Shown: positions 1-56,833 of the stretch, in pieces
Position numbering within the stretch: position 1 is the stretch's first letter
Layout: every line of letters begins with the position of its first letter
Source of the DNA: a virus
Lineage: Duplodnaviria > Caudoviricetes
IMG/VR virus record: IMGVR_UViG_3300009788_000018
Span: 1 to 56,833 of that record
Length of the DNA: 56,833 bases
Strand: one strand, 5' to 3'
Program-made: the position numbers and the translations under genes
Notes under the pieces: model-generated
What the model saw: the letters and a program-made list of their open reading frames with translations, nothing else
The model's database searches: none
What the model was told of the DNA's origin: nothing

Positions 1-123
1 TCAAACTTCCAGACACCTGCGTCAGCAGTATCTGTAACATACAAATTACCGTCATCATCTTGATGAACAGCACCAATTACAATTCCAGCACCTAAATCAA
101 TTCTTCCTGCAGTTCCCCAATCA
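1..123. repeat. Terminal direct repeat, identical to 56711-56833 (circular assembly overlap)
   Basis: Exact 123-bp identity; the tail-tip reading frame continues through the junction. Confidence 0.95.
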
Positions 124-833
124 GGGTCAAGTGTTCCATCACGAAGATGTTTATAGACGTACCGAGCTAAACTACCTGAAGAGGAACGAGAAAATCCTTC
201 AATACCCAACAATGATGCTGGAAAACCTTCAACCTCAAAAGTAAAGTTCGGAATCTGTTCGCTATTTCCAAGATCATACTCATCAAAATATGCACAGCAG
301 ATATGCTTATACTCAGCAAAATCTTTATCAATCACTGCACCTATCTGAGTATTATTAAACCCTGGAAAGACTGTGAAGGCATCTAGGTCAATCTCTGTCT
401 TACCTGCCCATGCTCTTAGTACCTGGGCTGGACCATGACAGATACCAATCATGAAGGACTTTCTAAATCTTGTTTCTGTAGTCTCTCCACCACTAGAACC
501 CCCTCCACCTTTTCCGCCTCCCCCACTGGAATGTTTTATTGTGTACGGATGAGTCTCGCCCAGGAAGATAACATTACCAGCAGCTAAGTCAGTTCCATAG
601 ACTATCTGGATAGGTCCGGTCTTCCCTGCGTTCTGCACAGGATAGGTAGCCATCTCTGGCATCTTAACATCACTGTTCGCTGGGAAGATAACGGTACCTA
701 GGAAGCCACCCGCCAAACCACCAAGAGCGTAACCCATCTTAGCTCCAGCAGGACCAGCTATCATACCACCAACGATAGCTCCACCTATTGTTAAGGCCAT
801 TCGGCCAAAAGATTTTCCGCTTTCACCACTCAT
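1..833 (-). CDS. Tail tip / host-specificity protein (J-like, GTA-type), N-terminal part; joins 56710..53860 (total about 1227 aa)
   Basis: Manual translation from ATG 833 (MSGESGKSFGRMALTIGGAIVGG...PIQIVYGT...GNVIF...IGICHGP...RAWAGK...IPNFTFEVEG) is open to base 1. It follows NlpC/P60 and is missing from the ORF track. Confidence 0.85.
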   Translation of the reverse strand, partial: MSGESGKSFGRMALTIGGAIVGGMIAGPAGAKMGYALGGLAGGFLGTVIFPANSDVKMPEMATYPVQNAGKTGPIQIVYGTDLAAGNVIFLGETHPYTIKHSSGGGGKGGGGSSGGETTETRFRKSFMIGICHGPAQVLRAWAGKTEIDLDAFTVFPGFNNTQIGAVIDKDFAEYKHICCAYFDEYDLGNSEQIPNFTFEVEGFPASLLGIEGFSRSSSGSLARYVYKHLRDGTLDPDWGTAGRIDLGAGIVIGAVHQDDDGNLYVTDTADAGVWKF

Positions 834-1279
834 TTATATTTGCTCATCTTTCTTTCGCTAAACCTATAAGTTTTTGTCCACCTAGTGGCATGCTCAGAGT
901 TTTCTAGATATCCATATTTGCATTTTTGTTTTGCTCGGCTGTGTACGAACAGACCATCCTTAATATAAATGCCTACATGTGCATTGCATTTTCCCCATTT
1001 AAAAACAACTATATCTCCTCTTTGGAGTTCAGAGTTTGGAACAAGATCTGCCACACGTTCTAACTGAGCCACAATAATTTCAGAAGCTCCAGCATGTAGA
1101 TTCCAATCCATTTTATATTGTGGAAGAGAATAGCTCTTTAAAAGTTTTAACTCTCTAGCAATACCAATTATAAGTCCTGTACAATCGCAACCTCTACGAG
1201 TCATACCTCTATGCCGATAGGGTATATCTAGCTTTTGCCATTCAATAGCTTTGTCTGCAATTTCTTTGCTAATATCCAT
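830..1279 (-). CDS. NlpC/P60 tail-associated peptidase
   Basis: PYRHRG...GCDCTGL, GDIVVF, HVGIY, FVHS motifs; position in the tail module. Confidence 0.9.
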   Translation of the reverse strand: MDISKEIADKAIEWQKLDIPYRHRGMTRRGCDCTGLIIGIARELKLLKSYSLPQYKMDWNLHAGASEIIVAQLERVADLVPNSELQRGDIVVFKWGKCNAHVGIYIKDGLFVHSRAKQKCKYGYLENSEHATRWTKTYRFSERKMSKYK

Positions 1280-2337
1280 TACATAATCGTTTCTTGTACT
1301 TTAGGTATATATAGGAACCCCAGAAAGTTAGTTTCATTCTCAAACTTATTTCTACATGCTTCCAACGCTCGTTTATCACAACCCGGATAAACATTGTAAG
1401 TAACTGTATTCAGAATAGGTGTCTGGAAAGCTACGGCCATAGTAACTACTCCACCTGAGCTTAGTATGATCATACGTTTTTCACCACTATTAGCTCCATT
1501 GGTAATCTCCATCTCGCCCATCTCGTAAAAAGTTGTATCTTCAAGAGGAGTTCCGTTTACAGTAACTGCGTTACCACCCCCAGTTATTATTTCGTCATCA
1601 GCAAACTGTGTTGTATTCTCTACATACCAAATGAATCCAGAAGACGAACCAACATAGGAAATACCAACACATTTTCCATCTCCTGCTATACTACCTGACA
1701 AACTATCGCCAATCTCGACTGGGTTATCTGAGTCTCCTCCATCAAAAGCAACCTTGTATACTATAAGGTCTGTGTCGTTAACTGTGAAATTATCTGAAGC
1801 GTCAGAAGTAGCAGCACCTGCGTATGCATGATCAGCTTGAGTTAAAGCACAACCCGTATCGTAAAGAGTATAATTACAAGGCTCTTGGAATATCTGCCTA
1901 GGTACTTGGATATTAAGACTATCCAGAATAGACTTACAACTCAGAACTAAAATTGACCTATCAAATTTTACGTCACAGGTACCGATGAACAGAATTAACT
2001 CCATATTCTCAGCGTAAGATTGATCCCAGAAAATTCGCTTAACAGTTATCTGAGCATTATCTAAAGCATTTGACTGAACTATATCAAACAGTTCTCCTGT
2101 AATATTCTGAACTCTTATCTCTACTGAATCAACCTCTAGGTTTACATTGTTACTGATAGGACCTCGAGAGATTTGTTCATGGGCATAGGTATTAGAGCCA
2201 GCATCCCAAATAAGATCTCTCTGATGGGAAGTGTAATACAGAGTAGTCCCTGTCCGTAGCACTACGGTATAAAGCTCAGCGATCTTTAAACGTTTGGCAG
2301 TTAAGAAATTTATGAAGGCAGCAGCAGGATTTTTCAT
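1279..2337 (-). CDS. Tail hub protein (DUF2163/BR0599-like)
   Basis: CNYTLYDTGC and PGCDK...C..KF.N..NF.GF..IP C-terminal signature. Confidence 0.85.
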   Translation of the reverse strand: MKNPAAAFINFLTAKRLKIAELYTVVLRTGTTLYYTSHQRDLIWDAGSNTYAHEQISRGPISNNVNLEVDSVEIRVQNITGELFDIVQSNALDNAQITVKRIFWDQSYAENMELILFIGTCDVKFDRSILVLSCKSILDSLNIQVPRQIFQEPCNYTLYDTGCALTQADHAYAGAATSDASDNFTVNDTDLIVYKVAFDGGDSDNPVEIGDSLSGSIAGDGKCVGISYVGSSSGFIWYVENTTQFADDEIITGGGNAVTVNGTPLEDTTFYEMGEMEITNGANSGEKRMIILSSGGVVTMAVAFQTPILNTVTYNVYPGCDKRALEACRNKFENETNFLGFLYIPKVQETIM

Positions 2338-2963
2338 CAGTCAAGAACCTCCATTATGTCGATGTTCCCCGCGCTCCAAATATTTTTCACATTAGAAGAA
2401 TCAGTGTAAGCATCTATATCAAATCTGACTCTAAAGTAGAAACGATAGTGAGCAGTTATAACCGCCCCTGCTCCAGGAGCTCCACTAAATATAACAATCC
2501 CAGTCGTATCGTCTAGAGTATAGTCAGTGTCCTCTACCTGAACTACACCATCAATCTTAACCGTGGGTTGGCAAATAGTTCCTGGCTGGATATCTTTTTT
2601 ATCTTCATCCCAGGATTCGGCCTCACCTGGATAGTAAGTTTTGATAAGTTGGAAATCTGTCTGAGCCGCGATGGCAGTTATACTACACTCAGTAAAGTCA
2701 CATTCAGAATCCTCAGGATCTTCGAAGAGAAAGGATAGGTAACGTCCTTTTGCTCGATTAAATAGTTCTACCAACTTAGCAATCTCATCGCCAGTTAGAT
2801 TATTATAGGGTAAAGACCAATGACGTTTGGGTTGTTCCAGAAGTTGATTAGCTACCTCAGTTCCGGAATCCATCTCAACTATGTCAGTCCTCCACTCGAA
2901 GGTTCTTCCCAGAGGATAGTTATAGAGCTTATTATCAATAAAAGTATTTAGTAGTATATTCAT
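2337..2963 (-). CDS. Distal tail protein (DUF2460-like)
   Basis: SGTEV, F.FEDP.D, FQLIKTY and FRVRFD motifs; follows the tape measure. Confidence 0.8.
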   Translation of the reverse strand: MNILLNTFIDNKLYNYPLGRTFEWRTDIVEMDSGTEVANQLLEQPKRHWSLPYNNLTGDEIAKLVELFNRAKGRYLSFLFEDPEDSECDFTECSITAIAAQTDFQLIKTYYPGEAESWDEDKKDIQPGTICQPTVKIDGVVQVEDTDYTLDDTTGIVIFSGAPGAGAVITAHYRFYFRVRFDIDAYTDSSNVKNIWSAGNIDIMEVLD

Positions 2964-2964
2964 T

Positions 2965-5058
2965 TTATTGCCTTCTTCTAGATGGATTATTATTGTTCAT
3001 TTCTCTATCCATAACAGCGGCCAACATTTTACTATTATCACTTAAGAAAGCAAAGGTTCCTGGTCCATCTATAGCTGAGACGTTAATATTTATGATTGGC
3101 CTCCCCCGACCGACTTGATCCTTAGGTGTAACCTCTTCACCTTTCTGCAAGATCGCACCAAACTCGTCAGGGGCCAGTCCTTTATGCAAGCGAGGTAGAT
3201 AATCAGATGGAATCCCATTATGCCCTGACACGAATGTTGCTCCAATTTCTCCTAGACCCATACCAGTGGCTGCTTGAGCAGTTCCTGCAGCCATTACTTG
3301 TGGGCCTCCACCACCGAATAATCCAGCTAGTAAACCTCCAAAGCCAGCTCCTGCTCCTCCTGCTGCTCCTGTCATTTGTTGGCGGATCAACATTTCTGCT
3401 TGTACTCTAATCCACTCAGCCAACATATCAGAAGCCATCTGCATAAAGGATTGCTGAATACCATCGAATACATTAATTAATCCCTGCTCAAAAGTTATGG
3501 CCTTATTTCCTAAGTCCATAAAGACATCGCTTAGACTGGCTTGGATTCTGTTACCCGCTTGGTTCCAATGATTAGCAACACTTTGAGAAACTTCTTTCTG
3601 TTGGGCCTCAGCTTCTCTAAGCCTAGTAGCTTCAATTTGCATCCTCTCTTCAGCTTCTCCCTCGTTACCAAGTCCAGCATCTATTTCTGATAGACGGGCC
3701 ATCAACTTTTCCTGACTTCCAATTATATCGACGTTGGCGGCCTCTAGTATCTTCAATGAATTTTCTTTATATTCTTTCCAAGTCTTACCAGCAGTTTCAT
3801 TGAACCCAGCAAAAGTAGACTCAGTTGCTTCTTGCAACATTTGCTGTCTTGCTAAGTTTTGCATTATAAGATTATCAGCTCCAGCATAAAACTTCTTATA
3901 TCCAACAAGCAATCCCTCACTTTGTTTCTGAAAGAAGTTTCTTTCCTCAGGAGGTCTACCATATAATTGTTCAAACATATCTTCAGCTTTAGCAAAGCCT
4001 CCTCTCCCAGGACCGGCCATTCCTTTCTTTATAGCTTGGGCAATTCCTCGACCAGTTCTAAAAGCTACATCTATAGCGAGTTTTCCTCCCAGCTCAATAG
4101 TCTGAACAAACAAATCCCAGACTACTCCCCATCCAGCAGTAAAATCGTTTGTGGCGAAGGAAATCAGATCACCGAGAATATCTTTTATAAAACCTATATG
4201 GGCTACAACTTTACTGCTCATTATACCAATCTTTTCCTCGTTATCCACGGCCCATTGATTAATTTCTCTAGCAGTTTCTTTAATGGAAGAAAGGAAAGGT
4301 TTTCCAATTGCTTCAGCTACGTCACCAATCGCATTCCACATTTGTTTTAATGCACCACTTGCGGTATCGACGTCTTTAGCCATTCCACCGAACTGTCCTT
4401 CGAGTTCTGTCAAGATCAGATCTTGAGCTTTAGCTATTTGATTAGTGTCCATAAACTGTTGGACCATTTTCTTTTGCTGGTCAGTAAACTTGACACCCAC
4501 ACGACTTAATGCGGTCATACCGACCATAGGATCATTAAGAGCTTTACCTAATTGGATTGACGAAGCACTGAGATCAACAGTCCTACCAGTAACTGCTGCC
4601 ATACCTGTTGCCATGTCAAGCGTAGCCTCAGTTGCTCTTTGGAACACATCTCCTTTTATGCTTTTGAAAGTAAGCAGCATAGTTTGTAATGCGATGATTG
4701 ATTCATCACCAAACCTTGTTACCTTTTGTAGAGCTGCAGCTTGTTCTAGTAATTCTCTTTTGGTAAGTCCCGCAGCATGTTGTGTTGCTTTAAGAGTGAT
4801 GGCTAATCTTTTTTCAACATCCTCCTGCTTCATAGCCGCACGAGTTACTAAGAGGAAAGCTCCTGCTAATGCAAGTGCTCCAACCTTAGCAACTCGTACC
4901 ATCTTATCGAAAGCTGATTTGAATGAAGCAGACATTCGTTTGAAAGTCTTTTCTATTCTATCCACAGTCCTAGTGACTAAGCCTCTAGCTTTGTCTAGTT
5001 GGGCTTTGACCTTAGCAGAATCAAGTTTTAATTCGATGTCAGCGGTAAAGAAATTCAT
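2965..5058 (-). CDS. Tail tape measure protein
   Basis: Long helical Ala/Gly-rich ORF, LGKALNDP..G..AL.RVGV.F motif, C-terminal DE..AILQKGE.V; follows the chaperones. Confidence 0.9.
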   Translation of the reverse strand: MNFFTADIELKLDSAKVKAQLDKARGLVTRTVDRIEKTFKRMSASFKSAFDKMVRVAKVGALALAGAFLLVTRAAMKQEDVEKRLAITLKATQHAAGLTKRELLEQAAALQKVTRFGDESIIALQTMLLTFKSIKGDVFQRATEATLDMATGMAAVTGRTVDLSASSIQLGKALNDPMVGMTALSRVGVKFTDQQKKMVQQFMDTNQIAKAQDLILTELEGQFGGMAKDVDTASGALKQMWNAIGDVAEAIGKPFLSSIKETAREINQWAVDNEEKIGIMSSKVVAHIGFIKDILGDLISFATNDFTAGWGVVWDLFVQTIELGGKLAIDVAFRTGRGIAQAIKKGMAGPGRGGFAKAEDMFEQLYGRPPEERNFFQKQSEGLLVGYKKFYAGADNLIMQNLARQQMLQEATESTFAGFNETAGKTWKEYKENSLKILEAANVDIIGSQEKLMARLSEIDAGLGNEGEAEERMQIEATRLREAEAQQKEVSQSVANHWNQAGNRIQASLSDVFMDLGNKAITFEQGLINVFDGIQQSFMQMASDMLAEWIRVQAEMLIRQQMTGAAGGAGAGFGGLLAGLFGGGGPQVMAAGTAQAATGMGLGEIGATFVSGHNGIPSDYLPRLHKGLAPDEFGAILQKGEEVTPKDQVGRGRPIININVSAIDGPGTFAFLSDNSKMLAAVMDREMNNNNPSRRRQ

Positions 5059-5375
5059 TCGTTCAGCTCTCTTTCTATTCTAAAACATTGTAAGACTTGC
5101 TCAAAAACATCTCTGCTGTTTTCCTTGGATATATCGTTCATATCCATGATTATCTTAACAGCATTGTAGTCAAGTCCTAGCACTACACCAGATGGAGCTA
5201 TTCTTAATTGGTTCCGTACTAAGAAGTAAACTTCTACGACCTCAATATTTTGTTCATCAAGTTCAACAAAGCATTTTTCACAAGGAGGAAACGAAGTGGA
5301 ACCCCGATCTTCGTAAAGCTCCTGGCAAGCTTCGCAACTAGGTTTTTCTAATTGCCACCCGATGAACTCTCGGAG
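5055..5375 (-). CDS. Tail assembly chaperone -1 frameshift extension (gpGT-like)
   Basis: Open -1 frame of 106 sense codons (LREFIGWQLEKPSCEAC...GLDYNAV...RELNE*) starting at A AAA AAC; its TGA overlaps the tape-measure ATG. Confidence 0.85.
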   Translation of the reverse strand, partial: LREFIGWQLEKPSCEACQELYEDRGSTSFPPCEKCFVELDEQNIEVVEVYFLVRNQLRIAPSGVVLGLDYNAVKIIMDMNDISKENSRDVFEQVLQCFRIERELNE

Positions 5376-5761
5376 TTTTTTAATCTGGCATTCTCGAGAG
5401 TTTCGTTCACCGATACAAGGTTTTCAATGCAATCAGTAACAAACTTGCAGAAGTCGGTGCACTTCATCATGGCCTGTTTGTTTTCTCCAGTGCATTCCTG
5501 CTCTTTACCATCAAGCTGTATACCCTTCCAATTGGTAATACAGTAATCCCACGTCATGTGAGAAGCGGTCTTGGCATCAATATCAGAAGTTTCCTGCATA
5601 CGACCAGCGTGAGGTCGGCGTTTAACTTTAACAGTAATCTTCTCTATCCGCTTGGCCTCTTCAATACCTAGCTCTCTGAGACAGACACCACCTTTATCAT
5701 GGTCATCCTCGTCAAAGTGAAACCACTTGCCTTCGTTTTTTGAGCTAAAATTAATTCCCAT
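5348..5761 (-). CDS. Tail assembly chaperone (gpG-like)
   Basis: Lies between tail tube and tape measure; slippery heptamer near the 3' end. Confidence 0.8.
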   Translation of the reverse strand: MGINFSSKNEGKWFHFDEDDHDKGGVCLRELGIEEAKRIEKITVKVKRRPHAGRMQETSDIDAKTASHMTWDYCITNWKGIQLDGKEQECTGENKQAMMKCTDFCKFVTDCIENLVSVNETLENARLKNSESSSGGN

Positions 5762-5914
5762 CTTAAATCTCCTTTATTAGTTTGGGTTTCGGTTTGGTTA
5801 ATTATATACTCAGGTCAGGGACCTTCAGCATCCGGAGGCAGTCCCATCCTTCCCAAACCTTTTTCATCCGAATTTAGGAGTACAGAGTACCGACCTGAGT
5901 ATTTGTTCGTGCTA

Positions 5915-6418
5915 TTAATCTAGACCTAACGCTACCAGGTCAAAGGTGACAGTTCCAGCAGTGGCGGCTGCCAGTTTCAGATTCTTGTTCGTGCTGGTAA
6001 CAATTCCAGCAGCAGTTGGATCTACCCAGAAGAATATTCCATTTGGTTGAATCACTATCGCATCAGTTGTACCGTTTGCAATAAGCAAGTCAAGCGATGC
6101 ACCACCCAGAATTTCCAGCGATAAAGTTGCATGCGTATTCTTAATATACAGCAGCTTTATTGCAGCCATGGTAAGAGCATTACCAAAGGCATCCACCAAA
6201 CTGCCACTAGCAAACAAGTCTAACGTTTCGCCTGTATCATCTGTAGACCTAGAGTCATGGAATAATACATTCGCCTGATTCGCTCCCGTTCCAAAGGACC
6301 AAGTAATCCCAGCATTGATAACTAGATCGTCGAGCACATTACTCAGATCAATAGAATCAGTATACTTGAGGTTAATACCCACATTGGTATTACCAGTTAA
6401 TCCACTTCCATTTGCCAT
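5915..6418 (-). CDS. Putative structural protein (beta-rich)
   Basis: Good SD, Gly/Ala/Thr-rich, inside the tail operon. Confidence 0.55.
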   Translation of the reverse strand: MANGSGLTGNTNVGINLKYTDSIDLSNVLDDLVINAGITWSFGTGANQANVLFHDSRSTDDTGETLDLFASGSLVDAFGNALTMAAIKLLYIKNTHATLSLEILGGASLDLLIANGTTDAIVIQPNGIFFWVDPTAAGIVTSTNKNLKLAAATAGTVTFDLVALGLD

Positions 6419-6467
6419 TTTATGTCTCCTAACTTTTTAGATTATTAATTTTTAGTTTCAACTACGG

Positions 6468-6896
6468 TTAATATATGGCCTTCATCTTGCCACTTACCTT
6501 GAAGGTAGCGTTAAACGTTCCAGTGCCTGACTTGTCGTTATCAACATTGTTATACTTTGTACATGTAACATATGTAGCCGGAGTTGTAGTCGAATCAGGG
6601 AATTGATAAAACCCATCAGACTGACTAAGATACAATTTGAGGTCTGTGATCTGTTCCCCACTATCAAATTTGGTTTTTAACAATTGCTGACCAGCATCTT
6701 CGTCGATCAAGTAGTTTCCAGTAACAGTGATCTCACCTCCTTCGATCTGACCAGGAATATGAGTCATATGCTCATCACCAAACTCGGTATCTTCTAACAT
6801 AGTTCTAACCGCACCGGAGTTGGACCATGTAGTTGAACCACCTATTACAACAACCCCGATTAAAACTCTTCCTTTGTAACCTGCTTTTAACGTCAT
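6468..6896 (-). CDS. Major tail tube protein
   Basis: TEFGD...IPG..EGGEIT.TGN...D.GQ..L and F.VSG C-terminus typical of siphophage tube proteins. Confidence 0.75.
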   Translation of the reverse strand: MTLKAGYKGRVLIGVVVIGGSTTWSNSGAVRTMLEDTEFGDEHMTHIPGQIEGGEITVTGNYLIDEDAGQQLLKTKFDSGEQITDLKLYLSQSDGFYQFPDSTTTPATYVTCTKYNNVDNDKSGTGTFNATFKVSGKMKAIY

Positions 6897-6908
6897 GATC
6901 TGTCTCCT

Positions 6909-7376
6909 TTAAATACCCATTAAGTTATACAAAAATTTATTTGTAACAGCATGTGCAATTACGCCGTCGTATTCAAGTACACATCTGTATAATACATTAT
7001 ACTGCCATACCTTTTCTATCCTTGTTCTGACTGCTTGTTCTCTTACCAAAGAAACTGGTTGAAAGTTATCCATAAATACTAGATCGTGATAATCAAATCC
7101 CTGGCCCAAATCTTTATCACCTTTTAAAAGATTAAACAAAACTCCTATCTCTTTACCAGAGGACTTTTTACTGAACAGATTAAACTGAATTAGACAATCC
7201 TCAAAGTCTTCAGTAAACGTAAATTCAGGCACATCACTGATGATAGAAACTACACCGTAAGGAAATACCGCATCTGCTGGAGCTTCTGTATCATACAACT
7301 CTGTTAAGTGAGTTGCGCTAGTAGCCAGAGGATCTTCCTCAAAATGATCATGGATAGCTGTGAATACTTCATTCAT
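6909..7376 (-). CDS. Tail terminator/completion protein, paralog 2
   Basis: YDTEAP...FPY, IQFNLFS; DUF3168-like position. Confidence 0.7.
   Translation of the reverse strand: MNEVFTAIHDHFEEDPLATSATHLTELYDTEAPADAVFPYGVVSIISDVPEFTFTEDFEDCLIQFNLFSKKSSGKEIGVLFNLLKGDKDLGQGFDYHDLVFMDNFQPVSLVREQAVRTRIEKVWQYNVLYRCVLEYDGVIAHAVTNKFLYNLMGI
7091..7187. repeat. 97-bp exact direct repeat, copy 1 (copy 2 at 7504-7600)
   Basis: Base-by-base identity between the two tail-terminator paralogs. Confidence 0.9.
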
Positions 7377-7378
7377 AA

Positions 7379-7789
7379 TTATTCCACCTGGAATGTTGAA
7401 GAATAGTTAACTTCGTATTGCCATACCTTCTCTACTCGAGTACGAATAGATTCACCTCTTACCATACTGACTGCCCCATATCCAGTTATGGCCAGGTCCT
7501 TAAAATCAAATCCCTGGCCCAAATCTTTATCACCTTTTAAAAGATTAAACAAAACTCCTATCTCTTTACCAGAGGACTTTTTACTGAACAGATTAAACTG
7601 GATAATGGGGTTCTCAAAATCTTCAGTAAATGTAAAGTCCGGTGATCCTCCAATGATCGAGACTGTTCCATAAGGAAATACCGCATCCGATGGAGCTTCA
7701 GTATCGTACAAAGCAGTCAAGCTTGGAGTACCCGTGTTTAATGGGTCTGTCAAAAAATGACTTTGTATTGCGATAAGCAGTTCGTTCAT
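7379..7789 (-). CDS. Tail terminator/completion protein, paralog 1
   Basis: Same motifs; follows the HK97 gp10-like gene. Confidence 0.7.
   Translation of the reverse strand: MNELLIAIQSHFLTDPLNTGTPSLTALYDTEAPSDAVFPYGTVSIIGGSPDFTFTEDFENPIIQFNLFSKKSSGKEIGVLFNLLKGDKDLGQGFDFKDLAITGYGAVSMVRGESIRTRVEKVWQYEVNYSSTFQVE
7504..7600. repeat. 97-bp exact direct repeat, copy 2
   Basis: Identical to 7091-7187. Confidence 0.9.
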
Positions 7790-7792
7790 TAT

Positions 7793-8098
7793 TTATCCTT
7801 TAGTAAATAACCGTTTTATCCTAGCCATGTTTGCCATCAGTGCTGGACGTAGAAAAGGTTGAGCTGCCATCTTAACCGTGCCCATCTCTATATGAGGAGC
7901 ATACTCTACGTTACTACCAACAACAGCCTTATTCTTTGTAACCTTGTGAGTAATACTACGTCTCAGCGTTCCCGTCTCTACAGGAGCTAATTGTTTAGCA
8001 GTACGTTCTACCATCAAGGCAGCTGTCTCTAGCTTCTCCTGGCTTTTTCTTTCTATCTCGGCCATAACCTTATCTGTGTTATCCATAATTTTAGCCAT
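7793..8098 (-). CDS. HK97 gp10-family tail-component protein
   Basis: APVETGTLRRSI...VGSNVEYA..E.GT..M.AQPFLRPA. Confidence 0.9.
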   Translation of the reverse strand: MAKIMDNTDKVMAEIERKSQEKLETAALMVERTAKQLAPVETGTLRRSITHKVTKNKAVVGSNVEYAPHIEMGTVKMAAQPFLRPALMANMARIKRLFTKG

Positions 8099-8288
8099 CC
8101 AGCATATCCTCGATGTCGTTATGTAGCATAATACTTTCGTTATTTATACGGCTAAGAGTTTTTTCTAACTCATTTAACTCACCTCTAAAAGTAATAAGTT
8201 GTTGATGTAGTTCTTGAAGTTTTTTTCTTTTCTCTAACACTAATTTCTCAGCTTTTTCTTTTACTTGTTCTTCCTCGTTCTCAGTCAT
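8091..8288 (-). CDS. Small coiled-coil hypothetical protein
   Basis: Overlaps both neighbours in the operon. Confidence 0.55.
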   Translation of the reverse strand: MTENEEEQVKEKAEKLVLEKRKKLQELHQQLITFRGELNELEKTLSRINNESIMLHNDIEDMLDG

Positions 8289-8602
8289 GTCACTCCACCA
8301 ACCTTTCTTACCGTCAAAATCATATAACGATTAACCTCGTCAGGATTTGCAACATCTACAACTTCGTATCTAGTTCCATCGTACTCAATCATGTCTTCGT
8401 TGATAATGTCGATCTTACTACAATAGATCACGGCATCTCTGAAGTAAGAGTTTTTACCAAAGAATATTTTCTCAGTCCCTTTCTTCCAGTTAATACGACA
8501 AGGTACATCTTGATTAATGACGTTATGAACCTTAGTCCATCCACCTTGACCGTCGGGTACTCTGGCGGGTCTGAGTATATTGATTTTAGATTTATACTGC
8601 AT
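8285..8602 (-). CDS. Head closure / head-tail adaptor
   Basis: DGQGGW, D.I.YDG.RYEV..V..P; synteny. Confidence 0.8.
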   Translation of the reverse strand: MQYKSKINILRPARVPDGQGGWTKVHNVINQDVPCRINWKKGTEKIFFGKNSYFRDAVIYCSKIDIINEDMIEYDGTRYEVVDVANPDEVNRYMILTVRKVGGVT

Positions 8603-9443
8603 TGATCAAACTCTTCTTTCTGATATATCTTCTAATCAATCGGTCGGCCTCATGAATACCCGTAAGATAAGTTTTCTGACCACGGTTAGCGGTAGCATCT
8701 CCAAGTTTATCAGAAACCAGATCATCATACTTAGTATAGAGAGTTCCATCATTCTCGAATCTGGCCATGATTACTGCAGCTTGTTGTATAGCCCTGGGAG
8801 TAGTAACCCATCCATAGGTACCAGTGACTGAGACATTCATTGTTCCCTTTGGGAAGAGTCCGCCTCGTTGCCCAGTCTGATAAACTAGTTCTGATAATGA
8901 AGCGAATATAAGATTCCCTGAAACAAAGACACCAGAATAGTCGCTGCTGTCTGTCCCATTCAAAGAAAGCGCATCATTATCTAGCTTAACTACTCCATAG
9001 TCCCCAGCAAGATCTGGTGTAACTCCTACCATTGAGATTAACCGAGCAACCTGTCCAGTAATAAAACCATGGGCTGTTGCATTTACCTGAACCGGATCGC
9101 TACCAGCCAAAGTAATACCCTCGATGGCTTGTGTTTGAGCAGTAACTAATGCTGCTTGGAATATGCTGCTCTTATCAAAAGCATACAGGTTATCCTGAAC
9201 AACCACTTCGTTAAGTTTAACTTCCGTTACACTCAGGATATCTGGATTCTGCTGTAGCCATAGACGAGATTTACCGGTACCATTCTTCACCACACTAAAC
9301 GCCTTAGCATAGAAGCAGTCACGAGTAAGCTTCTCAATCATCTCCTCGACTAGTTCTATGACAACAAGCTTATCTGGATCTGTATAACTAGTTGGCCAGT
9401 TATCCACGTCCGAATCTGTTATGTAGTTTCCTTCTGCCGACAT
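8592..9443 (-). CDS. Head-tail connector with inserted beta domain
   Basis: FPKG..NV.V.GTYGW..P..I..A pattern of gp6/gp15-like adaptors, with an internal insertion. Confidence 0.7.
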   Translation of the reverse strand: MSAEGNYITDSDVDNWPTSYTDPDKLVVIELVEEMIEKLTRDCFYAKAFSVVKNGTGKSRLWLQQNPDILSVTEVKLNEVVVQDNLYAFDKSSIFQAALVTAQTQAIEGITLAGSDPVQVNATAHGFITGQVARLISMVGVTPDLAGDYGVVKLDNDALSLNGTDSSDYSGVFVSGNLIFASLSELVYQTGQRGGLFPKGTMNVSVTGTYGWVTTPRAIQQAAVIMARFENDGTLYTKYDDLVSDKLGDATANRGQKTYLTGIHEADRLIRRYIRKKSLINAV

Positions 9444-9446
9444 TTT

Positions 9447-9698
9447 TTAAATCCTCCCACAAGCCATTAGACCTGCTGCAGCTTCATTATCTTTCTTAAC
9501 CTGTGCCTTTGTTTTTCCAAGTTTGTTCGTTGGTTCTACTTTAGGTACAGTTTTCTGGGGAGCGTGTGCATCGTGGTCGGCGTAAGTTTCAAAGGCGATT
9601 CCTGCTTCACGAATTCGAGCTGATATCGCTATGTAACTTCCACTGGCTTTAACATTAAGTCTTTTGGCTTTATTTTGCAATTCTTTATAGGACAGCAT
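9447..9698 (-). CDS. Small hypothetical protein (Rho-N/HeH-like start)
   Basis: LSYKELQNKAKRLNVKASG; SD AAGGAG. Confidence 0.5.
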   Translation of the reverse strand: MLSYKELQNKAKRLNVKASGSYIAISARIREAGIAFETYADHDAHAPQKTVPKVEPTNKLGKTKAQVKKDNEAAAGLMACGRI

Positions 9699-9769
9699 TT
9701 GTTTCTCCTTAGCAAAATGCTAGGAAGAATCGTTTCCAATTCTCCCTAGCGGGTATCTAACCTTTATCT

Positions 9770-10339
9770 TTACCTGTCAACATAGTAACCAACGATAGTA
9801 ACTTCGAAGGCTCCAACTTCGGTAATCAAATCTACTGCGATAGCTCCGTTGGTTCCAAGAATTACTGCATCATGGAAATCAATTGGAGCAGCAAATGCCG
9901 TTGTTACTTGTGCGTTAACAGCAACCGGACTGTATACAGTCTCGATCGTGTTCGCTGCAACAAACACATTAGCAGATTCGTCAGCTTTAGCAATTGCAGC
10001 AGCTGCATCACCAAAAGCTGTGTTGAGGTTTTTACCAACCAACGCAGTTCCGGCCCACGTTACCACAGCAGGTAGATGCACCTTGATCTGACAAGCGGTA
10101 TCGGTCCACAGATACGCTCTTGAGATAACAAGGTTTCTACTGTCTGAAGTATTGGCTACCAGAAGAGCAGTATCTCCGGCGTCGATGTCAGCGTTGACCG
10201 CTGTCCATGCATACGCATCGCCTAACAGGGATGCTTCAGCGATTGCAGATTGTACCACCGCTCGTGAAAGCACCTGACCGCGGGCATTGACGTTAGCCAA
10301 GTTCCCTTCACTACCTAATATTCTAACATCATCTGACAT
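9770..10339 (-). CDS. Putative virion structural protein
   Basis: Ala/Val-rich beta protein in the head operon; strong SD. Confidence 0.55.
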   Translation of the reverse strand: MSDDVRILGSEGNLANVNARGQVLSRAVVQSAIAEASLLGDAYAWTAVNADIDAGDTALLVANTSDSRNLVISRAYLWTDTACQIKVHLPAVVTWAGTALVGKNLNTAFGDAAAAIAKADESANVFVAANTIETVYSPVAVNAQVTTAFAAPIDFHDAVILGTNGAIAVDLITEVGAFEVTIVGYYVDR

Positions 10340-10377
10340 TTTAAATCTCCTTTATAATTCTAAACAGTTGGGAAAAC

Positions 10378-11208
10378 TTACAATCCCAAATCAAGGTTAA
10401 CAATACATGGTTCATCAGCGTCACCAACCCACATGACATCACCGTAACGATTTTCCAAAGTGACGCAAGGGCCACACGTGCCGTCTACTGCAGCAGTGGC
10501 TGGATGCGTTACTGGGAATCCAACTGAAACTGAATCGCCGGTATCTACAATTAGTGCAGCCGGACCTTTTGTCTGACTCCAATAATAATAAGATGCGGTA
10601 ATATCAATTAGCGGAACACCAATTGCATGAGCGGTTAGTCCTGCGGTTTTATCAACCACGATCGTATCCATGAAATTGGATTTGATAATTGAAATTTCTG
10701 AAGCTGCTGCAATCTCAGTGATGACCGCATCGTACAAAGTAACGAACGGTTCTGTAGCGTGAGAAGTATTCGTTTGAATACGATAACGCTGACCTATGCC
10801 AGCTCCTTTGCTACAGAGTAACCAACCTTCAGCCCATTCGTTTGCTACTGGTGCAGTTCCAGTTATCAAAACTGTTCCGCTTTCTACTCCTGCAAGTAAA
10901 CCGAAAGCAGTCTGTACTTCTTCAGTCCAGTCTGATGTGACGGCTTCTGCCTGTGCCATCTTTGCAATGCCAATACCTGCAGCACCAGCTTTGCAATAAT
11001 GAAATTCTGTACCGTCAACCATACGCAGTTTCGAGCCGATCAAAGCAAGTTGATCAATGCTTTCTTCATAAACGTTTGGTGCAGCATTCACAAACATACC
11101 ACCGGAAATAATGTTGCCATCTATGCCGTAATTAAACAGCCCGTGTACTAGCGTTGACAACGGAGTATTAACCGCTGTGCTTATGTCGCTTGGATTTGTC
11201 TTTGGCAT
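10378..11208 (-). CDS. Putative capsid decoration protein, paralog B
   Basis: EFHY..AGA and YYYW.QTKGPAA motifs; paralog of 11251-12096. Confidence 0.6.
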   Translation of the reverse strand: MPKTNPSDISTAVNTPLSTLVHGLFNYGIDGNIISGGMFVNAAPNVYEESIDQLALIGSKLRMVDGTEFHYCKAGAAGIGIAKMAQAEAVTSDWTEEVQTAFGLLAGVESGTVLITGTAPVANEWAEGWLLCSKGAGIGQRYRIQTNTSHATEPFVTLYDAVITEIAAASEISIIKSNFMDTIVVDKTAGLTAHAIGVPLIDITASYYYWSQTKGPAALIVDTGDSVSVGFPVTHPATAAVDGTCGPCVTLENRYGDVMWVGDADEPCIVNLDLGL

Positions 11209-11250
11209 AACTATTTTCCTTTCAATCTAAACAACGATTTTAGTTATACC

Positions 11251-12096
11251 TTAGTAACCAAGATCAAGGTTAATAAGACAAGTTTCATCGCCAGTTGCAA
11301 TTGACATAGCTTTACCGTAATGACCTTCAAGGGTAGTAGCAACACCAACTGTACCAGCAACACCATTTGTGCCAGGTGAACCAACAGGCTCACCAATTGT
11401 AATGGTATCACCACTATCAACCGTCATAGCAGCTGGACCTTTTGTCTGTGCCCAGAAGTAATACTCTGCAGTAACTGCGAGCAACGGAACACCTGCTGGC
11501 GGAGCGGTAAGTGTGGTTACCGGAGCAACGATCGTATTCCTGAACGGGCTCATAACTAAAGTAATCTCTGAAGCTGCAGCGATGGCTGTTTGAACTGAGA
11601 ATCCGCTTTTCAAAGCAATCTCAATGATGGTTGCATGTGATCCACTAGTCAGAATTGGGAAAGCCTGTCCCAGTCCTGCACCTTTGTTACAAACCATCCA
11701 TCCATCGGCGAATAAGTTTGCAGCTGGTGTAGCTCCGGTAGTGATGAGCACCGTACCAGAAGTATCTCCAGCAGACCATCCATACGCTGTTTGAACTTCA
11801 TCGATATAGTTAGAAACTTCAGCTGGTGACTGCGTCATCAAAGCTTTGCCAAGAGCAACCGCACCAGCACGGGAGTAATGAAATTCCCTACCGGATTCTT
11901 TCTCGACTAACTTTGAACCCAAAACACAATTCTGCGTTACGCTTTGAGCGTAGACACTTTGAAGCTCGGTCTGCCCGACTAACAGACCACCCTGTACGAT
12001 ATCATTATCGATACCATGTGCAAACGCTTGCTGGAGAAGTTTCCCTATTGGCGAAAACATATCTCCATCCATATTGGCTAAATCTCTTTTTGGCAT
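11251..12096 (-). CDS. Putative capsid decoration protein, paralog A
   Basis: EFHYSRAGA, YYFWAQTKGPAA; downstream of the major capsid gene. Confidence 0.6.
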   Translation of the reverse strand: MPKRDLANMDGDMFSPIGKLLQQAFAHGIDNDIVQGGLLVGQTELQSVYAQSVTQNCVLGSKLVEKESGREFHYSRAGAVALGKALMTQSPAEVSNYIDEVQTAYGWSAGDTSGTVLITTGATPAANLFADGWMVCNKGAGLGQAFPILTSGSHATIIEIALKSGFSVQTAIAAASEITLVMSPFRNTIVAPVTTLTAPPAGVPLLAVTAEYYFWAQTKGPAAMTVDSGDTITIGEPVGSPGTNGVAGTVGVATTLEGHYGKAMSIATGDETCLINLDLGY

Positions 12097-12124
12097 TTCA
12101 GTCTCCTTTGACTTTTACATTTTA

Positions 12125-12451
12125 TTAACTTTTTTTACTGCGTTTCTTTTTCTTTGAGAACTTCTTCTTAGAAGTTTTTTTCTTTTTGGACACCTTCTTC
12201 TTGGCGACCTTTTTATAAACCTTCTTTTTGGAAGTCTTCGTAACTGACTTTCCTATGACCTTGATGTCTACACCGAAGATCTTATCAAACTCGTCAGCAA
12301 CTTCTTTGCTGTCAGTTGTGATCGAACCATTCTTAGGAACCTCCCAAGTTTGTCCATCTACGTAGACTGACTTGGTGTTCATATAGTTCGTGATCTTATA
12401 TGACTGCTTAGAAACCTTCTTCTTTGCAGTTTTTTTCTTTTTCTTAGTCAT
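12125..12451 (-). CDS. Lys-rich (histone H1-like tails) basic protein
   Basis: KKKVSKK/KKTSKK repeats flank a small globular core. Confidence 0.65.
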   Translation of the reverse strand: MTKKKKKTAKKKVSKQSYKITNYMNTKSVYVDGQTWEVPKNGSITTDSKEVADEFDKIFGVDIKVIGKSVTKTSKKKVYKKVAKKKVSKKKKTSKKKFSKKKKRSKKS

Positions 12452-12492
12452 AAGACTACTCCTTTATTAGTTTGGGTTTTTAAAACTTACTG

Positions 12493-13599
12493 TTAATTGT
12501 TAGCAGAAATCATCGATCCCGCTGTGAGAAGCTTTCTAGCAAGTACACAGGCGTTAATGTTTTCGATAGCAACATCGGCTCTCATGCTATAGAACCAATA
12601 AGTAGCCTCATCGGCTGCCATCCTCTGAGACTCGATCTTGATATCGCGCTGCATACCAATGATCAAGTTATTGTTCGGAGTAAGCAGAACGTCTGTATAT
12701 GCTCCACCGCTGGAGGCTTCAGTTGCCTGAGCGCCGCCATCCATTGTAATAGGCATGTTAGGAGCCGATACGATTGGCACCATACCATACTGCATCATGT
12801 CGCCCTGTAACAAAGCAGCGTCACCCAGCTGAGTGTTGCGAGCACTAAGTGCTTCAACATAGTTCTGAGTAACATTGTCGTTGTTGTAGAAGCTTAGATT
12901 TTTCAGACCGACAGTTTTGTACTTCGAAGGTAACGTCTGAAGAATCTTGTTATACTTAAAGTCCCAGTTGTATGGAGCTGAGTTCGATACCATCGCGACT
13001 TTTCCGCCTTCAAGAGTGAAGGTATCATCATCTGTAGCGTCTAGCACAAATGATCCACCAGAAACATCGTTGAAGAATGCATCGCCATCAGTATCACCGT
13101 TAGCAATACGATAACGCCAGCCATCCCACAAGCTACGAATATCGGTATCACCATAAGCGTTACCTGAACCAGTATCACCTGTCCAATACGCAATATCCAG
13201 TTCATTAGCGATCTGTTTGGCAACCATCTGCATGATATGGTCAACAAATTGATCGCCTTCGATGTTATCTTCAAGGTCATCATCAAAGATTGCGACACAG
13301 CCTCGAACCTTTTTGCTAACCAGCTGGATATTGTTCTGAGACAAAGTCTTCAGATAATCAGCCTGGCTGAACGTGGCTCCCGGATGCAAGAATGCACCGG
13401 TACCCAAACCAAGGGCACGGATATTCTTGGTTTCTTTATTCATCTTGACAATCCGAGCTTTACCCTTCATGACAGACTCATCAACGATGTAGTCCAGAAA
13501 TCGATCAGCCTCTTCTGCTGCAAGGTCGATATTCGGAAGACTAATCATCTTCGTGATCTGCTCTTTCTTGCTTAACATTGTTCTATTCGATCTTCCCAT
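12493..13599 (-). CDS. Major capsid protein (HK97 fold, XkdG-like)
   Basis: DDLEDNIEG, LLT..NNLI.G..RDI.IE, R.D..IE; follows protease and scaffold. Confidence 0.9.
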   Translation of the reverse strand: MGRSNRTMLSKKEQITKMISLPNIDLAAEEADRFLDYIVDESVMKGKARIVKMNKETKNIRALGLGTGAFLHPGATFSQADYLKTLSQNNIQLVSKKVRGCVAIFDDDLEDNIEGDQFVDHIMQMVAKQIANELDIAYWTGDTGSGNAYGDTDIRSLWDGWRYRIANGDTDGDAFFNDVSGGSFVLDATDDDTFTLEGGKVAMVSNSAPYNWDFKYNKILQTLPSKYKTVGLKNLSFYNNDNVTQNYVEALSARNTQLGDAALLQGDMMQYGMVPIVSAPNMPITMDGGAQATEASSGGAYTDVLLTPNNNLIIGMQRDIKIESQRMAADEATYWFYSMRADVAIENINACVLARKLLTAGSMISANN

Positions 13600-13673
13600 T
13601 ATAAATCTCCTTTGTTATCTAAACTTAACTAGATTTTAACTTGTTAACTTGTTAATTTACTAACTAACTTATG

Positions 13674-14711
13674 TTAGACCTGGAAGGATGGCCACTTGGT
13701 ATCGCTCTTCTCGATTCCTTCTTCGTCGTCATCGTTATCATCCTGGTCAGTGATACTCTTCTTGACGCCAGTTTCCTTCTCGATAGTTGCCAGACGTTTA
13801 CCGATAGCTTTCAGGCTCTTAGCAAGATCGGTATCTTCACCTTCGCCTTCGCTCTTACCTTCAAGCTTAGCAAGCTGTTTAGTAATACCTTCGAGCGTCT
13901 TGGCAAGAGCATCATCACCAGTCGCTGCTTCGCCTTCTGCTCCCAGTCCTTCAAGCTGTTTGCTGATACCAGCAAGGGCTTTAGCCAAAGGATCATCTTC
14001 GGCATCATCAGCCTTTTCCTTCAAAGAAGGAACCAACGACTTGAGTGTGTTCAAAGCGTCAGTGATCTTTTTCATGGTGTCCTTTGAAAGCTTGGCACCA
14101 GCTTTTGCAACATGCTCGTTACCTTCTTCTGCAACTGTTCCAGGTACAAACTGGACAGCCTGCTTGGCAATAAGTCTGACAGCACCTCTCAAATCATCCG
14201 GAAAATCTCCGCGATATTCGTTGATAGTACCTAACGCCTTAGTGATCTCACCGACCTCTGCAACCTTTTCGAAGTCGATAGTAATATCTTCACCGAAATA
14301 GTCCTGTAATGCTTTTTCAATGTCCTTGTTTACCTTCATTTTTGAATCTCCTTTACTTAGATAGAAAGTTTCGGAACGGCTAAAGCCATCATCGCCTTCG
14401 ACAAATTTGGAATAAGAAATTGATACAGCTCTTGAATCGTCGCCATCTCCATAATAATACATGGAGAAATCTCGAAGATTTTTAAGCTCTTCCTTATTAA
14501 CCGATATCTTTGTTCCACCGATTGTTCCGTCCGTATCTATCACCATGTTAATTTTCTTTTTTAACTTCTTAGATTTACTTCCTGCAGGTTTATCTTCGCC
14601 AGCAGCTTTGAAGAATAAGAACTTCTTATTGTTCGCAGCTTTATCTACGAGAGAAACCTCTTGTATATCTAGGTCAGTTAATTCACGTGCTTTTTTAGTT
14701 ATCTCGGCCAT
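13674..14711 (-). CDS. Capsid scaffold with protease C-terminal motif; probable nested start at 14339
   Basis: N-terminal EVSLVDKAAN; acidic coiled-coil C-terminus ending KWPSF. Confidence 0.75.
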   Translation of the reverse strand: MAEITKKARELTDLDIQEVSLVDKAANNKKFLFFKAAGEDKPAGSKSKKLKKKINMVIDTDGTIGGTKISVNKEELKNLRDFSMYYYGDGDDSRAVSISYSKFVEGDDGFSRSETFYLSKGDSKMKVNKDIEKALQDYFGEDITIDFEKVAEVGEITKALGTINEYRGDFPDDLRGAVRLIAKQAVQFVPGTVAEEGNEHVAKAGAKLSKDTMKKITDALNTLKSLVPSLKEKADDAEDDPLAKALAGISKQLEGLGAEGEAATGDDALAKTLEGITKQLAKLEGKSEGEGEDTDLAKSLKAIGKRLATIEKETGVKKSITDQDDNDDDEEGIEKSDTKWPSFQV

Positions 14712-14720
14712 TATTATCTC

Positions 14721-15839
14721 CTATGACGTTTTAGCATAACCAGCCATTGAGAACCCAGTCAGATCTCCATCTTTTATGGCCTTCCAAATTTTCTTATCAA
14801 GAACTCTAACGGCCATTACCCATGAACCTTTCTTGATAGTCTGCGAAGCCATTTCAAAATCTGTGGGAGCTATATAGCTTTCCAATACTTTTACCTTGAC
14901 TTTCTTACCTTTGTGCATCACCTTGAACGACTGCACCTTTTCCATAAATCCGTATGCAGCCTTTCGAATCTCGACCTCATTGGCTATGTCACCTTGAGCG
15001 TCCTCCTCGTCTGGTTCATACACTACACCATAAACAACTTGTTCATCCTTATCTGCTTTATCAAAAAGATAAACAGACACGTCCTTCTCAAATACTAATT
15101 CGTTCTTAATATCCTCGATAAGCTTCTCGGCATTCTTCTGAACCTTTTTCTTTATGGTCTCAGATAGTTTGCTTTTACTTATCTCGGGTAAAATACTTTC
15201 CAGTCGATCTATATCTACAGCATTATCTTTATTCATATAAGGGAAATATCTTTTCATTCCAGACATCCCCCGTTTAGTAATATACAAGAAAGCTTCATCG
15301 GGCAATGCCTCGATATATTTCTTAGCCCACATCTTCTTACGTTTCTTAGGAGCCACCTTTTCAACTTCTACAATTGCCGTTTTAGTTTTAGCTTTTAATA
15401 CCAAATCGTACAAAGGAATGTAAGAAACTTCGCACTTTGAAACAACCACATCAGTTATTGTCTCAGGTGTAAATTCTTCAACCACCTGAATAGCTTTTTG
15501 CATAGTGGCTCCTTCTGCTGGTAGGGACATATAGTCTTTAATAACAACAATATCTTCCAGGTCTGTCACATCCAGCCCGAATGTTCTAGCTGTCATGACC
15601 TTTTTGAATACAGCCTTGTCAATCTTGCTCGTGCTTTTCGTAATATCTCTGGAGTTCATTTCAGTTAAGCAGAGACGGTAGTTCTTAAGAAAAGTACTTC
15701 GATCAAGACTACCAACAACTGCAACGTCATTGCCTTCGAAATTCTTATCCCACAGCTGAGTGAATCGAAGCTTGAGAATAAGTAACTCTTTATCTTTTGA
15801 CTTAGTCAATTTGATTTTGGTAACTTCTTCTATTCTCAT
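14721..15839 (-). CDS. XkdF-like prohead serine protease
   Basis: VYGVVYEP...D.QGD, MH, ESYIAP, KGSWV, IKDG.LTGFSM.G. Confidence 0.85.
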   Translation of the reverse strand: MRIEEVTKIKLTKSKDKELLILKLRFTQLWDKNFEGNDVAVVGSLDRSTFLKNYRLCLTEMNSRDITKSTSKIDKAVFKKVMTARTFGLDVTDLEDIVVIKDYMSLPAEGATMQKAIQVVEEFTPETITDVVVSKCEVSYIPLYDLVLKAKTKTAIVEVEKVAPKKRKKMWAKKYIEALPDEAFLYITKRGMSGMKRYFPYMNKDNAVDIDRLESILPEISKSKLSETIKKKVQKNAEKLIEDIKNELVFEKDVSVYLFDKADKDEQVVYGVVYEPDEEDAQGDIANEVEIRKAAYGFMEKVQSFKVMHKGKKVKVKVLESYIAPTDFEMASQTIKKGSWVMAVRVLDKKIWKAIKDGDLTGFSMAGYAKTS

Positions 15840-16108
15840 TTTTTCACGCTTTCCTTAATTTCCTTAATGTTATCGTCGATCGTACCTATCTTGGTATTAA
15901 TCGATTTTATATCACCTTGAATACTACTAACTTTTTGGTCAGTAGCTTTTTGATCAACCTTAACTTCATCAACCACTTCTTTATTTCGTTTCACATCACC
16001 AGACAGAGTAGCCCAAGCTATACCTACAGCAAAGATAATAACCACTAGCTCAATCAACAGTTTGAAACCAAATCCAATATTCTTTTGAATAGCTTGTGTA
16101 GGTGTCAT
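15836..16108 (-). CDS. Membrane protein (one TM helix plus coiled coil), holin-like candidate
   Basis: Hydrophobic LLIELVVIIFAVGIAWATL followed by heptads. Confidence 0.45.
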   Translation of the reverse strand: MTPTQAIQKNIGFGFKLLIELVVIIFAVGIAWATLSGDVKRNKEVVDEVKVDQKATDQKVSSIQGDIKSINTKIGTIDDNIKEIKESVKK

Positions 16109-16287
16109 ACTAATATCTCCTCTAGTGGTTTAAATAATAGTTTCTCTTCTCTGAAGGTTTTATTATGACTGATAACTCCATTCCATATCTCTTCAGGAAT
16201 ACCGTCCGGAAAAGCTTCACAGGTAGGTTTATTATAGTCACCATTAAAACGTTCGCACAGAACACATTGTACATTTCGTAGTTTCAT
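16105..16287 (-). CDS. Small Cys-rich protein coupled to MuF
   Basis: CxxC...CEAFPDGIP..I..G...H; start overlaps the MuF stop (TAATG). Confidence 0.7.
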   Translation of the reverse strand: MKLRNVQCVLCERFNGDYNKPTCEAFPDGIPEEIWNGVISHNKTFREEKLLFKPLEEILV

Positions 16288-17858
16288 TATTTGATCCCCG
16301 CTATTCTCATAACCTTGGCCGCTTCTTTTGAAAGTCTACCTGTGCGAAACTGAACAAAAGCCTCAGCGAATAACTCGTGGCTACTCTCTGCAGCATACTT
16401 TCCTATTTGTTTTTTGACAGCCGTCTTGTTCATCTTCAGCATCCAGTAATCAAACAGTTTTCTTTGAGTAGCTTTAGGTAAGGTCCTCTCTAATACATGA
16501 CCAAACTCATGAGTGGATAAGTCGACAGGTGTCTTTGAAGCCCACCATTTCTTTTTATGTAAGACCTTAGCAACATCTTCCATATCGAACTTAGCTTTTG
16601 ATCCGAACCACTTTGAACTAAAGGTTATTTGGGACTTTCCTTTGGGCAGGTCCGTAACTATACCCATCGAGTCTCCATCTCCACCATCAAGTTTGCGCAT
16701 AACCTTGTTATTACCCATACCAGCTCTGAACTTACCTTTGGTCTTTGGATATTGACTGGCCAAGAAGTTTAGCTCTTCTTCAACTTGATCTTTGAATACA
16801 GGGTCCATTCCCTTCAGATTAATATTCTTAGAGCTTAGCGGTTTAGCCGTCGAGGCAGGTTTGACAGTTGCTCTGGCAGGGGCAGTTCTCTGTGAACCTC
16901 CAACATGGCCAAGCTTCCTTAATGCCCTTCGTATTTTTCTCTTCTCTGCCGGATCTGTTTCCTTTCCTAACTTCTTTAACAGTCCTCCAACATGATCTGC
17001 TCTCACGGCCTTAGGTGGAGAACTAGCCTGTATTGCTTTATCGTTTATAACGGGTAGCATAACACATCGACAGTTAGGATGTACTGGTATAAGAGTGGCA
17101 GCTTCTTTTGGAGGATAAGCATTACCATCTAACTCTCGGCACTCAGAAGAAGTTTCAGCATCATCAAATATACTGAATTCTAATTCCTTTACTCCAAGAT
17201 CTTCCATCCCTTTGGAATAACCAATATTCTGAGCTCTAGCTGTTTCAGTTCGAGCAATAGACTGAGTTCTTTGGCGATGAGTCTTAGCTGCATATCGATC
17301 TGTCCTCTTGTCTATATCCTTTGCAGTAAGGTTAGGAAACTTCTCTTTATCACTAAGCCTTTCACGAAAGTTAATGACGGATTCGGTCTGTCTTCCAGTC
17401 AGTCCAACTATAGGTCGAAGCTCCCTGGAAATTTTATCCATCGATTTACCATCTTTAATACCCTGACTAATGTAAGTGCGAACACCTTTCTTAGTTTCAC
17501 CGTTTACCTCTCTAACCATCTCGGCCGTAAACTTGTTAGCAGCCTTTACTGACTCAGGATTAAGTATATCAAAACTACCCTGTACCTCGAACATTTTATA
17601 AGCTTCTTTACCACCAGAGTTCATGATCTGCAATGTCGTAGGTCTGACAATCTCTTCTCCACCATCTTGAAGGAACTCCCAGTCTATGACATTACCAGTA
17701 ACATCCTTCTGGAATTTATTACGAAGGGTAGTATTGATCTCCTTGATAGTAAACGCAAACCATCTCTGTATCGTTTCCGTATAGATAACCTGATTACGCT
17801 TAGATAATCTATACAACGTATTGTGCAGAGCATTAAATTTTCTTATACAGGTTTGCAT
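16287..17858 (-). CDS. MuF/SPP1 gp7 minor head protein with C-terminal zincin (HExxH) domain
   Basis: IARTETARA and P.HPNCRC MuF motifs; THEFGH...YA....ELFAEAF. Confidence 0.85.
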   Translation of the reverse strand: MQTCIRKFNALHNTLYRLSKRNQVIYTETIQRWFAFTIKEINTTLRNKFQKDVTGNVIDWEFLQDGGEEIVRPTTLQIMNSGGKEAYKMFEVQGSFDILNPESVKAANKFTAEMVREVNGETKKGVRTYISQGIKDGKSMDKISRELRPIVGLTGRQTESVINFRERLSDKEKFPNLTAKDIDKRTDRYAAKTHRQRTQSIARTETARAQNIGYSKGMEDLGVKELEFSIFDDAETSSECRELDGNAYPPKEAATLIPVHPNCRCVMLPVINDKAIQASSPPKAVRADHVGGLLKKLGKETDPAEKRKIRRALRKLGHVGGSQRTAPARATVKPASTAKPLSSKNINLKGMDPVFKDQVEEELNFLASQYPKTKGKFRAGMGNNKVMRKLDGGDGDSMGIVTDLPKGKSQITFSSKWFGSKAKFDMEDVAKVLHKKKWWASKTPVDLSTHEFGHVLERTLPKATQRKLFDYWMLKMNKTAVKKQIGKYAAESSHELFAEAFVQFRTGRLSKEAAKVMRIAGIK

Positions 17859-18289
17859 TATACTCTAATAACCTTTCCACGATGATCATTCCCAGGAAGC
17901 GAAGCTTTCTTACCAAATCTACGGATAAAGAAATACCAAAGTTTAGCTCTTAGTTTACTCATTCCATCTTCAAGACAAAGCTCGATAAGATATTTATCGG
18001 CCATAGCTCTAAACATACTTCGAGTTGAGTCAGTAAGAGGACTTTCCCTTAACACTTGATAAAGAACATCATGTACTAATGAACCACGATAATTTGTTTT
18101 ATCATCCCAAGTTGGACCGCTTGCGCCATCCCAAGCATAACCTTTCTTAATAGCTAACTTGCTCTTACGTAAAAAGAAATACTCATGTTGATATTCCAGG
18201 CCCAAGTCAAATCCTGGAAGTGTATGATCTTGAACCTCTTTGACCCTATACTTATAACCTTCAAGTTTTTCAAAAGTTAATTTGCTCAT
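17858..18289 (-). CDS. DUF1353-like protein
   Basis: GYAWDGASGP, SLVHDVLYQ, AD motifs. Confidence 0.75.
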   Translation of the reverse strand: MSKLTFEKLEGYKYRVKEVQDHTLPGFDLGLEYQHEYFFLRKSKLAIKKGYAWDGASGPTWDDKTNYRGSLVHDVLYQVLRESPLTDSTRSMFRAMADKYLIELCLEDGMSKLRAKLWYFFIRRFGKKASLPGNDHRGKVIRV

Positions 18290-18291
18290 CT

Positions 18292-18663
18292 TTAGTTACC
18301 TTTCTTAGAAGCACGACCACCCATAATAGCATTACCGAGAATGGAACCAAGAGCTATCCAAGTCACAGGATCTTTTTCACGGCCCTTTAGTTCTTCGATC
18401 TTTTCAACCACTTTAGGTTTGACTGTTATAACACCATCAATATTAGCCACACCTTCCTTTAGCCTGGCGGTCTCAACGTTAAGTTCATTTACTGCTTCGA
18501 TAAATTCTCCTTGTGCATTATCAGACATTTCCTTCATAGCAGCTACGCCAGTTCCGAATCCTACAACAAAAGACTCTTCGACACATCCTACCAGGAGCAA
18601 ACCCAAAACAAGCACTACTAAATAAACTACTAGTTCTTTTGCAACAATACCTTTTCTATTCAT
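18292..18663 (-). CDS. Lipoprotein/membrane protein (lysis-accessory candidate)
   Basis: Start ATG 18663 overlaps the portal end; LLVGC lipobox; hydrophobic C-terminus. Confidence 0.5.
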   Translation of the reverse strand: MNRKGIVAKELVVYLVVLVLGLLLVGCVEESFVVGFGTGVAAMKEMSDNAQGEFIEAVNELNVETARLKEGVANIDGVITVKPKVVEKIEELKGREKDPVTWIALGSILGNAIMGGRASKKGN

Positions 18664-20083
18664 TTTCTTCTTCCCCACTTTCTTCTTCAAGTTCTGGTTC
18701 GCCCAACGGTTCATCTGGTTCTCCAACCTCAACGAAGCTAGTTCCCATATAGAACTTGTCTCCTCCTGAATAAGCAGGAAGACCTAATTCAACTCTAGCC
18801 TCGTTAGGAGTTAGCGTACCATTTTGAATTTGCTTGTTTGTTCGTTCAACCTCAGCATCATGGTCTCTAGTGTCAATCTCGTTGAATTGGAATGTATACA
18901 CATCTGAACCAATGAGCTTGTTCATTATGTCAGACAGATCAAGCTGTAGCGGTTTAACTACAGACTGAACATAGATCTTGTTAGCTTCTTCTGCGACGTT
19001 ACCTCCAAGCTTACCAACAATTCTGACACCTATCCTTTCAGGTGGCATCGAGAAAGAGATAAGAATGTGTTCTCGTCTAGTTTGTTCGTATAACTTGAAG
19101 CTGGCCTCCTTTACCTCCTTACCTAAAGGAGTGTAATGGAACTTACAGTTATCAGGCTGAGTAATAACCAACGACTTGTGTCCGTTCTCAGCACCTTTCA
19201 GATTAGCGTTCAAGAATTCAGTGACAGTCTTATCAGAGCCCTCTTCCCACTCACCTTCAAGAACGATGATGGCAGAGGGTACTCCATAGTTTTCAAAGAA
19301 AGCTAGGTTGTAATCTCGTAAACCGATCATAGCCATTATATCGCCAGTAGCAGCTATTGAATTAGGCACTCCATAGTAATCAGACTTAGGGTAATACTTC
19401 TTAAAGAAGATCATCTCATTAGCCTTAGTTCTGAAGCTTAAACCTTTTCCTTCTTTACCTTTGTCCTTACCATCTTTCCAGGCTATGTCCTTTTTAGATC
19501 CAAACTTCTTGAACCATACCTTCTTCTGGCCTCGAACCTGGACATACTTTCGATTAGAGATATGAACTCGAAGAGTCTGAGCAGGAACTTGATAGATCTC
19601 AGCTACCTCGCCCTTCTTGTTCTTAACTATTTCTAAACCAAACCAGCCCATCGAACCCCAGTCGATTAGAAGCTTATTAAGGATAGTGCGTAAAGCTTCT
19701 TCCTCGTTAGGTTTGGTCAGGAACTCATTTATCCTAGCGAGCTCAGTCTTGCTCTCTGACTTACCTTCCTTCAAAGTTATATTCCAGCCCAGTCCTGCTA
19801 CGTCAATAGCTAATTGATTGACGCATCTATATAGGATAGAGTTGGATTCATACAAGTTGAGCAACACTTCTGGCCGATAAGGAGGAGGAACTAATTGATT
19901 GCTCGCCATCCAGGTCTGCTTCTGTTTAAGCTGTTTAGAGTTAGTATCATTCACCTCTATCTCAGCAGACTTAAGAACCTCGTATGGAAAGACTCCTTTG
20001 TCAGTCTGGATAAATACCTTGCCCTTTGGTATATCAGGAAGAATAGACTTTTCTATTTTCTTTTTTGATTTAGCCATTATCAA
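18656..20083 (-). CDS. Portal protein (PBSX family)
   Basis: YYGVP, FFEN.GVP, T.NEAR..LGL....GGD. Confidence 0.92.
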   Translation of the reverse strand: MIMAKSKKKIEKSILPDIPKGKVFIQTDKGVFPYEVLKSAEIEVNDTNSKQLKQKQTWMASNQLVPPPYRPEVLLNLYESNSILYRCVNQLAIDVAGLGWNITLKEGKSESKTELARINEFLTKPNEEEALRTILNKLLIDWGSMGWFGLEIVKNKKGEVAEIYQVPAQTLRVHISNRKYVQVRGQKKVWFKKFGSKKDIAWKDGKDKGKEGKGLSFRTKANEMIFFKKYYPKSDYYGVPNSIAATGDIMAMIGLRDYNLAFFENYGVPSAIIVLEGEWEEGSDKTVTEFLNANLKGAENGHKSLVITQPDNCKFHYTPLGKEVKEASFKLYEQTRREHILISFSMPPERIGVRIVGKLGGNVAEEANKIYVQSVVKPLQLDLSDIMNKLIGSDVYTFQFNEIDTRDHDAEVERTNKQIQNGTLTPNEARVELGLPAYSGGDKFYMGTSFVEVGEPDEPLGEPELEEESGEEENE

Positions 20084-20351
20084 TATCCTCTAAGGGAACC
20101 GTCTGTCCTTTTAGTTCATGAAAACAATCATTCAAAAATTGTATCTTACCATCTTTAACAAAACTGTGACACCTGCTTTTAGGATCATCCTTATTAACAA
20201 GCATTGATGGAGTGAAGGTTGGGTTTTCCAAATCTCCATTAAATTTCCATCTGCTTAAATCAAAAGCATGTCCAGTTTTACAACCAGGGCAAAAGATAAG
20301 TACTGAGTGGTTCTTAACTTTTTGACTGTCTAAGTAATAAGCTATAACCAT
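20070..20351 (-). CDS. DUF6527-like metal-binding protein
   Basis: CPGC..H, W.FNGD...PTF.PS, CHSFV.DG.IQFL.DC.H. Confidence 0.7.
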   Translation of the reverse strand: MVIAYYLDSQKVKNHSVLIFCPGCKTGHAFDLSRWKFNGDLENPTFTPSMLVNKDDPKSRCHSFVKDGKIQFLNDCFHELKGQTVPLEDIDNG

Positions 20352-20354
20352 GAC

Positions 20355-20651
20355 CTAAGCTTCTTGCTGTCCATGTCCTGTGTACAGTTTCGGTTTTGTT
20401 GGTACATCGATCTGACTCTTCGGCTCGATGATAGTAACCAAGAGAATCATTTCAGTATCAACCACCATATATGCGTTTGGATCTTTATTTTCTACATAAT
20501 CTTGAGCACAGAAAGACTTGATTGGATTGGGACCCCAAATATCCTCCCGCATTTTTCTTGCCATCTTTGGAGCAGATAGTTCATCGAAGCCCATCATAAT
20601 TTGTTGGCCATTTTTTAACATTACTGCTATGTTAACATTCTTAGCACTCAT
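20355..20651 (-). CDS. Hypothetical protein
   Basis: SD AAAGGAG; fits the operon. Confidence 0.6.
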   Translation of the reverse strand: MSAKNVNIAVMLKNGQQIMMGFDELSAPKMARKMREDIWGPNPIKSFCAQDYVENKDPNAYMVVDTEMILLVTIIEPKSQIDVPTKPKLYTGHGQQEA

Positions 20652-20665
20652 TGCAACTCTCCTTT

Positions 20666-21967
20666 CTATGCAGCTATTACACTGCCTTTCTTTCTCTTAC
20701 CATCAGTTGAGTATATAACATATCTGGTAACGTCCAGAGTATGGTCATCTTTCCCTACCGGAATATCAGCAGGGTTTCTTTTGTTAGTTCCCTTAGGATA
20801 ATGATAAGAAGGAAACTCACGACAGGTATTTCTACAAGTGTTGAAAATGTACAGGCTCGGCTTTTTATTCTCTTTAACCTTTAGCTTAGATTGTACCAGC
20901 TCAATACCACGAGCGATATCTTTATGAGCACACCTAGTCGGAATGCCCGCCTTCCTCATGTCAGACCTGTTCTCTGCATTCTCAGGATCTGCCCAGTTAG
21001 CTAGATACTGCTCTTTACCACTGAGACGTTTAACGTTAATGATATGTTCTTGAATACCAGTTCTGGCTTGGTAGTACTCACGGAAGACGTACCAGTTCTC
21101 GTCCTTATCCTTCGCCATCCATAGACAACAGAATGGATTAGTAAAGCCAAAGTCAAATCCCCTGTACAAACCCCAACCCTCAGGAATCTCAAATGGCTTG
21201 ATAACATGGACCGATCTACTAAAGGTACTGTACACTGCACCATGGAAGGATGCGAACTTACCTTCGATTCTAGTTGTCTGTGTTTCGGCAGGCCAACCAG
21301 CGATAAGCTTATCTATTCTAGCATCTGCGATATAACCGCCTCGGCTTTTTCGGTTAGAGTTCAGATTAGCATAGAACACCTCATCTGTGTCAGGCAGATC
21401 TTCGATTCGTTCTTCTAGTTCAGATTGTGGCAGAACAGGCGTCATAGACCAAGAGATATATCCTTCTTTGACTAATAGCCTTGCTTGGATCTCGTCGAAT
21501 ATACCAACAAAATCATGATGGCATTGTTCATCACAGTAACAGGAGTCAATTGCTCTACCCTGGAATAGTTCACGGCCTTGATTAAAAGCTTTGAACTCGA
21601 TCTTGTGACCATTCTTTAAGAAGACTTTTCTAGGTACCTTATCTTGACCATAAACTATATTAGCAATATGATGTTTAGGAATAAGTTGCTCTAGGTTATC
21701 AGCCCAGAGAATATCTCGGACCTGTTCCCAGGATTCAATACAACACCAGTGTGTTCCTTTACGAATATTCTTATAAGGATGAATGTTTAAAACAACCTGA
21801 GCAAGATCGATCATATTAGTATGAGTCTTACCAGACTGGTTTCCGCCAAAGAACCACTTAATGTCAGCGTTCGACTTATGGAAGTCACTCTGTGTGGTAT
21901 CATCTTCCAATGGTTTATATAAAGCTAGTTTAGGTCCTAGCCACTTTATCTGGGTAGTCGTTAACAT
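20666..21967 (-). CDS. terL: Terminase large subunit
   Basis: Walker A GGNQSGKT, Walker B YCDE, MTP coupling motif, nuclease GFDFG, WADP and DDH.LD..RY. Confidence 0.95.
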   Translation of the reverse strand: MLTTTQIKWLGPKLALYKPLEDDTTQSDFHKSNADIKWFFGGNQSGKTHTNMIDLAQVVLNIHPYKNIRKGTHWCCIESWEQVRDILWADNLEQLIPKHHIANIVYGQDKVPRKVFLKNGHKIEFKAFNQGRELFQGRAIDSCYCDEQCHHDFVGIFDEIQARLLVKEGYISWSMTPVLPQSELEERIEDLPDTDEVFYANLNSNRKSRGGYIADARIDKLIAGWPAETQTTRIEGKFASFHGAVYSTFSRSVHVIKPFEIPEGWGLYRGFDFGFTNPFCCLWMAKDKDENWYVFREYYQARTGIQEHIINVKRLSGKEQYLANWADPENAENRSDMRKAGIPTRCAHKDIARGIELVQSKLKVKENKKPSLYIFNTCRNTCREFPSYHYPKGTNKRNPADIPVGKDDHTLDVTRYVIYSTDGKRKKGSVIAA

Positions 21968-23064
21968 TACGGAGCAGTAAGACCTCCAAGTACATTATTG
22001 ATGCTACGTATATTTTCGGACTCAGTATTAGTCATCTTCTGAATGAGCAGGATATCTCCCGTTGTCTTATGCTTATACTCTAACTGCCAAGGAGTAGTGT
22101 CAATGTTGATTATCTTGTTAGCATTAAGTAAGTCCATTATCAATTCGCTTGTTCGGCCACCATTATTAAAAAAGGTTTCAAAGTTCTGACCTGTCTTCTC
22201 AGTAAGCTCAGTTCCCTTAATGGCTTGAGTTTCAACACAGACCATAGGAAGCATAACATAAGCAGAAGTTGTGTCTGGTACAATATCCCAATCATCATCA
22301 GCAGGTAAAGTTGCTACTTTAGTTGTTCCATTGTAACCAATAATTCTCTTAACTTGATCTTCCCCAGTACCAGAGCGAATGAATACCATTTGGTTTCGAT
22401 ACACATCATCTTGATCTGAAGCTAACGCATTAAGTGTTATAGTAGTAGCAGTTCCCCCTTGAGCAAGACCTTCATTAACGTGCTCTCTACCAGGGTCACT
22501 TATAATAATAAATTCACTGTCATCGGCGGGATTGACCTTCCAATTGCGATCAACCGTTGCAGTTTTATTTGTACCATTGTATTGATATATTAATCTACTT
22601 TGACCTTTACCTGTTCCTGCGATAATACATACTCTACCAGGATCATAAGCACCATTAACTGCAGAAGCATCAACATCGAATTGAATTTGATTGTTACCAG
22701 TGCCCGGACCACGTGCAAGTTCATTTCTAATAACATGAGCGGCTACAGTCCGTAACCTTCTTCCAGCAGAGGTCGGTATATTATGAGTTGAGGCAGTAAG
22801 AGGAGCATCCCATATAATGTTCTCAGCTTCCTTATAGATACTACCATTTCCAAAGTTAACTCCAGCAACAGCAGGTTTGATTACATCACCTGGTTCTATA
22901 GTGATAGATCCAAGATTAGCATAAAGATTAAGGTGATCCGTATCGCTAAGAGCAACTGCAGTCTGACTATCTCTGATGGTCAAGTCAGGTTTGTAGATAG
23001 CAGCAGTAACTGTCGCTAATCCTGATACTGGATATACGACTACAATTTCTAGCTCATTAGCCAT
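21967..23064 (-). CDS. Putative virion protein with internal ~70-aa duplication
   Basis: Two I..GTG..Q.R.I..YNGT.K.AT....W...P units. Confidence 0.6.
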   Translation of the reverse strand: MANELEIVVVYPVSGLATVTAAIYKPDLTIRDSQTAVALSDTDHLNLYANLGSITIEPGDVIKPAVAGVNFGNGSIYKEAENIIWDAPLTASTHNIPTSAGRRLRTVAAHVIRNELARGPGTGNNQIQFDVDASAVNGAYDPGRVCIIAGTGKGQSRLIYQYNGTNKTATVDRNWKVNPADDSEFIIISDPGREHVNEGLAQGGTATTITLNALASDQDDVYRNQMVFIRSGTGEDQVKRIIGYNGTTKVATLPADDDWDIVPDTTSAYVMLPMVCVETQAIKGTELTEKTGQNFETFFNNGGRTSELIMDLLNANKIINIDTTPWQLEYKHKTTGDILLIQKMTNTESENIRSINNVLGGLTAP

Positions 23065-23242
23065 TCTTAATTTCTTCCTCTACCTTATGCTGCTGATTAA
23101 GGTTTAACTGTAAAGCGGTCTTGGTCCGGTTAAGATCTAAGATAAGGGTCTCACGTTTTTTGAAAAGATCATTACCAGCCAATTGTAGCTTTGTCAGTTT
23201 CTTTTTTAAAGGATTCTCAGTTTTCTTTTTCTTCTTCGCCAT
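23057..23242 (-). CDS. Small basic coiled-coil protein
   Basis: Overlaps the next gene; heptad pattern. Confidence 0.5.
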   Translation of the reverse strand: MAKKKKKTENPLKKKLTKLQLAGNDLFKKRETLILDLNRTKTALQLNLNQQHKVEEEIKNG

Positions 23243-23260
23243 TAGCATATTCCCTTAAGA

Positions 23261-23443
23261 TTATTTATCGAATTCTCTAAGAAGCGATATTAGAGAAGTC
23301 CTTCTATCCTGGAATCTTTTATCTATGGCTGCTTTCAAAGATAATATCCTAGCGTTAAGCTTAGATAGTTCAGTTTGAACATCTGCCTTAGCTATGTCCT
23401 TTGTTTCTCTTACCGTGTTGTCATCTATCCGTTCTATAGTCAT
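23261..23443 (-). CDS. Small hypothetical protein
   Basis: SD AAAGGA; fits the operon. Confidence 0.5.
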   Translation of the reverse strand: MTIERIDDNTVRETKDIAKADVQTELSKLNARILSLKAAIDKRFQDRRTSLISLLREFDK

Positions 23444-23456
23444 ATCATTTCCTTTG

Positions 23457-24617
23457 TTATGCTGACTGCCTGACTAGTCCCATATTTTGTAGCGCAGTTA
23501 TAACGTTGTCAACCGTTGCTCCACCACCTGTGGCAAGGACTTGTTGTACAATAGGAGTCACTCCCCAAAACGATAATTTATTAGACGAATTGAGTCCTAC
23601 TCTTCCTCCCGTTGAAGTTCCAAATATAATATTGTCTCCTTCACCAAGTTCTATATCCACACCAAATTGAACTCTATTTGCACCAGCATTGACTACAAGT
23701 GCATTAGCATCACCATTTGTTTCTACTCTGAAGTCAATATCTTGAGAATCATCATTGAAAGAAATCTCATCCTTACCTATTGTCATAAGACTATTAGCAC
23801 TGTGGTCACTAATTAAGAATCTACCATACAAAGCAGTGACTCCTCCCCTGTTACCTAAAGTTATATCCATATCGCCACCTGGTCCATAACTACCTACTAT
23901 TGGAATTGATCCATCGCCGGTTACTATTGTTACGCCTCCACCCTGCCCACTCGGAGCTGATGTAGAACTTCCACAATTAACTTCCAAACAAGAAGCAGAA
24001 ATATTTGATGCGTCTGGTTGATTAATGGTAAGAGTTTTAATTACTACATCAGCACCTGCCATATCAACATCACCACCAACTTCTAAGTCATTCCATATTC
24101 TTAAATCTCCAACCATTGAAGTATTATCAGGCATTAATCTTATTTCCAAACTATCTATAACGGCACTACAAGAATCAAGTGCACGAGTTGCTTGTAGTTG
24201 GGGATTAGTTGTGGAACCAGCTACCTCATTTACAAAATAAGTTCCAGGACTTTTGAATTGTCCAAGAGAAGTTCCGCCCACTCTCAATCGTAAGTTTCCT
24301 GTCGTACCTGTTGTTAGTGAAGAGATTATAATTTTTGCAGAATATCTTCTGCCTGCAATTATTGGTACTGATGGGTCTGGTTGTAACGTTTGTTCGTTAC
24401 CAGTTGCAGTAATACTTGCTTGCCCACCGGACACCGACCATGGTGCTGCGAATGACCAAGCATCAGCATCATCAAATGAATAATCTATAATTTCTTCCGC
24501 TCCAACAAAACAACCACTTCCGTCTGTACGAAGATTCTGAGTAGCATCAGTCCAATCGATATGTTCATTGACAACATAGCCAGCAATAAAATCATGATGT
24601 ACGGTTTCAATAAGCAT
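23457..24617 (-). CDS. Tail fibre/spike-like protein
   Basis: EHIDW start, jelly-roll-like segment, Gly-rich beta repeats, DIDFRVE, KLSFWG.TP..Q, L...GL end. Confidence 0.6.
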   Translation of the reverse strand: MLIETVHHDFIAGYVVNEHIDWTDATQNLRTDGSGCFVGAEEIIDYSFDDADAWSFAAPWSVSGGQASITATGNEQTLQPDPSVPIIAGRRYSAKIIISSLTTGTTGNLRLRVGGTSLGQFKSPGTYFVNEVAGSTTNPQLQATRALDSCSAVIDSLEIRLMPDNTSMVGDLRIWNDLEVGGDVDMAGADVVIKTLTINQPDASNISASCLEVNCGSSTSAPSGQGGGVTIVTGDGSIPIVGSYGPGGDMDITLGNRGGVTALYGRFLISDHSANSLMTIGKDEISFNDDSQDIDFRVETNGDANALVVNAGANRVQFGVDIELGEGDNIIFGTSTGGRVGLNSSNKLSFWGVTPIVQQVLATGGGATVDNVITALQNMGLVRQSA

Positions 24618-25009
24618 TATTTGTAACGCTCCAATAATTCCTCTTGAATGGCCTTTGCGACTTCATCTTCCATAGAAGCTTCAAAATTAGCCATAACACC
24701 TTCAATTGATTTAAGGTCTGGCAGGAGTTTCTTCATCAAAGCGATCATCACTGTTTTATCCTCATATCCTTTTTTAACAAAGGTTGAAAGCAAAGATTCA
24801 CCCTTCTCTACTTCAACCTCTTTGATAGCTTCCATTAATTCCTTGATGGAGTATTTGTTTTTACTCCCCTTAGGACGACCTTTAGCATTAAGACAATGTC
24901 CTGGCATGATATGTCCAAGATGATCCCTTTCTGGAGTGCTATCTGTGAACACTTCCTTCTTGAAGGTCTTCTTGCTATACTTGCTTTTTGGTTTGTACTT
25001 CGGAGGCAT
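24617..25009 (-). CDS. terS: Terminase small subunit (putative)
   Basis: PG...N.KGRPKGSKNK and KLLPDLK motifs; upstream of terL. Confidence 0.65.
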   Translation of the reverse strand: MPPKYKPKSKYSKKTFKKEVFTDSTPERDHLGHIMPGHCLNAKGRPKGSKNKYSIKELMEAIKEVEVEKGESLLSTFVKKGYEDKTVMIALMKKLLPDLKSIEGVMANFEASMEDEVAKAIQEELLERYK

Positions 25010-25352
25010 ATCCCATACCTTTAAAAATAAAGTTAAGAAGTAATATCATGGGACCATCAAACATTCGATTTATGTTTTTGCTCTAGCTACTGATCTTAGT
25101 TCGAGCAGCACTTAATACAAAATGAATAAATGGTCCCCTAATACAACCTCTTAACTTTTTAATTACCCAAATCCTTCTGCGACCTTAGAACCCTTCTGCG
25201 CTTATCCTCGAGTTCTTTACAAGCATAATATATACGACAAGCAGCACTTTAGCAGGTATATTCCGCACTAATTCTACGGTATTGGATATGGTGTGTCCAT
25301 GGTATGGTAGCCTATGGTATAGGCACAACAGGGAATTTATTTGGTAATCTCG

Positions 25353-25871
25353 TTACTTGTTGAGATTCATCAGGAAATATCGGCCTACTCCTACTGCATC
25401 AGCCTGGTCGGGTTGGGTAATTGTTATCCCGAAGGTACGTTTAATACGTCTCTGTGTGTCTTCCTTTTTGGTGTTCCCTTTCCACTTACGTACCCCCAAT
25501 AGATGGACCTTACAACCCATCCTTTTAGCTCCCATCCTTATGCTATGCACTACAGCGGTCAGTTTAAGAACGGACCCTGAGTTATTTGCACCTTCTCCTT
25601 TTTCAGTACCTATAAAGATCGCAGGTTCCTCTATTACTACTATATCAATACAGTATTCCTTGATAAGGCTATGGACATCTATTAGGAGTATATCCATGCG
25701 CTGCATCCAGTCAAGGCTTTTGTTCTTTATCTGAAATACTCCACTGTCCATATACTTGTATCGGGTCTGTCCTACGTTAAATATGGCCCATCCTAGGTTT
25801 TCAGTACCAGGATCTATTGCAAGTAGCTTACGTATTATTTTAGGGTTCTTTTTCTTGTATTTTGGTGGCAT
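25353..25871 (-). CDS. ruvC: RuvC-like Holliday junction resolvase
   Basis: LAIDPG...GWA, VVIE, WK, D.ADA.G. Confidence 0.85.
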   Translation of the reverse strand: MPPKYKKKNPKIIRKLLAIDPGTENLGWAIFNVGQTRYKYMDSGVFQIKNKSLDWMQRMDILLIDVHSLIKEYCIDIVVIEEPAIFIGTEKGEGANNSGSVLKLTAVVHSIRMGAKRMGCKVHLLGVRKWKGNTKKEDTQRRIKRTFGITITQPDQADAVGVGRYFLMNLNK

Positions 25872-25921
25872 TTGTAAATTCCTTAATTTTCAGTCCTATT
25901 AGTGGTTATCCTCTTTAGCGT

Positions 25922-25951
25922 ATTATAAACGAAGTAATTCTATAAGTCAGG
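25922..25951 (-). promoter_or_regulatory. Sigma70-like leftward promoter
   Basis: CTGACT-17nt-TATAAT on the minus strand upstream of ruvC. Confidence 0.6.
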
Positions 25952-25953
25952 AA

Positions 25954-26160
25954 AAAACCTTCGTATGGCAGATCGTGTAATTAAATAGTTACATACACCA
26001 TGTTTTTACGTACGAAGGTGTACGAAGGTTTTATTCAATCCTATAAGAATTGCATTTAAAATAGGTCAAAAGAATCAAAGCTCTGTTTCTCTTCATAAGT
26101 CTATATTATATATATCTATATATATATATATCTATATTGGTTTATTTATTTATATTATAT
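25954..26160. other. AT-rich divergent intergenic region with repeats (candidate origin/operator)
   Basis: 12-bp inverted repeat 25954-25965/26021-26032, tandem GTACGAAGGT, (TA)n tract at 26101-26137. Confidence 0.45.
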
Positions 26161-26301
26161 GATGAGCAGTATAGTAATAAGTTATAGGGGGGTAAGTTAC
26201 CTCCTTCGGGGACCTAAGAGGAAGAGGACAATTGCATTGTAAGCTGTTATATAGCCTAATATCCTGTATATACGCTCATCTCACAAAATAAATAAATAAA
26301 T

Positions 26302-26331
26302 CCTGACATATTTAATCCCTTATGGTATACT
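26302..26331 (+). promoter_or_regulatory. Sigma70-like rightward promoter with extended -10
   Basis: CTGACA-17nt-TATACT with TG; shares CCTGACA and CTTATGGTATA with 48252-48281. Confidence 0.7.
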
Positions 26332-26335
26332 ACGG

Positions 26336-26692
26336 ATGGACACCAAAATGGTGCAAAAACGAGTATATATAGGAAACAAGTGTATCATGGAAAATACTGC
26401 CAAAAATACTGATACCCCCAAACGAGGGGAGCCACTTAGCTTTACTGCCAAAGATATTGACAAGCTCGACAGAGCGGGAAGAGTACTTGAATTTCAGCAA
26501 CCTCATCCATCAGGAGGTAACTGTCGAGTTCAGATCTCTATGAAAAAGGCAATTGAATTCGCAAAGCAAGTTCATCCTAATCAATACGAATCAGATGAAG
26601 ATGCTTTGGAAGATTTTAAGACTATTCATTGGGCTTACTGGACTGAGCCTTGGAAGGGAGCAAAACATGAGAAAAGTGGTAATAGAGAATAA
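26336..26692 (+). CDS. Hypothetical protein (start may be 26387)
   Basis: First ORF after the rightward promoter. Confidence 0.55.
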   Translation: MDTKMVQKRVYIGNKCIMENTAKNTDTPKRGEPLSFTAKDIDKLDRAGRVLEFQQPHPSGGNCRVQISMKKAIEFAKQVHPNQYESDEDALEDFKTIHWAYWTEPWKGAKHEKSGNRE

Positions 26693-26879
26693 CATAATAA
26701 AGGAAGCAGGTACTCAGGGCAAACCTATACTGTGCTGCAACCATATAGGTTATCCTTGTAATAGTAAATGTGCTGTATATCTAACTCAGGCCAAGACAGG
26801 TCAAGACCAAACCATGGGTCCTTCTGGTCAGGTGGCTTACTGTAATCTAGCCAAGTGTATAATTGGCTGGTTTAGTTAG
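26667..26879 (+). CDS. Small Cys-rich hypothetical protein
   Basis: AAGGGAG SD before ATG (MRKVVIEN). Confidence 0.5.
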   Translation: MRKVVIENNIIKEAGTQGKPILCCNHIGYPCNSKCAVYLTQAKTGQDQTMGPSGQVAYCNLAKCIIGWFS

Positions 26880-26915
26880 AAACCATTTTCTAAGGTATAT
26901 AAAGGAAGCAATGCT

Positions 26916-27122
26916 ATGCCTGAAAACGCTACACTATCAAAGCTGGCTATCAAGCAATGGAGAGTTGTCCTTTGTCGGACCTATCCTAATTGCTATAAGG
27001 CCGAATCGCCATCTGGTGGTAACGAGACCTGGAAGTATAAGAAGACTCGTAAAGAAGCCCAAGATCTGTGCGATAAAATGAACGGGAAGCTGGAAAAGTT
27101 TTTGAAAGGAGAGTCTGTCTAA
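26916..27122 (+). CDS. Hypothetical protein
   Basis: SD; stop overlaps the next start. Confidence 0.55.
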   Translation: MPENATLSKLAIKQWRVVLCRTYPNCYKAESPSGGNETWKYKKTRKEAQDLCDKMNGKLEKFLKGESV

Positions 27123-27325
27123 TGGAGACGGAACACACAATCAAAAAAGATGACTATGTAAAGGTCACGGATGGTAAACCTATCAATGCTCGATATAAAG
27201 GCAAGATAGGAAAAGTGGTAAGTGTACATCCTAGAAGTAATATGTACCTCCACATTTCTTTCAAGGGATGTGGACTATCAGATCAAGGTTTTAAAGAATG
27301 TGAAGTTGAAAAACTAAACTGTTAG
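27122..27325 (+). CDS. Small KOW/SH3-like protein
   Basis: IKKDDYVKV..G...YKGKIGKVV.V. Confidence 0.55.
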   Translation: METEHTIKKDDYVKVTDGKPINARYKGKIGKVVSVHPRSNMYLHISFKGCGLSDQGFKECEVEKLNC

Positions 27326-27335
27326 GGAGAAAGCA

Positions 27336-27734
27336 ATGAACTACGTACTTAGAATACTAGAGAGGACTCTGCCCTCGTCTATCTCGGCTAATCCAGACCG
27401 GGTAAGACACTACTGGGTATTGGAGAATAGCAGAGGAGACTTTATCTGCCGGAGTTTCAATGGACGTTCCAGAGGAGCTAACTGGGGCTACAAACATAAG
27501 TCTATTGCTGTTACTGCGGCTAAACGGTTCATGAAGAACTGCCTCGGAGACCACTACGTAAGATTGGTTGAAGGCTACTATCCCGATAACAAAGGAAAGC
27601 TGATTGGTGGTAAGAACATGACCAAACGACGAAGAGCCAAGAGTCAGAAATTTGACTACAGCAGTTTAGTCCACGCGAAACCTAGTGTTAAGGTCAAGAA
27701 ACCATCAGGTGGGAGAGGAGTTACCGAAAGATGA
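27336..27734 (+). CDS. Hypothetical basic protein
   Basis: SD GGGAG; ATGA overlap with the next gene. Confidence 0.55.
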   Translation: MNYVLRILERTLPSSISANPDRVRHYWVLENSRGDFICRSFNGRSRGANWGYKHKSIAVTAAKRFMKNCLGDHYVRLVEGYYPDNKGKLIGGKNMTKRRRAKSQKFDYSSLVHAKPSVKVKKPSGGRGVTER

Positions 27735-27880
27735 AGAAACTACTTATACTTATATTACTCAGCTTTTTAATATCAGGCTGTGTTGAAAATATCGGTACTT
27801 ATCAAAGAACTCCCACTAAGTATTATCGAACTTACACCTTACCGAGTGGGCGAACGTTAATCGAAGAACTAACTTATTAA
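27731..27880 (+). CDS. Small lipoprotein (49 aa, not in ORF track)
   Basis: MKKLLILILLSFLISGC lipobox; fills the gap exactly. Confidence 0.6.
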   Translation: MKKLLILILLSFLISGCVENIGTYQRTPTKYYRTYTLPSGRTLIEELTY

Positions 27881-27893
27881 AGGAGTAAGGCAA

Positions 27894-28433
27894 ATGAGTA
27901 CAGAACTAGCCAAACAAATAGTGGACAGATTTAGTAGATTGGGACATCGACTTTCAACCCACAACATGAGATTTAATCTTTGCCAGAACATTCCAAATCA
28001 TGACCTCCTTGAGTTTATTGAATTTGTGCTCGATGAGTCAGCCAAAGATGAATCGGCTAAAACTGTTGAAGAAACAACTGCAGATTCTATGCTAGAGATA
28101 GGACAACTGTCCGACGAAATAACTAAGCTATTAACAGATCTTCGTTTTCAGCTTGTTATAGGACATGATGTAGTTCCTCCTGAGTTAATTACCAGGATTG
28201 ATAGTTTAGTAATCAAACCAACTCCCAAGATAAAAGACAAAGTAAAGATTATGTATCTGGGGGCGAATGATCAACGCAATCTCCATCCTAAATACTTAGG
28301 TGAAGAAGGAGTTGTTGTAGGCATAAAGGTTGAGTTGGATTATCCTTATCCTTACTACGTCCAAGTTCCAGGAGTACCTATCATGCAGTTCCAAGCAAAA
28401 GAACTTGAGATCATAAAGAAAGGAGTCTCATGA
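27894..28433 (+). CDS. Hypothetical protein with C-terminal SH3-like segment
   Basis: Preceded by the GGAGTAAGGCAA leader. Confidence 0.6.
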   Translation: MSTELAKQIVDRFSRLGHRLSTHNMRFNLCQNIPNHDLLEFIEFVLDESAKDESAKTVEETTADSMLEIGQLSDEITKLLTDLRFQLVIGHDVVPPELITRIDSLVIKPTPKIKDKVKIMYLGANDQRNLHPKYLGEEGVVVGIKVELDYPYPYYVQVPGVPIMQFQAKELEIIKKGVS

Positions 28434-28720
28434 AGTATCAAATTCTGCTTAACATAGTGATCGTTATCTGGCTCTTTACTATTGAGAGACGGTTGAAACT
28501 AATTAATGCTGGCTGTTCTGCAGCTTGGCTGTTTACACAACGTTTATATCGTGAAGTATTCGGAACTACTGAGGACGAGAATGAAAAGTACAATAAACCT
28601 TGTCCTCACAATCCTGAAGTGATGTGTGTACAAATGCCTATCGATGAGGAGATAGATGATACTAACTGTCATGCATGTCCCGAAAAAGATGGGCAGAAAG
28701 AAGGAAGTAATGATGAATAG
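28430..28720 (+). CDS. Hypothetical membrane-anchored Cys-rich protein
   Basis: ATGA overlap; SD AAGGAG. Confidence 0.5.
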   Translation: MKYQILLNIVIVIWLFTIERRLKLINAGCSAAWLFTQRLYREVFGTTEDENEKYNKPCPHNPEVMCVQMPIDEEIDDTNCHACPEKDGQKEGSNDE

Positions 28721-28937
28721 GATAATAGAAGATATTTGTATGGTTGGATTAGCTTTGATTGTAGCGAGCTTTTCTATTGGTGGAGCTTTGCTTTTTGTGT
28801 TTAAAGAAGTTCTTACCGAGAGATATCCAACCCCTCCACTATGGTTGTGGCAAGCTTTAATAGGAGCTCTAGCTATATACGCACTTCTATTTATTGCTGT
28901 TATAATTTGCAGGTGCTTTGACCAACAAGAATTCTGA
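28710..28937 (+). CDS. Small membrane protein with two TM helices
   Basis: Two hydrophobic stretches. Confidence 0.5.
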   Translation: MMNRIIEDICMVGLALIVASFSIGGALLFVFKEVLTERYPTPPLWLWQALIGALAIYALLFIAVIICRCFDQQEF

Positions 28938-28949
28938 AAGGACCGAAAA

Positions 28950-29195
28950 ATGATACCGATGATTGAAAACGTTGTGACTATCACAATGGAAGTGATATTC
29001 TTTGGTCTACTGATAATCTTGTGTGTTGGAGTTGTAGTAATCCGGGCAGCTGCAACCATCTACTGGAAAGATCGCTGTCATCGTTGCAAAGCTAAGAACA
29101 GTCTACGATGGACAAAAGAATTCATAGATGGTCAGATGGAAGATATCCCCAAGTGTATGGAATGTAACGACGAACTTTATTACCAACTACCATAA
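28950..29195 (+). CDS. TM helix plus zinc-ribbon small protein
   Basis: CHRC...CMEC. Confidence 0.55.
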   Translation: MIPMIENVVTITMEVIFFGLLIILCVGVVVIRAAATIYWKDRCHRCKAKNSLRWTKEFIDGQMEDIPKCMECNDELYYQLP

Positions 29196-29209
29196 GGAGT
29201 AGCCTTCGG

Positions 29210-29698
29210 ATGATTAAAGATTCTGATATCGCAAAAAAATTAAAGCCCTCTGAAGTTGAAGAAATAGTTGAGTTATTAGGACAAAACTTTAGATCCGAAA
29301 TTATGGCCAGAATGAATCCTGTCCTATCTCCACATGATTATGCTGACTACTATGCAGTGGCTATTCAAAAACTTGATAAAGTACGTGAACTTCTATTCGG
29401 CTCAGATTGTATGGTAGAGATGGGTTATAAGTGGAAGTTATTAAAAAAGGAAGAGTCTAAGAAAGAAAAGAAGAGCAAGAAAGCTAAGAAAAAGTATTCT
29501 AAGAAAAAGAAATACTCTAAAAAGAAGAAGATAGATAAATGGCAAGGTTTTAAAGATAATGTATATGATGATGGACCCTCAGAAGATAGTCAAATACACA
29601 AGCTGACTAAGAAACTAAAGCGGGCGACAGATCCGGCGGACAAACGTAAAATCCGCAAACAGTTAAGGAAATTAGGACACACAGGTGGCACACGATAA
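29210..29698 (+). CDS. Lys-rich protein ending in the LRKLGHxGG module
   Basis: KKKYSKK repeats; C-terminal TDPADKRKIRKQLRKLGHTGGTR. Confidence 0.7.
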   Translation: MIKDSDIAKKLKPSEVEEIVELLGQNFRSEIMARMNPVLSPHDYADYYAVAIQKLDKVRELLFGSDCMVEMGYKWKLLKKEESKKEKKSKKAKKKYSKKKKYSKKKKIDKWQGFKDNVYDDGPSEDSQIHKLTKKLKRATDPADKRKIRKQLRKLGHTGGTR

Positions 29699-29798
29699 TG
29701 ATTAGAAAATTAATGGTTCTACGATTACGGTTCTTTCTATTGCTCGGAGCGATAGAGCTAAGAATTCGTTTTGGCAAACCTCTAGGAGGTACACGACA

Positions 29799-29996
29799 AT
29801 GGAATTCATGTTAAGAACAGCCGCAGCAATGTTAAATTGTGAGCAGAGTCAGCTACACCCTGACTTTGTTAAATACTTGGGAGAGATCCAGAGTCTGGTA
29901 TTTCAAGTAGAGGGTCGAATAACAAGCAGACAGATCGTAGCTCCTGCCATAGTTAACTGGCAACATCTTACTGGAGAGAAAGCAAAGGTAATCTGA
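29799..29996 (+). CDS. Hypothetical protein
   Basis: SD AGGAGG. Confidence 0.55.
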   Translation: MEFMLRTAAAMLNCEQSQLHPDFVKYLGEIQSLVFQVEGRITSRQIVAPAIVNWQHLTGEKAKVI

Positions 29997-30262
29997 TGGC
30001 CAAGAACACTAAGATAAATATAAAGACCGATATACCTTATCGATGGAGTGAGCGAGGTTATGATGAGAGTATTAATGATTGTGTTTTAGCCTCAGACGAT
30101 CTGTGGTACTTAGCAGTACTAGGTGAGCTTGCGGCTGATATCTCCGAGGTTACAGGCGACCCTGTTATCTCAGATCAAGATCTTGTTAACTTTTATAACG
30201 ACGCTACAGGCATAAGTAGCGAGTGGGAAGAAGAAGGAGACGAAAATGAGACAGAGTTTTGA
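29996..30262 (+). CDS. Acidic hypothetical protein
   Basis: Coupled start and stop. Confidence 0.5.
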   Translation: MAKNTKINIKTDIPYRWSERGYDESINDCVLASDDLWYLAVLGELAADISEVTGDPVISDQDLVNFYNDATGISSEWEEEGDENETEF

Positions 30263-30521
30263 AACTGCAGTAGCAGGGATAGCCACGCTTATAATAGTGG
30301 TGCTTATAATCTTGGGGCTGTATTTTAGTTCAGGATGTGCTCCTGAGTCCAGAAGTTTAGTTCCCAGGACTCAAGAGCAAAAGGTACAGTCATTCATACG
30401 TATTTTCACAGATCCAAATATGGCACCCATATTGCGTCATCTTCGAATAAAACAGATGGAAGCTATCATGGAAAAAGAACTTGAAGAGCTCGACCGTGAG
30501 CGGGCTTTGAACACAATCTAA
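30246..30521 (+). CDS. Membrane protein or lipoprotein
   Basis: Hydrophobic segment then SSGC. Confidence 0.5.
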   Translation: MRQSFETAVAGIATLIIVVLIILGLYFSSGCAPESRSLVPRTQEQKVQSFIRIFTDPNMAPILRHLRIKQMEAIMEKELEELDRERALNTI

Positions 30522-30537
30522 TGAAAGGAGCAAGGCA

Positions 30538-30780
30538 ATGCCAAAGCAACAAAACAAATTTGGAGCAAAGAAGCTGGCTATGAAACAGTCTAAACGAGAC
30601 AGGGAGAAAGTTAAAGCTATCGCTAAGGCTGACGCTTTAAAGCCCATCGGAGGAAAGTGCCCTGAGTGTAAGCTGCGTATTCGTACCAATGATATGGGTA
30701 AGCATCGGGCAGGTATTAGTCATATTCGTCGTGTTGGTGTGTCGACGGATCGCACAAAGTACGGCGGCGGTCACAAATGA
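30538..30780 (+). CDS. Small basic zinc-finger protein
   Basis: CPEC...H....H; GGAGCAAGGCAA leader. Confidence 0.6.
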   Translation: MPKQQNKFGAKKLAMKQSKRDREKVKAIAKADALKPIGGKCPECKLRIRTNDMGKHRAGISHIRRVGVSTDRTKYGGGHK

Positions 30781-31271
30781 ACTGGGCTAAAGTTGATATA
30801 ACTATCGATCGACAGGTAAGGAAACTATGCTTTAAACCTTATCCAGGACATCGTCGAGGTTGTCCTAACTTTGGTAAGAAGGCAGGCTGTCCTCCTCAGG
30901 TACCTATGATCAATGAGCTATTTGATTTATCTCAGCCTGTCTGGGCGATCTGGAACATCTTTGACTTTGCAGCACATTGTGATAGGATGAGGGAAGCCCA
31001 TCCAAATTGGAGTAAGCGTCAGGTCGAATGTTGTCTATATTGGCAGCCGACCGCTAGGAAACAATTGTTCAGTACCTCTGTAGAGTTTTTACAGGAGCAC
31101 AAAGACCTTATGGTTATCTCTTGTCCTGAAGCCTGCGGAGTAAATGTCACGAAAACTATGTTAGATATTGGTCATGAATTAGAGTGGCCCCCTACAACAA
31201 AAACTTATCAAATACTGTTGGCAGGAAGTCGAATTAATAAATCTGTAAGAAAAAGGAGATCGCCATGTTGA
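30777..31271 (+). CDS. DUF2284-like metal-binding protein
   Basis: C...GCPNFGK..GCPP and PEACGVNV..T motifs. Confidence 0.65.
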   Translation: MNWAKVDITIDRQVRKLCFKPYPGHRRGCPNFGKKAGCPPQVPMINELFDLSQPVWAIWNIFDFAAHCDRMREAHPNWSKRQVECCLYWQPTARKQLFSTSVEFLQEHKDLMVISCPEACGVNVTKTMLDIGHELEWPPTTKTYQILLAGSRINKSVRKRRSPC

Positions 31272-31675
31272 ATAGAAGAGAAGTATTGAAAGGAATAACC
31301 TTAGCTGCCCTTTTCCCTAGCCTGGGAATTAAAAGGATAGGAGGGTTGGTTTCTGCCCAGGGTGGAGTAGTTAGTTTAGGAAGCACGGCTGGACTTCTCT
31401 CCAATCCTGGATATATCTTGTATGACCTCGTAAAGAAGTGGATACCAGATGACAAGATAGATCATAAGGCTTTTGAAAACCTGATTAAAGATTGCTCAAT
31501 AGAGATAGACACAGGGGATATTCCAACCACCAGTTCTATTGACGCTATAGTTTTTCTTGGTCAGGAGACTAAGCATGTCGTTTGGTTTGATGGTTCCGAC
31601 AGGGGTAAGATGAGTGTAATGCCCGAACGAAAAGCTAAAGACTTATTTGATAAGGATGGACATCGCTATGCCTAA
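31265..31675 (+). CDS. Protein with twin-arginine (Tat)-like signal peptide
   Basis: MLNRREVLKG followed by a hydrophobic stretch. Confidence 0.55.
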   Translation: MLNRREVLKGITLAALFPSLGIKRIGGLVSAQGGVVSLGSTAGLLSNPGYILYDLVKKWIPDDKIDHKAFENLIKDCSIEIDTGDIPTTSSIDAIVFLGQETKHVVWFDGSDRGKMSVMPERKAKDLFDKDGHRYA

Positions 31676-32114
31676 GTATAAGAAAATAACTTCCTTCAGA
31701 GGGCAGTACTTCTTTCTTAGCAACTTTGCTAGAAGTCCAATCGTGCATAATGGACACTTCTATCCGTCTGCTGAGCATTTATTTCAGACTATGAAAGCAA
31801 CTGATGATGAGCATCGAGAATATATCCGAACAGGTAGAGATGCCAGGGAGGCAAAATATCGAGGCCGACTTAGTCCGTTACGAGATGACTGGGAACAAAT
31901 TAAGGATGCGATAATGCTTCTGGTTGTTCTCGCTAAGTTTAATAGTAATCCTGGGTTGGCTAAGAAACTTAAGGCCACAGGAAATGCTATATTAATCGAA
32001 GAGAATTATTGGCACGATAATTATTGGGGGAACTGTCTCTGTGCCAATTGTGAAAATAAGCAACCTCACAATATGCTGGGTAGAATTTTAATGAGAGTTA
32101 GGAGAACACTGTAA
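31668..32114 (+). CDS. NADAR (YbiA-like) family protein
   Basis: FLSNF, SAEH.FQ..K, W...K..IM, KF..NP.L..L..TG, E....D..WG, N.LG..LM.VR. Confidence 0.92.
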   Translation: MPKYKKITSFRGQYFFLSNFARSPIVHNGHFYPSAEHLFQTMKATDDEHREYIRTGRDAREAKYRGRLSPLRDDWEQIKDAIMLLVVLAKFNSNPGLAKKLKATGNAILIEENYWHDNYWGNCLCANCENKQPHNMLGRILMRVRRTL

Positions 32115-32587
32115 TGGGTAGAAAATCGATACACCAAAAAAGTGCTATACTCAAAGCTTATAAAAAAGTAAAGTCTGTAAAAAGAATGGCTTTTCTTCTT
32201 AAAGTGACTGAAGCTACAGTGCATAACTACTTGAAGAAGTATAAGTTTAAACCTTTCGAGACTGAGACTGACGAGGTTTCTTTTGATGTGGCTAAAGCTT
32301 ATACCTACGATACTACTACCAGAGACCTAGTTCGTAAGTTTGGTTACTCAGTTGGAGGTATACGATATCACTTGGAGAAGTTTGTATTGTTTCCCCTGAA
32401 ATACAGGCTTACTGAAGATTGGACTCCTCCTAAGAAGATACAACATATTAAGGTTATCAATGCTCTGATAGCCAGGGATACCGATGATCCCCGAGATTTG
32501 GTAGGTTTACCAGGATTATCTAATAAGCTGATAGATGAGTATTGGTCTGGAGCTACAGGTAAAACTCTGAAGGATTACGACGAATGA
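32114..32587 (+). CDS. HTH DNA-binding protein
   Basis: SVKRMAFLLKVTEATVHNYL plus a second HTH-like segment. Confidence 0.55.
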   Translation: MGRKSIHQKSAILKAYKKVKSVKRMAFLLKVTEATVHNYLKKYKFKPFETETDEVSFDVAKAYTYDTTTRDLVRKFGYSVGGIRYHLEKFVLFPLKYRLTEDWTPPKKIQHIKVINALIARDTDDPRDLVGLPGLSNKLIDEYWSGATGKTLKDYDE

Positions 32588-32940
32588 AGAAGATAGGTAT
32601 AGTTGGATCTAGAAGAAGGAATACTACCAAAGATCTTATACGGGTCGAGGACACCTTCTGGGATATCTATGAAGATGATGATATTATCGTCAGCGGAGGT
32701 TGTCCTGAAGGGGGTGATCGCTTTGCTGAAATAATTGCTTCTCAACATGAGATACCTATTATTATCTTTAAGGCAGACTGGTCAGTAGGGCGACATGCTG
32801 GATTTTTAAGGAACACAGATATAGCAAAGGGTTCTGACGTTCTAATAGCTTGTGTATCGGGCGATCGAACAGGTGGGACCGAAGATACAATTTATAAGTT
32901 TAGAGGATTTTATCCAGAAGGGAGAGTAGTATTAGTATGA
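32584..32940 (+). CDS. SLOG family (YspA/DprA-like) protein
   Basis: IVGSR, IVSGGC..G.D..A, F.ADW, AG..RN..I, GGT..T. Confidence 0.85.
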   Translation: MKKIGIVGSRRRNTTKDLIRVEDTFWDIYEDDDIIVSGGCPEGGDRFAEIIASQHEIPIIIFKADWSVGRHAGFLRNTDIAKGSDVLIACVSGDRTGGTEDTIYKFRGFYPEGRVVLV

Positions 32941-33101
32941 ATGAAGACTATTGGAAAAGACGAGAAGCATTAGATAAAGCTTGGAGAGATGCTCCTCGCG
33001 ATGTGTTAATGGGCGGGGCTCTTGCTCTAATAATAATAATAATATGTGGTAGCGTAATAGGATTACTTAGCATAGCTATTATGGATTATATCACAAAGTA
33101 A
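32937..33101 (+). CDS. Small TM protein (54 aa, not in ORF track)
   Basis: ATGA overlap; LALIIIIICGSVIGLLSIAI. Confidence 0.5.
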   Translation: MNEDYWKRREALDKAWRDAPRDVLMGGALALIIIIICGSVIGLLSIAIMDYITK

Positions 33102-33114
33102 GGGAGACTTAGAG

Positions 33115-33351
33115 ATGGACCCTATAAAATTTGAATCAATGAACAAAACTTTTGCAGAGGATCAACCTCAATATATACCGCTGCCAGTCTTCCAAGACCC
33201 AGATGGCCGAGTGACCAGCGTTTGGAAACCGACCGACGAGGAGAAAAAGATAATTGCAGAAGGTGGTATGATCTGCTTGTGTCAGAGTACTTTTAATCAG
33301 CCCTTACAACCCGTGAACTTATGGGCTGCCGATGTTAAAGAAATAGAATAA
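33115..33351 (+). CDS. Hypothetical protein
   Basis: QPQYIPLP...VTSVWKP..EE...I..GG; SD. Confidence 0.6.
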   Translation: MDPIKFESMNKTFAEDQPQYIPLPVFQDPDGRVTSVWKPTDEEKKIIAEGGMICLCQSTFNQPLQPVNLWAADVKEIE

Positions 33352-33364
33352 GGAGATTTACAAG

Positions 33365-33883
33365 ATGGAAATGTACGAAGAGATGATGTTAGAATTTCAC
33401 AAAGCGTTCGAGGTACCCATCGCCGCATGTCCTGCCTTGCTACCTGCTGAAGCTGCACTGAGGAGGATAACTCTTATAGAATCTGAGGCAGGTGAACTAG
33501 GTGATGCGTTTCGAGAAAAGGATTTGGTAAAAGCTGCTGATGGTATTGGCGACCTTCTTTACGTTACGTTTGGTACTGCAGTTGAGATGGGCTTACCAAT
33601 AGACGAGATCTTTGCTCAGATCCATAGATCGAATATGACCAAGGTCTGTAAAGATGGAAGTCTGTTAAAAGACGCTGGAGGTAAAGTTCTTAAGCCTGCT
33701 ACCTATGAGCCTGTAGATCTTAGCTGGCTACTTAAGAACAGAGATCGTGATCTTGATGACCCACAATCTCCTTCAAATGGTTACATTTGCCAGGATTGTC
33801 AGTACTACGCTTCTGTGAACTGTAAGTCTGGTTCTGGTGAGTTATGCAAGATATTCACATTAAGAGCCTTTAACTATAGATGA
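33365..33883 (+). CDS. MazG-like NTP pyrophosphohydrolase
   Basis: EFH..F, E..EL, D...DL.YV..G, H.SNM.K, GKVLKP. Confidence 0.88.
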   Translation: MEMYEEMMLEFHKAFEVPIAACPALLPAEAALRRITLIESEAGELGDAFREKDLVKAADGIGDLLYVTFGTAVEMGLPIDEIFAQIHRSNMTKVCKDGSLLKDAGGKVLKPATYEPVDLSWLLKNRDRDLDDPQSPSNGYICQDCQYYASVNCKSGSGELCKIFTLRAFNYR

Positions 33884-35298
33884 CAGTACAGCAAGTACAA
33901 GTTAGAAGAGTACATCCATACAGAAAGTTTATGCCTCATCAGGTAAAGGCGATGGCCTTCTTGAAAAAGCTAAACGGTTGTGCTGGATTGTACATGGCTT
34001 GTGGAACTGGTAAGACCTTAGTAGTCGCTAGATATGCTAGGTTCCGTATGCCTGCTCTGATAATCTGTCGGAGAGATGACTACTTCACCTGGCAGAAAGA
34101 ACTGGCTTTAGAGGGAGTTCCTGGAAGCGATGTATTCTTACTACAGAATGCCAGGCAAGAACTACCTCTTGATCCACGCTGGGCCATCATAACGTATGGA
34201 CAGGTTAGGAATGCCAGGATTTTCCGTTGGATTAGACACATGCTTTGGAAGGTCACTGCCGCTGATGAATCGCATACTATTAAGAGATGGAAAGCTCAGC
34301 GAACTAAAAAGGTGATAGCAGCTACTAGGCATATACCCCATAGGATTGCTATGACCGGAACACCTATCACGAATACTCCTGGCGATGTTTACACGCAGTC
34401 CTTATTCGTAGATAATGGTAGAACGTTTGGTAACAACTGGTGGAAGTTTAAAAAGAAGTATTATATTCAGTCAGGTCCTGGATGGTATCTGAAGCATAAC
34501 TCCAAGGATCTTATCGCTAATAAACTTAGCAAGATGTCTTTCTACGTTCATGAGGACGACGTACTTAATCTTCCTCCTGTTCGACGGTTGACTAAATCAG
34601 TTCGTATGTCAGGACAACAGAGGCATCTTTACAGGAAGATCTGGTCAGATTTTGATGTAGTGATACCAGGCCGAAAGATCGTGGAGCTTAATCATGTAAT
34701 ATCTCAGTGTATTAAGAGTAGACAGATTGCTTCGGGTTTTATCTATGATGAAAACCATAAAGCTATATGGATGAAATCTCCTAAGCTTGATTTGTTATTA
34801 TCGATGTTGAAAGACGAGGATTACTTCAAGTACAAAGAGAAGATCGTTATATGGTGCGCTCATTCGGCCGAAATATTTAAGATAACTTCAGAAGCTAAAG
34901 CTTTGGGAGTTAAATCAGTAACCTTTGGAGGACATCTAGATCCAGACCAAAAGATCGAGGCTCGACAAAGATTTGAAGGTGATAAAGCTATCAAGCTATT
35001 TATTGGTCAGGTAGATGCAGGAGTAGGAATGAACGAACTTGTCGTAGCTGACACGGCTGTATATTTCTCTAACTCTTCTCGAGTAGTATCGCGTCAGCAA
35101 TCTGAGTTGAGAATACGTAGGAAAGGTTCAGAAGGTCATAAGTCTATAACCTATTGGGATTTTGTCTCAGAGGATTCAATCGACGTTACCATATTGGAAG
35201 CTCTCAGGCAGAATATCTCTCTCGCTGACTATATAACCGCCAGAATTAACATGGGAGATTCGCTTTCTCGCATTCTCAATCTGGTAGCTTACAAATAG
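33880..35298 (+). CDS. SNF2-family helicase
   Basis: PHQ, GTGKT, DESH, MTGTP, G.GMN, Q...RI.R.G. Confidence 0.9.
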   Translation: MTVQQVQVRRVHPYRKFMPHQVKAMAFLKKLNGCAGLYMACGTGKTLVVARYARFRMPALIICRRDDYFTWQKELALEGVPGSDVFLLQNARQELPLDPRWAIITYGQVRNARIFRWIRHMLWKVTAADESHTIKRWKAQRTKKVIAATRHIPHRIAMTGTPITNTPGDVYTQSLFVDNGRTFGNNWWKFKKKYYIQSGPGWYLKHNSKDLIANKLSKMSFYVHEDDVLNLPPVRRLTKSVRMSGQQRHLYRKIWSDFDVVIPGRKIVELNHVISQCIKSRQIASGFIYDENHKAIWMKSPKLDLLLSMLKDEDYFKYKEKIVIWCAHSAEIFKITSEAKALGVKSVTFGGHLDPDQKIEARQRFEGDKAIKLFIGQVDAGVGMNELVVADTAVYFSNSSRVVSRQQSELRIRRKGSEGHKSITYWDFVSEDSIDVTILEALRQNISLADYITARINMGDSLSRILNLVAYK

Positions 35299-35316
35299 AA
35301 TAACTTGATATATAAT
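35288..35316 (+). promoter_or_regulatory. Possible promoter for the recombination/replication operon
   Basis: CTTACA-17nt-TATAAT. Confidence 0.4.
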
Positions 35317-35350
35317 AAAAAATTAATCAAAAAGGAAAGGAGTAAGGCAA

Positions 35351-36397
35351 ATGGCAAATTCATTGTTAATAGTAGAAAACCCATTTGAGAAGCCCCCTAT
35401 AATTCCTAAGAGATTTGGTTGGTCGTACTCTACTCAAAAGCTTTTTAGGAAATGTAAGCGCAAGTTCTTCTGGACCAAGATATTTAGGTTACGATCACGG
35501 AGAGAAGCTGCTCCATTGGTCATCAGTAGTGCTGGACACGAAGGTCTAGAACTATGGTATCGTTTTCCAAAAGTACGAATGAGGAAAGTGGCTGACCGGA
35601 TTGTCAAAGAGACTAAAGCTAGGCTTGAAGGTAACTCTCGTTTTTATAACCAAGATGATTATGATAGCTTGATGATCTTGTTAGATACCGTCACAGGTAT
35701 GCTGATGGGCTATGCTAGTCATTACGCCAGTGACCGAAAGAGATGGAAGATCGCTAAGGAAGGTGTTGAAGCGTGGTTCGATATCAATATGGGCCGATTC
35801 GACTACAGAGGTAAGATAGACTTGCTTCCTATCATCAACGGTAAGCAACGGGTGATGGATCATAAAATCATCAGTAAACTTGATGGAGCTTTTATAGAAG
35901 CTCTTCCAATGGATGGACAGTTGAGAAGTTATCTGCTAGGAACTAGAAGAGGTTTAAACCTTCAACCTAAGCAGGTTACTTACAATATGATCAAGAAGTG
36001 TAAACTAAGGAGGAAGTCCAACGAGTCACTTAAAGAATTCTCTGACCGAATTCAACTTGATTATATGAACAGAGCTGAATTCTACTTCCATCGAGAAACT
36101 CTTACATTTACCAAAGCTGAGATAGCTAACTTCGTGTACAGTTTAGAAACAACTAACGCTGAATACGAATGGCTCCTTAGCAGAATGGATAATCCTCTTG
36201 ATCCACAAGAGTGGCCAGAGGCAGATCATAACTGTGGAGAGTTCTTTAAGACCTGTGAATTCTTCTCCCTTTGTCACGAGGGCTTAGATCGTGGAACAGG
36301 TCAATTATTTTGCCAATATAATCCGGAGAAGAAAAATGCCACCAAAAAGAAAAAAGTCGTCAAAAAAGGTAAAGGTAAAGGCAAAAAGAAAAAGTGA
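35351..36397 (+). CDS. PD-(D/E)XK Cas4/RecB-like exonuclease
   Basis: SYS....C.RK, H..LE, RGKIDL, DHK, Q...Y, C-terminal Cys cluster. Confidence 0.85.
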   Translation: MANSLLIVENPFEKPPIIPKRFGWSYSTQKLFRKCKRKFFWTKIFRLRSRREAAPLVISSAGHEGLELWYRFPKVRMRKVADRIVKETKARLEGNSRFYNQDDYDSLMILLDTVTGMLMGYASHYASDRKRWKIAKEGVEAWFDINMGRFDYRGKIDLLPIINGKQRVMDHKIISKLDGAFIEALPMDGQLRSYLLGTRRGLNLQPKQVTYNMIKKCKLRRKSNESLKEFSDRIQLDYMNRAEFYFHRETLTFTKAEIANFVYSLETTNAEYEWLLSRMDNPLDPQEWPEADHNCGEFFKTCEFFSLCHEGLDRGTGQLFCQYNPEKKNATKKKKVVKKGKGKGKKKK

Positions 36398-37172
36398 GAT
36401 TGTACTACCAACCGATAGATCAGTAATAGCTCAGACTATCTTTGACCATATCATCATGGTGTACGGTCCTCCAGGTGTGGGCAAGACAATGTTCATCGAC
36501 AGTTTGGCTGATCAAGTTTTCTTCATTAGCACAGACCGAGGAACTCGTTACCTATCAGCTCGTAGGTTAGAAGCTCATAACTATGAGCAGTTAGATGCGA
36601 TCGTAAAGAAACTAGAGTCTGAGTTTAAAGCTGGTACTCTTGCTTACGACCTTGTCTGCCTAGATCATGTTGACGACATCTGTCTTATGGTCGAAGAGTA
36701 TACCTGCGATCAACTAGGTATAGAAGCTCTGGGTGATGTAGGTTTCGCCAAGGGTTGGAAGGCATATAAGAAAGGTATCTGGACCATCCTGCAAAGGTTG
36801 TTAAAGATTAACGTTGGAGTAGCGCTTATCTGCCACGAGCGGATTACAACTATCAGGACTTCAGTCATGGAGACTGAACGAACAATGCCTGATATAGGTA
36901 AATCTGCCAGCAAAGTGCTAGTCCCAGTTTGTGATATTGTAGGTTACTGCGGATTTAAGATTATGAAGGAAGGAGGTAAGCGTAAACAGGTCCGCATTAT
37001 TCGTACCAAGTGTTTAGAGTCTATCTATGCTAAGGATAGAACAGGACGTAAAAAACCAGTCGATGGTTTTGAATTACTAAATGGCGAAGCTTTCGCCGAA
37101 ACTTTTAAGAAAGGGGCCAAGAAACATGGCAAGAAAAAAAAGCGCAAAGGCAAAAAAGTCAAAAAAGGCTAA
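36336..37172 (+). CDS. AAA_24/Sak4-like ATPase (recombinase)
   Basis: YGPPGVGKT, CLD, ICHE, AKDR; ATG 36336 has a GGAG SD. Confidence 0.85.
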   Translation: MPPKRKKSSKKVKVKAKRKSEIVLPTDRSVIAQTIFDHIIMVYGPPGVGKTMFIDSLADQVFFISTDRGTRYLSARRLEAHNYEQLDAIVKKLESEFKAGTLAYDLVCLDHVDDICLMVEEYTCDQLGIEALGDVGFAKGWKAYKKGIWTILQRLLKINVGVALICHERITTIRTSVMETERTMPDIGKSASKVLVPVCDIVGYCGFKIMKEGGKRKQVRIIRTKCLESIYAKDRTGRKKPVDGFELLNGEAFAETFKKGAKKHGKKKKRKGKKVKKG

Positions 37173-38346
37173 AGCCAAAGATGAGCACGGGCTGGGCTCA
37201 GTAAATGAACAGCTGGATTCTGTGTTTGAAGAATCCTGGGAAGGTGTCGATGCTTATACTTTTGATGACACTCCCGATGGCAGCTATCCTTCTAAGTTAG
37301 TTGGTGCCAACATTAACAACGCTAAGTCTAGCGGACGTTTGCAGTGCTCTTGGGAATGGATTATCGTATCCGGTGACAACAAAGGCCGGCATATCTTTAT
37401 CCATCAGGGTCTCAATACCGAAGATGCTTTGGCTTACTTCAAGGGCAGCTTAGCTCGCCTTGGTCATGAAGAGCCAAGCTCCAAGAAGAAACTGCTGGCT
37501 ACGTTGGAAGAGATGGTAGAAGGACCTACCTACGCTGTTGTACGTCTGGCAACTAAGAAGAAAAAGGTTGATGGTGAAATGGTTGAGCAGCAGAACAGCC
37601 GCATCATCAAGGCTTTGGATTCTGACGAGGTCGAGGATGAACTCGATGACGAAGCAGCAACTGCCAGTGGCAGTGTTGAACCGGATGCCGAAGAGCCTGA
37701 AGAAGAAGGCGAAGAAGAAGGCGACGACTGGGCTAAAGGTGATCGTTGTGTAGTTGATATTGATGGTGCAGATTTTGCTGGTAAGATCACGAAGATCGGT
37801 GATGAGAATGCTACTGTCAAATTCGACGACGGCGATGTTCAGGAAATTGACATTGATGATCTCAAGGAAGAAGAGCCCGAAGAGGAGCCCGAGGAAGAAG
37901 CCGAAGAAGAAGCCGAAGAAGAAGGCGAAGAAGAAGGCGAAGATTGGGCCAAGGGCGACCGCTGCTTAGTTGATATCGACGGTAAAGACTACGCCGGTAA
38001 GATCACAAAGATCGATGACGAGAATGCTAACGTCACGTTTGATGATGGTGACAAGCAGGTAATCGCTATTGACGACCTCAAGGAAGAGGAAGCTGAAGAA
38101 GAAGGCGAAGAAGAAGGCGAAGATGAAGATGAAGTTCCTCCATGTGAGCTGAAGAGCAAGAAGCTCAGCTCCGCCGAAAAGAAGGAGACTAACAAGCTGG
38201 CAAAGGAATACAGCTTCTCTCCTGACGACTTCGACAGTTCAGCTAAACTACTTTGTGAGATCGGCGACTATTCCGGTCTGAGTGGTAAGTTCAAGAACCC
38301 AGCTGCTTTACTCAAAGCGATCAAGGCAGCAATAGCGGAAGATTAA
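37126..38346 (+). CDS. SSB-like (DUF669-type) protein with two Tudor-like repeats and acidic linkers
   Basis: PDG.Y, KSSG, W.I..G...GR..F; follows the AAA ATPase; duplicated WAKGDRC.VDIDG unit. Confidence 0.65.
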   Translation: MARKKSAKAKKSKKAKAKDEHGLGSVNEQLDSVFEESWEGVDAYTFDDTPDGSYPSKLVGANINNAKSSGRLQCSWEWIIVSGDNKGRHIFIHQGLNTEDALAYFKGSLARLGHEEPSSKKKLLATLEEMVEGPTYAVVRLATKKKKVDGEMVEQQNSRIIKALDSDEVEDELDDEAATASGSVEPDAEEPEEEGEEEGDDWAKGDRCVVDIDGADFAGKITKIGDENATVKFDDGDVQEIDIDDLKEEEPEEEPEEEAEEEAEEEGEEEGEDWAKGDRCLVDIDGKDYAGKITKIDDENANVTFDDGDKQVIAIDDLKEEEAEEEGEEEGEDEDEVPPCELKSKKLSSAEKKETNKLAKEYSFSPDDFDSSAKLLCEIGDYSGLSGKFKNPAALLKAIKAAIAED

Positions 38347-38349
38347 TCT

Positions 38350-40335
38350 ATGATTACTTCATTAGTCAGATATATAAAAAAGAATGTTAATCCTGAAGAG
38401 TACTACAGGTCAATCTTTCCTGATATTACTTGGCCCACTGGGAGTGACGAGACAAAAGTAAAGTCTCCATTCGTGGAAGAGACAATACCTAGTCTTTCCA
38501 TTAACAGAGATACAGGAGCGTGGTATTCTTTCTGTGCATCTGACGAACAGGGCGGCAACTCCATTGTTTCTTTTCAAGCAGCATACGAAGAGTATTCTGA
38601 TGGAGAAGCCGCCCGCGCTATTTTTCACAAGTTTGTTCATCCCATTATCCCTGATAGTCAGATCCGTAAATGGGTTAGAAAGTTGTACCAGACTCCTAGC
38701 GTTATGCGGTATCTTCGTAAAAGACATTTGTCTAAAGCTAAAATCATACAATACAAAATTGGATGGAACGGCAATAGAATTATAATGCCTGTCTATAATG
38801 AATTTGGATTATGCGTCAGTGCTCGAATGTGTAATCCTAAAGCCAAGGCCAAGGTAATTAACTACACCTCAAAGAATGAGACTCGGTCCTATGGTAGTCC
38901 TACAATGCTATATCCTTTGAAGGTTTTGATGGAAGCCCCCGAGGATGAACCTATCTATATCTGTGAAGGCGAATGGGACATGTTTGTTTTACTTTGTATG
39001 GGTCTATACGCTGTTACCTCATCCTCTGGAGCTAAGACCTGGCCTAGTCAGTATAATGAATTGTTCCGTGGAAGAGATGTAATAATTGTTTATGACAATG
39101 ATGAACCAGGTAAAGAGGGAGCCAAAAGAGTATGTAAACAACTTCTGAATATAGCCAAGAGTATACGACAATTGGAAGTTCCTAAGAAGTATGGTAAAGA
39201 TACTACTGATTACGTTACCAAGAAACCTGCTATGCGTAAAAAATCGGCCTGGGAAAATTGGACATCCAAGGCTAAAACCTTAGTTGATAATCCCGACGAG
39301 TTAATTACTCCGCAGGATGAAGCTATAGAAGTTTCCTTAGACCAAGCAAGTAAGTCGGATTGGTATGGACAGAGAATTTCAATCGAAGCTTTAATCACTG
39401 GAAAAGATCATGCTCCTTATCTATTACCTAAAAGGTTTAGGATTAGTTGTAGTGATAGTTGTGATGATTGTCCTATTGCGAATAGTGATAAAGGATTTAG
39501 AGATTATGATCTGGAATTAGATAACACTATTGTTCTTCGCATGTTAGATACTCCCTACGATACTACCAGAAGAAGATTGCTAAATCGAATTGGTATTACC
39601 AATACTCAGAATTGCAAAGCCAAGGTTGATTATCTTAAAACCTTTAACGTAGAGCATGTCATGCTAATTCCAACTTTAGATTCTGAATCTAAGGAATATG
39701 TTGTAAGAGCTGCTTACTATATTGGCCATGGTTTACGAGCGAATAAGGCTTATCGATTCGAAGGATCAATGACCAACTCTCCGAAAGACCAACACGTTAT
39801 TTACCTGTTCGATAAAGCTAAGCCTGTCCAGGACGAGATCGAAACCTTTGAGCTAAGTACTGAGGTCAGAAAGAAGCTGATTAGATTTAGACCAAAGAAG
39901 ATAAGCTATCTGGCTAAGATGCAGAGTATAGCTGATTGGCAGTCTCGAAATATAACTAAGATCCTTGATCGTCCCGACTTACATATGGCTATAGATCTTG
40001 CCTTTCATTCAGTTCCATCATTTTGGTTTAACAAGGAATACATACACAGAGGCATGTTAGATATATTAGTGCTAGGAGATACTCGTTGTGGTAAAGGGTA
40101 TGTTACAGAAAGACTCAGCAAGTATTATAAGCTAGGAGAAATTGCCTCGGGTGATAACTGTAGCTTTGCGGGACTAGTAGGTGGGTTACAACAGTTAGGA
40201 AATAACTGGAGGATTACTTGGGGATTACTTCCGTTAAATCACAGACGTCTGGTTGTTATAGATGAAGCTTCAAGTCTCGAAACAAAAGAAATTGGTCGAC
40301 TTAGAGGATTAGATCTGAAGGAGTGGCCGAGATAG
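38350..40335 (+). CDS. Primase (TOPRIM)-MCM-like helicase, N-terminal part
   Basis: ICEGEWD, YDND..G, D..DY; Walker A GDTRCGKG, S.AGL.GG, Walker B VVIDE. Confidence 0.88.
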   Translation: MITSLVRYIKKNVNPEEYYRSIFPDITWPTGSDETKVKSPFVEETIPSLSINRDTGAWYSFCASDEQGGNSIVSFQAAYEEYSDGEAARAIFHKFVHPIIPDSQIRKWVRKLYQTPSVMRYLRKRHLSKAKIIQYKIGWNGNRIIMPVYNEFGLCVSARMCNPKAKAKVINYTSKNETRSYGSPTMLYPLKVLMEAPEDEPIYICEGEWDMFVLLCMGLYAVTSSSGAKTWPSQYNELFRGRDVIIVYDNDEPGKEGAKRVCKQLLNIAKSIRQLEVPKKYGKDTTDYVTKKPAMRKKSAWENWTSKAKTLVDNPDELITPQDEAIEVSLDQASKSDWYGQRISIEALITGKDHAPYLLPKRFRISCSDSCDDCPIANSDKGFRDYDLELDNTIVLRMLDTPYDTTRRRLLNRIGITNTQNCKAKVDYLKTFNVEHVMLIPTLDSESKEYVVRAAYYIGHGLRANKAYRFEGSMTNSPKDQHVIYLFDKAKPVQDEIETFELSTEVRKKLIRFRPKKISYLAKMQSIADWQSRNITKILDRPDLHMAIDLAFHSVPSFWFNKEYIHRGMLDILVLGDTRCGKGYVTERLSKYYKLGEIASGDNCSFAGLVGGLQQLGNNWRITWGLLPLNHRRLVVIDEASSLETKEIGRLRGLDLKEWPR

Positions 40336-41189
40336 TTAAGATTATTCGAGAAACTACTCAGGCTAATACCAGAATAATATGGTTAGCTAATCCACGAAGC
40401 GGAAGACCTATGGCCACCTACAATACTGGAGTTGAGGCTGTGAAGGAATTGATTGGAGCAGTGGAGGATGTTAGTAGGTTTGACTTTGTTCTGACCGTAG
40501 CTTCAAACGAGGTGCCTAGTGAAGTTATAAATGCTCCAGCTTTGTACGATACTAGTGATAAAGATAAGTTTCCAGCCGAGCTTTGTCAGGCTTTAATCTT
40601 GTGGGCTTGGTCCAGATCTCCTAGTCAAATTGTCTTTACTGATAAAGCTACCAAAAGGATAATTGAGAAATCAGTAGAGTTCGGCAATACCTACTCCTCA
40701 GTTATTCCTTTAGTGCAAGCTGAAAATATCCGAATTAAAATAGCCAAGATTAGTGCAGCAGTAGCCGCTAGAGTTTTTAGTACAGACAAATCCTTCGAAA
40801 AATTAATCATCTCATCTAAGCATGTTAACTGTGCTACTGAGATCTTAAAATCGTTTTACAATAAACCAAGTATGGCCTATAACTTATTCAGCCAGACCAC
40901 AGTCGCTGCTTCTAGAATTGAAAAACCTCAGGTGGTTGATAAGAGTATACAGATGTTGAGTACTGATGAGTTGACAACAATCACAGGTCTGCTTGAAATG
41001 CATAGAATTAATTCTGATACTCTGGCTGATTACGTGGGAGATCCGGCTACAGCTAAATCTCTGATAGGCGAGTTAGTCCAGCACAGATGTTTAACTCGAA
41101 TAGAGGGTACCGGTTGGTACATTAAGAATGCAGGCTTTACTAAACAGCTGCGTAAAAAACAAAAAACTTTATCCAAGAAGGTGAAATAA
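40305..41189 (+). CDS. MCM-like helicase C-terminal part (-1 frame relative to the upstream ORF)
   Basis: RIRSEGVAEI.K, sensor-1 WLANP, arginine finger SRFD. Confidence 0.8.
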   Translation, partial: RIRSEGVAEIVKIIRETTQANTRIIWLANPRSGRPMATYNTGVEAVKELIGAVEDVSRFDFVLTVASNEVPSEVINAPALYDTSDKDKFPAELCQALILWAWSRSPSQIVFTDKATKRIIEKSVEFGNTYSSVIPLVQAENIRIKIAKISAAVAARVFSTDKSFEKLIISSKHVNCATEILKSFYNKPSMAYNLFSQTTVAASRIEKPQVVDKSIQMLSTDELTTITGLLEMHRINSDTLADYVGDPATAKSLIGELVQHRCLTRIEGTGWYIKNAGFTKQLRKKQKTLSKKVK

Positions 41190-41191
41190 AA

Positions 41192-41479
41192 ATGAAGATT
41201 CAATTAGGAACCATTCGTAGGATTCTTTCCACTGGATTCAAATCATGTCCTAGATGTGGACATAAACATATAAGAGCTATTCTTACATGGGGAGATAAGT
41301 TTAATTCCTGTGGTAAAGACAAGAGGTGGTATTACGTAGATGTTAAATGCAGAGATAAGGAATGTGGAGTAGTATTACATAAAAGTAAGTGTGTAGGAGG
41401 GGGATTTTTAAATCCTGGTGTGCTTAACTGGTTCAGACTGATGAGAGATCATTGGAACGAAAGACCTGTAGAAAAATAA
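41192..41479 (+). CDS. Lar-like zinc-ribbon protein
   Basis: KSCPRCG, V.C...CG, WN.R. Confidence 0.55.
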   Translation: MKIQLGTIRRILSTGFKSCPRCGHKHIRAILTWGDKFNSCGKDKRWYYVDVKCRDKECGVVLHKSKCVGGGFLNPGVLNWFRLMRDHWNERPVEK

Positions 41480-41500
41480 CTTTATCTAAAGGAGAACGAA

Positions 41501-41971
41501 ATGTCTGAGTATTTAATGAACGAACCTTGTGATGTTTTCAAGGTCATCCAGCAAATCGAAAAGCAGGATGTCAAAAAACATAAGAGCCAAACCTGGTTGG
41601 ATGTATTACAAAGTATACTAAACGTGGCTAGGCTTAGAATCTTGGATAACGAGCCGGTAAAGTGGGAGGCTCTTTTCTTACAGGCCGGAGCTGTTGTTAC
41701 CGAGATCCTGACTGATCATCGCTTTAACAGGATGAACTTTGCTAAGTTCCTGTTACAGAAACACAAAGCGTATGGAATGGAACCGTTGGTGGCTTGGAGA
41801 GAGCTTGGTATTCTTGTCCGATTAACCTCCAAGGTAGGCCGGATTCATACTATTAAGGGTGATGAGGCGATTGATCTTGGAGATGAATCGATGCAGGACA
41901 CACTCAAAGACAGCCTTGGTTATTGTATTTTAGGATTCCTCTTATGCATACGGCTCAAAGACGAAAGCTAG
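41501..41971 (+). CDS. Nucleotide-modification-associated domain 1 (DUF1599-like)
   Basis: K...YG, GILVRL..K..R, ES..DTL.D..GY. Confidence 0.75.
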   Translation: MSEYLMNEPCDVFKVIQQIEKQDVKKHKSQTWLDVLQSILNVARLRILDNEPVKWEALFLQAGAVVTEILTDHRFNRMNFAKFLLQKHKAYGMEPLVAWRELGILVRLTSKVGRIHTIKGDEAIDLGDESMQDTLKDSLGYCILGFLLCIRLKDES

Positions 41972-42297
41972 AGAAGACTCGGATAGGTATTACTCAAAAA
42001 GGTAAAGTAGCTAACATGGAGTACTACGCTACTGTGAACTTTTTTAAGGACACCACTGAACCTGGCGAGATCTTTATCAAGATCGCCAAGGAAGGTTCAA
42101 CTATAGCCGGACTGATAGATGCTCTTGCTATTACTATTAGTGTAGCATTGCAGTACAGTGTTCCTTGGGAAATACTTGGAAAGAAATATCTGCAAACTAT
42201 ATTTGATCCTAGAGATGACGAAGCTAGTTCATTGGTTGATGGGATCACTAAAACCATAGACGAAGTTATTGAGATAAGAAAGGAGTTGATCAAGTGA
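41944..42297 (+). CDS. TSCPD-domain protein (like the class II RNR C-terminal domain)
   Basis: Y.TVN.....PGEIFIKIAKEGST..GL.DA....S.ALQY.VP, S.VD. Confidence 0.8.
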   Translation: MHTAQRRKLEKTRIGITQKGKVANMEYYATVNFFKDTTEPGEIFIKIAKEGSTIAGLIDALAITISVALQYSVPWEILGKKYLQTIFDPRDDEASSLVDGITKTIDEVIEIRKELIK

Positions 42298-42968
42298 ATA
42301 TCGACGACGTAACAGACCAAGTTGAAATACCTGGCAACCCAGTGATTAGGATCTTCGCTCTTCAAAGGGTACTGCAGTCCAAGTACCATCACATCGAAGT
42401 GGCGAATGGAATTAACTATCCTCTTGCACCTTGGAACATTGATGACAGTGCTGTTCAGTATATTCTCAAGGATATATTCTGGCGCACTACTGAGGAACTC
42501 TGTGAAGCTATGGAGGTTATACCTAGCGACTCAGATTTTGCTAACTGGAAAGCTCGGTGGGGGGTTAATTCTGATCTCAGGCATTTCTTCGAGGAACTGG
42601 CTGATGCTCTGCACTTCCTGGTCGAAGCTTCAATCATAGCAGAGATGAACGAGAACGAGATCGAGATTGCTATCTGTCCTATCCTTGATGAGCCAGTTGT
42701 TTTTAATTGTAATGATGACTTCGATGCCAGGTTACTTGTAGCGGAAGTAATCTTTAGTCTAGGTCTAGCCGCCAACACCTTGAAGAATAAGCCATGGAAA
42801 CAAACTCAGATGCCAACTGACAAGGACAGGTTCCAAGCAAAGCTTCTTACGGCTTGGCAGGACTTTGCGACAATGTGGAACGAGATGGGCTTCTCTCTGG
42901 CTGATATATTCATTCTATACACTCGGAAGCATACTGTTAACACGTGGAGACAGGAGACGAACTACTAA
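42294..42968 (+). CDS. Dimeric dUTPase/dCTPase (all-alpha)
   Basis: EEL.EA, EELADALHF, KNKPWK, Y..K..VN..RQ...Y. Confidence 0.85.
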   Translation: MNIDDVTDQVEIPGNPVIRIFALQRVLQSKYHHIEVANGINYPLAPWNIDDSAVQYILKDIFWRTTEELCEAMEVIPSDSDFANWKARWGVNSDLRHFFEELADALHFLVEASIIAEMNENEIEIAICPILDEPVVFNCNDDFDARLLVAEVIFSLGLAANTLKNKPWKQTQMPTDKDRFQAKLLTAWQDFATMWNEMGFSLADIFILYTRKHTVNTWRQETNY

Positions 42969-43765
42969 TGAATAAATCATATCCCAACTTAACTATGCTA
43001 GCCAAAAACCTGCTGCCCTCCTTATTGGAGGACCGTGACTGTGCAGGTAAAGTTAAATCTAACGCTTATCACAGATTCAACATGATGTTCAGAACCAAGA
43101 CCTGTGAGTATAACGTGGACCTGGGAAAGGAAACCGGGTTTTCTAAATCCCGCTGGACAAGGCTGGTGAATCAGTATGTTGATAAGTCAAGATTAAAAGC
43201 CTTTGTTAAGGTGGCCAAGAAATTGGATAATCAGTGCAGTGCTTCTATGCTATTCAAATCCATCATGGGCAAAAGGCTTAATCATCAGTATGGGAACTGT
43301 CTGCTCAGCATAACTTATTGCGATAACACCATTACCTTACTCAGTAGAACTTGTTATGCAGGGTACATGTCGTTCTTTGATATTGCTCTGGCCCATAAGA
43401 TAGCTGAGAAGATAGGTGATCCTAGTAAGATCAAGTTCAGGTGGTATGTTGTAGACCTACAGGTAAGCTATCTGCGATCTCTCCAGGTTATCTTTCTGAA
43501 TAAGAAATTGATGACTAAGTTAAAGCGTCTGCATAAAAAGCCAAAGTCTATCTTCGAACGAGCTCCGATGCCGTGGCAAAGAGTAGCTGGAGTTTACAGA
43601 AGAAGATTCCTGTATCATTATAAAAAATCAGGAATGAAGATGTTAGCTGAAGCTAAGTATGGTCCAGCCAAACGCTATATCGAAAAGTGGTTCTATCTTA
43701 CCGGTAGGCTTAAACCAAAAAATGGTTATCCTAAATCTTTTACACTGAAAGATATAAAGCTATGA
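42968..43765 (+). CDS. Divergent thymidylate-synthase-fold protein
   Basis: GNCLLSITY...LLSRTCYAGYMSFFD matches TS spacing (Cys; R...D eleven residues on). Confidence 0.55.
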   Translation: MNKSYPNLTMLAKNLLPSLLEDRDCAGKVKSNAYHRFNMMFRTKTCEYNVDLGKETGFSKSRWTRLVNQYVDKSRLKAFVKVAKKLDNQCSASMLFKSIMGKRLNHQYGNCLLSITYCDNTITLLSRTCYAGYMSFFDIALAHKIAEKIGDPSKIKFRWYVVDLQVSYLRSLQVIFLNKKLMTKLKRLHKKPKSIFERAPMPWQRVAGVYRRRFLYHYKKSGMKMLAEAKYGPAKRYIEKWFYLTGRLKPKNGYPKSFTLKDIKL

Positions 43766-44046
43766 AAAAGACTAAGGTAGTTCATATTAAAAGATGTAGA
43801 TCTCCAATAATAGTAGCGATTGACCGTACTACTATATTTGGAAGTCGCTTCCCTCTTAGTCGATATTCTCGTGGGGAATCAATTAAGAGATACAAGGAAT
43901 ATTTCTATGCAAGGCTCGAGTCAGACCCTGCCTTCAAAGCGGCCGTTCATAAATTAAAAGGATGCTTACTTGGGTGTTGGTGTAAACCTAAAGCTTGTCA
44001 CGGTGATATCATAGTAGAATATTTAGAGAAAGGACAAACGAAATGA
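43762..44046 (+). CDS. DUF4326 protein
   Basis: I.R.T.FG..F, L.G..LGCWC.P..CHGD. Confidence 0.88.
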   Translation: MKKTKVVHIKRCRSPIIVAIDRTTIFGSRFPLSRYSRGESIKRYKEYFYARLESDPAFKAAVHKLKGCLLGCWCKPKACHGDIIVEYLEKGQTK

Positions 44047-44825
44047 GGATCTATACAAATCTGTTTGAAGCAATGCGAGAAACCGAACGAGATCTTATGG
44101 AGATGGGTATCGAGGTTGCTTCAAATACAATGCAGGACAAAAATGTTAAGGGAAATTCCGACTACATTACAAAAGAAGTCCAGGGATATGCTTTCAAACT
44201 TGTCAATTGGAAGTGGGATGGAGAGATGGCCAAAAGAGTTATGGAATACTTCTTCAAAGAAAAAGGCGGCGCTGTCTTAACTTATGTTCTGGCCGAACTC
44301 AGAGATCGAGTTTCAGGTGTAGCTACTAATCCAGGCCAAGCTTATACACATCGAAAAAATGTATGGGATGAATTCTTACACAATGGTAAGTTCGCCTATA
44401 CCTACAGCGAACGACTAGCTCCGCAGATAAAAACCATCCTGGAAGAACTGGTACAGAATCCTGAGTCTCGTCAAGCTATTCTGAATATACATAGCAATAT
44501 CTGTCCAAGTATACGTAACCTAGAGCATACCGGACTTGGTATTAACCTGATAGAAGGTAGTGCTGACCTGGCTAACCGGGGTGGCGGTGGTCGTATCCCT
44601 TGTAGTATGTACTATCAAATCATGGTCCGTAAAGGAAGAGTTGACCTGATTTACACAATGCGCTCCTGTGATTTGCTTACGCATTTTCCAGTGGATATTT
44701 GTCTTGCTGCGTTAATGCAGGACTGGTTCGCAGATCAACTTGGCTTGGAGATAGGTATGCTGACTTATTTTGCCGGCTCGCTCCATGCTTATAATAAGGA
44801 TCTTAAAGTGAGAGGAATATTTTAA
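44043..44825 (+). CDS. Thymidylate synthase homolog, probable dCMP (hydroxy)methyltransferase
   Basis: YTYSER, P.SRQA, RIPCS, MRSCD.....PVD, GSLHAY. Confidence 0.85.
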   Translation: MRIYTNLFEAMRETERDLMEMGIEVASNTMQDKNVKGNSDYITKEVQGYAFKLVNWKWDGEMAKRVMEYFFKEKGGAVLTYVLAELRDRVSGVATNPGQAYTHRKNVWDEFLHNGKFAYTYSERLAPQIKTILEELVQNPESRQAILNIHSNICPSIRNLEHTGLGINLIEGSADLANRGGGGRIPCSMYYQIMVRKGRVDLIYTMRSCDLLTHFPVDICLAALMQDWFADQLGLEIGMLTYFAGSLHAYNKDLKVRGIF

Positions 44826-44826
44826 A

Positions 44827-45810
44827 ATGAAGTTAATGAAACCAAAAGTTGAACATCTCGATTGCACTGGCGATCCGCTGGTAGTAATCGAAAGAGCAGG
44901 TCGAACCTGTTACAAAAGTGAAGATAAGATCACAGACGAGTCAGCGCCAAAGTTCGTTAAGATGTTGCTAGATCGAAAACATCATGCTATGATCGAACAT
45001 GCTAGTCTTGTCTTCAGTGTCAGTAATTTCTTGTATAATCGGTTGATAGCATTGCAAGATCCTTACAGAGACCATATTTCTCTGACTCGTGAAGCGCATG
45101 GTTGTATTCTTTCAGGAAACGTCAGAGCGCTCAGAGATATCTGCGAAGATACTGAGGTTGACACGCATGTCAGAAACTCGATAGCCATAGCTGCTGGAGA
45201 TGTAGTTCCTATGCTATTCACAGGTTTCCTTGAGTTGCCGCTATCAAGAAAGAACTGTATGGCCGCTATCTATTCCGGTGAGCTTACCCAGATGGAGCAG
45301 ATTGCCCATCAGTACTTCTCCTATCGAGTCATCTGTGATCGTGGCGTAACTCACGAGATAGTTCGGCATAGACCTTTCAGTTATGGTCAAGAGAGTTCGA
45401 GGTATTGTAATTATAAAGGTGGAGTAACCTTTATCATACCTCCATGGATGGATCTTTGCGAAGGAGACTACGAAGTAGACGAGAACGTGGAGTGGTTCGA
45501 GATAGATAACGAGACAGTGTCAGTCGATGACCTTAATGGTCAGACGGTTAAATGGCTGGCTTCATTATATGAATCTGAGTCTACCTATCAAGCTTTGTTA
45601 GAGCATGAAGGATGGACTCCTCAACAGGCACGATCAGTATTACCTAACAGTCTCAAAACTGAGATCATCATGACTGCTAACCTTCGCCGATGGGATCACT
45701 TCTTTACAATGAGGTGTAGTAAATACGCCCATCCTCAGATGCAGGAAGTTGCTAACATGATCTGGGAAGATATGCAAAAAAGAGTTTTGTGGTTACCTGA
45801 TTACTATTAA
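44827..45810 (+). CDS. thyX: FAD-dependent thymidylate synthase
   Basis: R.CY.SE, H....EH, RHR..S..QESSRY, ARSVLPN, AHPQM. Confidence 0.93.
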   Translation: MKLMKPKVEHLDCTGDPLVVIERAGRTCYKSEDKITDESAPKFVKMLLDRKHHAMIEHASLVFSVSNFLYNRLIALQDPYRDHISLTREAHGCILSGNVRALRDICEDTEVDTHVRNSIAIAAGDVVPMLFTGFLELPLSRKNCMAAIYSGELTQMEQIAHQYFSYRVICDRGVTHEIVRHRPFSYGQESSRYCNYKGGVTFIIPPWMDLCEGDYEVDENVEWFEIDNETVSVDDLNGQTVKWLASLYESESTYQALLEHEGWTPQQARSVLPNSLKTEIIMTANLRRWDHFFTMRCSKYAHPQMQEVANMIWEDMQKRVLWLPDYY

Positions 45811-45824
45811 GAAGGGAGCGTGAA

Positions 45825-46274
45825 ATGTTTAATGATGATAGACCTAAACGTAGGAATATCTATATGAGGTTTGCTTTGGATTGGGCAGGTCGAGCTTTGT
45901 GTAAGCAGGATAATCGAGCTGTAGGTTGTGTGATCACTACCGAAGATATGAGAGTAACTTTGGCCACAGGCTACAATGGTCCACCTAAGCAACTAGGTAA
46001 TGACGCTTGTCGTAATGAGAAAGGTAACTGTGGCTGTCTTCATGCTGAAGCCAACGCGATTGCTATGGTAGATGGACGAATACCAAACAAGATCATGTTC
46101 GTAACGATGTGTCCTTGCGAAACTTGTGCTACTCTCATTGCTCAGAGCAATATTACCAAGGTTTTTTATTACCAAGATTATCGGAATAAAGCTGGTTTAG
46201 AAAGATTACAAGCATGCGGAATAGACGTAATAAGAATAAACGATCTAGGTTGCTCCCGCCCTTACCTTGTCTAG
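45825..46274 (+). CDS. dCMP deaminase
   Basis: VGCVI, TGYNG.P, HAEANA, PC..C. Confidence 0.92.
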   Translation: MFNDDRPKRRNIYMRFALDWAGRALCKQDNRAVGCVITTEDMRVTLATGYNGPPKQLGNDACRNEKGNCGCLHAEANAIAMVDGRIPNKIMFVTMCPCETCATLIAQSNITKVFYYQDYRNKAGLERLQACGIDVIRINDLGCSRPYLV

Positions 46275-48256
46275 AAGGTAACGTAGTTGCAATTGATACC
46301 GAGACTACGGGTTTAAATCCGTATGACAATGGTGTTCACGACAAGTTCGGGAATGCTTCAGGAGCTCGTATCTTTTGCTGGAGTTACAAAACTAGCAAGG
46401 GTGAGTGGGGCTTCATGCTAAAGAATCCTCGGAACATTCGTTGGCTAAAGCGATTGATGAATGACCCTACTAAGCATATAGTATTTCAAAATGCTAAGTT
46501 CGATTTAAAGATGCTTTCCTTCGAAGGTCTCGATGTCCTTAGTCTTAAGGCAGACATCCATTGCACGATGATCCTATCCAAGGTACTGGACTCAGTAGAG
46601 AAGCGTCACAATCTGAGGTTCTTGGCCAGGAAGCATCTTGGCTGGACCACCGAAGATAAAGACGAGATTGAGTACTGGTTGAAAACTAATAAGCGGAGCT
46701 TTACCAAAGAGCATGGACGATCTCCAAACTTTAGAGATGCCCCTCTTAGTCTAGTCAAGGACAGAGTTAGGTGGGACACTGAAGCTACATTGGAAATCTT
46801 TGGAGTGCTTTATCCTCGAGCTCGCCGCATCTGTAACGAGCTTTACGAAACAGAACGGCATTTACTCTTTGTCTGTCTGGACATGGAAAGTACGGGAGTG
46901 TTGATTGATATAACCCGAGCTAGAGAGTTAAAGGCCGAAGCCCAGATTACCTTGGATAGAATCAAAGCTGACTTGGATAAACTGATATGTCCTCTTACCT
47001 TCGAGAAGAAAAAGAAAGGTGAGATGATAAAAGTAACTGTAGATGAGTTTAATCCTGGTAGTAGTGCTTTGCAGTTACCGGCAGCTTTCGAGAAGCTAGG
47101 AATTCCATTAAAGTATAAGACCAAACCAAAGAAGAACCACAAGACAGGTGGTAAGACAGGAGGAGGTAACTGGGCCTTCGATGAATACGCAATGATCCGC
47201 TATGTGTCTGAACCATTGGTGGATGTCATTCGAGATTCAGGAGAAGAGGGCTGGCCAGGAGATAAGTTTTACAGGGCTGTTAGGAAAACTGTACGGAAGC
47301 ATAAACTAAATAAGCGAGAGTTGCTACCACCGCTGATTTTAAAATATAGGCAGCTCTCGAAGATGATCTCTACTTATTATGATCATTTCATCAACGACTG
47401 CTTGGACGTACATTTCACACCTGCTGGTATAGAAATAGGAACGATACACTGTAAGTTTAATCAGAGTACAGCTATGACCGGAAGGTTTAGTTCATCTGAG
47501 GTTAACCTACAAAATCAGCCTAGAAAACTTGGGCCTCGCGAATGCTTTATTACCAGGAACGGTCGGAACCATTATCACTTCGACTATGATCAGATAGAGA
47601 TGAAGATGTTTGTTCACTTTGCCGAAGATACCAAGATGGCTGAGGCAATCAAAGATGATATTCATGCACACGTAGCTGCAGAAGTATATAACATTCCTCT
47701 CGAGGAGGTAACCTCAGAAAGAAGGAAGCGAGCAAAGGGAGTTAACTTTGGAATTATATATGGCTCAGGTCCTGCCACTATGGCCGAGACTTTAACTAAG
47801 AAAGGCTTACCAACTACAGTAGCCCAATCAACTAGACTAGTTCTGGGTTACCATAAGAAGTTCCCATCTGTTCAACGAACTGTTCGTGAACTGAAGCAAG
47901 ATCTGAAACAGAAAGGCTATGTTACAAATCCATTCGGCCGTAGGTATCGGATCAAACTGAAGTTTGCATATAAAGCTTTGAACTATATGTGTCAAGGTAC
48001 TTCGGCAGACCAGATGAAAAAAGCTATGGTCGATATTTGGTATTGGTTGAGAGAGAATAATCTGAAGAGCAAGATGATCCTGACTGTACATGATGAAATA
48101 GTACTAGAGGTTCCACCAGTCGAAGAGAGACTTGTGCTGCCTAAGGTTAAAGCAATCATGGAAGACCTGGAAACTTACTTTGTTCCTATGACCGTATCAG
48201 TAGAGAAGGTCGCCATGAACTGGAGTAAAAAAGAAAAAATTAAACTTGCAGCCTGA
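46214..48256 (+). CDS. polA: DNA polymerase family A with 3'-5' exonuclease
   Basis: DTETTG, QNAKFD, TGRFSS...NLQN.P, DYDQIE, R..AK.VNFGIIYG, N...QGT.AD, TVHDE. Confidence 0.96.
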   Translation: MRNRRNKNKRSRLLPPLPCLEGNVVAIDTETTGLNPYDNGVHDKFGNASGARIFCWSYKTSKGEWGFMLKNPRNIRWLKRLMNDPTKHIVFQNAKFDLKMLSFEGLDVLSLKADIHCTMILSKVLDSVEKRHNLRFLARKHLGWTTEDKDEIEYWLKTNKRSFTKEHGRSPNFRDAPLSLVKDRVRWDTEATLEIFGVLYPRARRICNELYETERHLLFVCLDMESTGVLIDITRARELKAEAQITLDRIKADLDKLICPLTFEKKKKGEMIKVTVDEFNPGSSALQLPAAFEKLGIPLKYKTKPKKNHKTGGKTGGGNWAFDEYAMIRYVSEPLVDVIRDSGEEGWPGDKFYRAVRKTVRKHKLNKRELLPPLILKYRQLSKMISTYYDHFINDCLDVHFTPAGIEIGTIHCKFNQSTAMTGRFSSSEVNLQNQPRKLGPRECFITRNGRNHYHFDYDQIEMKMFVHFAEDTKMAEAIKDDIHAHVAAEVYNIPLEEVTSERRKRAKGVNFGIIYGSGPATMAETLTKKGLPTTVAQSTRLVLGYHKKFPSVQRTVRELKQDLKQKGYVTNPFGRRYRIKLKFAYKALNYMCQGTSADQMKKAMVDIWYWLRENNLKSKMILTVHDEIVLEVPPVEERLVLPKVKAIMEDLETYFVPMTVSVEKVAMNWSKKEKIKLAA

Positions 48257-48281
48257 CAAATAAAATAGCTTATGGTATATT
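48252..48281 (+). promoter_or_regulatory. Sigma70-like promoter for the candidate sRNA
   Basis: CTGACA-17nt-TATATT with extended TG; near twin of 26302-26331. Confidence 0.7.
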
Positions 48282-48286
48282 AATAT

Positions 48287-48417
48287 CTAAGCTGACTTAG
48301 GAAACAGTAGTTGTTAATCAAGGAGGTGATCATGAAATATCGGAAACAGTAGTCCAAGGATGGAAGAGGGACCCTGCCACTATGCAATTTGCCTTGCTCC
48401 GGTGGTGGGGTTTTTTT
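48287..48417 (+). ncRNA. Candidate small regulatory RNA (anti-RBS loop, GGA repeats, 6-codon ORF)
   Basis: Bounded by a promoter and an intrinsic terminator; loop ATTTGCCTTGCTCC is complementary to the repeated gene leaders. Confidence 0.7.
48371..48417 (+). terminator. Intrinsic terminator with 19-nt loop
   Basis: ACCCTGCCACT/GGTGGTGGGGT 11-bp stem (three G-U pairs) followed by a T run. Confidence 0.8.
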
Positions 48418-48493
48418 ATGTCCTCATCGGAACCGCACGCAGCAGGCATACCCATGATAGGCCGGATTAAGTTATTTTTGAACTATTTTTCTG

Positions 48494-48522
48494 TGTAAGT
48501 CTTTTATTTACAATGACTTAAC
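48494..48522. promoter_or_regulatory. Palindromic GTAAGT-N15-ACTTA site
   Basis: Same arms and spacing as the 52541 and 52613 repeats. Confidence 0.5.
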
Positions 48523-48636
48523 ATAAATTTTGGTCCAAAAATGGTATTTTTATGGCTATAGGAGCCCTTATCCTATATAATTTACATGTACCTAATAGGG
48601 GCCGACGATATAAACCTTATTTAAAGGAGCAAGGCA

Positions 48637-49041
48637 ATGAATCAGGTAACAAACTTATTACAGAAGTTGGCAAAGGCTAAGACCGCAACTGAGAAGAGGA
48701 GCATCAGGATTCGTCTTCGAAAGCTTGGCCACATCGGAGGGACTCGAGGTAAGGTCGTCGAGCCTAAACCTAAAAAGGAATTAACCAAAAAACAAAAGGA
48801 AAGTATCGGTAAACACAATGACGAAGTAACTCGTCGAATTAAATCCGGAGAGTATCGGGTTGACTTTTCAAATACAGGAGGGAGCAATAAAAAAACTTGT
48901 TGGAACTGTCAGAAATACAAATCTTGCCGTAGGAGTTTAAAAAAGAATAATATCAATCCAAAAGATCCTAGCAATGAAGCTATTAAGTTATGTTCAGTTT
49001 GGCGCCTGAACAAAGAAAGGAGCAAGGCAAATGGTAAGTAA
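48637..49041 (+). CDS. Probable early protein: N-terminal LRKLGHxGG module plus Cys cluster
   Basis: TATEKRSIRIRLRKLGHIGGTR; CWNC....C...C; conserved leader. Confidence 0.7.
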   Translation: MNQVTNLLQKLAKAKTATEKRSIRIRLRKLGHIGGTRGKVVEPKPKKELTKKQKESIGKHNDEVTRRIKSGEYRVDFSNTGGSNKKTCWNCQKYKSCRRSLKKNNINPKDPSNEAIKLCSVWRLNKERSKANGK

Positions 49042-50305
49042 AAATAAAAAGGTCAGTAAGAAGAAGCCGTCCCCAAAACCAACACTTCTTACTCACACTG
49101 AGGACAACGTCCTATTCATCGACGAGATCAAGGTTCCTGACAAGTGGAGTCCTGCTACCGATACCTTAGACAAGCTACTCAATCAGGCTGAGGTACTTGC
49201 TAAAACTGAGGGGGCCTTGTCGATCAAGATCAATGTCAAAGGTAAACTGAGCAAGTCCATAGCTGAGAGGCATAAGTTTAAGGAGATAGGAAAGCTCCCT
49301 ACCAAGCCTGTCACTTACATCATGAAGCGGAACCTTAACTTCGAGGCCAGGGCAGAGAAACCTATCAACCCTAAGTACAGAACACCGACTCAGCTTATCG
49401 AAGCTATCACCAAGGACCTACAACAGTTAATGAACCGGTCAGAGGATATTACTGATATAGGTCACGAGGTAGTAGCAGCTGAGAAGACTTCCAAGATACT
49501 GTCTCGCCGGTCAGCCAACGGGAAGTACTCGCTTAATCCTCACAGGTTCCACCGACTGATACTCGACGAGATATCAGGCTCTGGCCTTGGCCGCTTAGTT
49601 AAAGAGGCCCTGAAGGATAGGCCTGACCTTAAGGTTTTAAAAACAGACGAGGAAGATATTAAGGAAGGTAAGAGAAGACGCAAGAGTATCCTGGCCGGCA
49701 ACATGGCCAAGGAGCTTAAGGTACAAGCCAAGGTAATACTGAAGCAGATGGACGCCGACGTCAACGGCTTAGTATCTGATAGACAACTGATGATGAGTTG
49801 TAAGGCTGAGGTGGCCAGGACGGCTAAACTAGTAGTTAACAATTTAAAGGAAATGGAAACAAGTTTAGATAACTTAGAAAAATGGAAAGGGGTAATTCAA
49901 AACAGGTCAAGGGTATTACGTCTTCATAGACGAAAAGAGATAGCACTAAGCGAGAAGATCTTCGGTGATAGCCCTGCCGAACTAACTTCTAAAAAATCCA
50001 CAAGGGCTGACAAAGGAGATTCAGAAATGGCAAAGAAAAAAGTAAAGAAAGCAAAGAAGGCTGCACCAAAAGGGAACATCAAGGAATTGATCGCCAAGCT
50101 TGGCAAGACAAAGGACCCAACCGAAAAACGTAAGATCCGTCAGCAGCTGAGGAAGCTCGGTCACACCGGTGGACTCGGTCAGGGAGCCGGTCGTCCTAAG
50201 AAGAGCAAGAAGAAAACTTCCAAGAAGAAAACCAGCAAGAAGGTTAGCAAGAAAGCCAAGAAGGCTAAAGGCAAGAAGAAGTATTCCAAGAAGGCTAAGA
50301 AGTAA
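49031..50305 (+). CDS. Probable early basic protein with C-terminal LRKLGHxGG module and H1-like tail
   Basis: 424-aa ORF; conserved leader. Confidence 0.75.
   Translation: MVSKNKKVSKKKPSPKPTLLTHTEDNVLFIDEIKVPDKWSPATDTLDKLLNQAEVLAKTEGALSIKINVKGKLSKSIAERHKFKEIGKLPTKPVTYIMKRNLNFEARAEKPINPKYRTPTQLIEAITKDLQQLMNRSEDITDIGHEVVAAEKTSKILSRRSANGKYSLNPHRFHRLILDEISGSGLGRLVKEALKDRPDLKVLKTDEEDIKEGKRRRKSILAGNMAKELKVQAKVILKQMDADVNGLVSDRQLMMSCKAEVARTAKLVVNNLKEMETSLDNLEKWKGVIQNRSRVLRLHRRKEIALSEKIFGDSPAELTSKKSTRADKGDSEMAKKKVKKAKKAAPKGNIKELIAKLGKTKDPTEKRKIRQQLRKLGHTGGLGQGAGRPKKSKKKTSKKKTSKKVSKKAKKAKGKKKYSKKAKK
50027..50305 (+). CDS. Nested in-frame 92-aa histone-H1-like protein
   Basis: AAAGGAGATTCAGAA-ATG; composition changes abruptly at MAKKKVKK. 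Confidence 0.6.
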   Translation: MAKKKVKKAKKAAPKGNIKELIAKLGKTKDPTEKRKIRQQLRKLGHTGGLGQGAGRPKKSKKKTSKKKTSKKVSKKAKKAKGKKKYSKKAKK

Positions 50306-50313
50306 GAGCCGAA

Positions 50314-50339
50314 ACCTGTCCTTACTTAAAAGGGCAGGT
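50314..50339 (+). terminator. Stem-loop after the Lys-rich gene (no U tract)
   Basis: ACCTGTCCTT/AAGGGCAGGT. Confidence 0.45.
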
Positions 50340-50412
50340 CTGTCAGGTTGGTAACTGGCATTGATAAGGTAGCCAAAGAAATAACTATAACTTTTAGTTA
50401 AGGAGTAAGGCA

Positions 50413-50568
50413 ATGACAATTCTAACTGAGGCCGATACAGATCTGCATGAAGAAATTCTTGATCGGGTAGAGAAAGAAAGTTTTAGGGATTTTAATTTTA
50501 TTGATGAAGAAACTAAAGCTATGATCCATGAAGAAGAAATGTTCAGATGGATTCATACATTTTGTTAA
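50413..50568 (+). CDS. Small acidic protein (51 aa, not in ORF track)
   Basis: GGAGTAAGGCA-ATG; MTILTEADTDLHEEILDRVEKE... Confidence 0.65.
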   Translation: MTILTEADTDLHEEILDRVEKESFRDFNFIDEETKAMIHEEEMFRWIHTFC

Positions 50569-50586
50569 GAAAGGAGCAAGGCAAAA

Positions 50587-51558
50587 ATGGCAAAGAGTAT
50601 ACAATGGAAAAAAGATGACCGTGTAATGGTAGACTTTGGAGAGGAGTTCTTCAAAGGAACCATTACTAAACTAGTAAGGCAGGGAGCTAAAGTACACTTC
50701 GATGATGGTGAGACCCACGATATAAAATGTTCCAAGCTAGTAAGGCTTAGAGCTAAGAAGCAGAACCTTGGTTCTAAAGCAAAGGCCAGAACCAAAGAAG
50801 AAGCAGGAGGACAAGGTTTTACTCAGTACGTGGTAAAGTGGGATGGTGTTAACTTTAAAGTTAAGGCTGATGAGGGCGAGTTTTATGGATGGTGGAGAAA
50901 GATCCGGGTAAAGGACAGTGACGAGTCAGGTTACGGTGTTGATATCATGGTACGGTATGAAAATCACATATATAATGTAGAGTCCATCCGATATCTTATA
51001 GAAGATCCAAGGGATGATCTGGAATCTCTAAACGCTGATATCTGTGCTGCCATCAATAAGTGGTTCCACTACAAATGTAAAGGTACTTTCGACACTATCA
51101 AAGATCTTCAGCAACGAGCGGAGAAGCCTATGATCAGGGTCTCCCAACTATCAACGATCGACCAGATGATCATTGACCTGAAGGCCTACCGAGATACTGC
51201 CCTGCGGTGTGGTGGTCGTAGGACCATGGCCCTTGAGGGGGATAATCCTGACACCGAACCTAGCATGAGAATTGAGATAGACCTATCTGCTCAAGCTGCG
51301 ACCATGAAGGGCAGTAGAGTTCCACCCGTAGGTGAAGGACTGCTATTCGACAACGTAGCTAAGGACATATCCAAAGGAGGCAAGAACCGAAAGGCTATGT
51401 CAACTAAGGTGGAAGGTAACTCGGATAACATCAAGGGTATTCTTAAACGGCTAGAGAAAACTACTGATAAGGCAGAGCGACGTAAGCTCCGAGGCATTCT
51501 GAGAAAGATGGGCCACACCGGTGGAACAAGAAAGAAAACTAAGAAGGGCAAGAAGTAA
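50587..51558 (+). CDS. Probable early protein: N-terminal Tudor-like domain, C-terminal LRKMGHTGG module
   Basis: WKKDDRV.VD...KG.ITK...AKVHFDDGE; conserved leader. Confidence 0.7.
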   Translation: MAKSIQWKKDDRVMVDFGEEFFKGTITKLVRQGAKVHFDDGETHDIKCSKLVRLRAKKQNLGSKAKARTKEEAGGQGFTQYVVKWDGVNFKVKADEGEFYGWWRKIRVKDSDESGYGVDIMVRYENHIYNVESIRYLIEDPRDDLESLNADICAAINKWFHYKCKGTFDTIKDLQQRAEKPMIRVSQLSTIDQMIIDLKAYRDTALRCGGRRTMALEGDNPDTEPSMRIEIDLSAQAATMKGSRVPPVGEGLLFDNVAKDISKGGKNRKAMSTKVEGNSDNIKGILKRLEKTTDKAERRKLRGILRKMGHTGGTRKKTKKGKK

Positions 51559-51598
51559 ATAACTGGATAGTACCAACCTTATTACTAGGAGCAAGATA

Positions 51599-51715
51599 AT
51601 GAAAGAAAAGAAACGAACTAAAGGTATGGGCAAAGCAAGAAGACTTAGAAGTTTGTTTGGTAAGAACTTCCGTCGAGCACTGAAGTCAATGAAGTTTGAA
51701 AGATTAGTTGGTTAA
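51599..51715 (+). CDS. Small basic protein (38 aa, not in ORF track)
   Basis: GGAGCAAGATA-ATG; MKEKKRTKGMGKARRLRSLFGK... Confidence 0.5.
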   Translation: MKEKKRTKGMGKARRLRSLFGKNFRRALKSMKFERLVG

Positions 51716-51752
51716 ATCAGAAACTAAAATTTTATGTTAAAGGAGCAAGACA

Positions 51753-51986
51753 ATGGCAAAGACAAGTAAAAAGAAAACATCAAAGAAGGACAGAGCACTG
51801 AGTATAACTACCGATGATGGTTACCTTGTAGTTAAGATCCCGTTGAACGACGAGCCGTTCCCTCTTTCCAAATCGGAGAAGAGTCAGGTGATCGCCACTA
51901 CCCATGGTAACGCTACTACGGATCTGAGTCTCAACGGCACACCTGTAATCTTGGGCCTCAATGCTTATATTAAGAATAATAAGTAG
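51753..51986 (+). CDS. Small protein with SKS.KS..IATT.GN...GLNAY motif
   Basis: Leader variant; terminator follows. Confidence 0.65.
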   Translation: MAKTSKKKTSKKDRALSITTDDGYLVVKIPLNDEPFPLSKSEKSQVIATTHGNATTDLSLNGTPVILGLNAYIKNNK

Positions 51987-52037
51987 AGGTGTCTTAGAGA
52001 AAAGGGATAACCTTCTGCTTTTCATCACCCTCCTCCG

Positions 52038-52073
52038 AAGGGTCGGGCTTTACAATAGCTCGGCCCTTTTATT
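52038..52073 (+). terminator. Intrinsic terminator
   Basis: AAGGGTCGGGCT/AGCTCGGCCCTT followed by TTATTT. Confidence 0.75.
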
Positions 52074-52111
52074 TACATCGAATTTACTAACTTCTTTTTA
52101 AGGAGATTTTT

Positions 52112-52483
52112 ATGAAGTACGTATTACTAATTGTAATTGCATTGGTTGCTTTGTTTGCGACCTTTACAATTACTGACCAAGCTCAGCCCGTAGAGGTTAG
52201 TGAGCTTGCGATGGACTTGTCGCCCCCGATGAGTGCTATCGAAATTGATTGCCTTGAATTAACATTCGAGCAGTTAATACATATTGGAAAGCTATTGATT
52301 GTTACAAACATGCTTTCGGATATGACATTGCAAAATGCAAATAGACTATATCGAATCGAAACTATGGTAGGAACAGCGAACACCATCGCGAGCATCTTTG
52401 CGGTGAACATTGGTTTTGATCACAGCAACCAAATTACTATGGAAAATATATTACGCATATCGGCGCCGATCAGGTTATTGTAG
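52112..52483 (+). CDS. Secreted or membrane hypothetical protein
   Basis: Signal-peptide-like N-terminus; SD AAGGAG. Confidence 0.55.
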   Translation: MKYVLLIVIALVALFATFTITDQAQPVEVSELAMDLSPPMSAIEIDCLELTFEQLIHIGKLLIVTNMLSDMTLQNANRLYRIETMVGTANTIASIFAVNIGFDHSNQITMENILRISAPIRLL

Positions 52484-52505
52484 CAGGACCTAACAGATCA
52501 GCAAT

Positions 52506-52537
52506 AAAGCCCGATCATTAACTTGGTCGGGCTTTTT
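52506..52537. terminator. Probable bidirectional terminator at the strand convergence
   Basis: AAAGCCCGATCA/TGGTCGGGCTTT with A and T flanks. Confidence 0.75.
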
Positions 52538-52540
52538 ATG

Positions 52541-52641
52541 TGTAAGTGCTTGTAAACAAAGGACTTACGAAGATATATCGGATATGGCCCTGAGAAAAAT
52601 CAGTTAAATCGATGTAAGTGCTTGTAAACAAAGGACTTACG
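52541..52641. repeat. Two identical 29-bp palindromic repeats (52541-52569, 52613-52641)
   Basis: TGTAAGTGCTTGTAAACAAAGGACTTACG twice, 72-bp period. Confidence 0.9.
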
Positions 52642-52786
52642 TTACCAGGTAAAAACACCCCCTTGTGTTACCTCCCCCGAGCGGTTAAATCCTCTCAGCT
52701 AGGAGCTCAGGAGCCCAGAAATTACATTAAAACAGGCCCTGAATACGTTATGTCCAGGACCCATTATACATGTACCAAATATCAGA

Positions 52787-53194
52787 CTATGCGTCGTATT
52801 CGTAACCAAAGACGTCCACCACGCAGGTGGCTGCTCCTGTGGTCTCAGCAGTAGTAATCTCTACACCAAAGGACTCAGCCGCATCCAGGACTAACGAAGC
52901 TATTGGAGTTGCGTTTGGTATAGGCTGCATGATCAGGGCCTCGTCAGCAAAGCCTGCTCCAATGTTTGTAAAGGTTTGATCACCAAGGAATTCATTACAG
53001 TCCCCACCTGTCCTACCCAGAGTAATTACCGCTTCATCTACGGCTTCATCAAAGTCTCGAGCCACGACCATGACAGGTACTGCTTGTTTTCCAGCGGGAA
53101 CAGTAAAGACGGAAGTTTCTGTGTCCGCTGCCTGGGTCAAGTCTACGGTAACACTACCGAGTAAAGCTAATGTTTTTTCTTTTCCTCTTGCCAT
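52787..53194 (-). CDS. Putative structural protein, last late gene
   Basis: Strong SD; FTVPAGK and V.VFGY beta-sandwich-like pattern. Confidence 0.6.
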   Translation of the reverse strand: MARGKEKTLALLGSVTVDLTQAADTETSVFTVPAGKQAVPVMVVARDFDEAVDEAVITLGRTGGDCNEFLGDQTFTNIGAGFADEALIMQPIPNATPIASLVLDAAESFGVEITTAETTGAATCVVDVFGYEYDA

Positions 53195-53233
53195 TTGTGT
53201 ATCTCCTTTTAATTTACAAGTTTAGGTTTAGAT

Positions 53234-53419
53234 TTAAGCCCAGCCTAAGACCTCTCCATCATAGATGAGCAGTTCGGTGTCGTCCCAAGTTAAAGGATTT
53301 GAAGCTTCAGCTATCACTCGATCAACTGTCTCCAACATTCCATTGACGCCAGCTCCCCAGTTACCAGATCCTGTATCGAGCAGGGGGAACAAATAGTTTT
53401 CGGTATACGCTATTGTCAT
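53234..53419 (-). CDS. Small tail-fibre N-terminus-like protein
   Basis: YT.NY..P....GS.NWG...NG.L..VD. Confidence 0.55.
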   Translation of the reverse strand: MTIAYTENYLFPLLDTGSGNWGAGVNGMLETVDRVIAEASNPLTWDDTELLIYDGEVLGWA

Positions 53420-53428
53420 TTTATTCTC

Positions 53429-53863
53429 CTATCTTATAAGTGCTACATATTCAATAAAACTATCGTCTGCTGGATTCCCAGCCGATGGATGATAGTGTCT
53501 TGCAGTCACCCCACCAATATTTGATATATAATTTGGGGAATTTGGAACGTCTATCAAACGATAATCCATTCCATTACTCGATTCAATTGTAATCTGAGTG
53601 TCCCAGCTACCTGTAACACAATTATACAATTGAAATTCGATATAGTGATTCCCATCATAGTAAGCTTTAAAGGCTAGTCCGGAAAATCTAATTATATTTA
53701 CAAAGAAAATCTTGAACCTTTGCCCCGGAGTACCGGCCGCTTCGGTTATATCAAATGAATTTCCATCGTTAAGTACTTGAAGGTCAGTAACTGTACTTGA
53801 TGAAGTGCCTTCAAGCAGCTCAACAGAACTGGCGACCGTGTGATTTTCTGGTATTAGTTTCAT
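53429..53863 (-). CDS. Tail-associated hypothetical protein
   Basis: ATGA overlap with the tail-tip gene. Confidence 0.55.
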   Translation of the reverse strand: MKLIPENHTVASSVELLEGTSSSTVTDLQVLNDGNSFDITEAAGTPGQRFKIFFVNIIRFSGLAFKAYYDGNHYIEFQLYNCVTGSWDTQITIESSNGMDYRLIDVPNSPNYISNIGGVTARHYHPSAGNPADDSFIEYVALIR

Positions 53864-56710
53864 ATCTTCTCAATCGTAATAGTTCTACCCTCTGGAGCAG
53901 CTAGTGTTCCTCCAGGAGTTAAGGTTAGCTTGACAGTATTATTTCCAGACCTATCTGCTACTGGTATTAATAAGGCTAAAGGATCACCGATGCCATTTAT
54001 ACTAAGGGTTGTTTCTAAAATATCAGTTCCATCAATCTGCTCGAGTAAAGCAGTTATAGTTTCGATCATTTCTTCTTTTACAAAAGCTCCCCATAGTACT
54101 GAATTAAATCCCCCGACATTATAGCCCGATTGTCTGCTACACCAATTCCAATCAATAACCACATCATCTGTTGTATAGGTTGAGTACCCTTCTCTATATC
54201 TTATCCTCATCAGTGAGACAGGCAATGGTCTTTGATGAATCCCAAGTATAGTATGAGAAGAACTTGATACATCAGATATATCTTGTACATTATTTCCATA
54301 GAAGGTTAAAGCTTTTATAAAAACTGTTCGACCTATGTCTGACTCTGGGTAAGCTATGTTATAATCGACAGAGAGTGTTTTGAAAGTAGATCCAGGTCCA
54401 TGAGCTACAGGTTCAGTATTGAACAATCCTCTCATTAACTCAGATACTTCCCAAACTCCAGATCCTATCTCAGTTGAAACCTTGTAACCAATTACTTCAT
54501 TACCAATTAGGGCGATCTGTTTGTTCGAGAAGAAGTCGGCATCAGTAACAGTTGTGAGGTCAGTAACTATTCCTATATCTACCAAAAATGATTCATCTAC
54601 TTTGTGTACAATAGCAGTATGAGCATGCAGGCTAGAGGTCAATGTTCCCTGGCTATTAGAATCTCCACCTGTTACTCCATCGATCACTGCTTTGCCAAGT
54701 AGCTCGTACGATACATCATCATAGCTTCTGTAAACGTACCAGCCATTTGTATATATGTTCGTAGGAATCAGACTGAGGAAGAGAACAGCTGAGGTTCTAT
54801 GTTCAGAGTAAGCATACAAAGGAGAGGCTAGCAAATCTGTAAAGTCCGGATCGGGTATATGCTCAGTGTCCTGACCACGATAGCTAGTAAGATCGGGGTA
54901 CATATACGGTTGATCCTCAACTGCCTCTACTTGTAAACTCTTACCATCTTTAGCTTCAGAGATATTCAATATCCTGATTCGCTGGTTAACTATCTGACCT
55001 CCATCACTTAATGTACCTACATCACCTACCTCAACTAGCATATCATTATATGATAACACAAAAGCATAGTTTGAAAATCTGTAGAGAGCTTCGAACAACA
55101 TACGAAATGTAGTTCTCTGAGCTAGATTAGAATTCTTTATACCAGATAGATTGATTGTCTGCTTAACAATTTTATTTCTTTGCCGGATATCTGTTTCATC
55201 TTTAGCTACTGCAACCCCATTATCATATTCAGCAGACCTGTTCATCCATGCAACTTCTATCCGATTCTTGGTATCACTGTAAGGTCTCTTAGTAACTTGA
55301 ACTGGAGGTTTATTCTTTACAGTAGCTAAGTTATCTCTAGTTATAGTAAAGGTAGAGGAATCATTTCTGAAAACTCCAATGTTGATCTTACCCTCTGACA
55401 TAAATAGGTAGCCCTGGAAATGGCTGAGAACAAAATCAATATAATCTAGGACAGGCTTCTGTTCTTTTAATACAAAGCTGAACAACAAATCATTTGAGTT
55501 GCAGAAGTTTTCAATTCCATCAAAACTATCAGCATTTACAAAGCTGGTTGAGATCCCTGCTCCATAAATATTATTGGTCAGAAGATCGTAGATCAAGGTA
55601 GCTGGATTTAGATCTGATGCATAAGACTGAGTCACACGAGCTGGAAATTCGTGCATATAATATGAGGACGATGGACCTTCATAATCAGTTGACCAATCAG
55701 GGTCAATTGCTCCGGTGTAAGGATTAAATCGTTGCCATTGTTGTGAACCACTTAGACTATTTATATACAACCATCCTTTGTAGTATTTGCATATAATTCT
55801 TTGAATATTTTTATCACCAAGATTAGTAGTCCAAGCAATTGTTCCGTCTGGATTTAATTTCCTGATAAAACTAAAATCAGATACTGCTCCTGAGAATGAA
55901 CCGCTAAAGAAAAGGCTTCCATCAGGACGAACATCAAATCTATCACGAGTTGAAGCCCAGTTGTGGGGAATTTCTCCACTAGCTAGTCCGGCAGAACCAT
56001 CACCAAAAGTTCCGTAGCCAGTATCTAATTCAAGGCTTTCTGTTACTTCTCCAGTTAGAGGGTCAGTTGAGAATGATATCGTCAGTTTAGTAATAGCATT
56101 ACGCCATTCTCCGCTATAATTTTTTAAGGTATTCATGCAATAAATGTTACCTACGCTATCCTGTCGCATTCCAAAGCAATCATCGTTGACGGAATAAGTT
56201 GGACCATTTACGAAAGAGTATGCCGTCCCATCGTTTCCCCAACTAGTATCAATCGAACCATCGTCGGTATTTATCTTAACTAGATTGTAGATAATCTCTG
56301 AGCCTAGATTAGCATGGCGATTACAATAGTTTCCGGCCAGCAACATTTTCTTTTCATTGTCAAAGAATAATCCCTCAAAAATATTGTGTGGAAGTTTAAA
56401 ACCAACAACGGCGGCAGGTGGGCTTTCAGAATGAGTTCCCCATGCACTAACCCAATCATTATCCCACGTTATCAAATCCCAGTTTGCATCAGGAGCTGGT
56501 CCTGCATTAAAATTATCAACATAATTCCATAGCTCATTACCTTCAGAATCAAGCTTTCTTATCCCAGCAGCACAAGAAAAGAATGTGCTGTATCTATTGT
56601 CAGCCCACCACATAAGATAAATATTTCCTTCTCGGTCAACTCGTATGTTATTAGCACCATCTTCATGGGCGGTTGGATTATCCCAATGCCAAAGTTCTAC
56701 CCCATCTGGG
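53860..56710 (-). CDS. Tail tip / host-specificity protein, C-terminal part
   Basis: NPATLIYDLL...YGAG, EVGDV and RGLFNT motifs of phage tail-tip proteins; in frame with 833..1 (833+2851=3684 nt). Confidence 0.85.
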
Positions 56711-56833
56711 TCAAACTTCCAGACACCTGCGTCAGCAGTATCTGTAACATACAAATTACCGTCATCATCTTGATGAACAGCACCAATTACAATTCCAGCA
56801 CCTAAATCAATTCTTCCTGCAGTTCCCCAATCA
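56711..56833. repeat. Terminal direct repeat, identical to 1-123
   Basis: Exact 123-bp identity with window start. Confidence 0.95.

Follow-up and report, generated by a model that had tools for sequence, protein, structure and literature searches.

A compact protein module of about 34 residues is carried by five otherwise unrelated proteins of a single tailed phage, and it is found in at least 253 clusters of uncultured-phage proteins. It is a real, autonomous module that is absent from the catalogues of known families, and it is predicted to fold as a basic helical hairpin. We read it, with a probability of about 0.4, as a tag that anchors its carriers to DNA or another nucleic acid regardless of sequence. 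The window analysed is the whole of IMG/VR record IMGVR_UViG_3300009788_000018, a 56.8-kb tailed-phage record (56,833 nt).

The 34-aa module has the consensus [IV]xxL[LVI]xxLxxx[ST]xDxxEKRx[IL]RxxLRx[LM]GHxGG[LA]x. A six-frame regular-expression scan of the record recovered five module peptides and no others, at nt 16896-16922 on the minus strand and nt 29663-29689, 48715-48741, 50147-50173 and 51499-51525 on the plus strand. A profile of 153 relatives, run with filters off on all frames of at least 25 aa, gave these five E values between 7e-20 and 2e-16, against 2.1 for the next frame; there are five modules and no sixth, and they stand well above chance. These are the same peptides that the initial annotation had quoted from the sequence, and their N-terminal, internal and C-terminal placement is as it described (Table 1). 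When the module was masked, the lowest pairwise BLASTP E value among the five carriers was 1.1, so by sequence comparison they are unrelated outside the module, and its description as portable is well founded, since it occupies any position within five different chains. Over a 29-codon core the copies share 45-61% of their nucleotides and 45-72% of their amino acids, dS is saturated (not computable) in nine of the ten copy pairs, and dN is 0.24-0.55. The DNA has therefore diverged while the peptide has been kept, which agrees with the protein-level selection proposed earlier.

Table 1. Module copies and associated features in the window (E values for module copies are from the module profile).
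Feature	Position (nt)	Strand	Details
MuF-like minor head protein, 523 aa	16287..17858	-	PF04233, 51.6 bits
Module copy 1	16890..16991	-	aa 290-323 of the MuF protein; regular expression and profile, E 1.5e-16
Module copy 2	29594..29695	+	final 34 residues (129-162) of the 162-aa protein 29210-29698; E 4e-18
DNA polymerase gene	46214..48256	+	phrog_17, 3.8e-113
Module copy 3	48646..48747	+	aa 4-37 of the 134-aa protein 48637-49041; E 2.1e-16
Possible nested 92-aa product	50027..50305	+	in-frame ATG, AAGGAG 7 nt upstream
Module copy 4	50078..50179	+	aa 350-383 of the 424-aa protein 49031-50305 (family C); E 7.1e-20
AT-hook-like GRPKK core and Lys-rich tail	50189..50302 (GRPKK 50189-50203)	+	sequence directly 3' of copy 4
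Module copy 5	51430..51531	+	aa 282-315 of the 323-aa protein 50587-51558 (family A); E 3.5e-17

The carriers differ widely in what accompanies the module. In the first, a MuF domain is followed by the module, a Pro/Ala/Thr-rich linker and a C-terminal HExxH domain. Its identification as MuF was upheld, as the Pfam match (aa 125-267) lies well over the cut-off of 29.6 bits and phrog_3517, a head morphogenesis family, matches at 9.4e-25. There is an HEFGH motif in the C-terminal 180 or so residues, where a zincin (ATLF-type) match stays below threshold, PF07737 reaching 20 bits against a cut-off of 27.4, and no PDB sequence matched this domain. Two small ORFs, 16105-16287 and 15836-16108, lie downstream of the MuF gene. 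Copy 2 is preceded by a Lys-rich stretch. The remaining three copies lie in a three-gene cassette (48637-51558) downstream of the DNA polymerase gene. Copy 3 is followed by a linker rich in Lys and then by a Cys-rich tail that resembles a zinc ribbon, with relatives P0079, P0076 and P0105. After copy 4 comes GAGRPKKSKKK, which fits an AT-hook G-R-P core with basic flanks by pattern (no model score), and relatives repeat the arrangement GG-L-G-x-G-x-GRP-KK; family C, to which its carrier belongs, has 14 members among the stored carriers. The possible nested product would consist of a Lys-rich head, module, AT-hook and Lys-rich tail, and stand-alone look-alikes of it exist (e.g., P0153, 92 aa). 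The family A protein is predicted by AlphaFold2 (pLDDT 81.5) to have an N-terminal Tudor/SH3-like barrel, of which aa 6-58 match Tudor domains at Z 9.1 in the fold search, then a conserved central alpha/beta domain and the module. Three carriers were earlier said to share an 'sRNA-matched leader', and three do have it, in the form AAAGGAG[CT]AAG[GA][CT]AA(A)ATG. The same leader stands upstream of nine plus-strand genes, six of which are non-carriers, so it is a general translation leader and not a property of carriers.

AlphaFold2 predicted a helix-turn-helix hairpin for the module (helices 2-14 and 18-30, pLDDT 84), with pLDDT 94 and 93 in two 10-residue blocks that span most of both helices, in keeping with the basic helical hairpin first suggested. 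Across the 153 aligned modules, R32, G35, G38 and G39 are conserved at 100%, R28, L31 and H36 at 99%, D20 at 84% and R25 at 82%, percentages that are inflated by the use of the module profile to choose the set. With the flanks counted, the modules average a net charge of +7.3 across an alignment of up to 49 columns. According to the model, the module is formed of two short amphipathic helices with a capped turn, [ST]xDxxE, between them and an invariant G-H-x-G-G loop at the end. The hydrophobic faces (I/V8, L11, L12 and L15; I27, L31 and L34) are predicted to pack together, and R25, R28 and R32 would form an arginine stripe on the outer face of helix 2, leading into H36. When the module was compared with 48,161 chains using VIA-align, the best Z score was 5.3, all matches were generic hairpins and no DNA-binding protein stood out.

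Profile searches of Pfam, PHROGs, NCBIfam and PDB sequences found no family for the module and no characterised domain, a match to which would have counted against the first proposal; this is consistent with the original impression that it falls outside any recognised family. The sole curated profile that touched it repeatedly was PF12510 (Smoothelin), which we take to be a short eukaryotic helical motif of unknown function. It matched nine of 150 carriers at E<=1e-3 (best 9.5e-6) and seven of 69 small carriers at E<=0.01, and it scored 13.2-16.3 bits on the carriers or modules of this phage, under the gathering cut-off of 23 bits. The profile is like the module in its helix-turn-helix part, where positions 21-46 of 50 align to module residues 8-33, but it belongs to a eukaryotic cytoskeletal family and its match stops before the invariant GHxGG. 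Membership was rejected, since the scores are below cut-off and the hallmark R..LR.LGHxGG is not covered, and the resemblance is most likely a convergence of idealised hairpins. PF20607 (DUF6800) was also rejected, as all of its scores (16.3-17.6 bits, E 0.0044-0.011, for three of the five modules of this phage) lie below the 25-bit cut-off; it did not match the other two modules, and it matched three of 69 small carriers at E<=0.01. The PHROG phrog_25824 matched the MuF module alone at E 5.4e-5, whole carrier proteins at E 0.0015-0.0048, and two of 69 members at E<=1e-3. Both families are short basic proteins with weak matches over the hairpin, and both are of unknown function, so they leave the module unexplained. 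Helix 2 and the Gly loop may resemble the HhH and SAP/HeH motifs. The Pfam models for these motifs gave no match to the five modules (E<=10), the 150 carriers (E<=1e-3) or the 69 small carriers (E<=0.01), and no AT-hook-type model matched the module in the Pfam scans of modules and carriers.

The module profile found 253 representative proteins among 1.84 billion, a lower bound on the number of clusters (at 50% identity) of uncultured-phage proteins that carry it; 155 carriers were stored, of which 150 were scanned with Pfam. They include MuF-effector fusions, lysine-rich proteins of up to 100 aa and the C-termini of two recurrent families, and other phage genomes hold one to five copies. Because the MuF, 50587 and 49031 carrier types bear the module in many distant phages, these architectures are old and inherited, and the notion of a recent grafting is not sustained. 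Just over a third of the stored carriers (52/155) are no longer than 100 aa and consist of the module and Lys-rich tails, K and R make up 34% of the 30 aa that follow the module, and an AT-hook-like GRP lies within 25 aa after it in 17/155. HC2 (histone H1-like) matches occur in three of 69 small carriers, one NCBIfam histone-H1-like model matched among carriers, and single carriers have a SprT-like or a DnaB_bind domain (Pfam, 150 scanned). The MuF family cluster accounts for 16/155. Two or tandem modules are found in the MuF protein of genome G004 and in P0065, P0029, P0063 and P0116. When three carriers were compared by tblastn with 50,697 phage records, nothing or the MuF domain only was matched, and no cultured relative was found. 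A rare cellular copy (L056) is present in an Acidobacteriaceae MAG, with housekeeping genes around it.

Four genomes (this phage, G004, G002 and G001) share the polymerase and replication genes, and in all four the DNA polymerase gene is immediately followed by carriers. G002 has no capsid or portal match to this phage and the capsid and portal of G001 are only 25-29% identical to its own, while the GC content of carrier genomes ranges from 40 to 58%. From this synteny across differing capsids, together with the GC range, it follows that the partner of the module must be shared by phages that differ in capsid and host. Of the candidate partners first suggested (DNA, the capsid interior or a host complex), the evidence thus speaks more for DNA, or for some other universal partner, than for the capsid. 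Different carriers had a module identity of 0.50 when they came from the same genome (n=20) and of 0.47 when they came from different genomes (n=68), so that, with small numbers, no genome-specific co-variation of modules was seen.

These results bear directly on whether the module is a virion-incorporation tag that binds scaffold, capsid interior or portal and so takes its carriers into the prohead for injection, after the manner of the T4 capsid-targeting sequence or the C-terminal helix-turn-helix of the P22 scaffolding protein, a proposal that we consider distinctly unlikely. It would suit the MuF carriers, which are head proteins; Pfam matches among 150 carriers include MuF in 14, ADPrib_exo_Tox in 9 and ART in 3, and three large MuF carriers, scanned singly, have MuF and ADP-ribosyltransferase matches in one chain. 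Genes for a prohead protease (PF14550, 119 bits) and for a scaffold-like protein are also present in this phage, and position independence is expected of a binding tag. However, the non-MuF carriers sit in the replication module, away from the head genes, and the module is highly conserved where capsid and portal are unrelated to those of this phage or only 25-29% identical to them. A tag for the capsid should co-vary with it, and no genome-specific co-variation was seen. In SPP1 the MuF protein binds the portal directly, and a MuF protein bound in that way needs no extra tag.

Docking on one conserved protein, for instance on an acidic tail or surface of a replication or transcription factor of the host or the phage, would recruit all carriers to the same machine, and is unlikely in our estimate. 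An acidic peptide could be recognised by the invariant arginine stripe and histidine, the cassette of carriers is linked to the replication module in all four genomes (this phage has its own), and alpha-hairpins of similar size, namely the LTM of HOIL-1L and SHARPIN, Qua1 of Sam68 and the UvrB C-terminus, do dock proteins, their matches to the module being generic (Z 4.3-4.8). Against this, the range of hosts implied by 40-58% GC and the Acidobacteriaceae copy demand a nearly universal partner, no candidate has emerged, and in G003 the MuF copy stays with the structural module even though the replication module differs.

The same genome bears on self-association, since it has one module copy only, although MuF proteins are multi-copy in phage heads. 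Pairing of modules as hairpin bundles, whether cargo then rides MuF into the capsid or Lys-rich carriers bridge DNA as oligomers in the manner of nucleoid-associated proteins, is very unlikely. In its favour, the core of a 30-residue two-helix hairpin is small and hairpins of this kind often pair, a genome may hold several carriers (one to five), and designed helical-repeat proteins gave the best sequence matches in the PDB (E 0.048); the highest conservation, however, falls on polar and glycine positions (R28, R32, G35, H36, G38, G39), with no extra hydrophobic face. Cleavage by a phage or host protease after the GG of LGHxGG, freeing effector domains, is the idea to which we give least credence. 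In MuF fusions the module does precede a flexible linker and effector (in P0027, MuF 117-250, module 271-306 and ART 339-515), and the portion consulted of a paper on polyvalent proteins (J Bacteriol 2017, PMC5512222) takes up the processing of such proteins in virions. Yet 59/155 modules come within 25 residues of the end of the chain, the module of the G003 MuF protein (aa 571-610 of 641) is likewise near the C-terminus, and many carriers, the 29210 product among them, end one to four residues past GG, where a cut frees nothing; conservation also covers the entire hairpin, beyond GG.

Anchoring to nucleic acid remains our preferred reading because the module combines an invariant arginine stripe with a glycine-rich loop and frequent AT-hook or Lys-rich tails, and because its carriers keep Lys-rich, AT-hook, histone H1-like, SprT-like and DnaB_bind company. 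It is also favoured by the position of carriers beside the polymerase in spite of differing capsids, by the lack of genome-specific co-variation, by tandem or double copies, which are typical of modules strengthened by multiple weak contacts, and by the occurrence of a cellular copy in an Acidobacteriaceae MAG. The stripe and the loop would clamp the phosphate backbone, most likely of double-stranded phage DNA, without sequence specificity, and adjacent AT-hooks and lysine-rich tails may often reinforce the hold. On MuF, the module could keep the MuF-effector fusion attached to the packaged DNA, with which it would exit the capsid, and on the genes downstream of polymerase it could bring histone-like and accessory proteins to phage DNA as it replicates; the ligand and the two roles are what we infer from the features above. 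Several points weigh on the other side. Lys-rich tails and AT-hooks could provide all of the DNA affinity, leaving the module free for oligomerisation or protein docking, and an acidic protein tail could just as well be what the arginine stripe binds. In the MuF carriers a Pro-rich linker, and not a basic tail, comes after the module, and neither Pfam nor the fold search connects it with an established DNA-binding family.

A broader proposal, that all carriers are loaded onto phage DNA to be packed and injected with it, a universal, position-independent 'ride with the genome' label, seems improbable. If true, the MuF-toxin fusions, families A and C and the small Lys-rich proteins would be a previously unseen injected phage chromatin, and a tag of 34 residues would suffice for the delivery of foreign cargo by way of a siphovirus tail. 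Phages have few short portable tags by which unrelated proteins are directed to the same place, and such tags are useful; this one is compact, has sharply defined invariant residues, works at any position and is common to virion-delivered enzyme fusions and histone-like proteins encoded beside DNA polymerase. Its definition would name part of several hundred 'hypothetical' proteins and offer a testable handle on the holding and release of MuF-effector fusions. Should it bind DNA, it would hint at a layer of chromatin that phages of a large uncultured group encode themselves, and as an encapsidation or DNA-hitchhiking tag it might become an engineering part.

Among known systems, the T4 capsid-targeting sequence, the helix-turn-helix in which the P22 scaffolding protein ends at its C-terminus (used for loading VLPs), and the LTM, Qua1 and UvrB C-terminal elements are all like the module in being short, portable helical elements on unrelated proteins of one system. 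They differ in having no sequence relationship to it, fold matches being generic (Z 4.3-5.3), and the T4 signal, which is cleaved off, is N-terminal only, whereas the module is found at N-terminal, internal and C-terminal sites. AT-hook and histone H1-like tails flank it in many carriers, but these are unstructured, while the module is a predicted folded hairpin with its own invariant residues and also occurs without them, as in the MuF carriers. A further comparison is with MuF-effector fusions. The MuF protein of this phage and the 16 MuF carriers have the same plan, an N-terminal MuF and a variable C-terminal enzyme domain, which may be an ADP-ribosyltransferase (ADPrib_exo_Tox 45.4 bits in P0042, 28.5 bits in P0027), a PARP-type or a zincin-type domain. 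As far as the consulted parts of the literature go, MuF proteins are head components whose fused domains are likely effectors delivered into the host (PMC5512222), the MuF toxin family is tied to temperate phages (MuF polymorphic toxins, BMC Biol 2017, PMC5576092; PMC12226406), and the portal-bound procapsid protein of SPP1 is called DNA-binding in the title of a reference cited by PMC5576092. The same parts of PMC5576092 and PMC5512222 make no mention of a hairpin module between MuF and effector, and the word 'linker' has 0 occurrences in either paper. The module described here differs further from the fusions themselves in being present also on non-virion-type proteins.

The five peptides singled out in the initial annotation lie at their claimed positions within the five named ORFs (the carriers, i.e., proteins bearing a copy of the module), and a profile of 153 relatives run against all frames of the window returned the five copies at E-values of 7e-20 to 2e-16, with the sixth-best frame at 2.1, so that chance or low complexity can be ruled out. 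As had been claimed, the carriers are unrelated outside the module (best pairwise E 1.1 after module masking), and the DNA has diverged while the peptide has been kept. Across a 29-codon core, identity among the copies is 45–61% for DNA and 45–72% for protein, and synonymous sites are saturated in nine of the ten copy pairs, indicating that the copies are old and maintained by selection at the peptide level. Recent duplication or gene conversion is ruled out by the saturated dS together with a module identity that is about the same within one genome (0.50) as between genomes (0.47).

The consensus of the 153 modules is [IV]8-x-x-L11-[LVI]12-x-x-L15-x-x-x-[ST]-x-D20-x-x-E23-K-R25-x-[IL]27-R28-x-x-L31-R32-x-[LM]34-G35-H36-x-G38-G39-[LA]-x, in which R28, L31, R32, G35, H36, G38 and G39 are 99–100% conserved, figures that are upper bounds because the modules were chosen with the profile. 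Since many proteins terminate one to four residues past the GG, the C-terminal limit of the module can be placed near position 41. Structure prediction of the module alone (AlphaFold2, built on a 69-row alignment) agreed with the helical hairpin proposed earlier: helices at residues 2–14 and 18–30 are separated by a three-residue turn, with a mean pLDDT of 84, values of 94 and 93 in the two 10-residue blocks that account for the bulk of both helices, and roughly 68 over the final ten residues, which contain GHxGG. On a helical wheel, I27, L31 and L34 would be directed at helix 1, and R25, R28, R32 and then H36 would form a single exposed stripe. Pairing of modules with each other is a very improbable role; prediction of a two-copy complex, run without controls, scored 0.02 (mark 0.42) and is evidence neither for nor against self-association.

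Uncultured phages carry the module widely. When 1.84 billion representative proteins were searched exhaustively with the module profile (HMMER), 253 matched at E<=1e-3 and nine at E<=1e-10, and among the 150 matches listed (of 253), with lengths of 45 to 1307 aa, nearly all covered the full profile, which also counters chance or low complexity. In a set of 155 carriers, 59 bear the module no more than 25 aa from the C-terminus, 52 are proteins of at most 100 aa, 36 carry it internally and eight at the N-terminus; the many C-terminal copies weaken the idea that the GG is a processing site, which is barely credible. With the module masked, the largest family has 31 proteins and takes in the window's 50587 product (family A), a MuF family has 16, a family of 14 takes in the 49031 product (family C), and the remainder form six clusters of two to four members and 79 singletons. 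The initial annotation had described a portable basic hairpin tag grafted onto different proteins; the tag stands, and the grafting does not, as the module's links to MuF and to families A and C are ancient.

Among 150 carriers, Pfam domains include MuF (14), ADP-ribosyltransferase families (9 and 3) and, once each, PARP, SprT-like, ATLF-type, HC2, DnaB_bind and three Tudor-type families. In the family A model, the N-terminus folds as a Tudor/SH3/KOW-like barrel, the sole part matched in fold searches (Z up to 9.1, with an rmsd of 1.6 across 53 residues), and a conserved central domain follows. Many carriers amount to the module plus a lysine-rich tail at one end or at both, and in family C and several small proteins the module is continued by an AT-hook-like core, GG-L-G-x-G-x-G-R-P-K-K. 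An in-frame ATG inside the 424-aa ORF of the 49031 gene, with AAGGAG 7 nt upstream, would yield a nested 92-aa protein composed of a Lys-rich head, the module, an AT-hook and a Lys-rich tail, and this predicted product resembles stand-alone small carriers in metagenomes. In MuF carriers the MuF domain is followed by the module and then, after a Pro-rich linker, by an enzyme domain, except that in one related phage genome (G003) the module is near the C-terminus. The C-terminal ~180 aa of the window's MuF contain an HEFGH motif, score below threshold against the zincin-type ATLF family (20 bits, cut-off 27.4), have no sequence match in the PDB, and probably form a metallopeptidase-like domain with an effector or processing role.

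A related-loci search of bacterial and archaeal genomes found none. Fifty-three stretches in such genomes fitted a degenerate DNA pattern; two were full-length module matches (L039 and L056), one was partial (L079), and the remainder matched the search pattern alone. The two full-length matches are small chromosomal ORFs in Acidobacteriaceae MAGs, and their turn is five residues longer.

Several carriers per genome is a recurring pattern in other phages, and GC content across module-bearing genomes ranges from 40 to 58%. In G004 (50.6 kb, with terminal repeats) four proteins carry five modules between them, a 1071-aa MuF protein bearing a tandem pair, while G002 and G001 have four each and G003 has one. 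In all four genomes that have the window's replication genes (the window, G004, G002 and G001), carriers lie immediately 3' of the DNA polymerase gene, and this polymerase-linked cassette is kept whatever the structural genes: similarity of the G002 capsid and portal to those of the window is not detectable, and in G001 it is only 25–29% identity. G003 has the window's head genes and a module-bearing MuF, its sole copy, and does not have the window's replication arm. It follows that the module serves in two genomic contexts independent of each other, and that a capsid protein specific to one lineage cannot be its partner. A role as an incorporation tag for capsid, scaffold or portal is quite unlikely, being weakened both by this retention despite differing capsid or replication genes and by the absence of co-variation, as seen in the near-equal identities within and between genomes. 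Those identities also argue against a fast-evolving, genome-specific partner; docking onto a conserved acidic protein is a possibility that we regard as unlikely.

The simplest reading that fits the lysine-rich and AT-hook company, the synteny, the co-variation and the MuF context is that the module is a putative nonspecific nucleic-acid clamp, to which we give a tentative probability of about 0.4. Such a clamp would touch the phosphate backbone through its arginine stripe and glycine-rich loop, and AT-hooks and lysine tails would boost affinity where required, although lysine-rich tails by themselves could explain any DNA affinity of carriers. According to PMC5512222, MuF proteins are head components and the domains fused to them likely effectors delivered into the host, and the portal-bound procapsid protein of SPP1 is called a DNA-binding protein in the title of a reference cited by PMC5576092. 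On MuF, a clamp might tie the effector fusion to packaged DNA, and on the polymerase-linked cassette it might bring histone-like proteins and accessory proteins to phage DNA.

The translation leader that the initial annotation had linked to carriers as sRNA-matched is not a carrier trait, since AAAGGAG[CT]AAG[GA][CT]AA(A)ATG stands before nine genes of the plus strand, and only three of these are carriers. A perfect 14-nt antisense of the leader (ATTTGCCTTGCTCC) lies in the 380-nt gap 3' of the DNA polymerase gene; it could pair with the leader at 49019–49032, and there are eight similar sites. The antisense is preceded by a promoter-like site (10/12 matches, extended -10) and shares sequence with a terminator-like hairpin that has a T-run. 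The region is a candidate anti-RBS small RNA of ~110–130 nt, which could pair with the leaders of the nine genes; in a promoter and terminator scan of 48100–52900, site counts were not above those of shuffles.

The window is the complete record for this genome, a single contig of 56,833 bp and 41% GC, and since a minus-strand ORF reads in frame across both ends, the record is circularly permuted or circular. The structural arm is of siphovirus type and lies on the minus strand. Its prohead protease domain (PF14550) takes up only aa 257–371 of a 372-aa ORF, and the homologous region in G004 belongs to a far longer ORF (25468–28806). The plus-strand replication arm encodes a helicase, exonuclease, Sak4-like annealing protein, primase and family-A DNA polymerase, as well as two NTP pyrophosphohydrolases and two adjacent thymidylate-synthase-like proteins; these last four genes are kept in G004, G002 and G001, and may together supply the phage DNA with a modified pyrimidine. 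The AT-rich gap between the divergent arms contains (TATATATA/TCTATATA) repeats, palindromes and an inverted repeat, and is likely a promoter or origin region. Elsewhere, an exact direct repeat sits just 3' of a strong terminator-like hairpin. Megablast with 8 kb of the window found no close GenBank phage record, and tblastn found no cultured relative with the family A carrier or the 134-aa carrier. With MuF, tblastn matched 136 records, always within the MuF domain and at <60% identity (23–32% among the best 25 of the 136).

Coordinates of the features discussed (window positions, except for the two loci in MAGs)
Feature	Position	Strand	Remarks
Tape measure	2965-5058	-	PHROG/Pfam
Major capsid protein	12493-13599	-	PHROG/Pfam
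Scaffold-like protein	13674-14711	-	PHROG/Pfam
XkdF-type prohead protease	C-terminal third of 14721-15839	-	PHROG/Pfam
MuF (carrier)	16287-17858	-	PHROG/Pfam
MuF C-terminal domain	16290-16841	-	HEFGH
Portal	18656-20083	-	PHROG/Pfam
Large terminase	20666-21967	-	PHROG/Pfam
J-like tail protein	1-833 and 53860-56833	-	277 + 990 codons + one spanning codon
Inter-arm gap	25872-26335		
Palindromes	26107-26138		in gap
27-nt inverted repeat	26141-26167 / 26274-26300		in gap
Carrier	29210-29698		
NTP-pyrophosphohydrolase and thymidylate-synthase-like genes	33365-33883, 42294-42968, 44043-45810	+	
Family-A DNA polymerase	46214-48256	+	
Candidate small RNA	48253-48418	+	
Promoter-like site	48253-48281		
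Leader antisense	48387-48400		14 nt
Terminator-like hairpin	48391-48411		
Polymerase-linked cassette	48637-51558		
Carrier	48637-49041	+	
Carrier, family C	49031-50305	+	
Predicted nested protein	50027-50305	+	
Carrier, family A	50587-51558	+	
Leader-bearing genes (starts)	27894, 30538, 35351, 48637, 49031, 50413, 50587, 51599, 51753	+	
Terminator-like hairpin	52506-52535		
29-nt direct repeat	52541-52569 and 52613-52641		spacing 72 nt
Module-like ORF, L039	1996-2193	+	adjoins Prim-Pol and CHAT-domain proteins
Module-like ORF, L056	4477-4653	+	among housekeeping genes (glutamine synthetase, radical SAM, GH32)

A narrow keyword literature search and passages of two MuF-fusion papers (PMC5576092, PMC5512222) yielded no account of the module, the word 'linker' is absent from the main text of both papers, and for ten carrier proteins looked up there was no name or accession. 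As the initial annotation had suggested, the modules were searched against Pfam, and no characterised domain was matched; no known domain came up in Pfam (modules, 150 carriers and 69 small carriers), PHROGs, NCBIfam, in which no model matches the module, or a PDB sequence-profile search, where the best match (E 0.048) was to designed helical repeat proteins. Searches in the ESM Atlas gave a best score of 0.79 and nothing usable, and a further search had 0 matches. The nearest families are Pfam DUF6800, with the window copies below threshold (16–18 bits, cut-off 25) and three of 69 relatives matched, phrog_25824 (unknown function), a weak match to two of 69, and Pfam Smoothelin, again sub-threshold for the window copies (13–16 bits, cut-off 23) and matched by nine of 150 relatives. 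The Smoothelin alignment spans the hairpin only, whereas the module's GHxGG lies outside it, and a fold search with the 40-aa module model retrieved generic alpha-hairpins only (Z<=5.3). We class the module as a protein family that is new but of a familiar kind, the short helical tags with a binding or anchoring role.

What the first reader, a model, noticed from the sequence alone, without database searches (positions are those of the whole stretch)
48252..48417. Candidate trans-acting phage sRNA whose terminator loop is antisense to a shared leader on 7-9 phage genes
Seen: a promoter (48252-48281) and an intrinsic terminator (48371-48417) bracket ~130 nt with no real ORF. The terminator has an unusually large 19-nt loop containing AUUUGCCUUGCUCC (48387-48400), the reverse complement of GGAGCAAGGCAAAU. 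GGAG(C/T)AAGGCAA lies directly before ATG at 27882, 30527, 35339, 48626, 49019, 50402 and 50573; looser variants occur at 51588 and 51742. The only variable base among the seven core copies is C/U, and it faces a G in the loop, so both pair (G-C or G-U). That pattern is expected for RNA-RNA pairing. Inference: one sRNA blocks the SD and start codon of a dispersed regulon (the whole 48637-51986 block plus the first recombination gene), acting as a timing switch. The same loop would also end polA read-through transcripts.
Basis: partly seen in the sequence, partly recalled or inferred. Interest (0 to 1): 0.92.

Follow-up and report, generated by a model that had tools for sequence, protein, structure and literature searches.

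The report
Phage small RNA matching shared gene leaders
An uncultivated, probably virulent phage and its relatives carry a small hairpin RNA gene after their DNA polymerase gene; its loop is complementary to an unusual ribosome-binding leader shared by several phage genes, and loop and leaders change together between phages, which points to an RNA switch on translation.

Summary
GGAGYAAGGCAA occurs 7 times on the plus strand, each time as the ribosome-binding site of a gene, and once on the minus strand at 48389-48400. Chance expectation is 0.02. The minus copy lies in the 19-nt loop of an 11-bp terminator hairpin.

The interpretation gained comparative support but has no expression data. Of 15 phage lineages with related polA whose downstream region could be read, 10 have a hairpin downstream of polA with a UUGCYCC-containing loop. 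Stems differ but still pair: 7 of 11 pairs changed on both sides.

Loop and leaders fall into three matched classes:
- GGAGYAAGGC in the window and five other lineages.
- GGAGCAA(C/U)GC in G003, with 6 leaders and 1 loop.
- GGAGCAAGAA in L255, with 2 leaders and 1 loop.

Two lineages without the hairpin, L011 and L168, also lack the shared leader. The minus-strand ORF after the motif is not conserved.

Best reading: a phage riboregulator that pairs with SD plus spacer of 7-9 phage mRNAs. Repression, timing and a discrete transcript are inferred. No RNA data could be obtained.

The closest analogues are the P1/P7 c4 RNA and Gram-positive terminator-loop sRNAs. The scan had not noted this on other DNA.

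The parts
48253..48281 (+). Sigma-70-like promoter of the small RNA (CTGACA-17-TATATT with TG before the -10). It overlaps the polA stop codon.
   Evidence: 10 of 12 matches. Conserved in relative B. Equivalent 10-of-12 sites lie upstream of the hairpin in L133, L132, L170 and L165.
48288..48418 (+). Predicted small RNA of about 130 nt, from the inferred start about 7 nt after the -10 to the end of the U run. The ends are inferred, not mapped.
   Evidence: No Rfam family matches.
48320..48352 (+). 12-nt perfect SD (48320-48331) plus a 6-codon mini-ORF MKYRKQ* (48332-48352) inside the RNA. Possibly a ribosome-loading or 5' stabiliser element; its role is unknown.
   Evidence: Kept in B with the stop TAG changed to TAA. 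SD plus mini-ORFs with unrelated peptides occupy the same position in L011, L168 and L253.
48371..48417 (+). Intrinsic terminator hairpin: 11-bp stem (48371-48381 with 48401-48411), 19-nt loop (48382-48400) and a U run through 48417.
   Evidence: Stem covariation across 7 lineages.
48387..48400 (+). Anti-leader AUUUGCCUUGCUCC in the loop, complementary to GGAGCAAGGCAAAU.
27882..27893 (+). Leader copy GGAGTAAGGCAA before the gene 27894-28433 (179 aa, no family hit).
   Evidence: -23.9 kcal/mol.
30527..30538 (+). Leader copy GGAGCAAGGCAA before the gene 30538-30780 (80 aa).
   Evidence: -25.8.
35339..35350 (+). Leader copy GGAGTAAGGCAA before the gene 35351-36397 (PD-(D/E)XK exonuclease).
   Evidence: -27.4. 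The leader is present at the orthologue only in B.
48626..48637 (+). Leader copy GGAGCAAGGCAA before the gene 48637-49041 (134 aa, basic).
   Evidence: -23.6.
49019..49030 (+). Leader copy GGAGCAAGGCAA before the gene 49031-50305 (424 aa).
   Evidence: -27.4. The orthologues in B and L170 keep the leader.
50402..50413 (+). Leader copy GGAGTAAGGCAA before the gene 50413-50568 (51 aa).
   Evidence: -21.6.
50573..50584 (+). Leader copy GGAGCAAGGCAA before the gene 50587-51558 (323 aa).
   Evidence: -24.5. The orthologues carry the cognate class of leader in B, L170, G003 and L255.
51588..51599 (+). Loose leader variant GGAGCAAGATAA before the 38-codon ORF 51599-51715. It has two mismatches to the loop.
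   Evidence: -15.1.
51742..51753 (+). Loose leader variant GGAGCAAGACAA before the gene 51753-51986 (77 aa). It has one mismatch to the loop.
   Evidence: -19.4.

Best explanation
The polA-distal hairpin belongs to a phage riboregulator. In the window it is most likely made as a small RNA of about 130 nt from its own host-type promoter (48253-48281). It is also carried at the 3' end of polA operon transcripts, which the same hairpin terminates.

The loop (48387-48400) pairs with 12-14 nt covering the Shine-Dalgarno GGAG, the unusual conserved spacer YAAGGCAA and, in some copies, the A of AUG. At least seven plus-strand phage mRNAs are targeted, with two weaker ones. Pairing at that place should keep the 30S subunit off and lower translation of these genes as a set.

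Shown by sequence and comparison: the complementarity, its placement in a hairpin loop, its conservation, and the co-variation of loop and leaders.

Inferred: that the RNA is made as a discrete species, that pairing happens in the cell, that the effect is repression rather than activation, and any role in timing.
For: 1. The motif is far beyond chance: 8 copies against 0.02 expected.

2. Ten of the 15 polA-related lineages whose downstream region I could read have a hairpin after polA with the anti-leader in its apical part. These are the window, B/L017, L170, L131, L132, L133, L246, L165, L254=L255 and L253. The hairpin lies 51-229 nt after the polA stop in 9 of them and 919 nt after it in L133. 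Nine of the 10 are followed by a T run.

3. The stems differ in sequence but still pair. On the model-fitted alignment of 7 hairpins, 93.8% of cells pair, 7 of 11 pairs changed on both sides, and the covariation score is 0.463 against 0.230 in shuffles (0 of 500 reach it). Slid controls give at most 0.216.

4. L246 was not in the training set, and the covariance model found it at E = 7.5e-6.

5. Loop and leaders fall into three matched classes, given as plus/minus counts of the 10-mers:
- GGAGYAAGGC: window 7/1, B 7/1, L170 3/1, G001 1/1, G002 1/1.
- GGAGYAAYGC: G003 6/1, with no class I copy in its complete 50.6-kb genome.
- GGAGYAAGAA: L255 2/1.
In addition, G006 (L246) has 2 plus-strand class I leaders; its loop copy, GGGGCAAGGC, falls outside the 10-mer and scores 2/0 (see the Against line, point 2).

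6. One orthologous gene, the 323-aa protein, carries the class that matches its own genome's loop in the window, B, L170, G003 and L255.

7. G003 leaders pair at -24.0 kcal/mol with their own loop and at -16.8 to -18.2 with class I loops. Window leaders pair at -23.2 with their own loop and -19.6 with the G003 loop.

8. Leader variation inside a genome is C/U opposite a loop G, at position 5 in the window, B and L170 and at position 8 in G003. Both variants can pair.

9. L011 and L168 lack the hairpin: no model hit and none by eye. Their orthologues of 48637 and 50587 have ordinary, unrelated RBSs. On the polA tree they are nested in the group with 89/93 support, which suggests joint loss.

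10. Promoter-like sites matching 10 of 12 lie directly upstream of the hairpin in 6 of the 10 lineages.

11. The six best non-self duplex sites in the genome are leaders.

12. Terminator loops that pair with SD regions are established for LhrC in Listeria (PMC4132741, passages read).
Against: 1. There is no expression evidence of any kind, and the host is unknown.

2. L246/G006 has the loop ...UUGCCUUGCCCC, which puts an A.C mismatch against the GGAG of its two leaders. That leaves 9 + 2 pairs at -18.7 and -19.4 kcal/mol. This loop change is not compensated.

3. At position 12, the loop of L132 mismatches its one visible leader. The loop of L170 matches only 1 of its 3 leaders.

4. In L253 the complementarity shrinks to 7-10 nt around the SD.

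5. In 4 of the 10 lineages (L131, L246, L255, L253) no sigma-70-type promoter passes the scan upstream of the hairpin. There the element may exist only as the 3' end of polA mRNA.

6. L131 has no U run, and half of its anti-leader is paired in the predicted fold.

7. The predicted inner helix costs about 5 kcal/mol to open. A 12-14-bp helix inside a 19-nt closed loop is sterically demanding; this is my inference.

8. Regulon membership is not stable. The nuclease gene has the leader only in the window and B.

9. Co-variation of an inverted copy of the same word would also be expected for a double-stranded DNA site.
Confidence: 0.68

Rival explanations
1. Same pairing, different form. There is no independent small RNA. 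The hairpin is simply the polA operon terminator. Its loop acts either as part of the long mRNA's 3' end (or a fragment processed from it), or in cis on read-through transcripts. In the cis case it would silence the first downstream leader gene only on transcripts that ran through the terminator.
For: The hairpin follows polA in all 10 lineages. Four of the 10 show no promoter-like site upstream. The first leader gene lies 215-880 nt downstream of the hairpin in every lineage where one is visible.
Against: Six of the 10 lineages have a 10-of-12 promoter placed to give a 60-130-nt RNA. A promoter-like site lies between the hairpin and the first leader gene in L133, L132, L170, L165 and L131. 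Leaders lie up to 20 kb away and upstream (27882, 30527 and 35339 in the window; 44881 in G003), which a cis mechanism cannot reach.
Confidence: 0.15
2. The pairing is real but activates or stabilises the targets instead of repressing them. For example, it might protect processed 5' ends or free the RBS from an inhibitory fold.
For: The direction of regulation cannot be read from sequence. A hammerhead ribozyme sits 11-24 nt upstream of one leader in four lineages, so processing near leaders does occur.
Against: The duplex covers the SD itself and reaches the start codon. In known cases that blocks initiation (LhrC, PMC4132741 passages; c4, PMC12197685 passages). I did not look for inhibitory structure in the leaders.
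Confidence: 0.08
3. The 12-mer is a double-stranded DNA site for a phage protein, and orientation does not matter. The copy in the hairpin loop is one more binding site, and the classes reflect changes in protein specificity.
For: Co-variation of an inverted identical word fits a DNA site as well as RNA pairing.
Against: All plus-strand copies sit at a fixed RBS distance from a start codon. The single inverted copy is in the apical part of a hairpin in 10 of 10 lineages, although the stems are unrelated in sequence. Its orientation is always antisense. Within-genome variants are C/U opposite a loop G, which RNA pairing tolerates.
Confidence: 0.05
4. There is no regulatory link. The leader is only a favoured RBS cassette spread by recombination, and the inverted copy is a relic or the RBS of a small minus-strand gene.
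For: Relative B has an extra gene inserted between two copies of TTTAAAGGAGCAAGGCAATG, so the leader can serve as a recombination joint. In the window a TTG-initiated 35-codon minus ORF follows the motif.
Against: The expected number of chance copies is 0.02. The inverted copy is kept in 10 lineages whose polA identity to the window is 56-66% in the 8 distant ones (94-96% in the close relative B), and it changes class together with the leaders. The minus ORFs are 0-35 codons long, unrelated, frame-shifted between the window and B, and have no start in L131. Twelve nucleotides are too short for homogenisation by homologous recombination (inference).
Confidence: 0.03

Closest known systems
c4 antisense RNA of phages P1 and P7 (Citron and Schuster 1990, as described in the review PMC12197685, passages read)
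   Same: Both are phage-encoded small RNAs whose loop sequences are complementary to the ribosome-binding region of a phage mRNA. In both, specificity differs between related phages through matched changes in RNA and target.
   Different: As I recall, c4 is cut out of the same operon transcript as its target, has two pairing loops and controls one operon (icd-ant) for immunity in temperate phages. Here there is a single loop in a terminator hairpin and 7-9 dispersed targets that share one leader. The genome has no integrase or resolvase match. No Rfam family, C4 included, matched.
Gram-positive sRNAs with C-rich loops that bind SD sequences, such as LhrC of Listeria (PMC4132741, passages read). 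RNAIII, RsaE and FsrA are cited there.
   Same: A terminator-hairpin loop pairs with the SD region and blocks translation. One RNA serves several targets.
   Different: Those are chromosomal sRNAs with short UCCC seeds and imperfect pairing to unrelated leaders. Here the pairing is 12-14 nt and perfect, the targets carry an identical extended leader, and RNA and targets sit in one virus.
E. coli sRNAs that use terminator loops for pairing (PMC11979758, search listing and abstract only)
   Same: Terminator loops are used as a pairing surface.
   Different: It is a host regulon (iron uptake) rather than a virus. I did not read the details.
T4 RegA translational repressor (recalled; review PMC3014915 seen only as listing and abstract)
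   Same: One factor shuts down translation of a set of phage early mRNAs by acting at their initiation regions.
   Different: RegA is a protein with loose sequence recognition. Here the proposed factor is an RNA, and recognition is by Watson-Crick pairing to a shared leader.

Membership tests
Trans-acting base-pairing small RNA (anti-SD type) | Discrete transcript with its own promoter and terminator | tested here: inconclusive
   A promoter-like site (10 of 12) and an intrinsic terminator are predicted in the window and in 6 of 10 lineages. There are no RNA data; none was listed.
Trans-acting base-pairing small RNA (anti-SD type) | Complementarity to the translation initiation regions of its targets, standing out from the rest of the genome | tested here: met
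   The six best non-self sites among 22,718 windows are leaders. Duplexes of 12-14 bp give -21.6 to -27.4 kcal/mol.
Trans-acting base-pairing small RNA (anti-SD type) | Pairing conserved or compensated in relatives | tested here: met
   Three matched loop/leader classes. Exceptions are an uncompensated A.C in L246 and end mismatches in L132 and L170.
Trans-acting base-pairing small RNA (anti-SD type) | Changes translation or stability of the targets | not testable with these tools
   This needs reporters or toeprinting.
Rfam C4 antisense RNA family (P1/P7 c4 type) | Match to the family's covariance model | tested here: not met
   No Rfam family reached its gathering score in the window. The scan of 48200-48700 up to E = 10 listed only chance-level snoRNA, miRNA and lncRNA models.
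Intrinsic (Rho-independent) terminator | G+C-rich stem directly followed by a U run | tested here: met
   An 11-bp stem and a U run through 48417, z = -4.0. Nine of 10 lineages have a T run.
Small minus-strand protein gene using the motif as RBS | Reading frame conserved in relatives | tested here: not met
   The frames are 35, 32, 2, 0, 9, 20, 2, 19, 16 and 33 codons long and unrelated. L131 has no start, and an 8-nt indel separates the window from B.

The most novel reading that the evidence does not exclude
A family of riboregulators in uncultivated, probably virulent phages. One small RNA defines its own regulon through a leader 'address' written into the SD-to-AUG spacer of chosen genes. 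RNA and addresses co-evolve into mutually orthogonal classes: GGC, (C/U)GC and GAA at leader positions 8-10. Class switching could serve timing within one infection. It could also serve competition between co-infecting relatives, since an RNA of one class would silence the early genes of an incoming phage of the same class but not of another. That would be a lytic-phage counterpart of P1/P7 heteroimmunity.
Probability: 0.3. Interest if true: 0.88.

Novelty: new variant of a known kind. Interest (0 to 1): 0.78.

Why it matters
Post-transcriptional control in virulent phages is known mostly from proteins such as T4 RegA. Phage small RNAs described so far mostly act on host genes or on a single phage operon (review PMC12197685, passages read).

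Here a whole phage lineage with no cultured member appears to mark a set of genes with one extended leader and to carry the matching RNA. The nearest GenBank phage polA is at most 27% identical. Natural specificity variants give a ready-made compensatory-mutation experiment.

If confirmed, this would show a simple way for a virus to build and rewire a regulon, since genes join by acquiring the leader, as the nuclease gene did in the window lineage. It would also supply orthogonal RNA/leader pairs for synthetic translation control.

Tried and rejected
Searches that gave nothing useful:
- GenBank phages: blastn of 48200-48700 found no match. tblastn of polA gave at most 27% identity, so no cultured relative or host is known.
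- Rfam: nothing at gathering score in the window, and only chance-level hits around the RNA.
- tRNA scan: none.
- Pfam and PHROGs: of the 10 proteins searched in each library, only the nuclease 35351 had a family.
- PDB profile search of the 323-aa family: best E = 0.4.
- ESM Atlas: no usable hit.

Approaches with limits:
It only re-found relative B. Protein-based scans were what found relatives.
- The MAFFT alignment of hairpins (A4) put L133, L132 and L165 out of register. The covariance model built on it aligns L132, L165 and L131 imperfectly. The pair counts come from a model-fitted alignment and lean towards the structure. The per-hairpin folds are independent of it.
- Conservation against relative B is not informative on its own. 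The segment 48350-48450 is 94-96% identical, but so is the adjacent polA 3' end.

Readings rejected:
- Minus-strand ORF as the explanation.
- Plus-strand ORFs 48360-48470 and 48382-48498, which lack an SD and run through the terminator.
- I considered a CsrA-type sponge role for the GGA-rich 5' half. I did not pursue it because that half is poorly conserved in B (82-84% identity with an indel) and absent from the short forms in L132, L133, L165 and L170.

Rows left out:
- The polA tree omitted L166 and L167, which are N-terminal fragments, and L253-L258, which were fetched later.
- L166 and L167 have no downstream sequence and were not counted among the 15 examinable lineages.
- L254 and L255 gave identical hits and were counted once.
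- L257 has a hairpin after its first downstream gene with the loop UCGCUCCAG (model E = 0.042). I left it as undecided and counted it among the 5 lineages without the element.
Full report
WHAT THE WINDOW IS. The window is a whole IMG/VR virus record of 56,833 bp with direct terminal repeats, rated 100% complete. Minus-strand structural genes occupy 1-25.9 kb and 52.8-56.8 kb. A plus-strand block runs from 26.3 to 52.5 kb and includes a family A DNA polymerase at 46214-48256. No tyrosine or serine recombinase domain was found, so the phage is probably virulent. The nearest GenBank phage polymerase is at most 27% identical, and the host is unknown.

THE OBSERVATION.
- GGAGYAAGGCAA occurs 7 times on the plus strand and once on the minus strand, against 0.02 expected.
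- Each plus copy is preceded by AA (AAA in 6 of 7; TAA at 50402) and followed by 0-3 A and then (A)TG of an ORF.
- The usual SD of this phage is AAAGGAG, so the unusual part is the fixed 8-nt spacer YAAGGCAA.
- Two looser copies lie at 51588 and 51742.
- The minus copy, 48389-48400, sits in the loop of a hairpin with arms 48371-48381 and 48401-48411, followed by a U run through 48417. The 61-nt fold has z = -4.0.
- A promoter-like site matching 10 of 12, with TG before the -10, lies at 48253-48281.
- The predicted loop has a 4-bp inner helix. Freeing the 12 nt costs about 5.4 kcal/mol.
- The RNA also contains a perfect 12-nt SD and a 6-codon ORF at 48320-48352.

RELATIVES. Nothing was found by DNA similarity in GenBank phages. 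Protein-guided scans with polA alignments and with the 323-aa protein family found relatives in IMG/VR and in metagenomes.
- Relative B (L017 plus L130/L079, from the same metagenome) is about 83% identical in DNA over 25,892 aligned positions.
- The others have polA 48-66% identical to the window.
- On a polA tree of 12 rows the group is a clade with 100/99 support and terminal branches of about 0.3-0.4 changes per site.

THE HAIRPIN IS A CONSERVED ELEMENT. Of the 15 lineages whose sequence downstream of polA could be read, 10 have a hairpin there with ...UUGCYCC in its apical part. These are the window, B, L170, L131, L132, L133, L246, L165, L254=L255 and L253.
- The distance from the polA stop is 51-229 nt in 9 lineages. 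It is 919 nt in L133, where a gene intervenes.
- A T run follows in 9 of 10; the exception is L131.
- Stem sequences are different but complementary. On the alignment fitted by a covariance model built from 7 of them, 93.8% of cells pair, 7 of 11 pairs changed on both sides, and no shuffle of 500 reached the covariation score. Slid controls fall to at most 0.216 against 0.463.
- That alignment leans towards the structure. The single-sequence folds give the same stems.
- The model found only its 7 training hairpins below E = 1e-3 in 989 kb of polA-bearing loci. It then found L246, which it had not seen, at E = 7.5e-6, and L254/L255 weakly at E = 0.025.
- Promoter-like sites matching 10 of 12 lie just upstream in 6 of 10 lineages. 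They would give RNAs of about 60-75 nt in L132, L133, L165 and L170 and about 130 nt in the window and B.

LOOP AND LEADERS CHANGE TOGETHER. This is the main result. Counts of the three 10-mers on the two strands are:
- Class I, GGAGYAAGGC: window 7/1, B 7/1, L170 3/1, G001 1/1, G002 1/1.
- Class II, GGAGYAAYGC: G003 6/1, with no class I word anywhere in its complete 50.6-kb genome.
- Class III, GGAGYAAGAA: L255 2/1.
- G006 (L246) has 2 plus-strand class I leaders and scores 2/0, because its loop copy is GGGGCAAGGC. This case is listed under counter-evidence below.
- Four stray minus-strand words occur in non-cognate cells.

The plus copies are RBSs of real ORFs. One orthologous gene, the 323-aa protein at 50587, carries the leader class of its own genome in the window, B, L170, G003 (GGAGCAAUGCAA, where U faces the loop G) and L255.

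Cognate duplexes are stronger than non-cognate ones. G003 leaders give -24.0 kcal/mol with their own loop against -16.8 to -18.2 with class I loops. Window leaders give -23.2 against -19.6 with the G003 loop. The first leader of L170 also follows its loop at position 12, with U opposite A.

L011 and L168 have no hairpin. Their orthologues of 48637 and 50587 have ordinary, different RBSs. On the tree they sit inside the group with 89/93 support, so joint loss is the simplest reading.

COUNTER-EVIDENCE.
- The loop of L246 has C where the others have U. This gives an A.C mismatch against GGAG in both of its leaders. The SD cannot easily follow, which may explain the mismatch, but it remains an uncompensated change.
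- The loop of L132, and 2 of the 3 L170 leaders, mismatch at the duplex end.
- L253 keeps only 7-10 nt of complementarity.
- The contig of L165 ends before any leader gene, so its predicted leader is untested.
- Four of the 10 lineages lack a promoter that passes the E. coli-type scan.
- The nuclease gene has the leader only in the window and B.

RIVALS.
- A minus-strand gene is excluded. The frames after the motif are 0-35 codons long, unrelated, and frame-shifted between the window and B.
- Chance or a relic is excluded by the counts and the class matching.
- A double-stranded DNA site would also give matched inverted words. It does not explain why the inverted copy is always in a hairpin loop with unrelated stems, always antisense, and why variants within a genome are C/U opposite G.
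- The serious remaining alternative concerns form, not principle. The loop may act as the 3' end of polA mRNA or in cis on read-through transcripts. Dispersed and upstream leaders (27882-35339 in the window; 44881 in G003) and the promoters between the hairpin and the first leader gene argue for action in trans.

MECHANISM PROPOSED. The RNA is transcribed by the host polymerase. Contact probably starts at the apical UUUGCC (opening cost 0.9 kcal/mol) with GGCAAA next to the start codon. It then spreads over the SD and blocks initiation on 7 strong targets and 2 weak ones. The genome-wide duplex scan ranks six leaders first among non-self sites and the seventh about 17th. Whether all 12-14 pairs can form inside a closed 19-nt loop is doubtful on steric grounds; that is my inference. 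The direction and timing of regulation are not shown.

COMPARISON WITH KNOWN SYSTEMS. The nearest phage precedent is the c4 RNA of P1 and P7, with loops complementary to the RBS region and matched changes between phages (review PMC12197685, passages read). The nearest structural precedents are terminator-loop pairing with SD regions in LhrC and related Gram-positive sRNAs (PMC4132741, passages read) and in E. coli (PMC11979758, abstract only).

No Rfam family matches. Three full-text searches turned up no description of a phage RNA with a shared multi-gene leader. That covers only the held library, and supplements were not available.

I file the element as a new variant of a known kind.

SIDE FINDINGS. 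These are listed under Noticed in passing. The main one is a type II hammerhead ribozyme placed 11-24 nt upstream of the leader of the small 48-58-aa gene in four lineages.

Noticed in passing
window 50307-50378 (+); L017 3136-3200; L246 7564-7633; L170 1571-1632: A type II hammerhead ribozyme (Rfam RF02276) lies 11-24 nt upstream of the leader of the small 48-58-aa gene in four lineages. Scores are 44.9, 44.1 and 38.8 bits (gathering score 37) in B, L246 and L170. The window scores 32.3 bits, below gathering, with E = 6.9e-5 in a 371-nt search. Self-cleavage would cut the polycistronic mRNA just ahead of a leader.
   Followed up: partly
window 48320-48352; L011 about 3513-3542; L168 about 710-733; L253 about 7294-7315: A very strong SD followed by a 2-6-codon mini-ORF with unrelated peptides (MKYRKQ, MNKLL, MKRH, MK) sits downstream of a promoter just after polA. 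It occurs both in lineages with the hairpin and in lineages without it. It may be a ribosome-loading or 5' stabiliser element.
   Followed up: partly
window about 48520-48560; L133 7860-7925; L246 6450-6540; L165 3640-3710; L132 10060-10130: Between the hairpin and the next promoter, all these phages have 2-3 loose repeats of the form CAAAAA(N)GG(C/T)NGTTTT(T). Some were scored as weak terminator-like hairpins. They could be protein-binding repeats or serial weak terminators.
   Followed up: no
L132 10440-10760; L165 3900-4117: A G+C-rich stretch of about 300 nt that looks structured follows a promoter and precedes the first leader gene in two AT-rich relatives. No Rfam family matched at gathering score.
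   Followed up: no
L017 1131-1565 versus window 48626: Relative B has an extra 130-aa gene inserted between two copies of TTTAAAGGAGCAAGGCAATG. The leader therefore also marks a gene-cassette junction.
   Followed up: partly
window 48637, 49031, 50587 and the orthologues: Several leader-bearing proteins share a short basic module...R(I/L)R..LRK(L/M)GH.GG.... BLAST links otherwise unrelated proteins through about 32 residues. This agrees with another first-reader note. The function is unknown.
   Followed up: partly
L258 9180-9470: A long tandem array of 9-nt units (GACTGCTCT-like) lies downstream of polA in a more distant relative that lacks the anti-leader hairpin.
   Followed up: no
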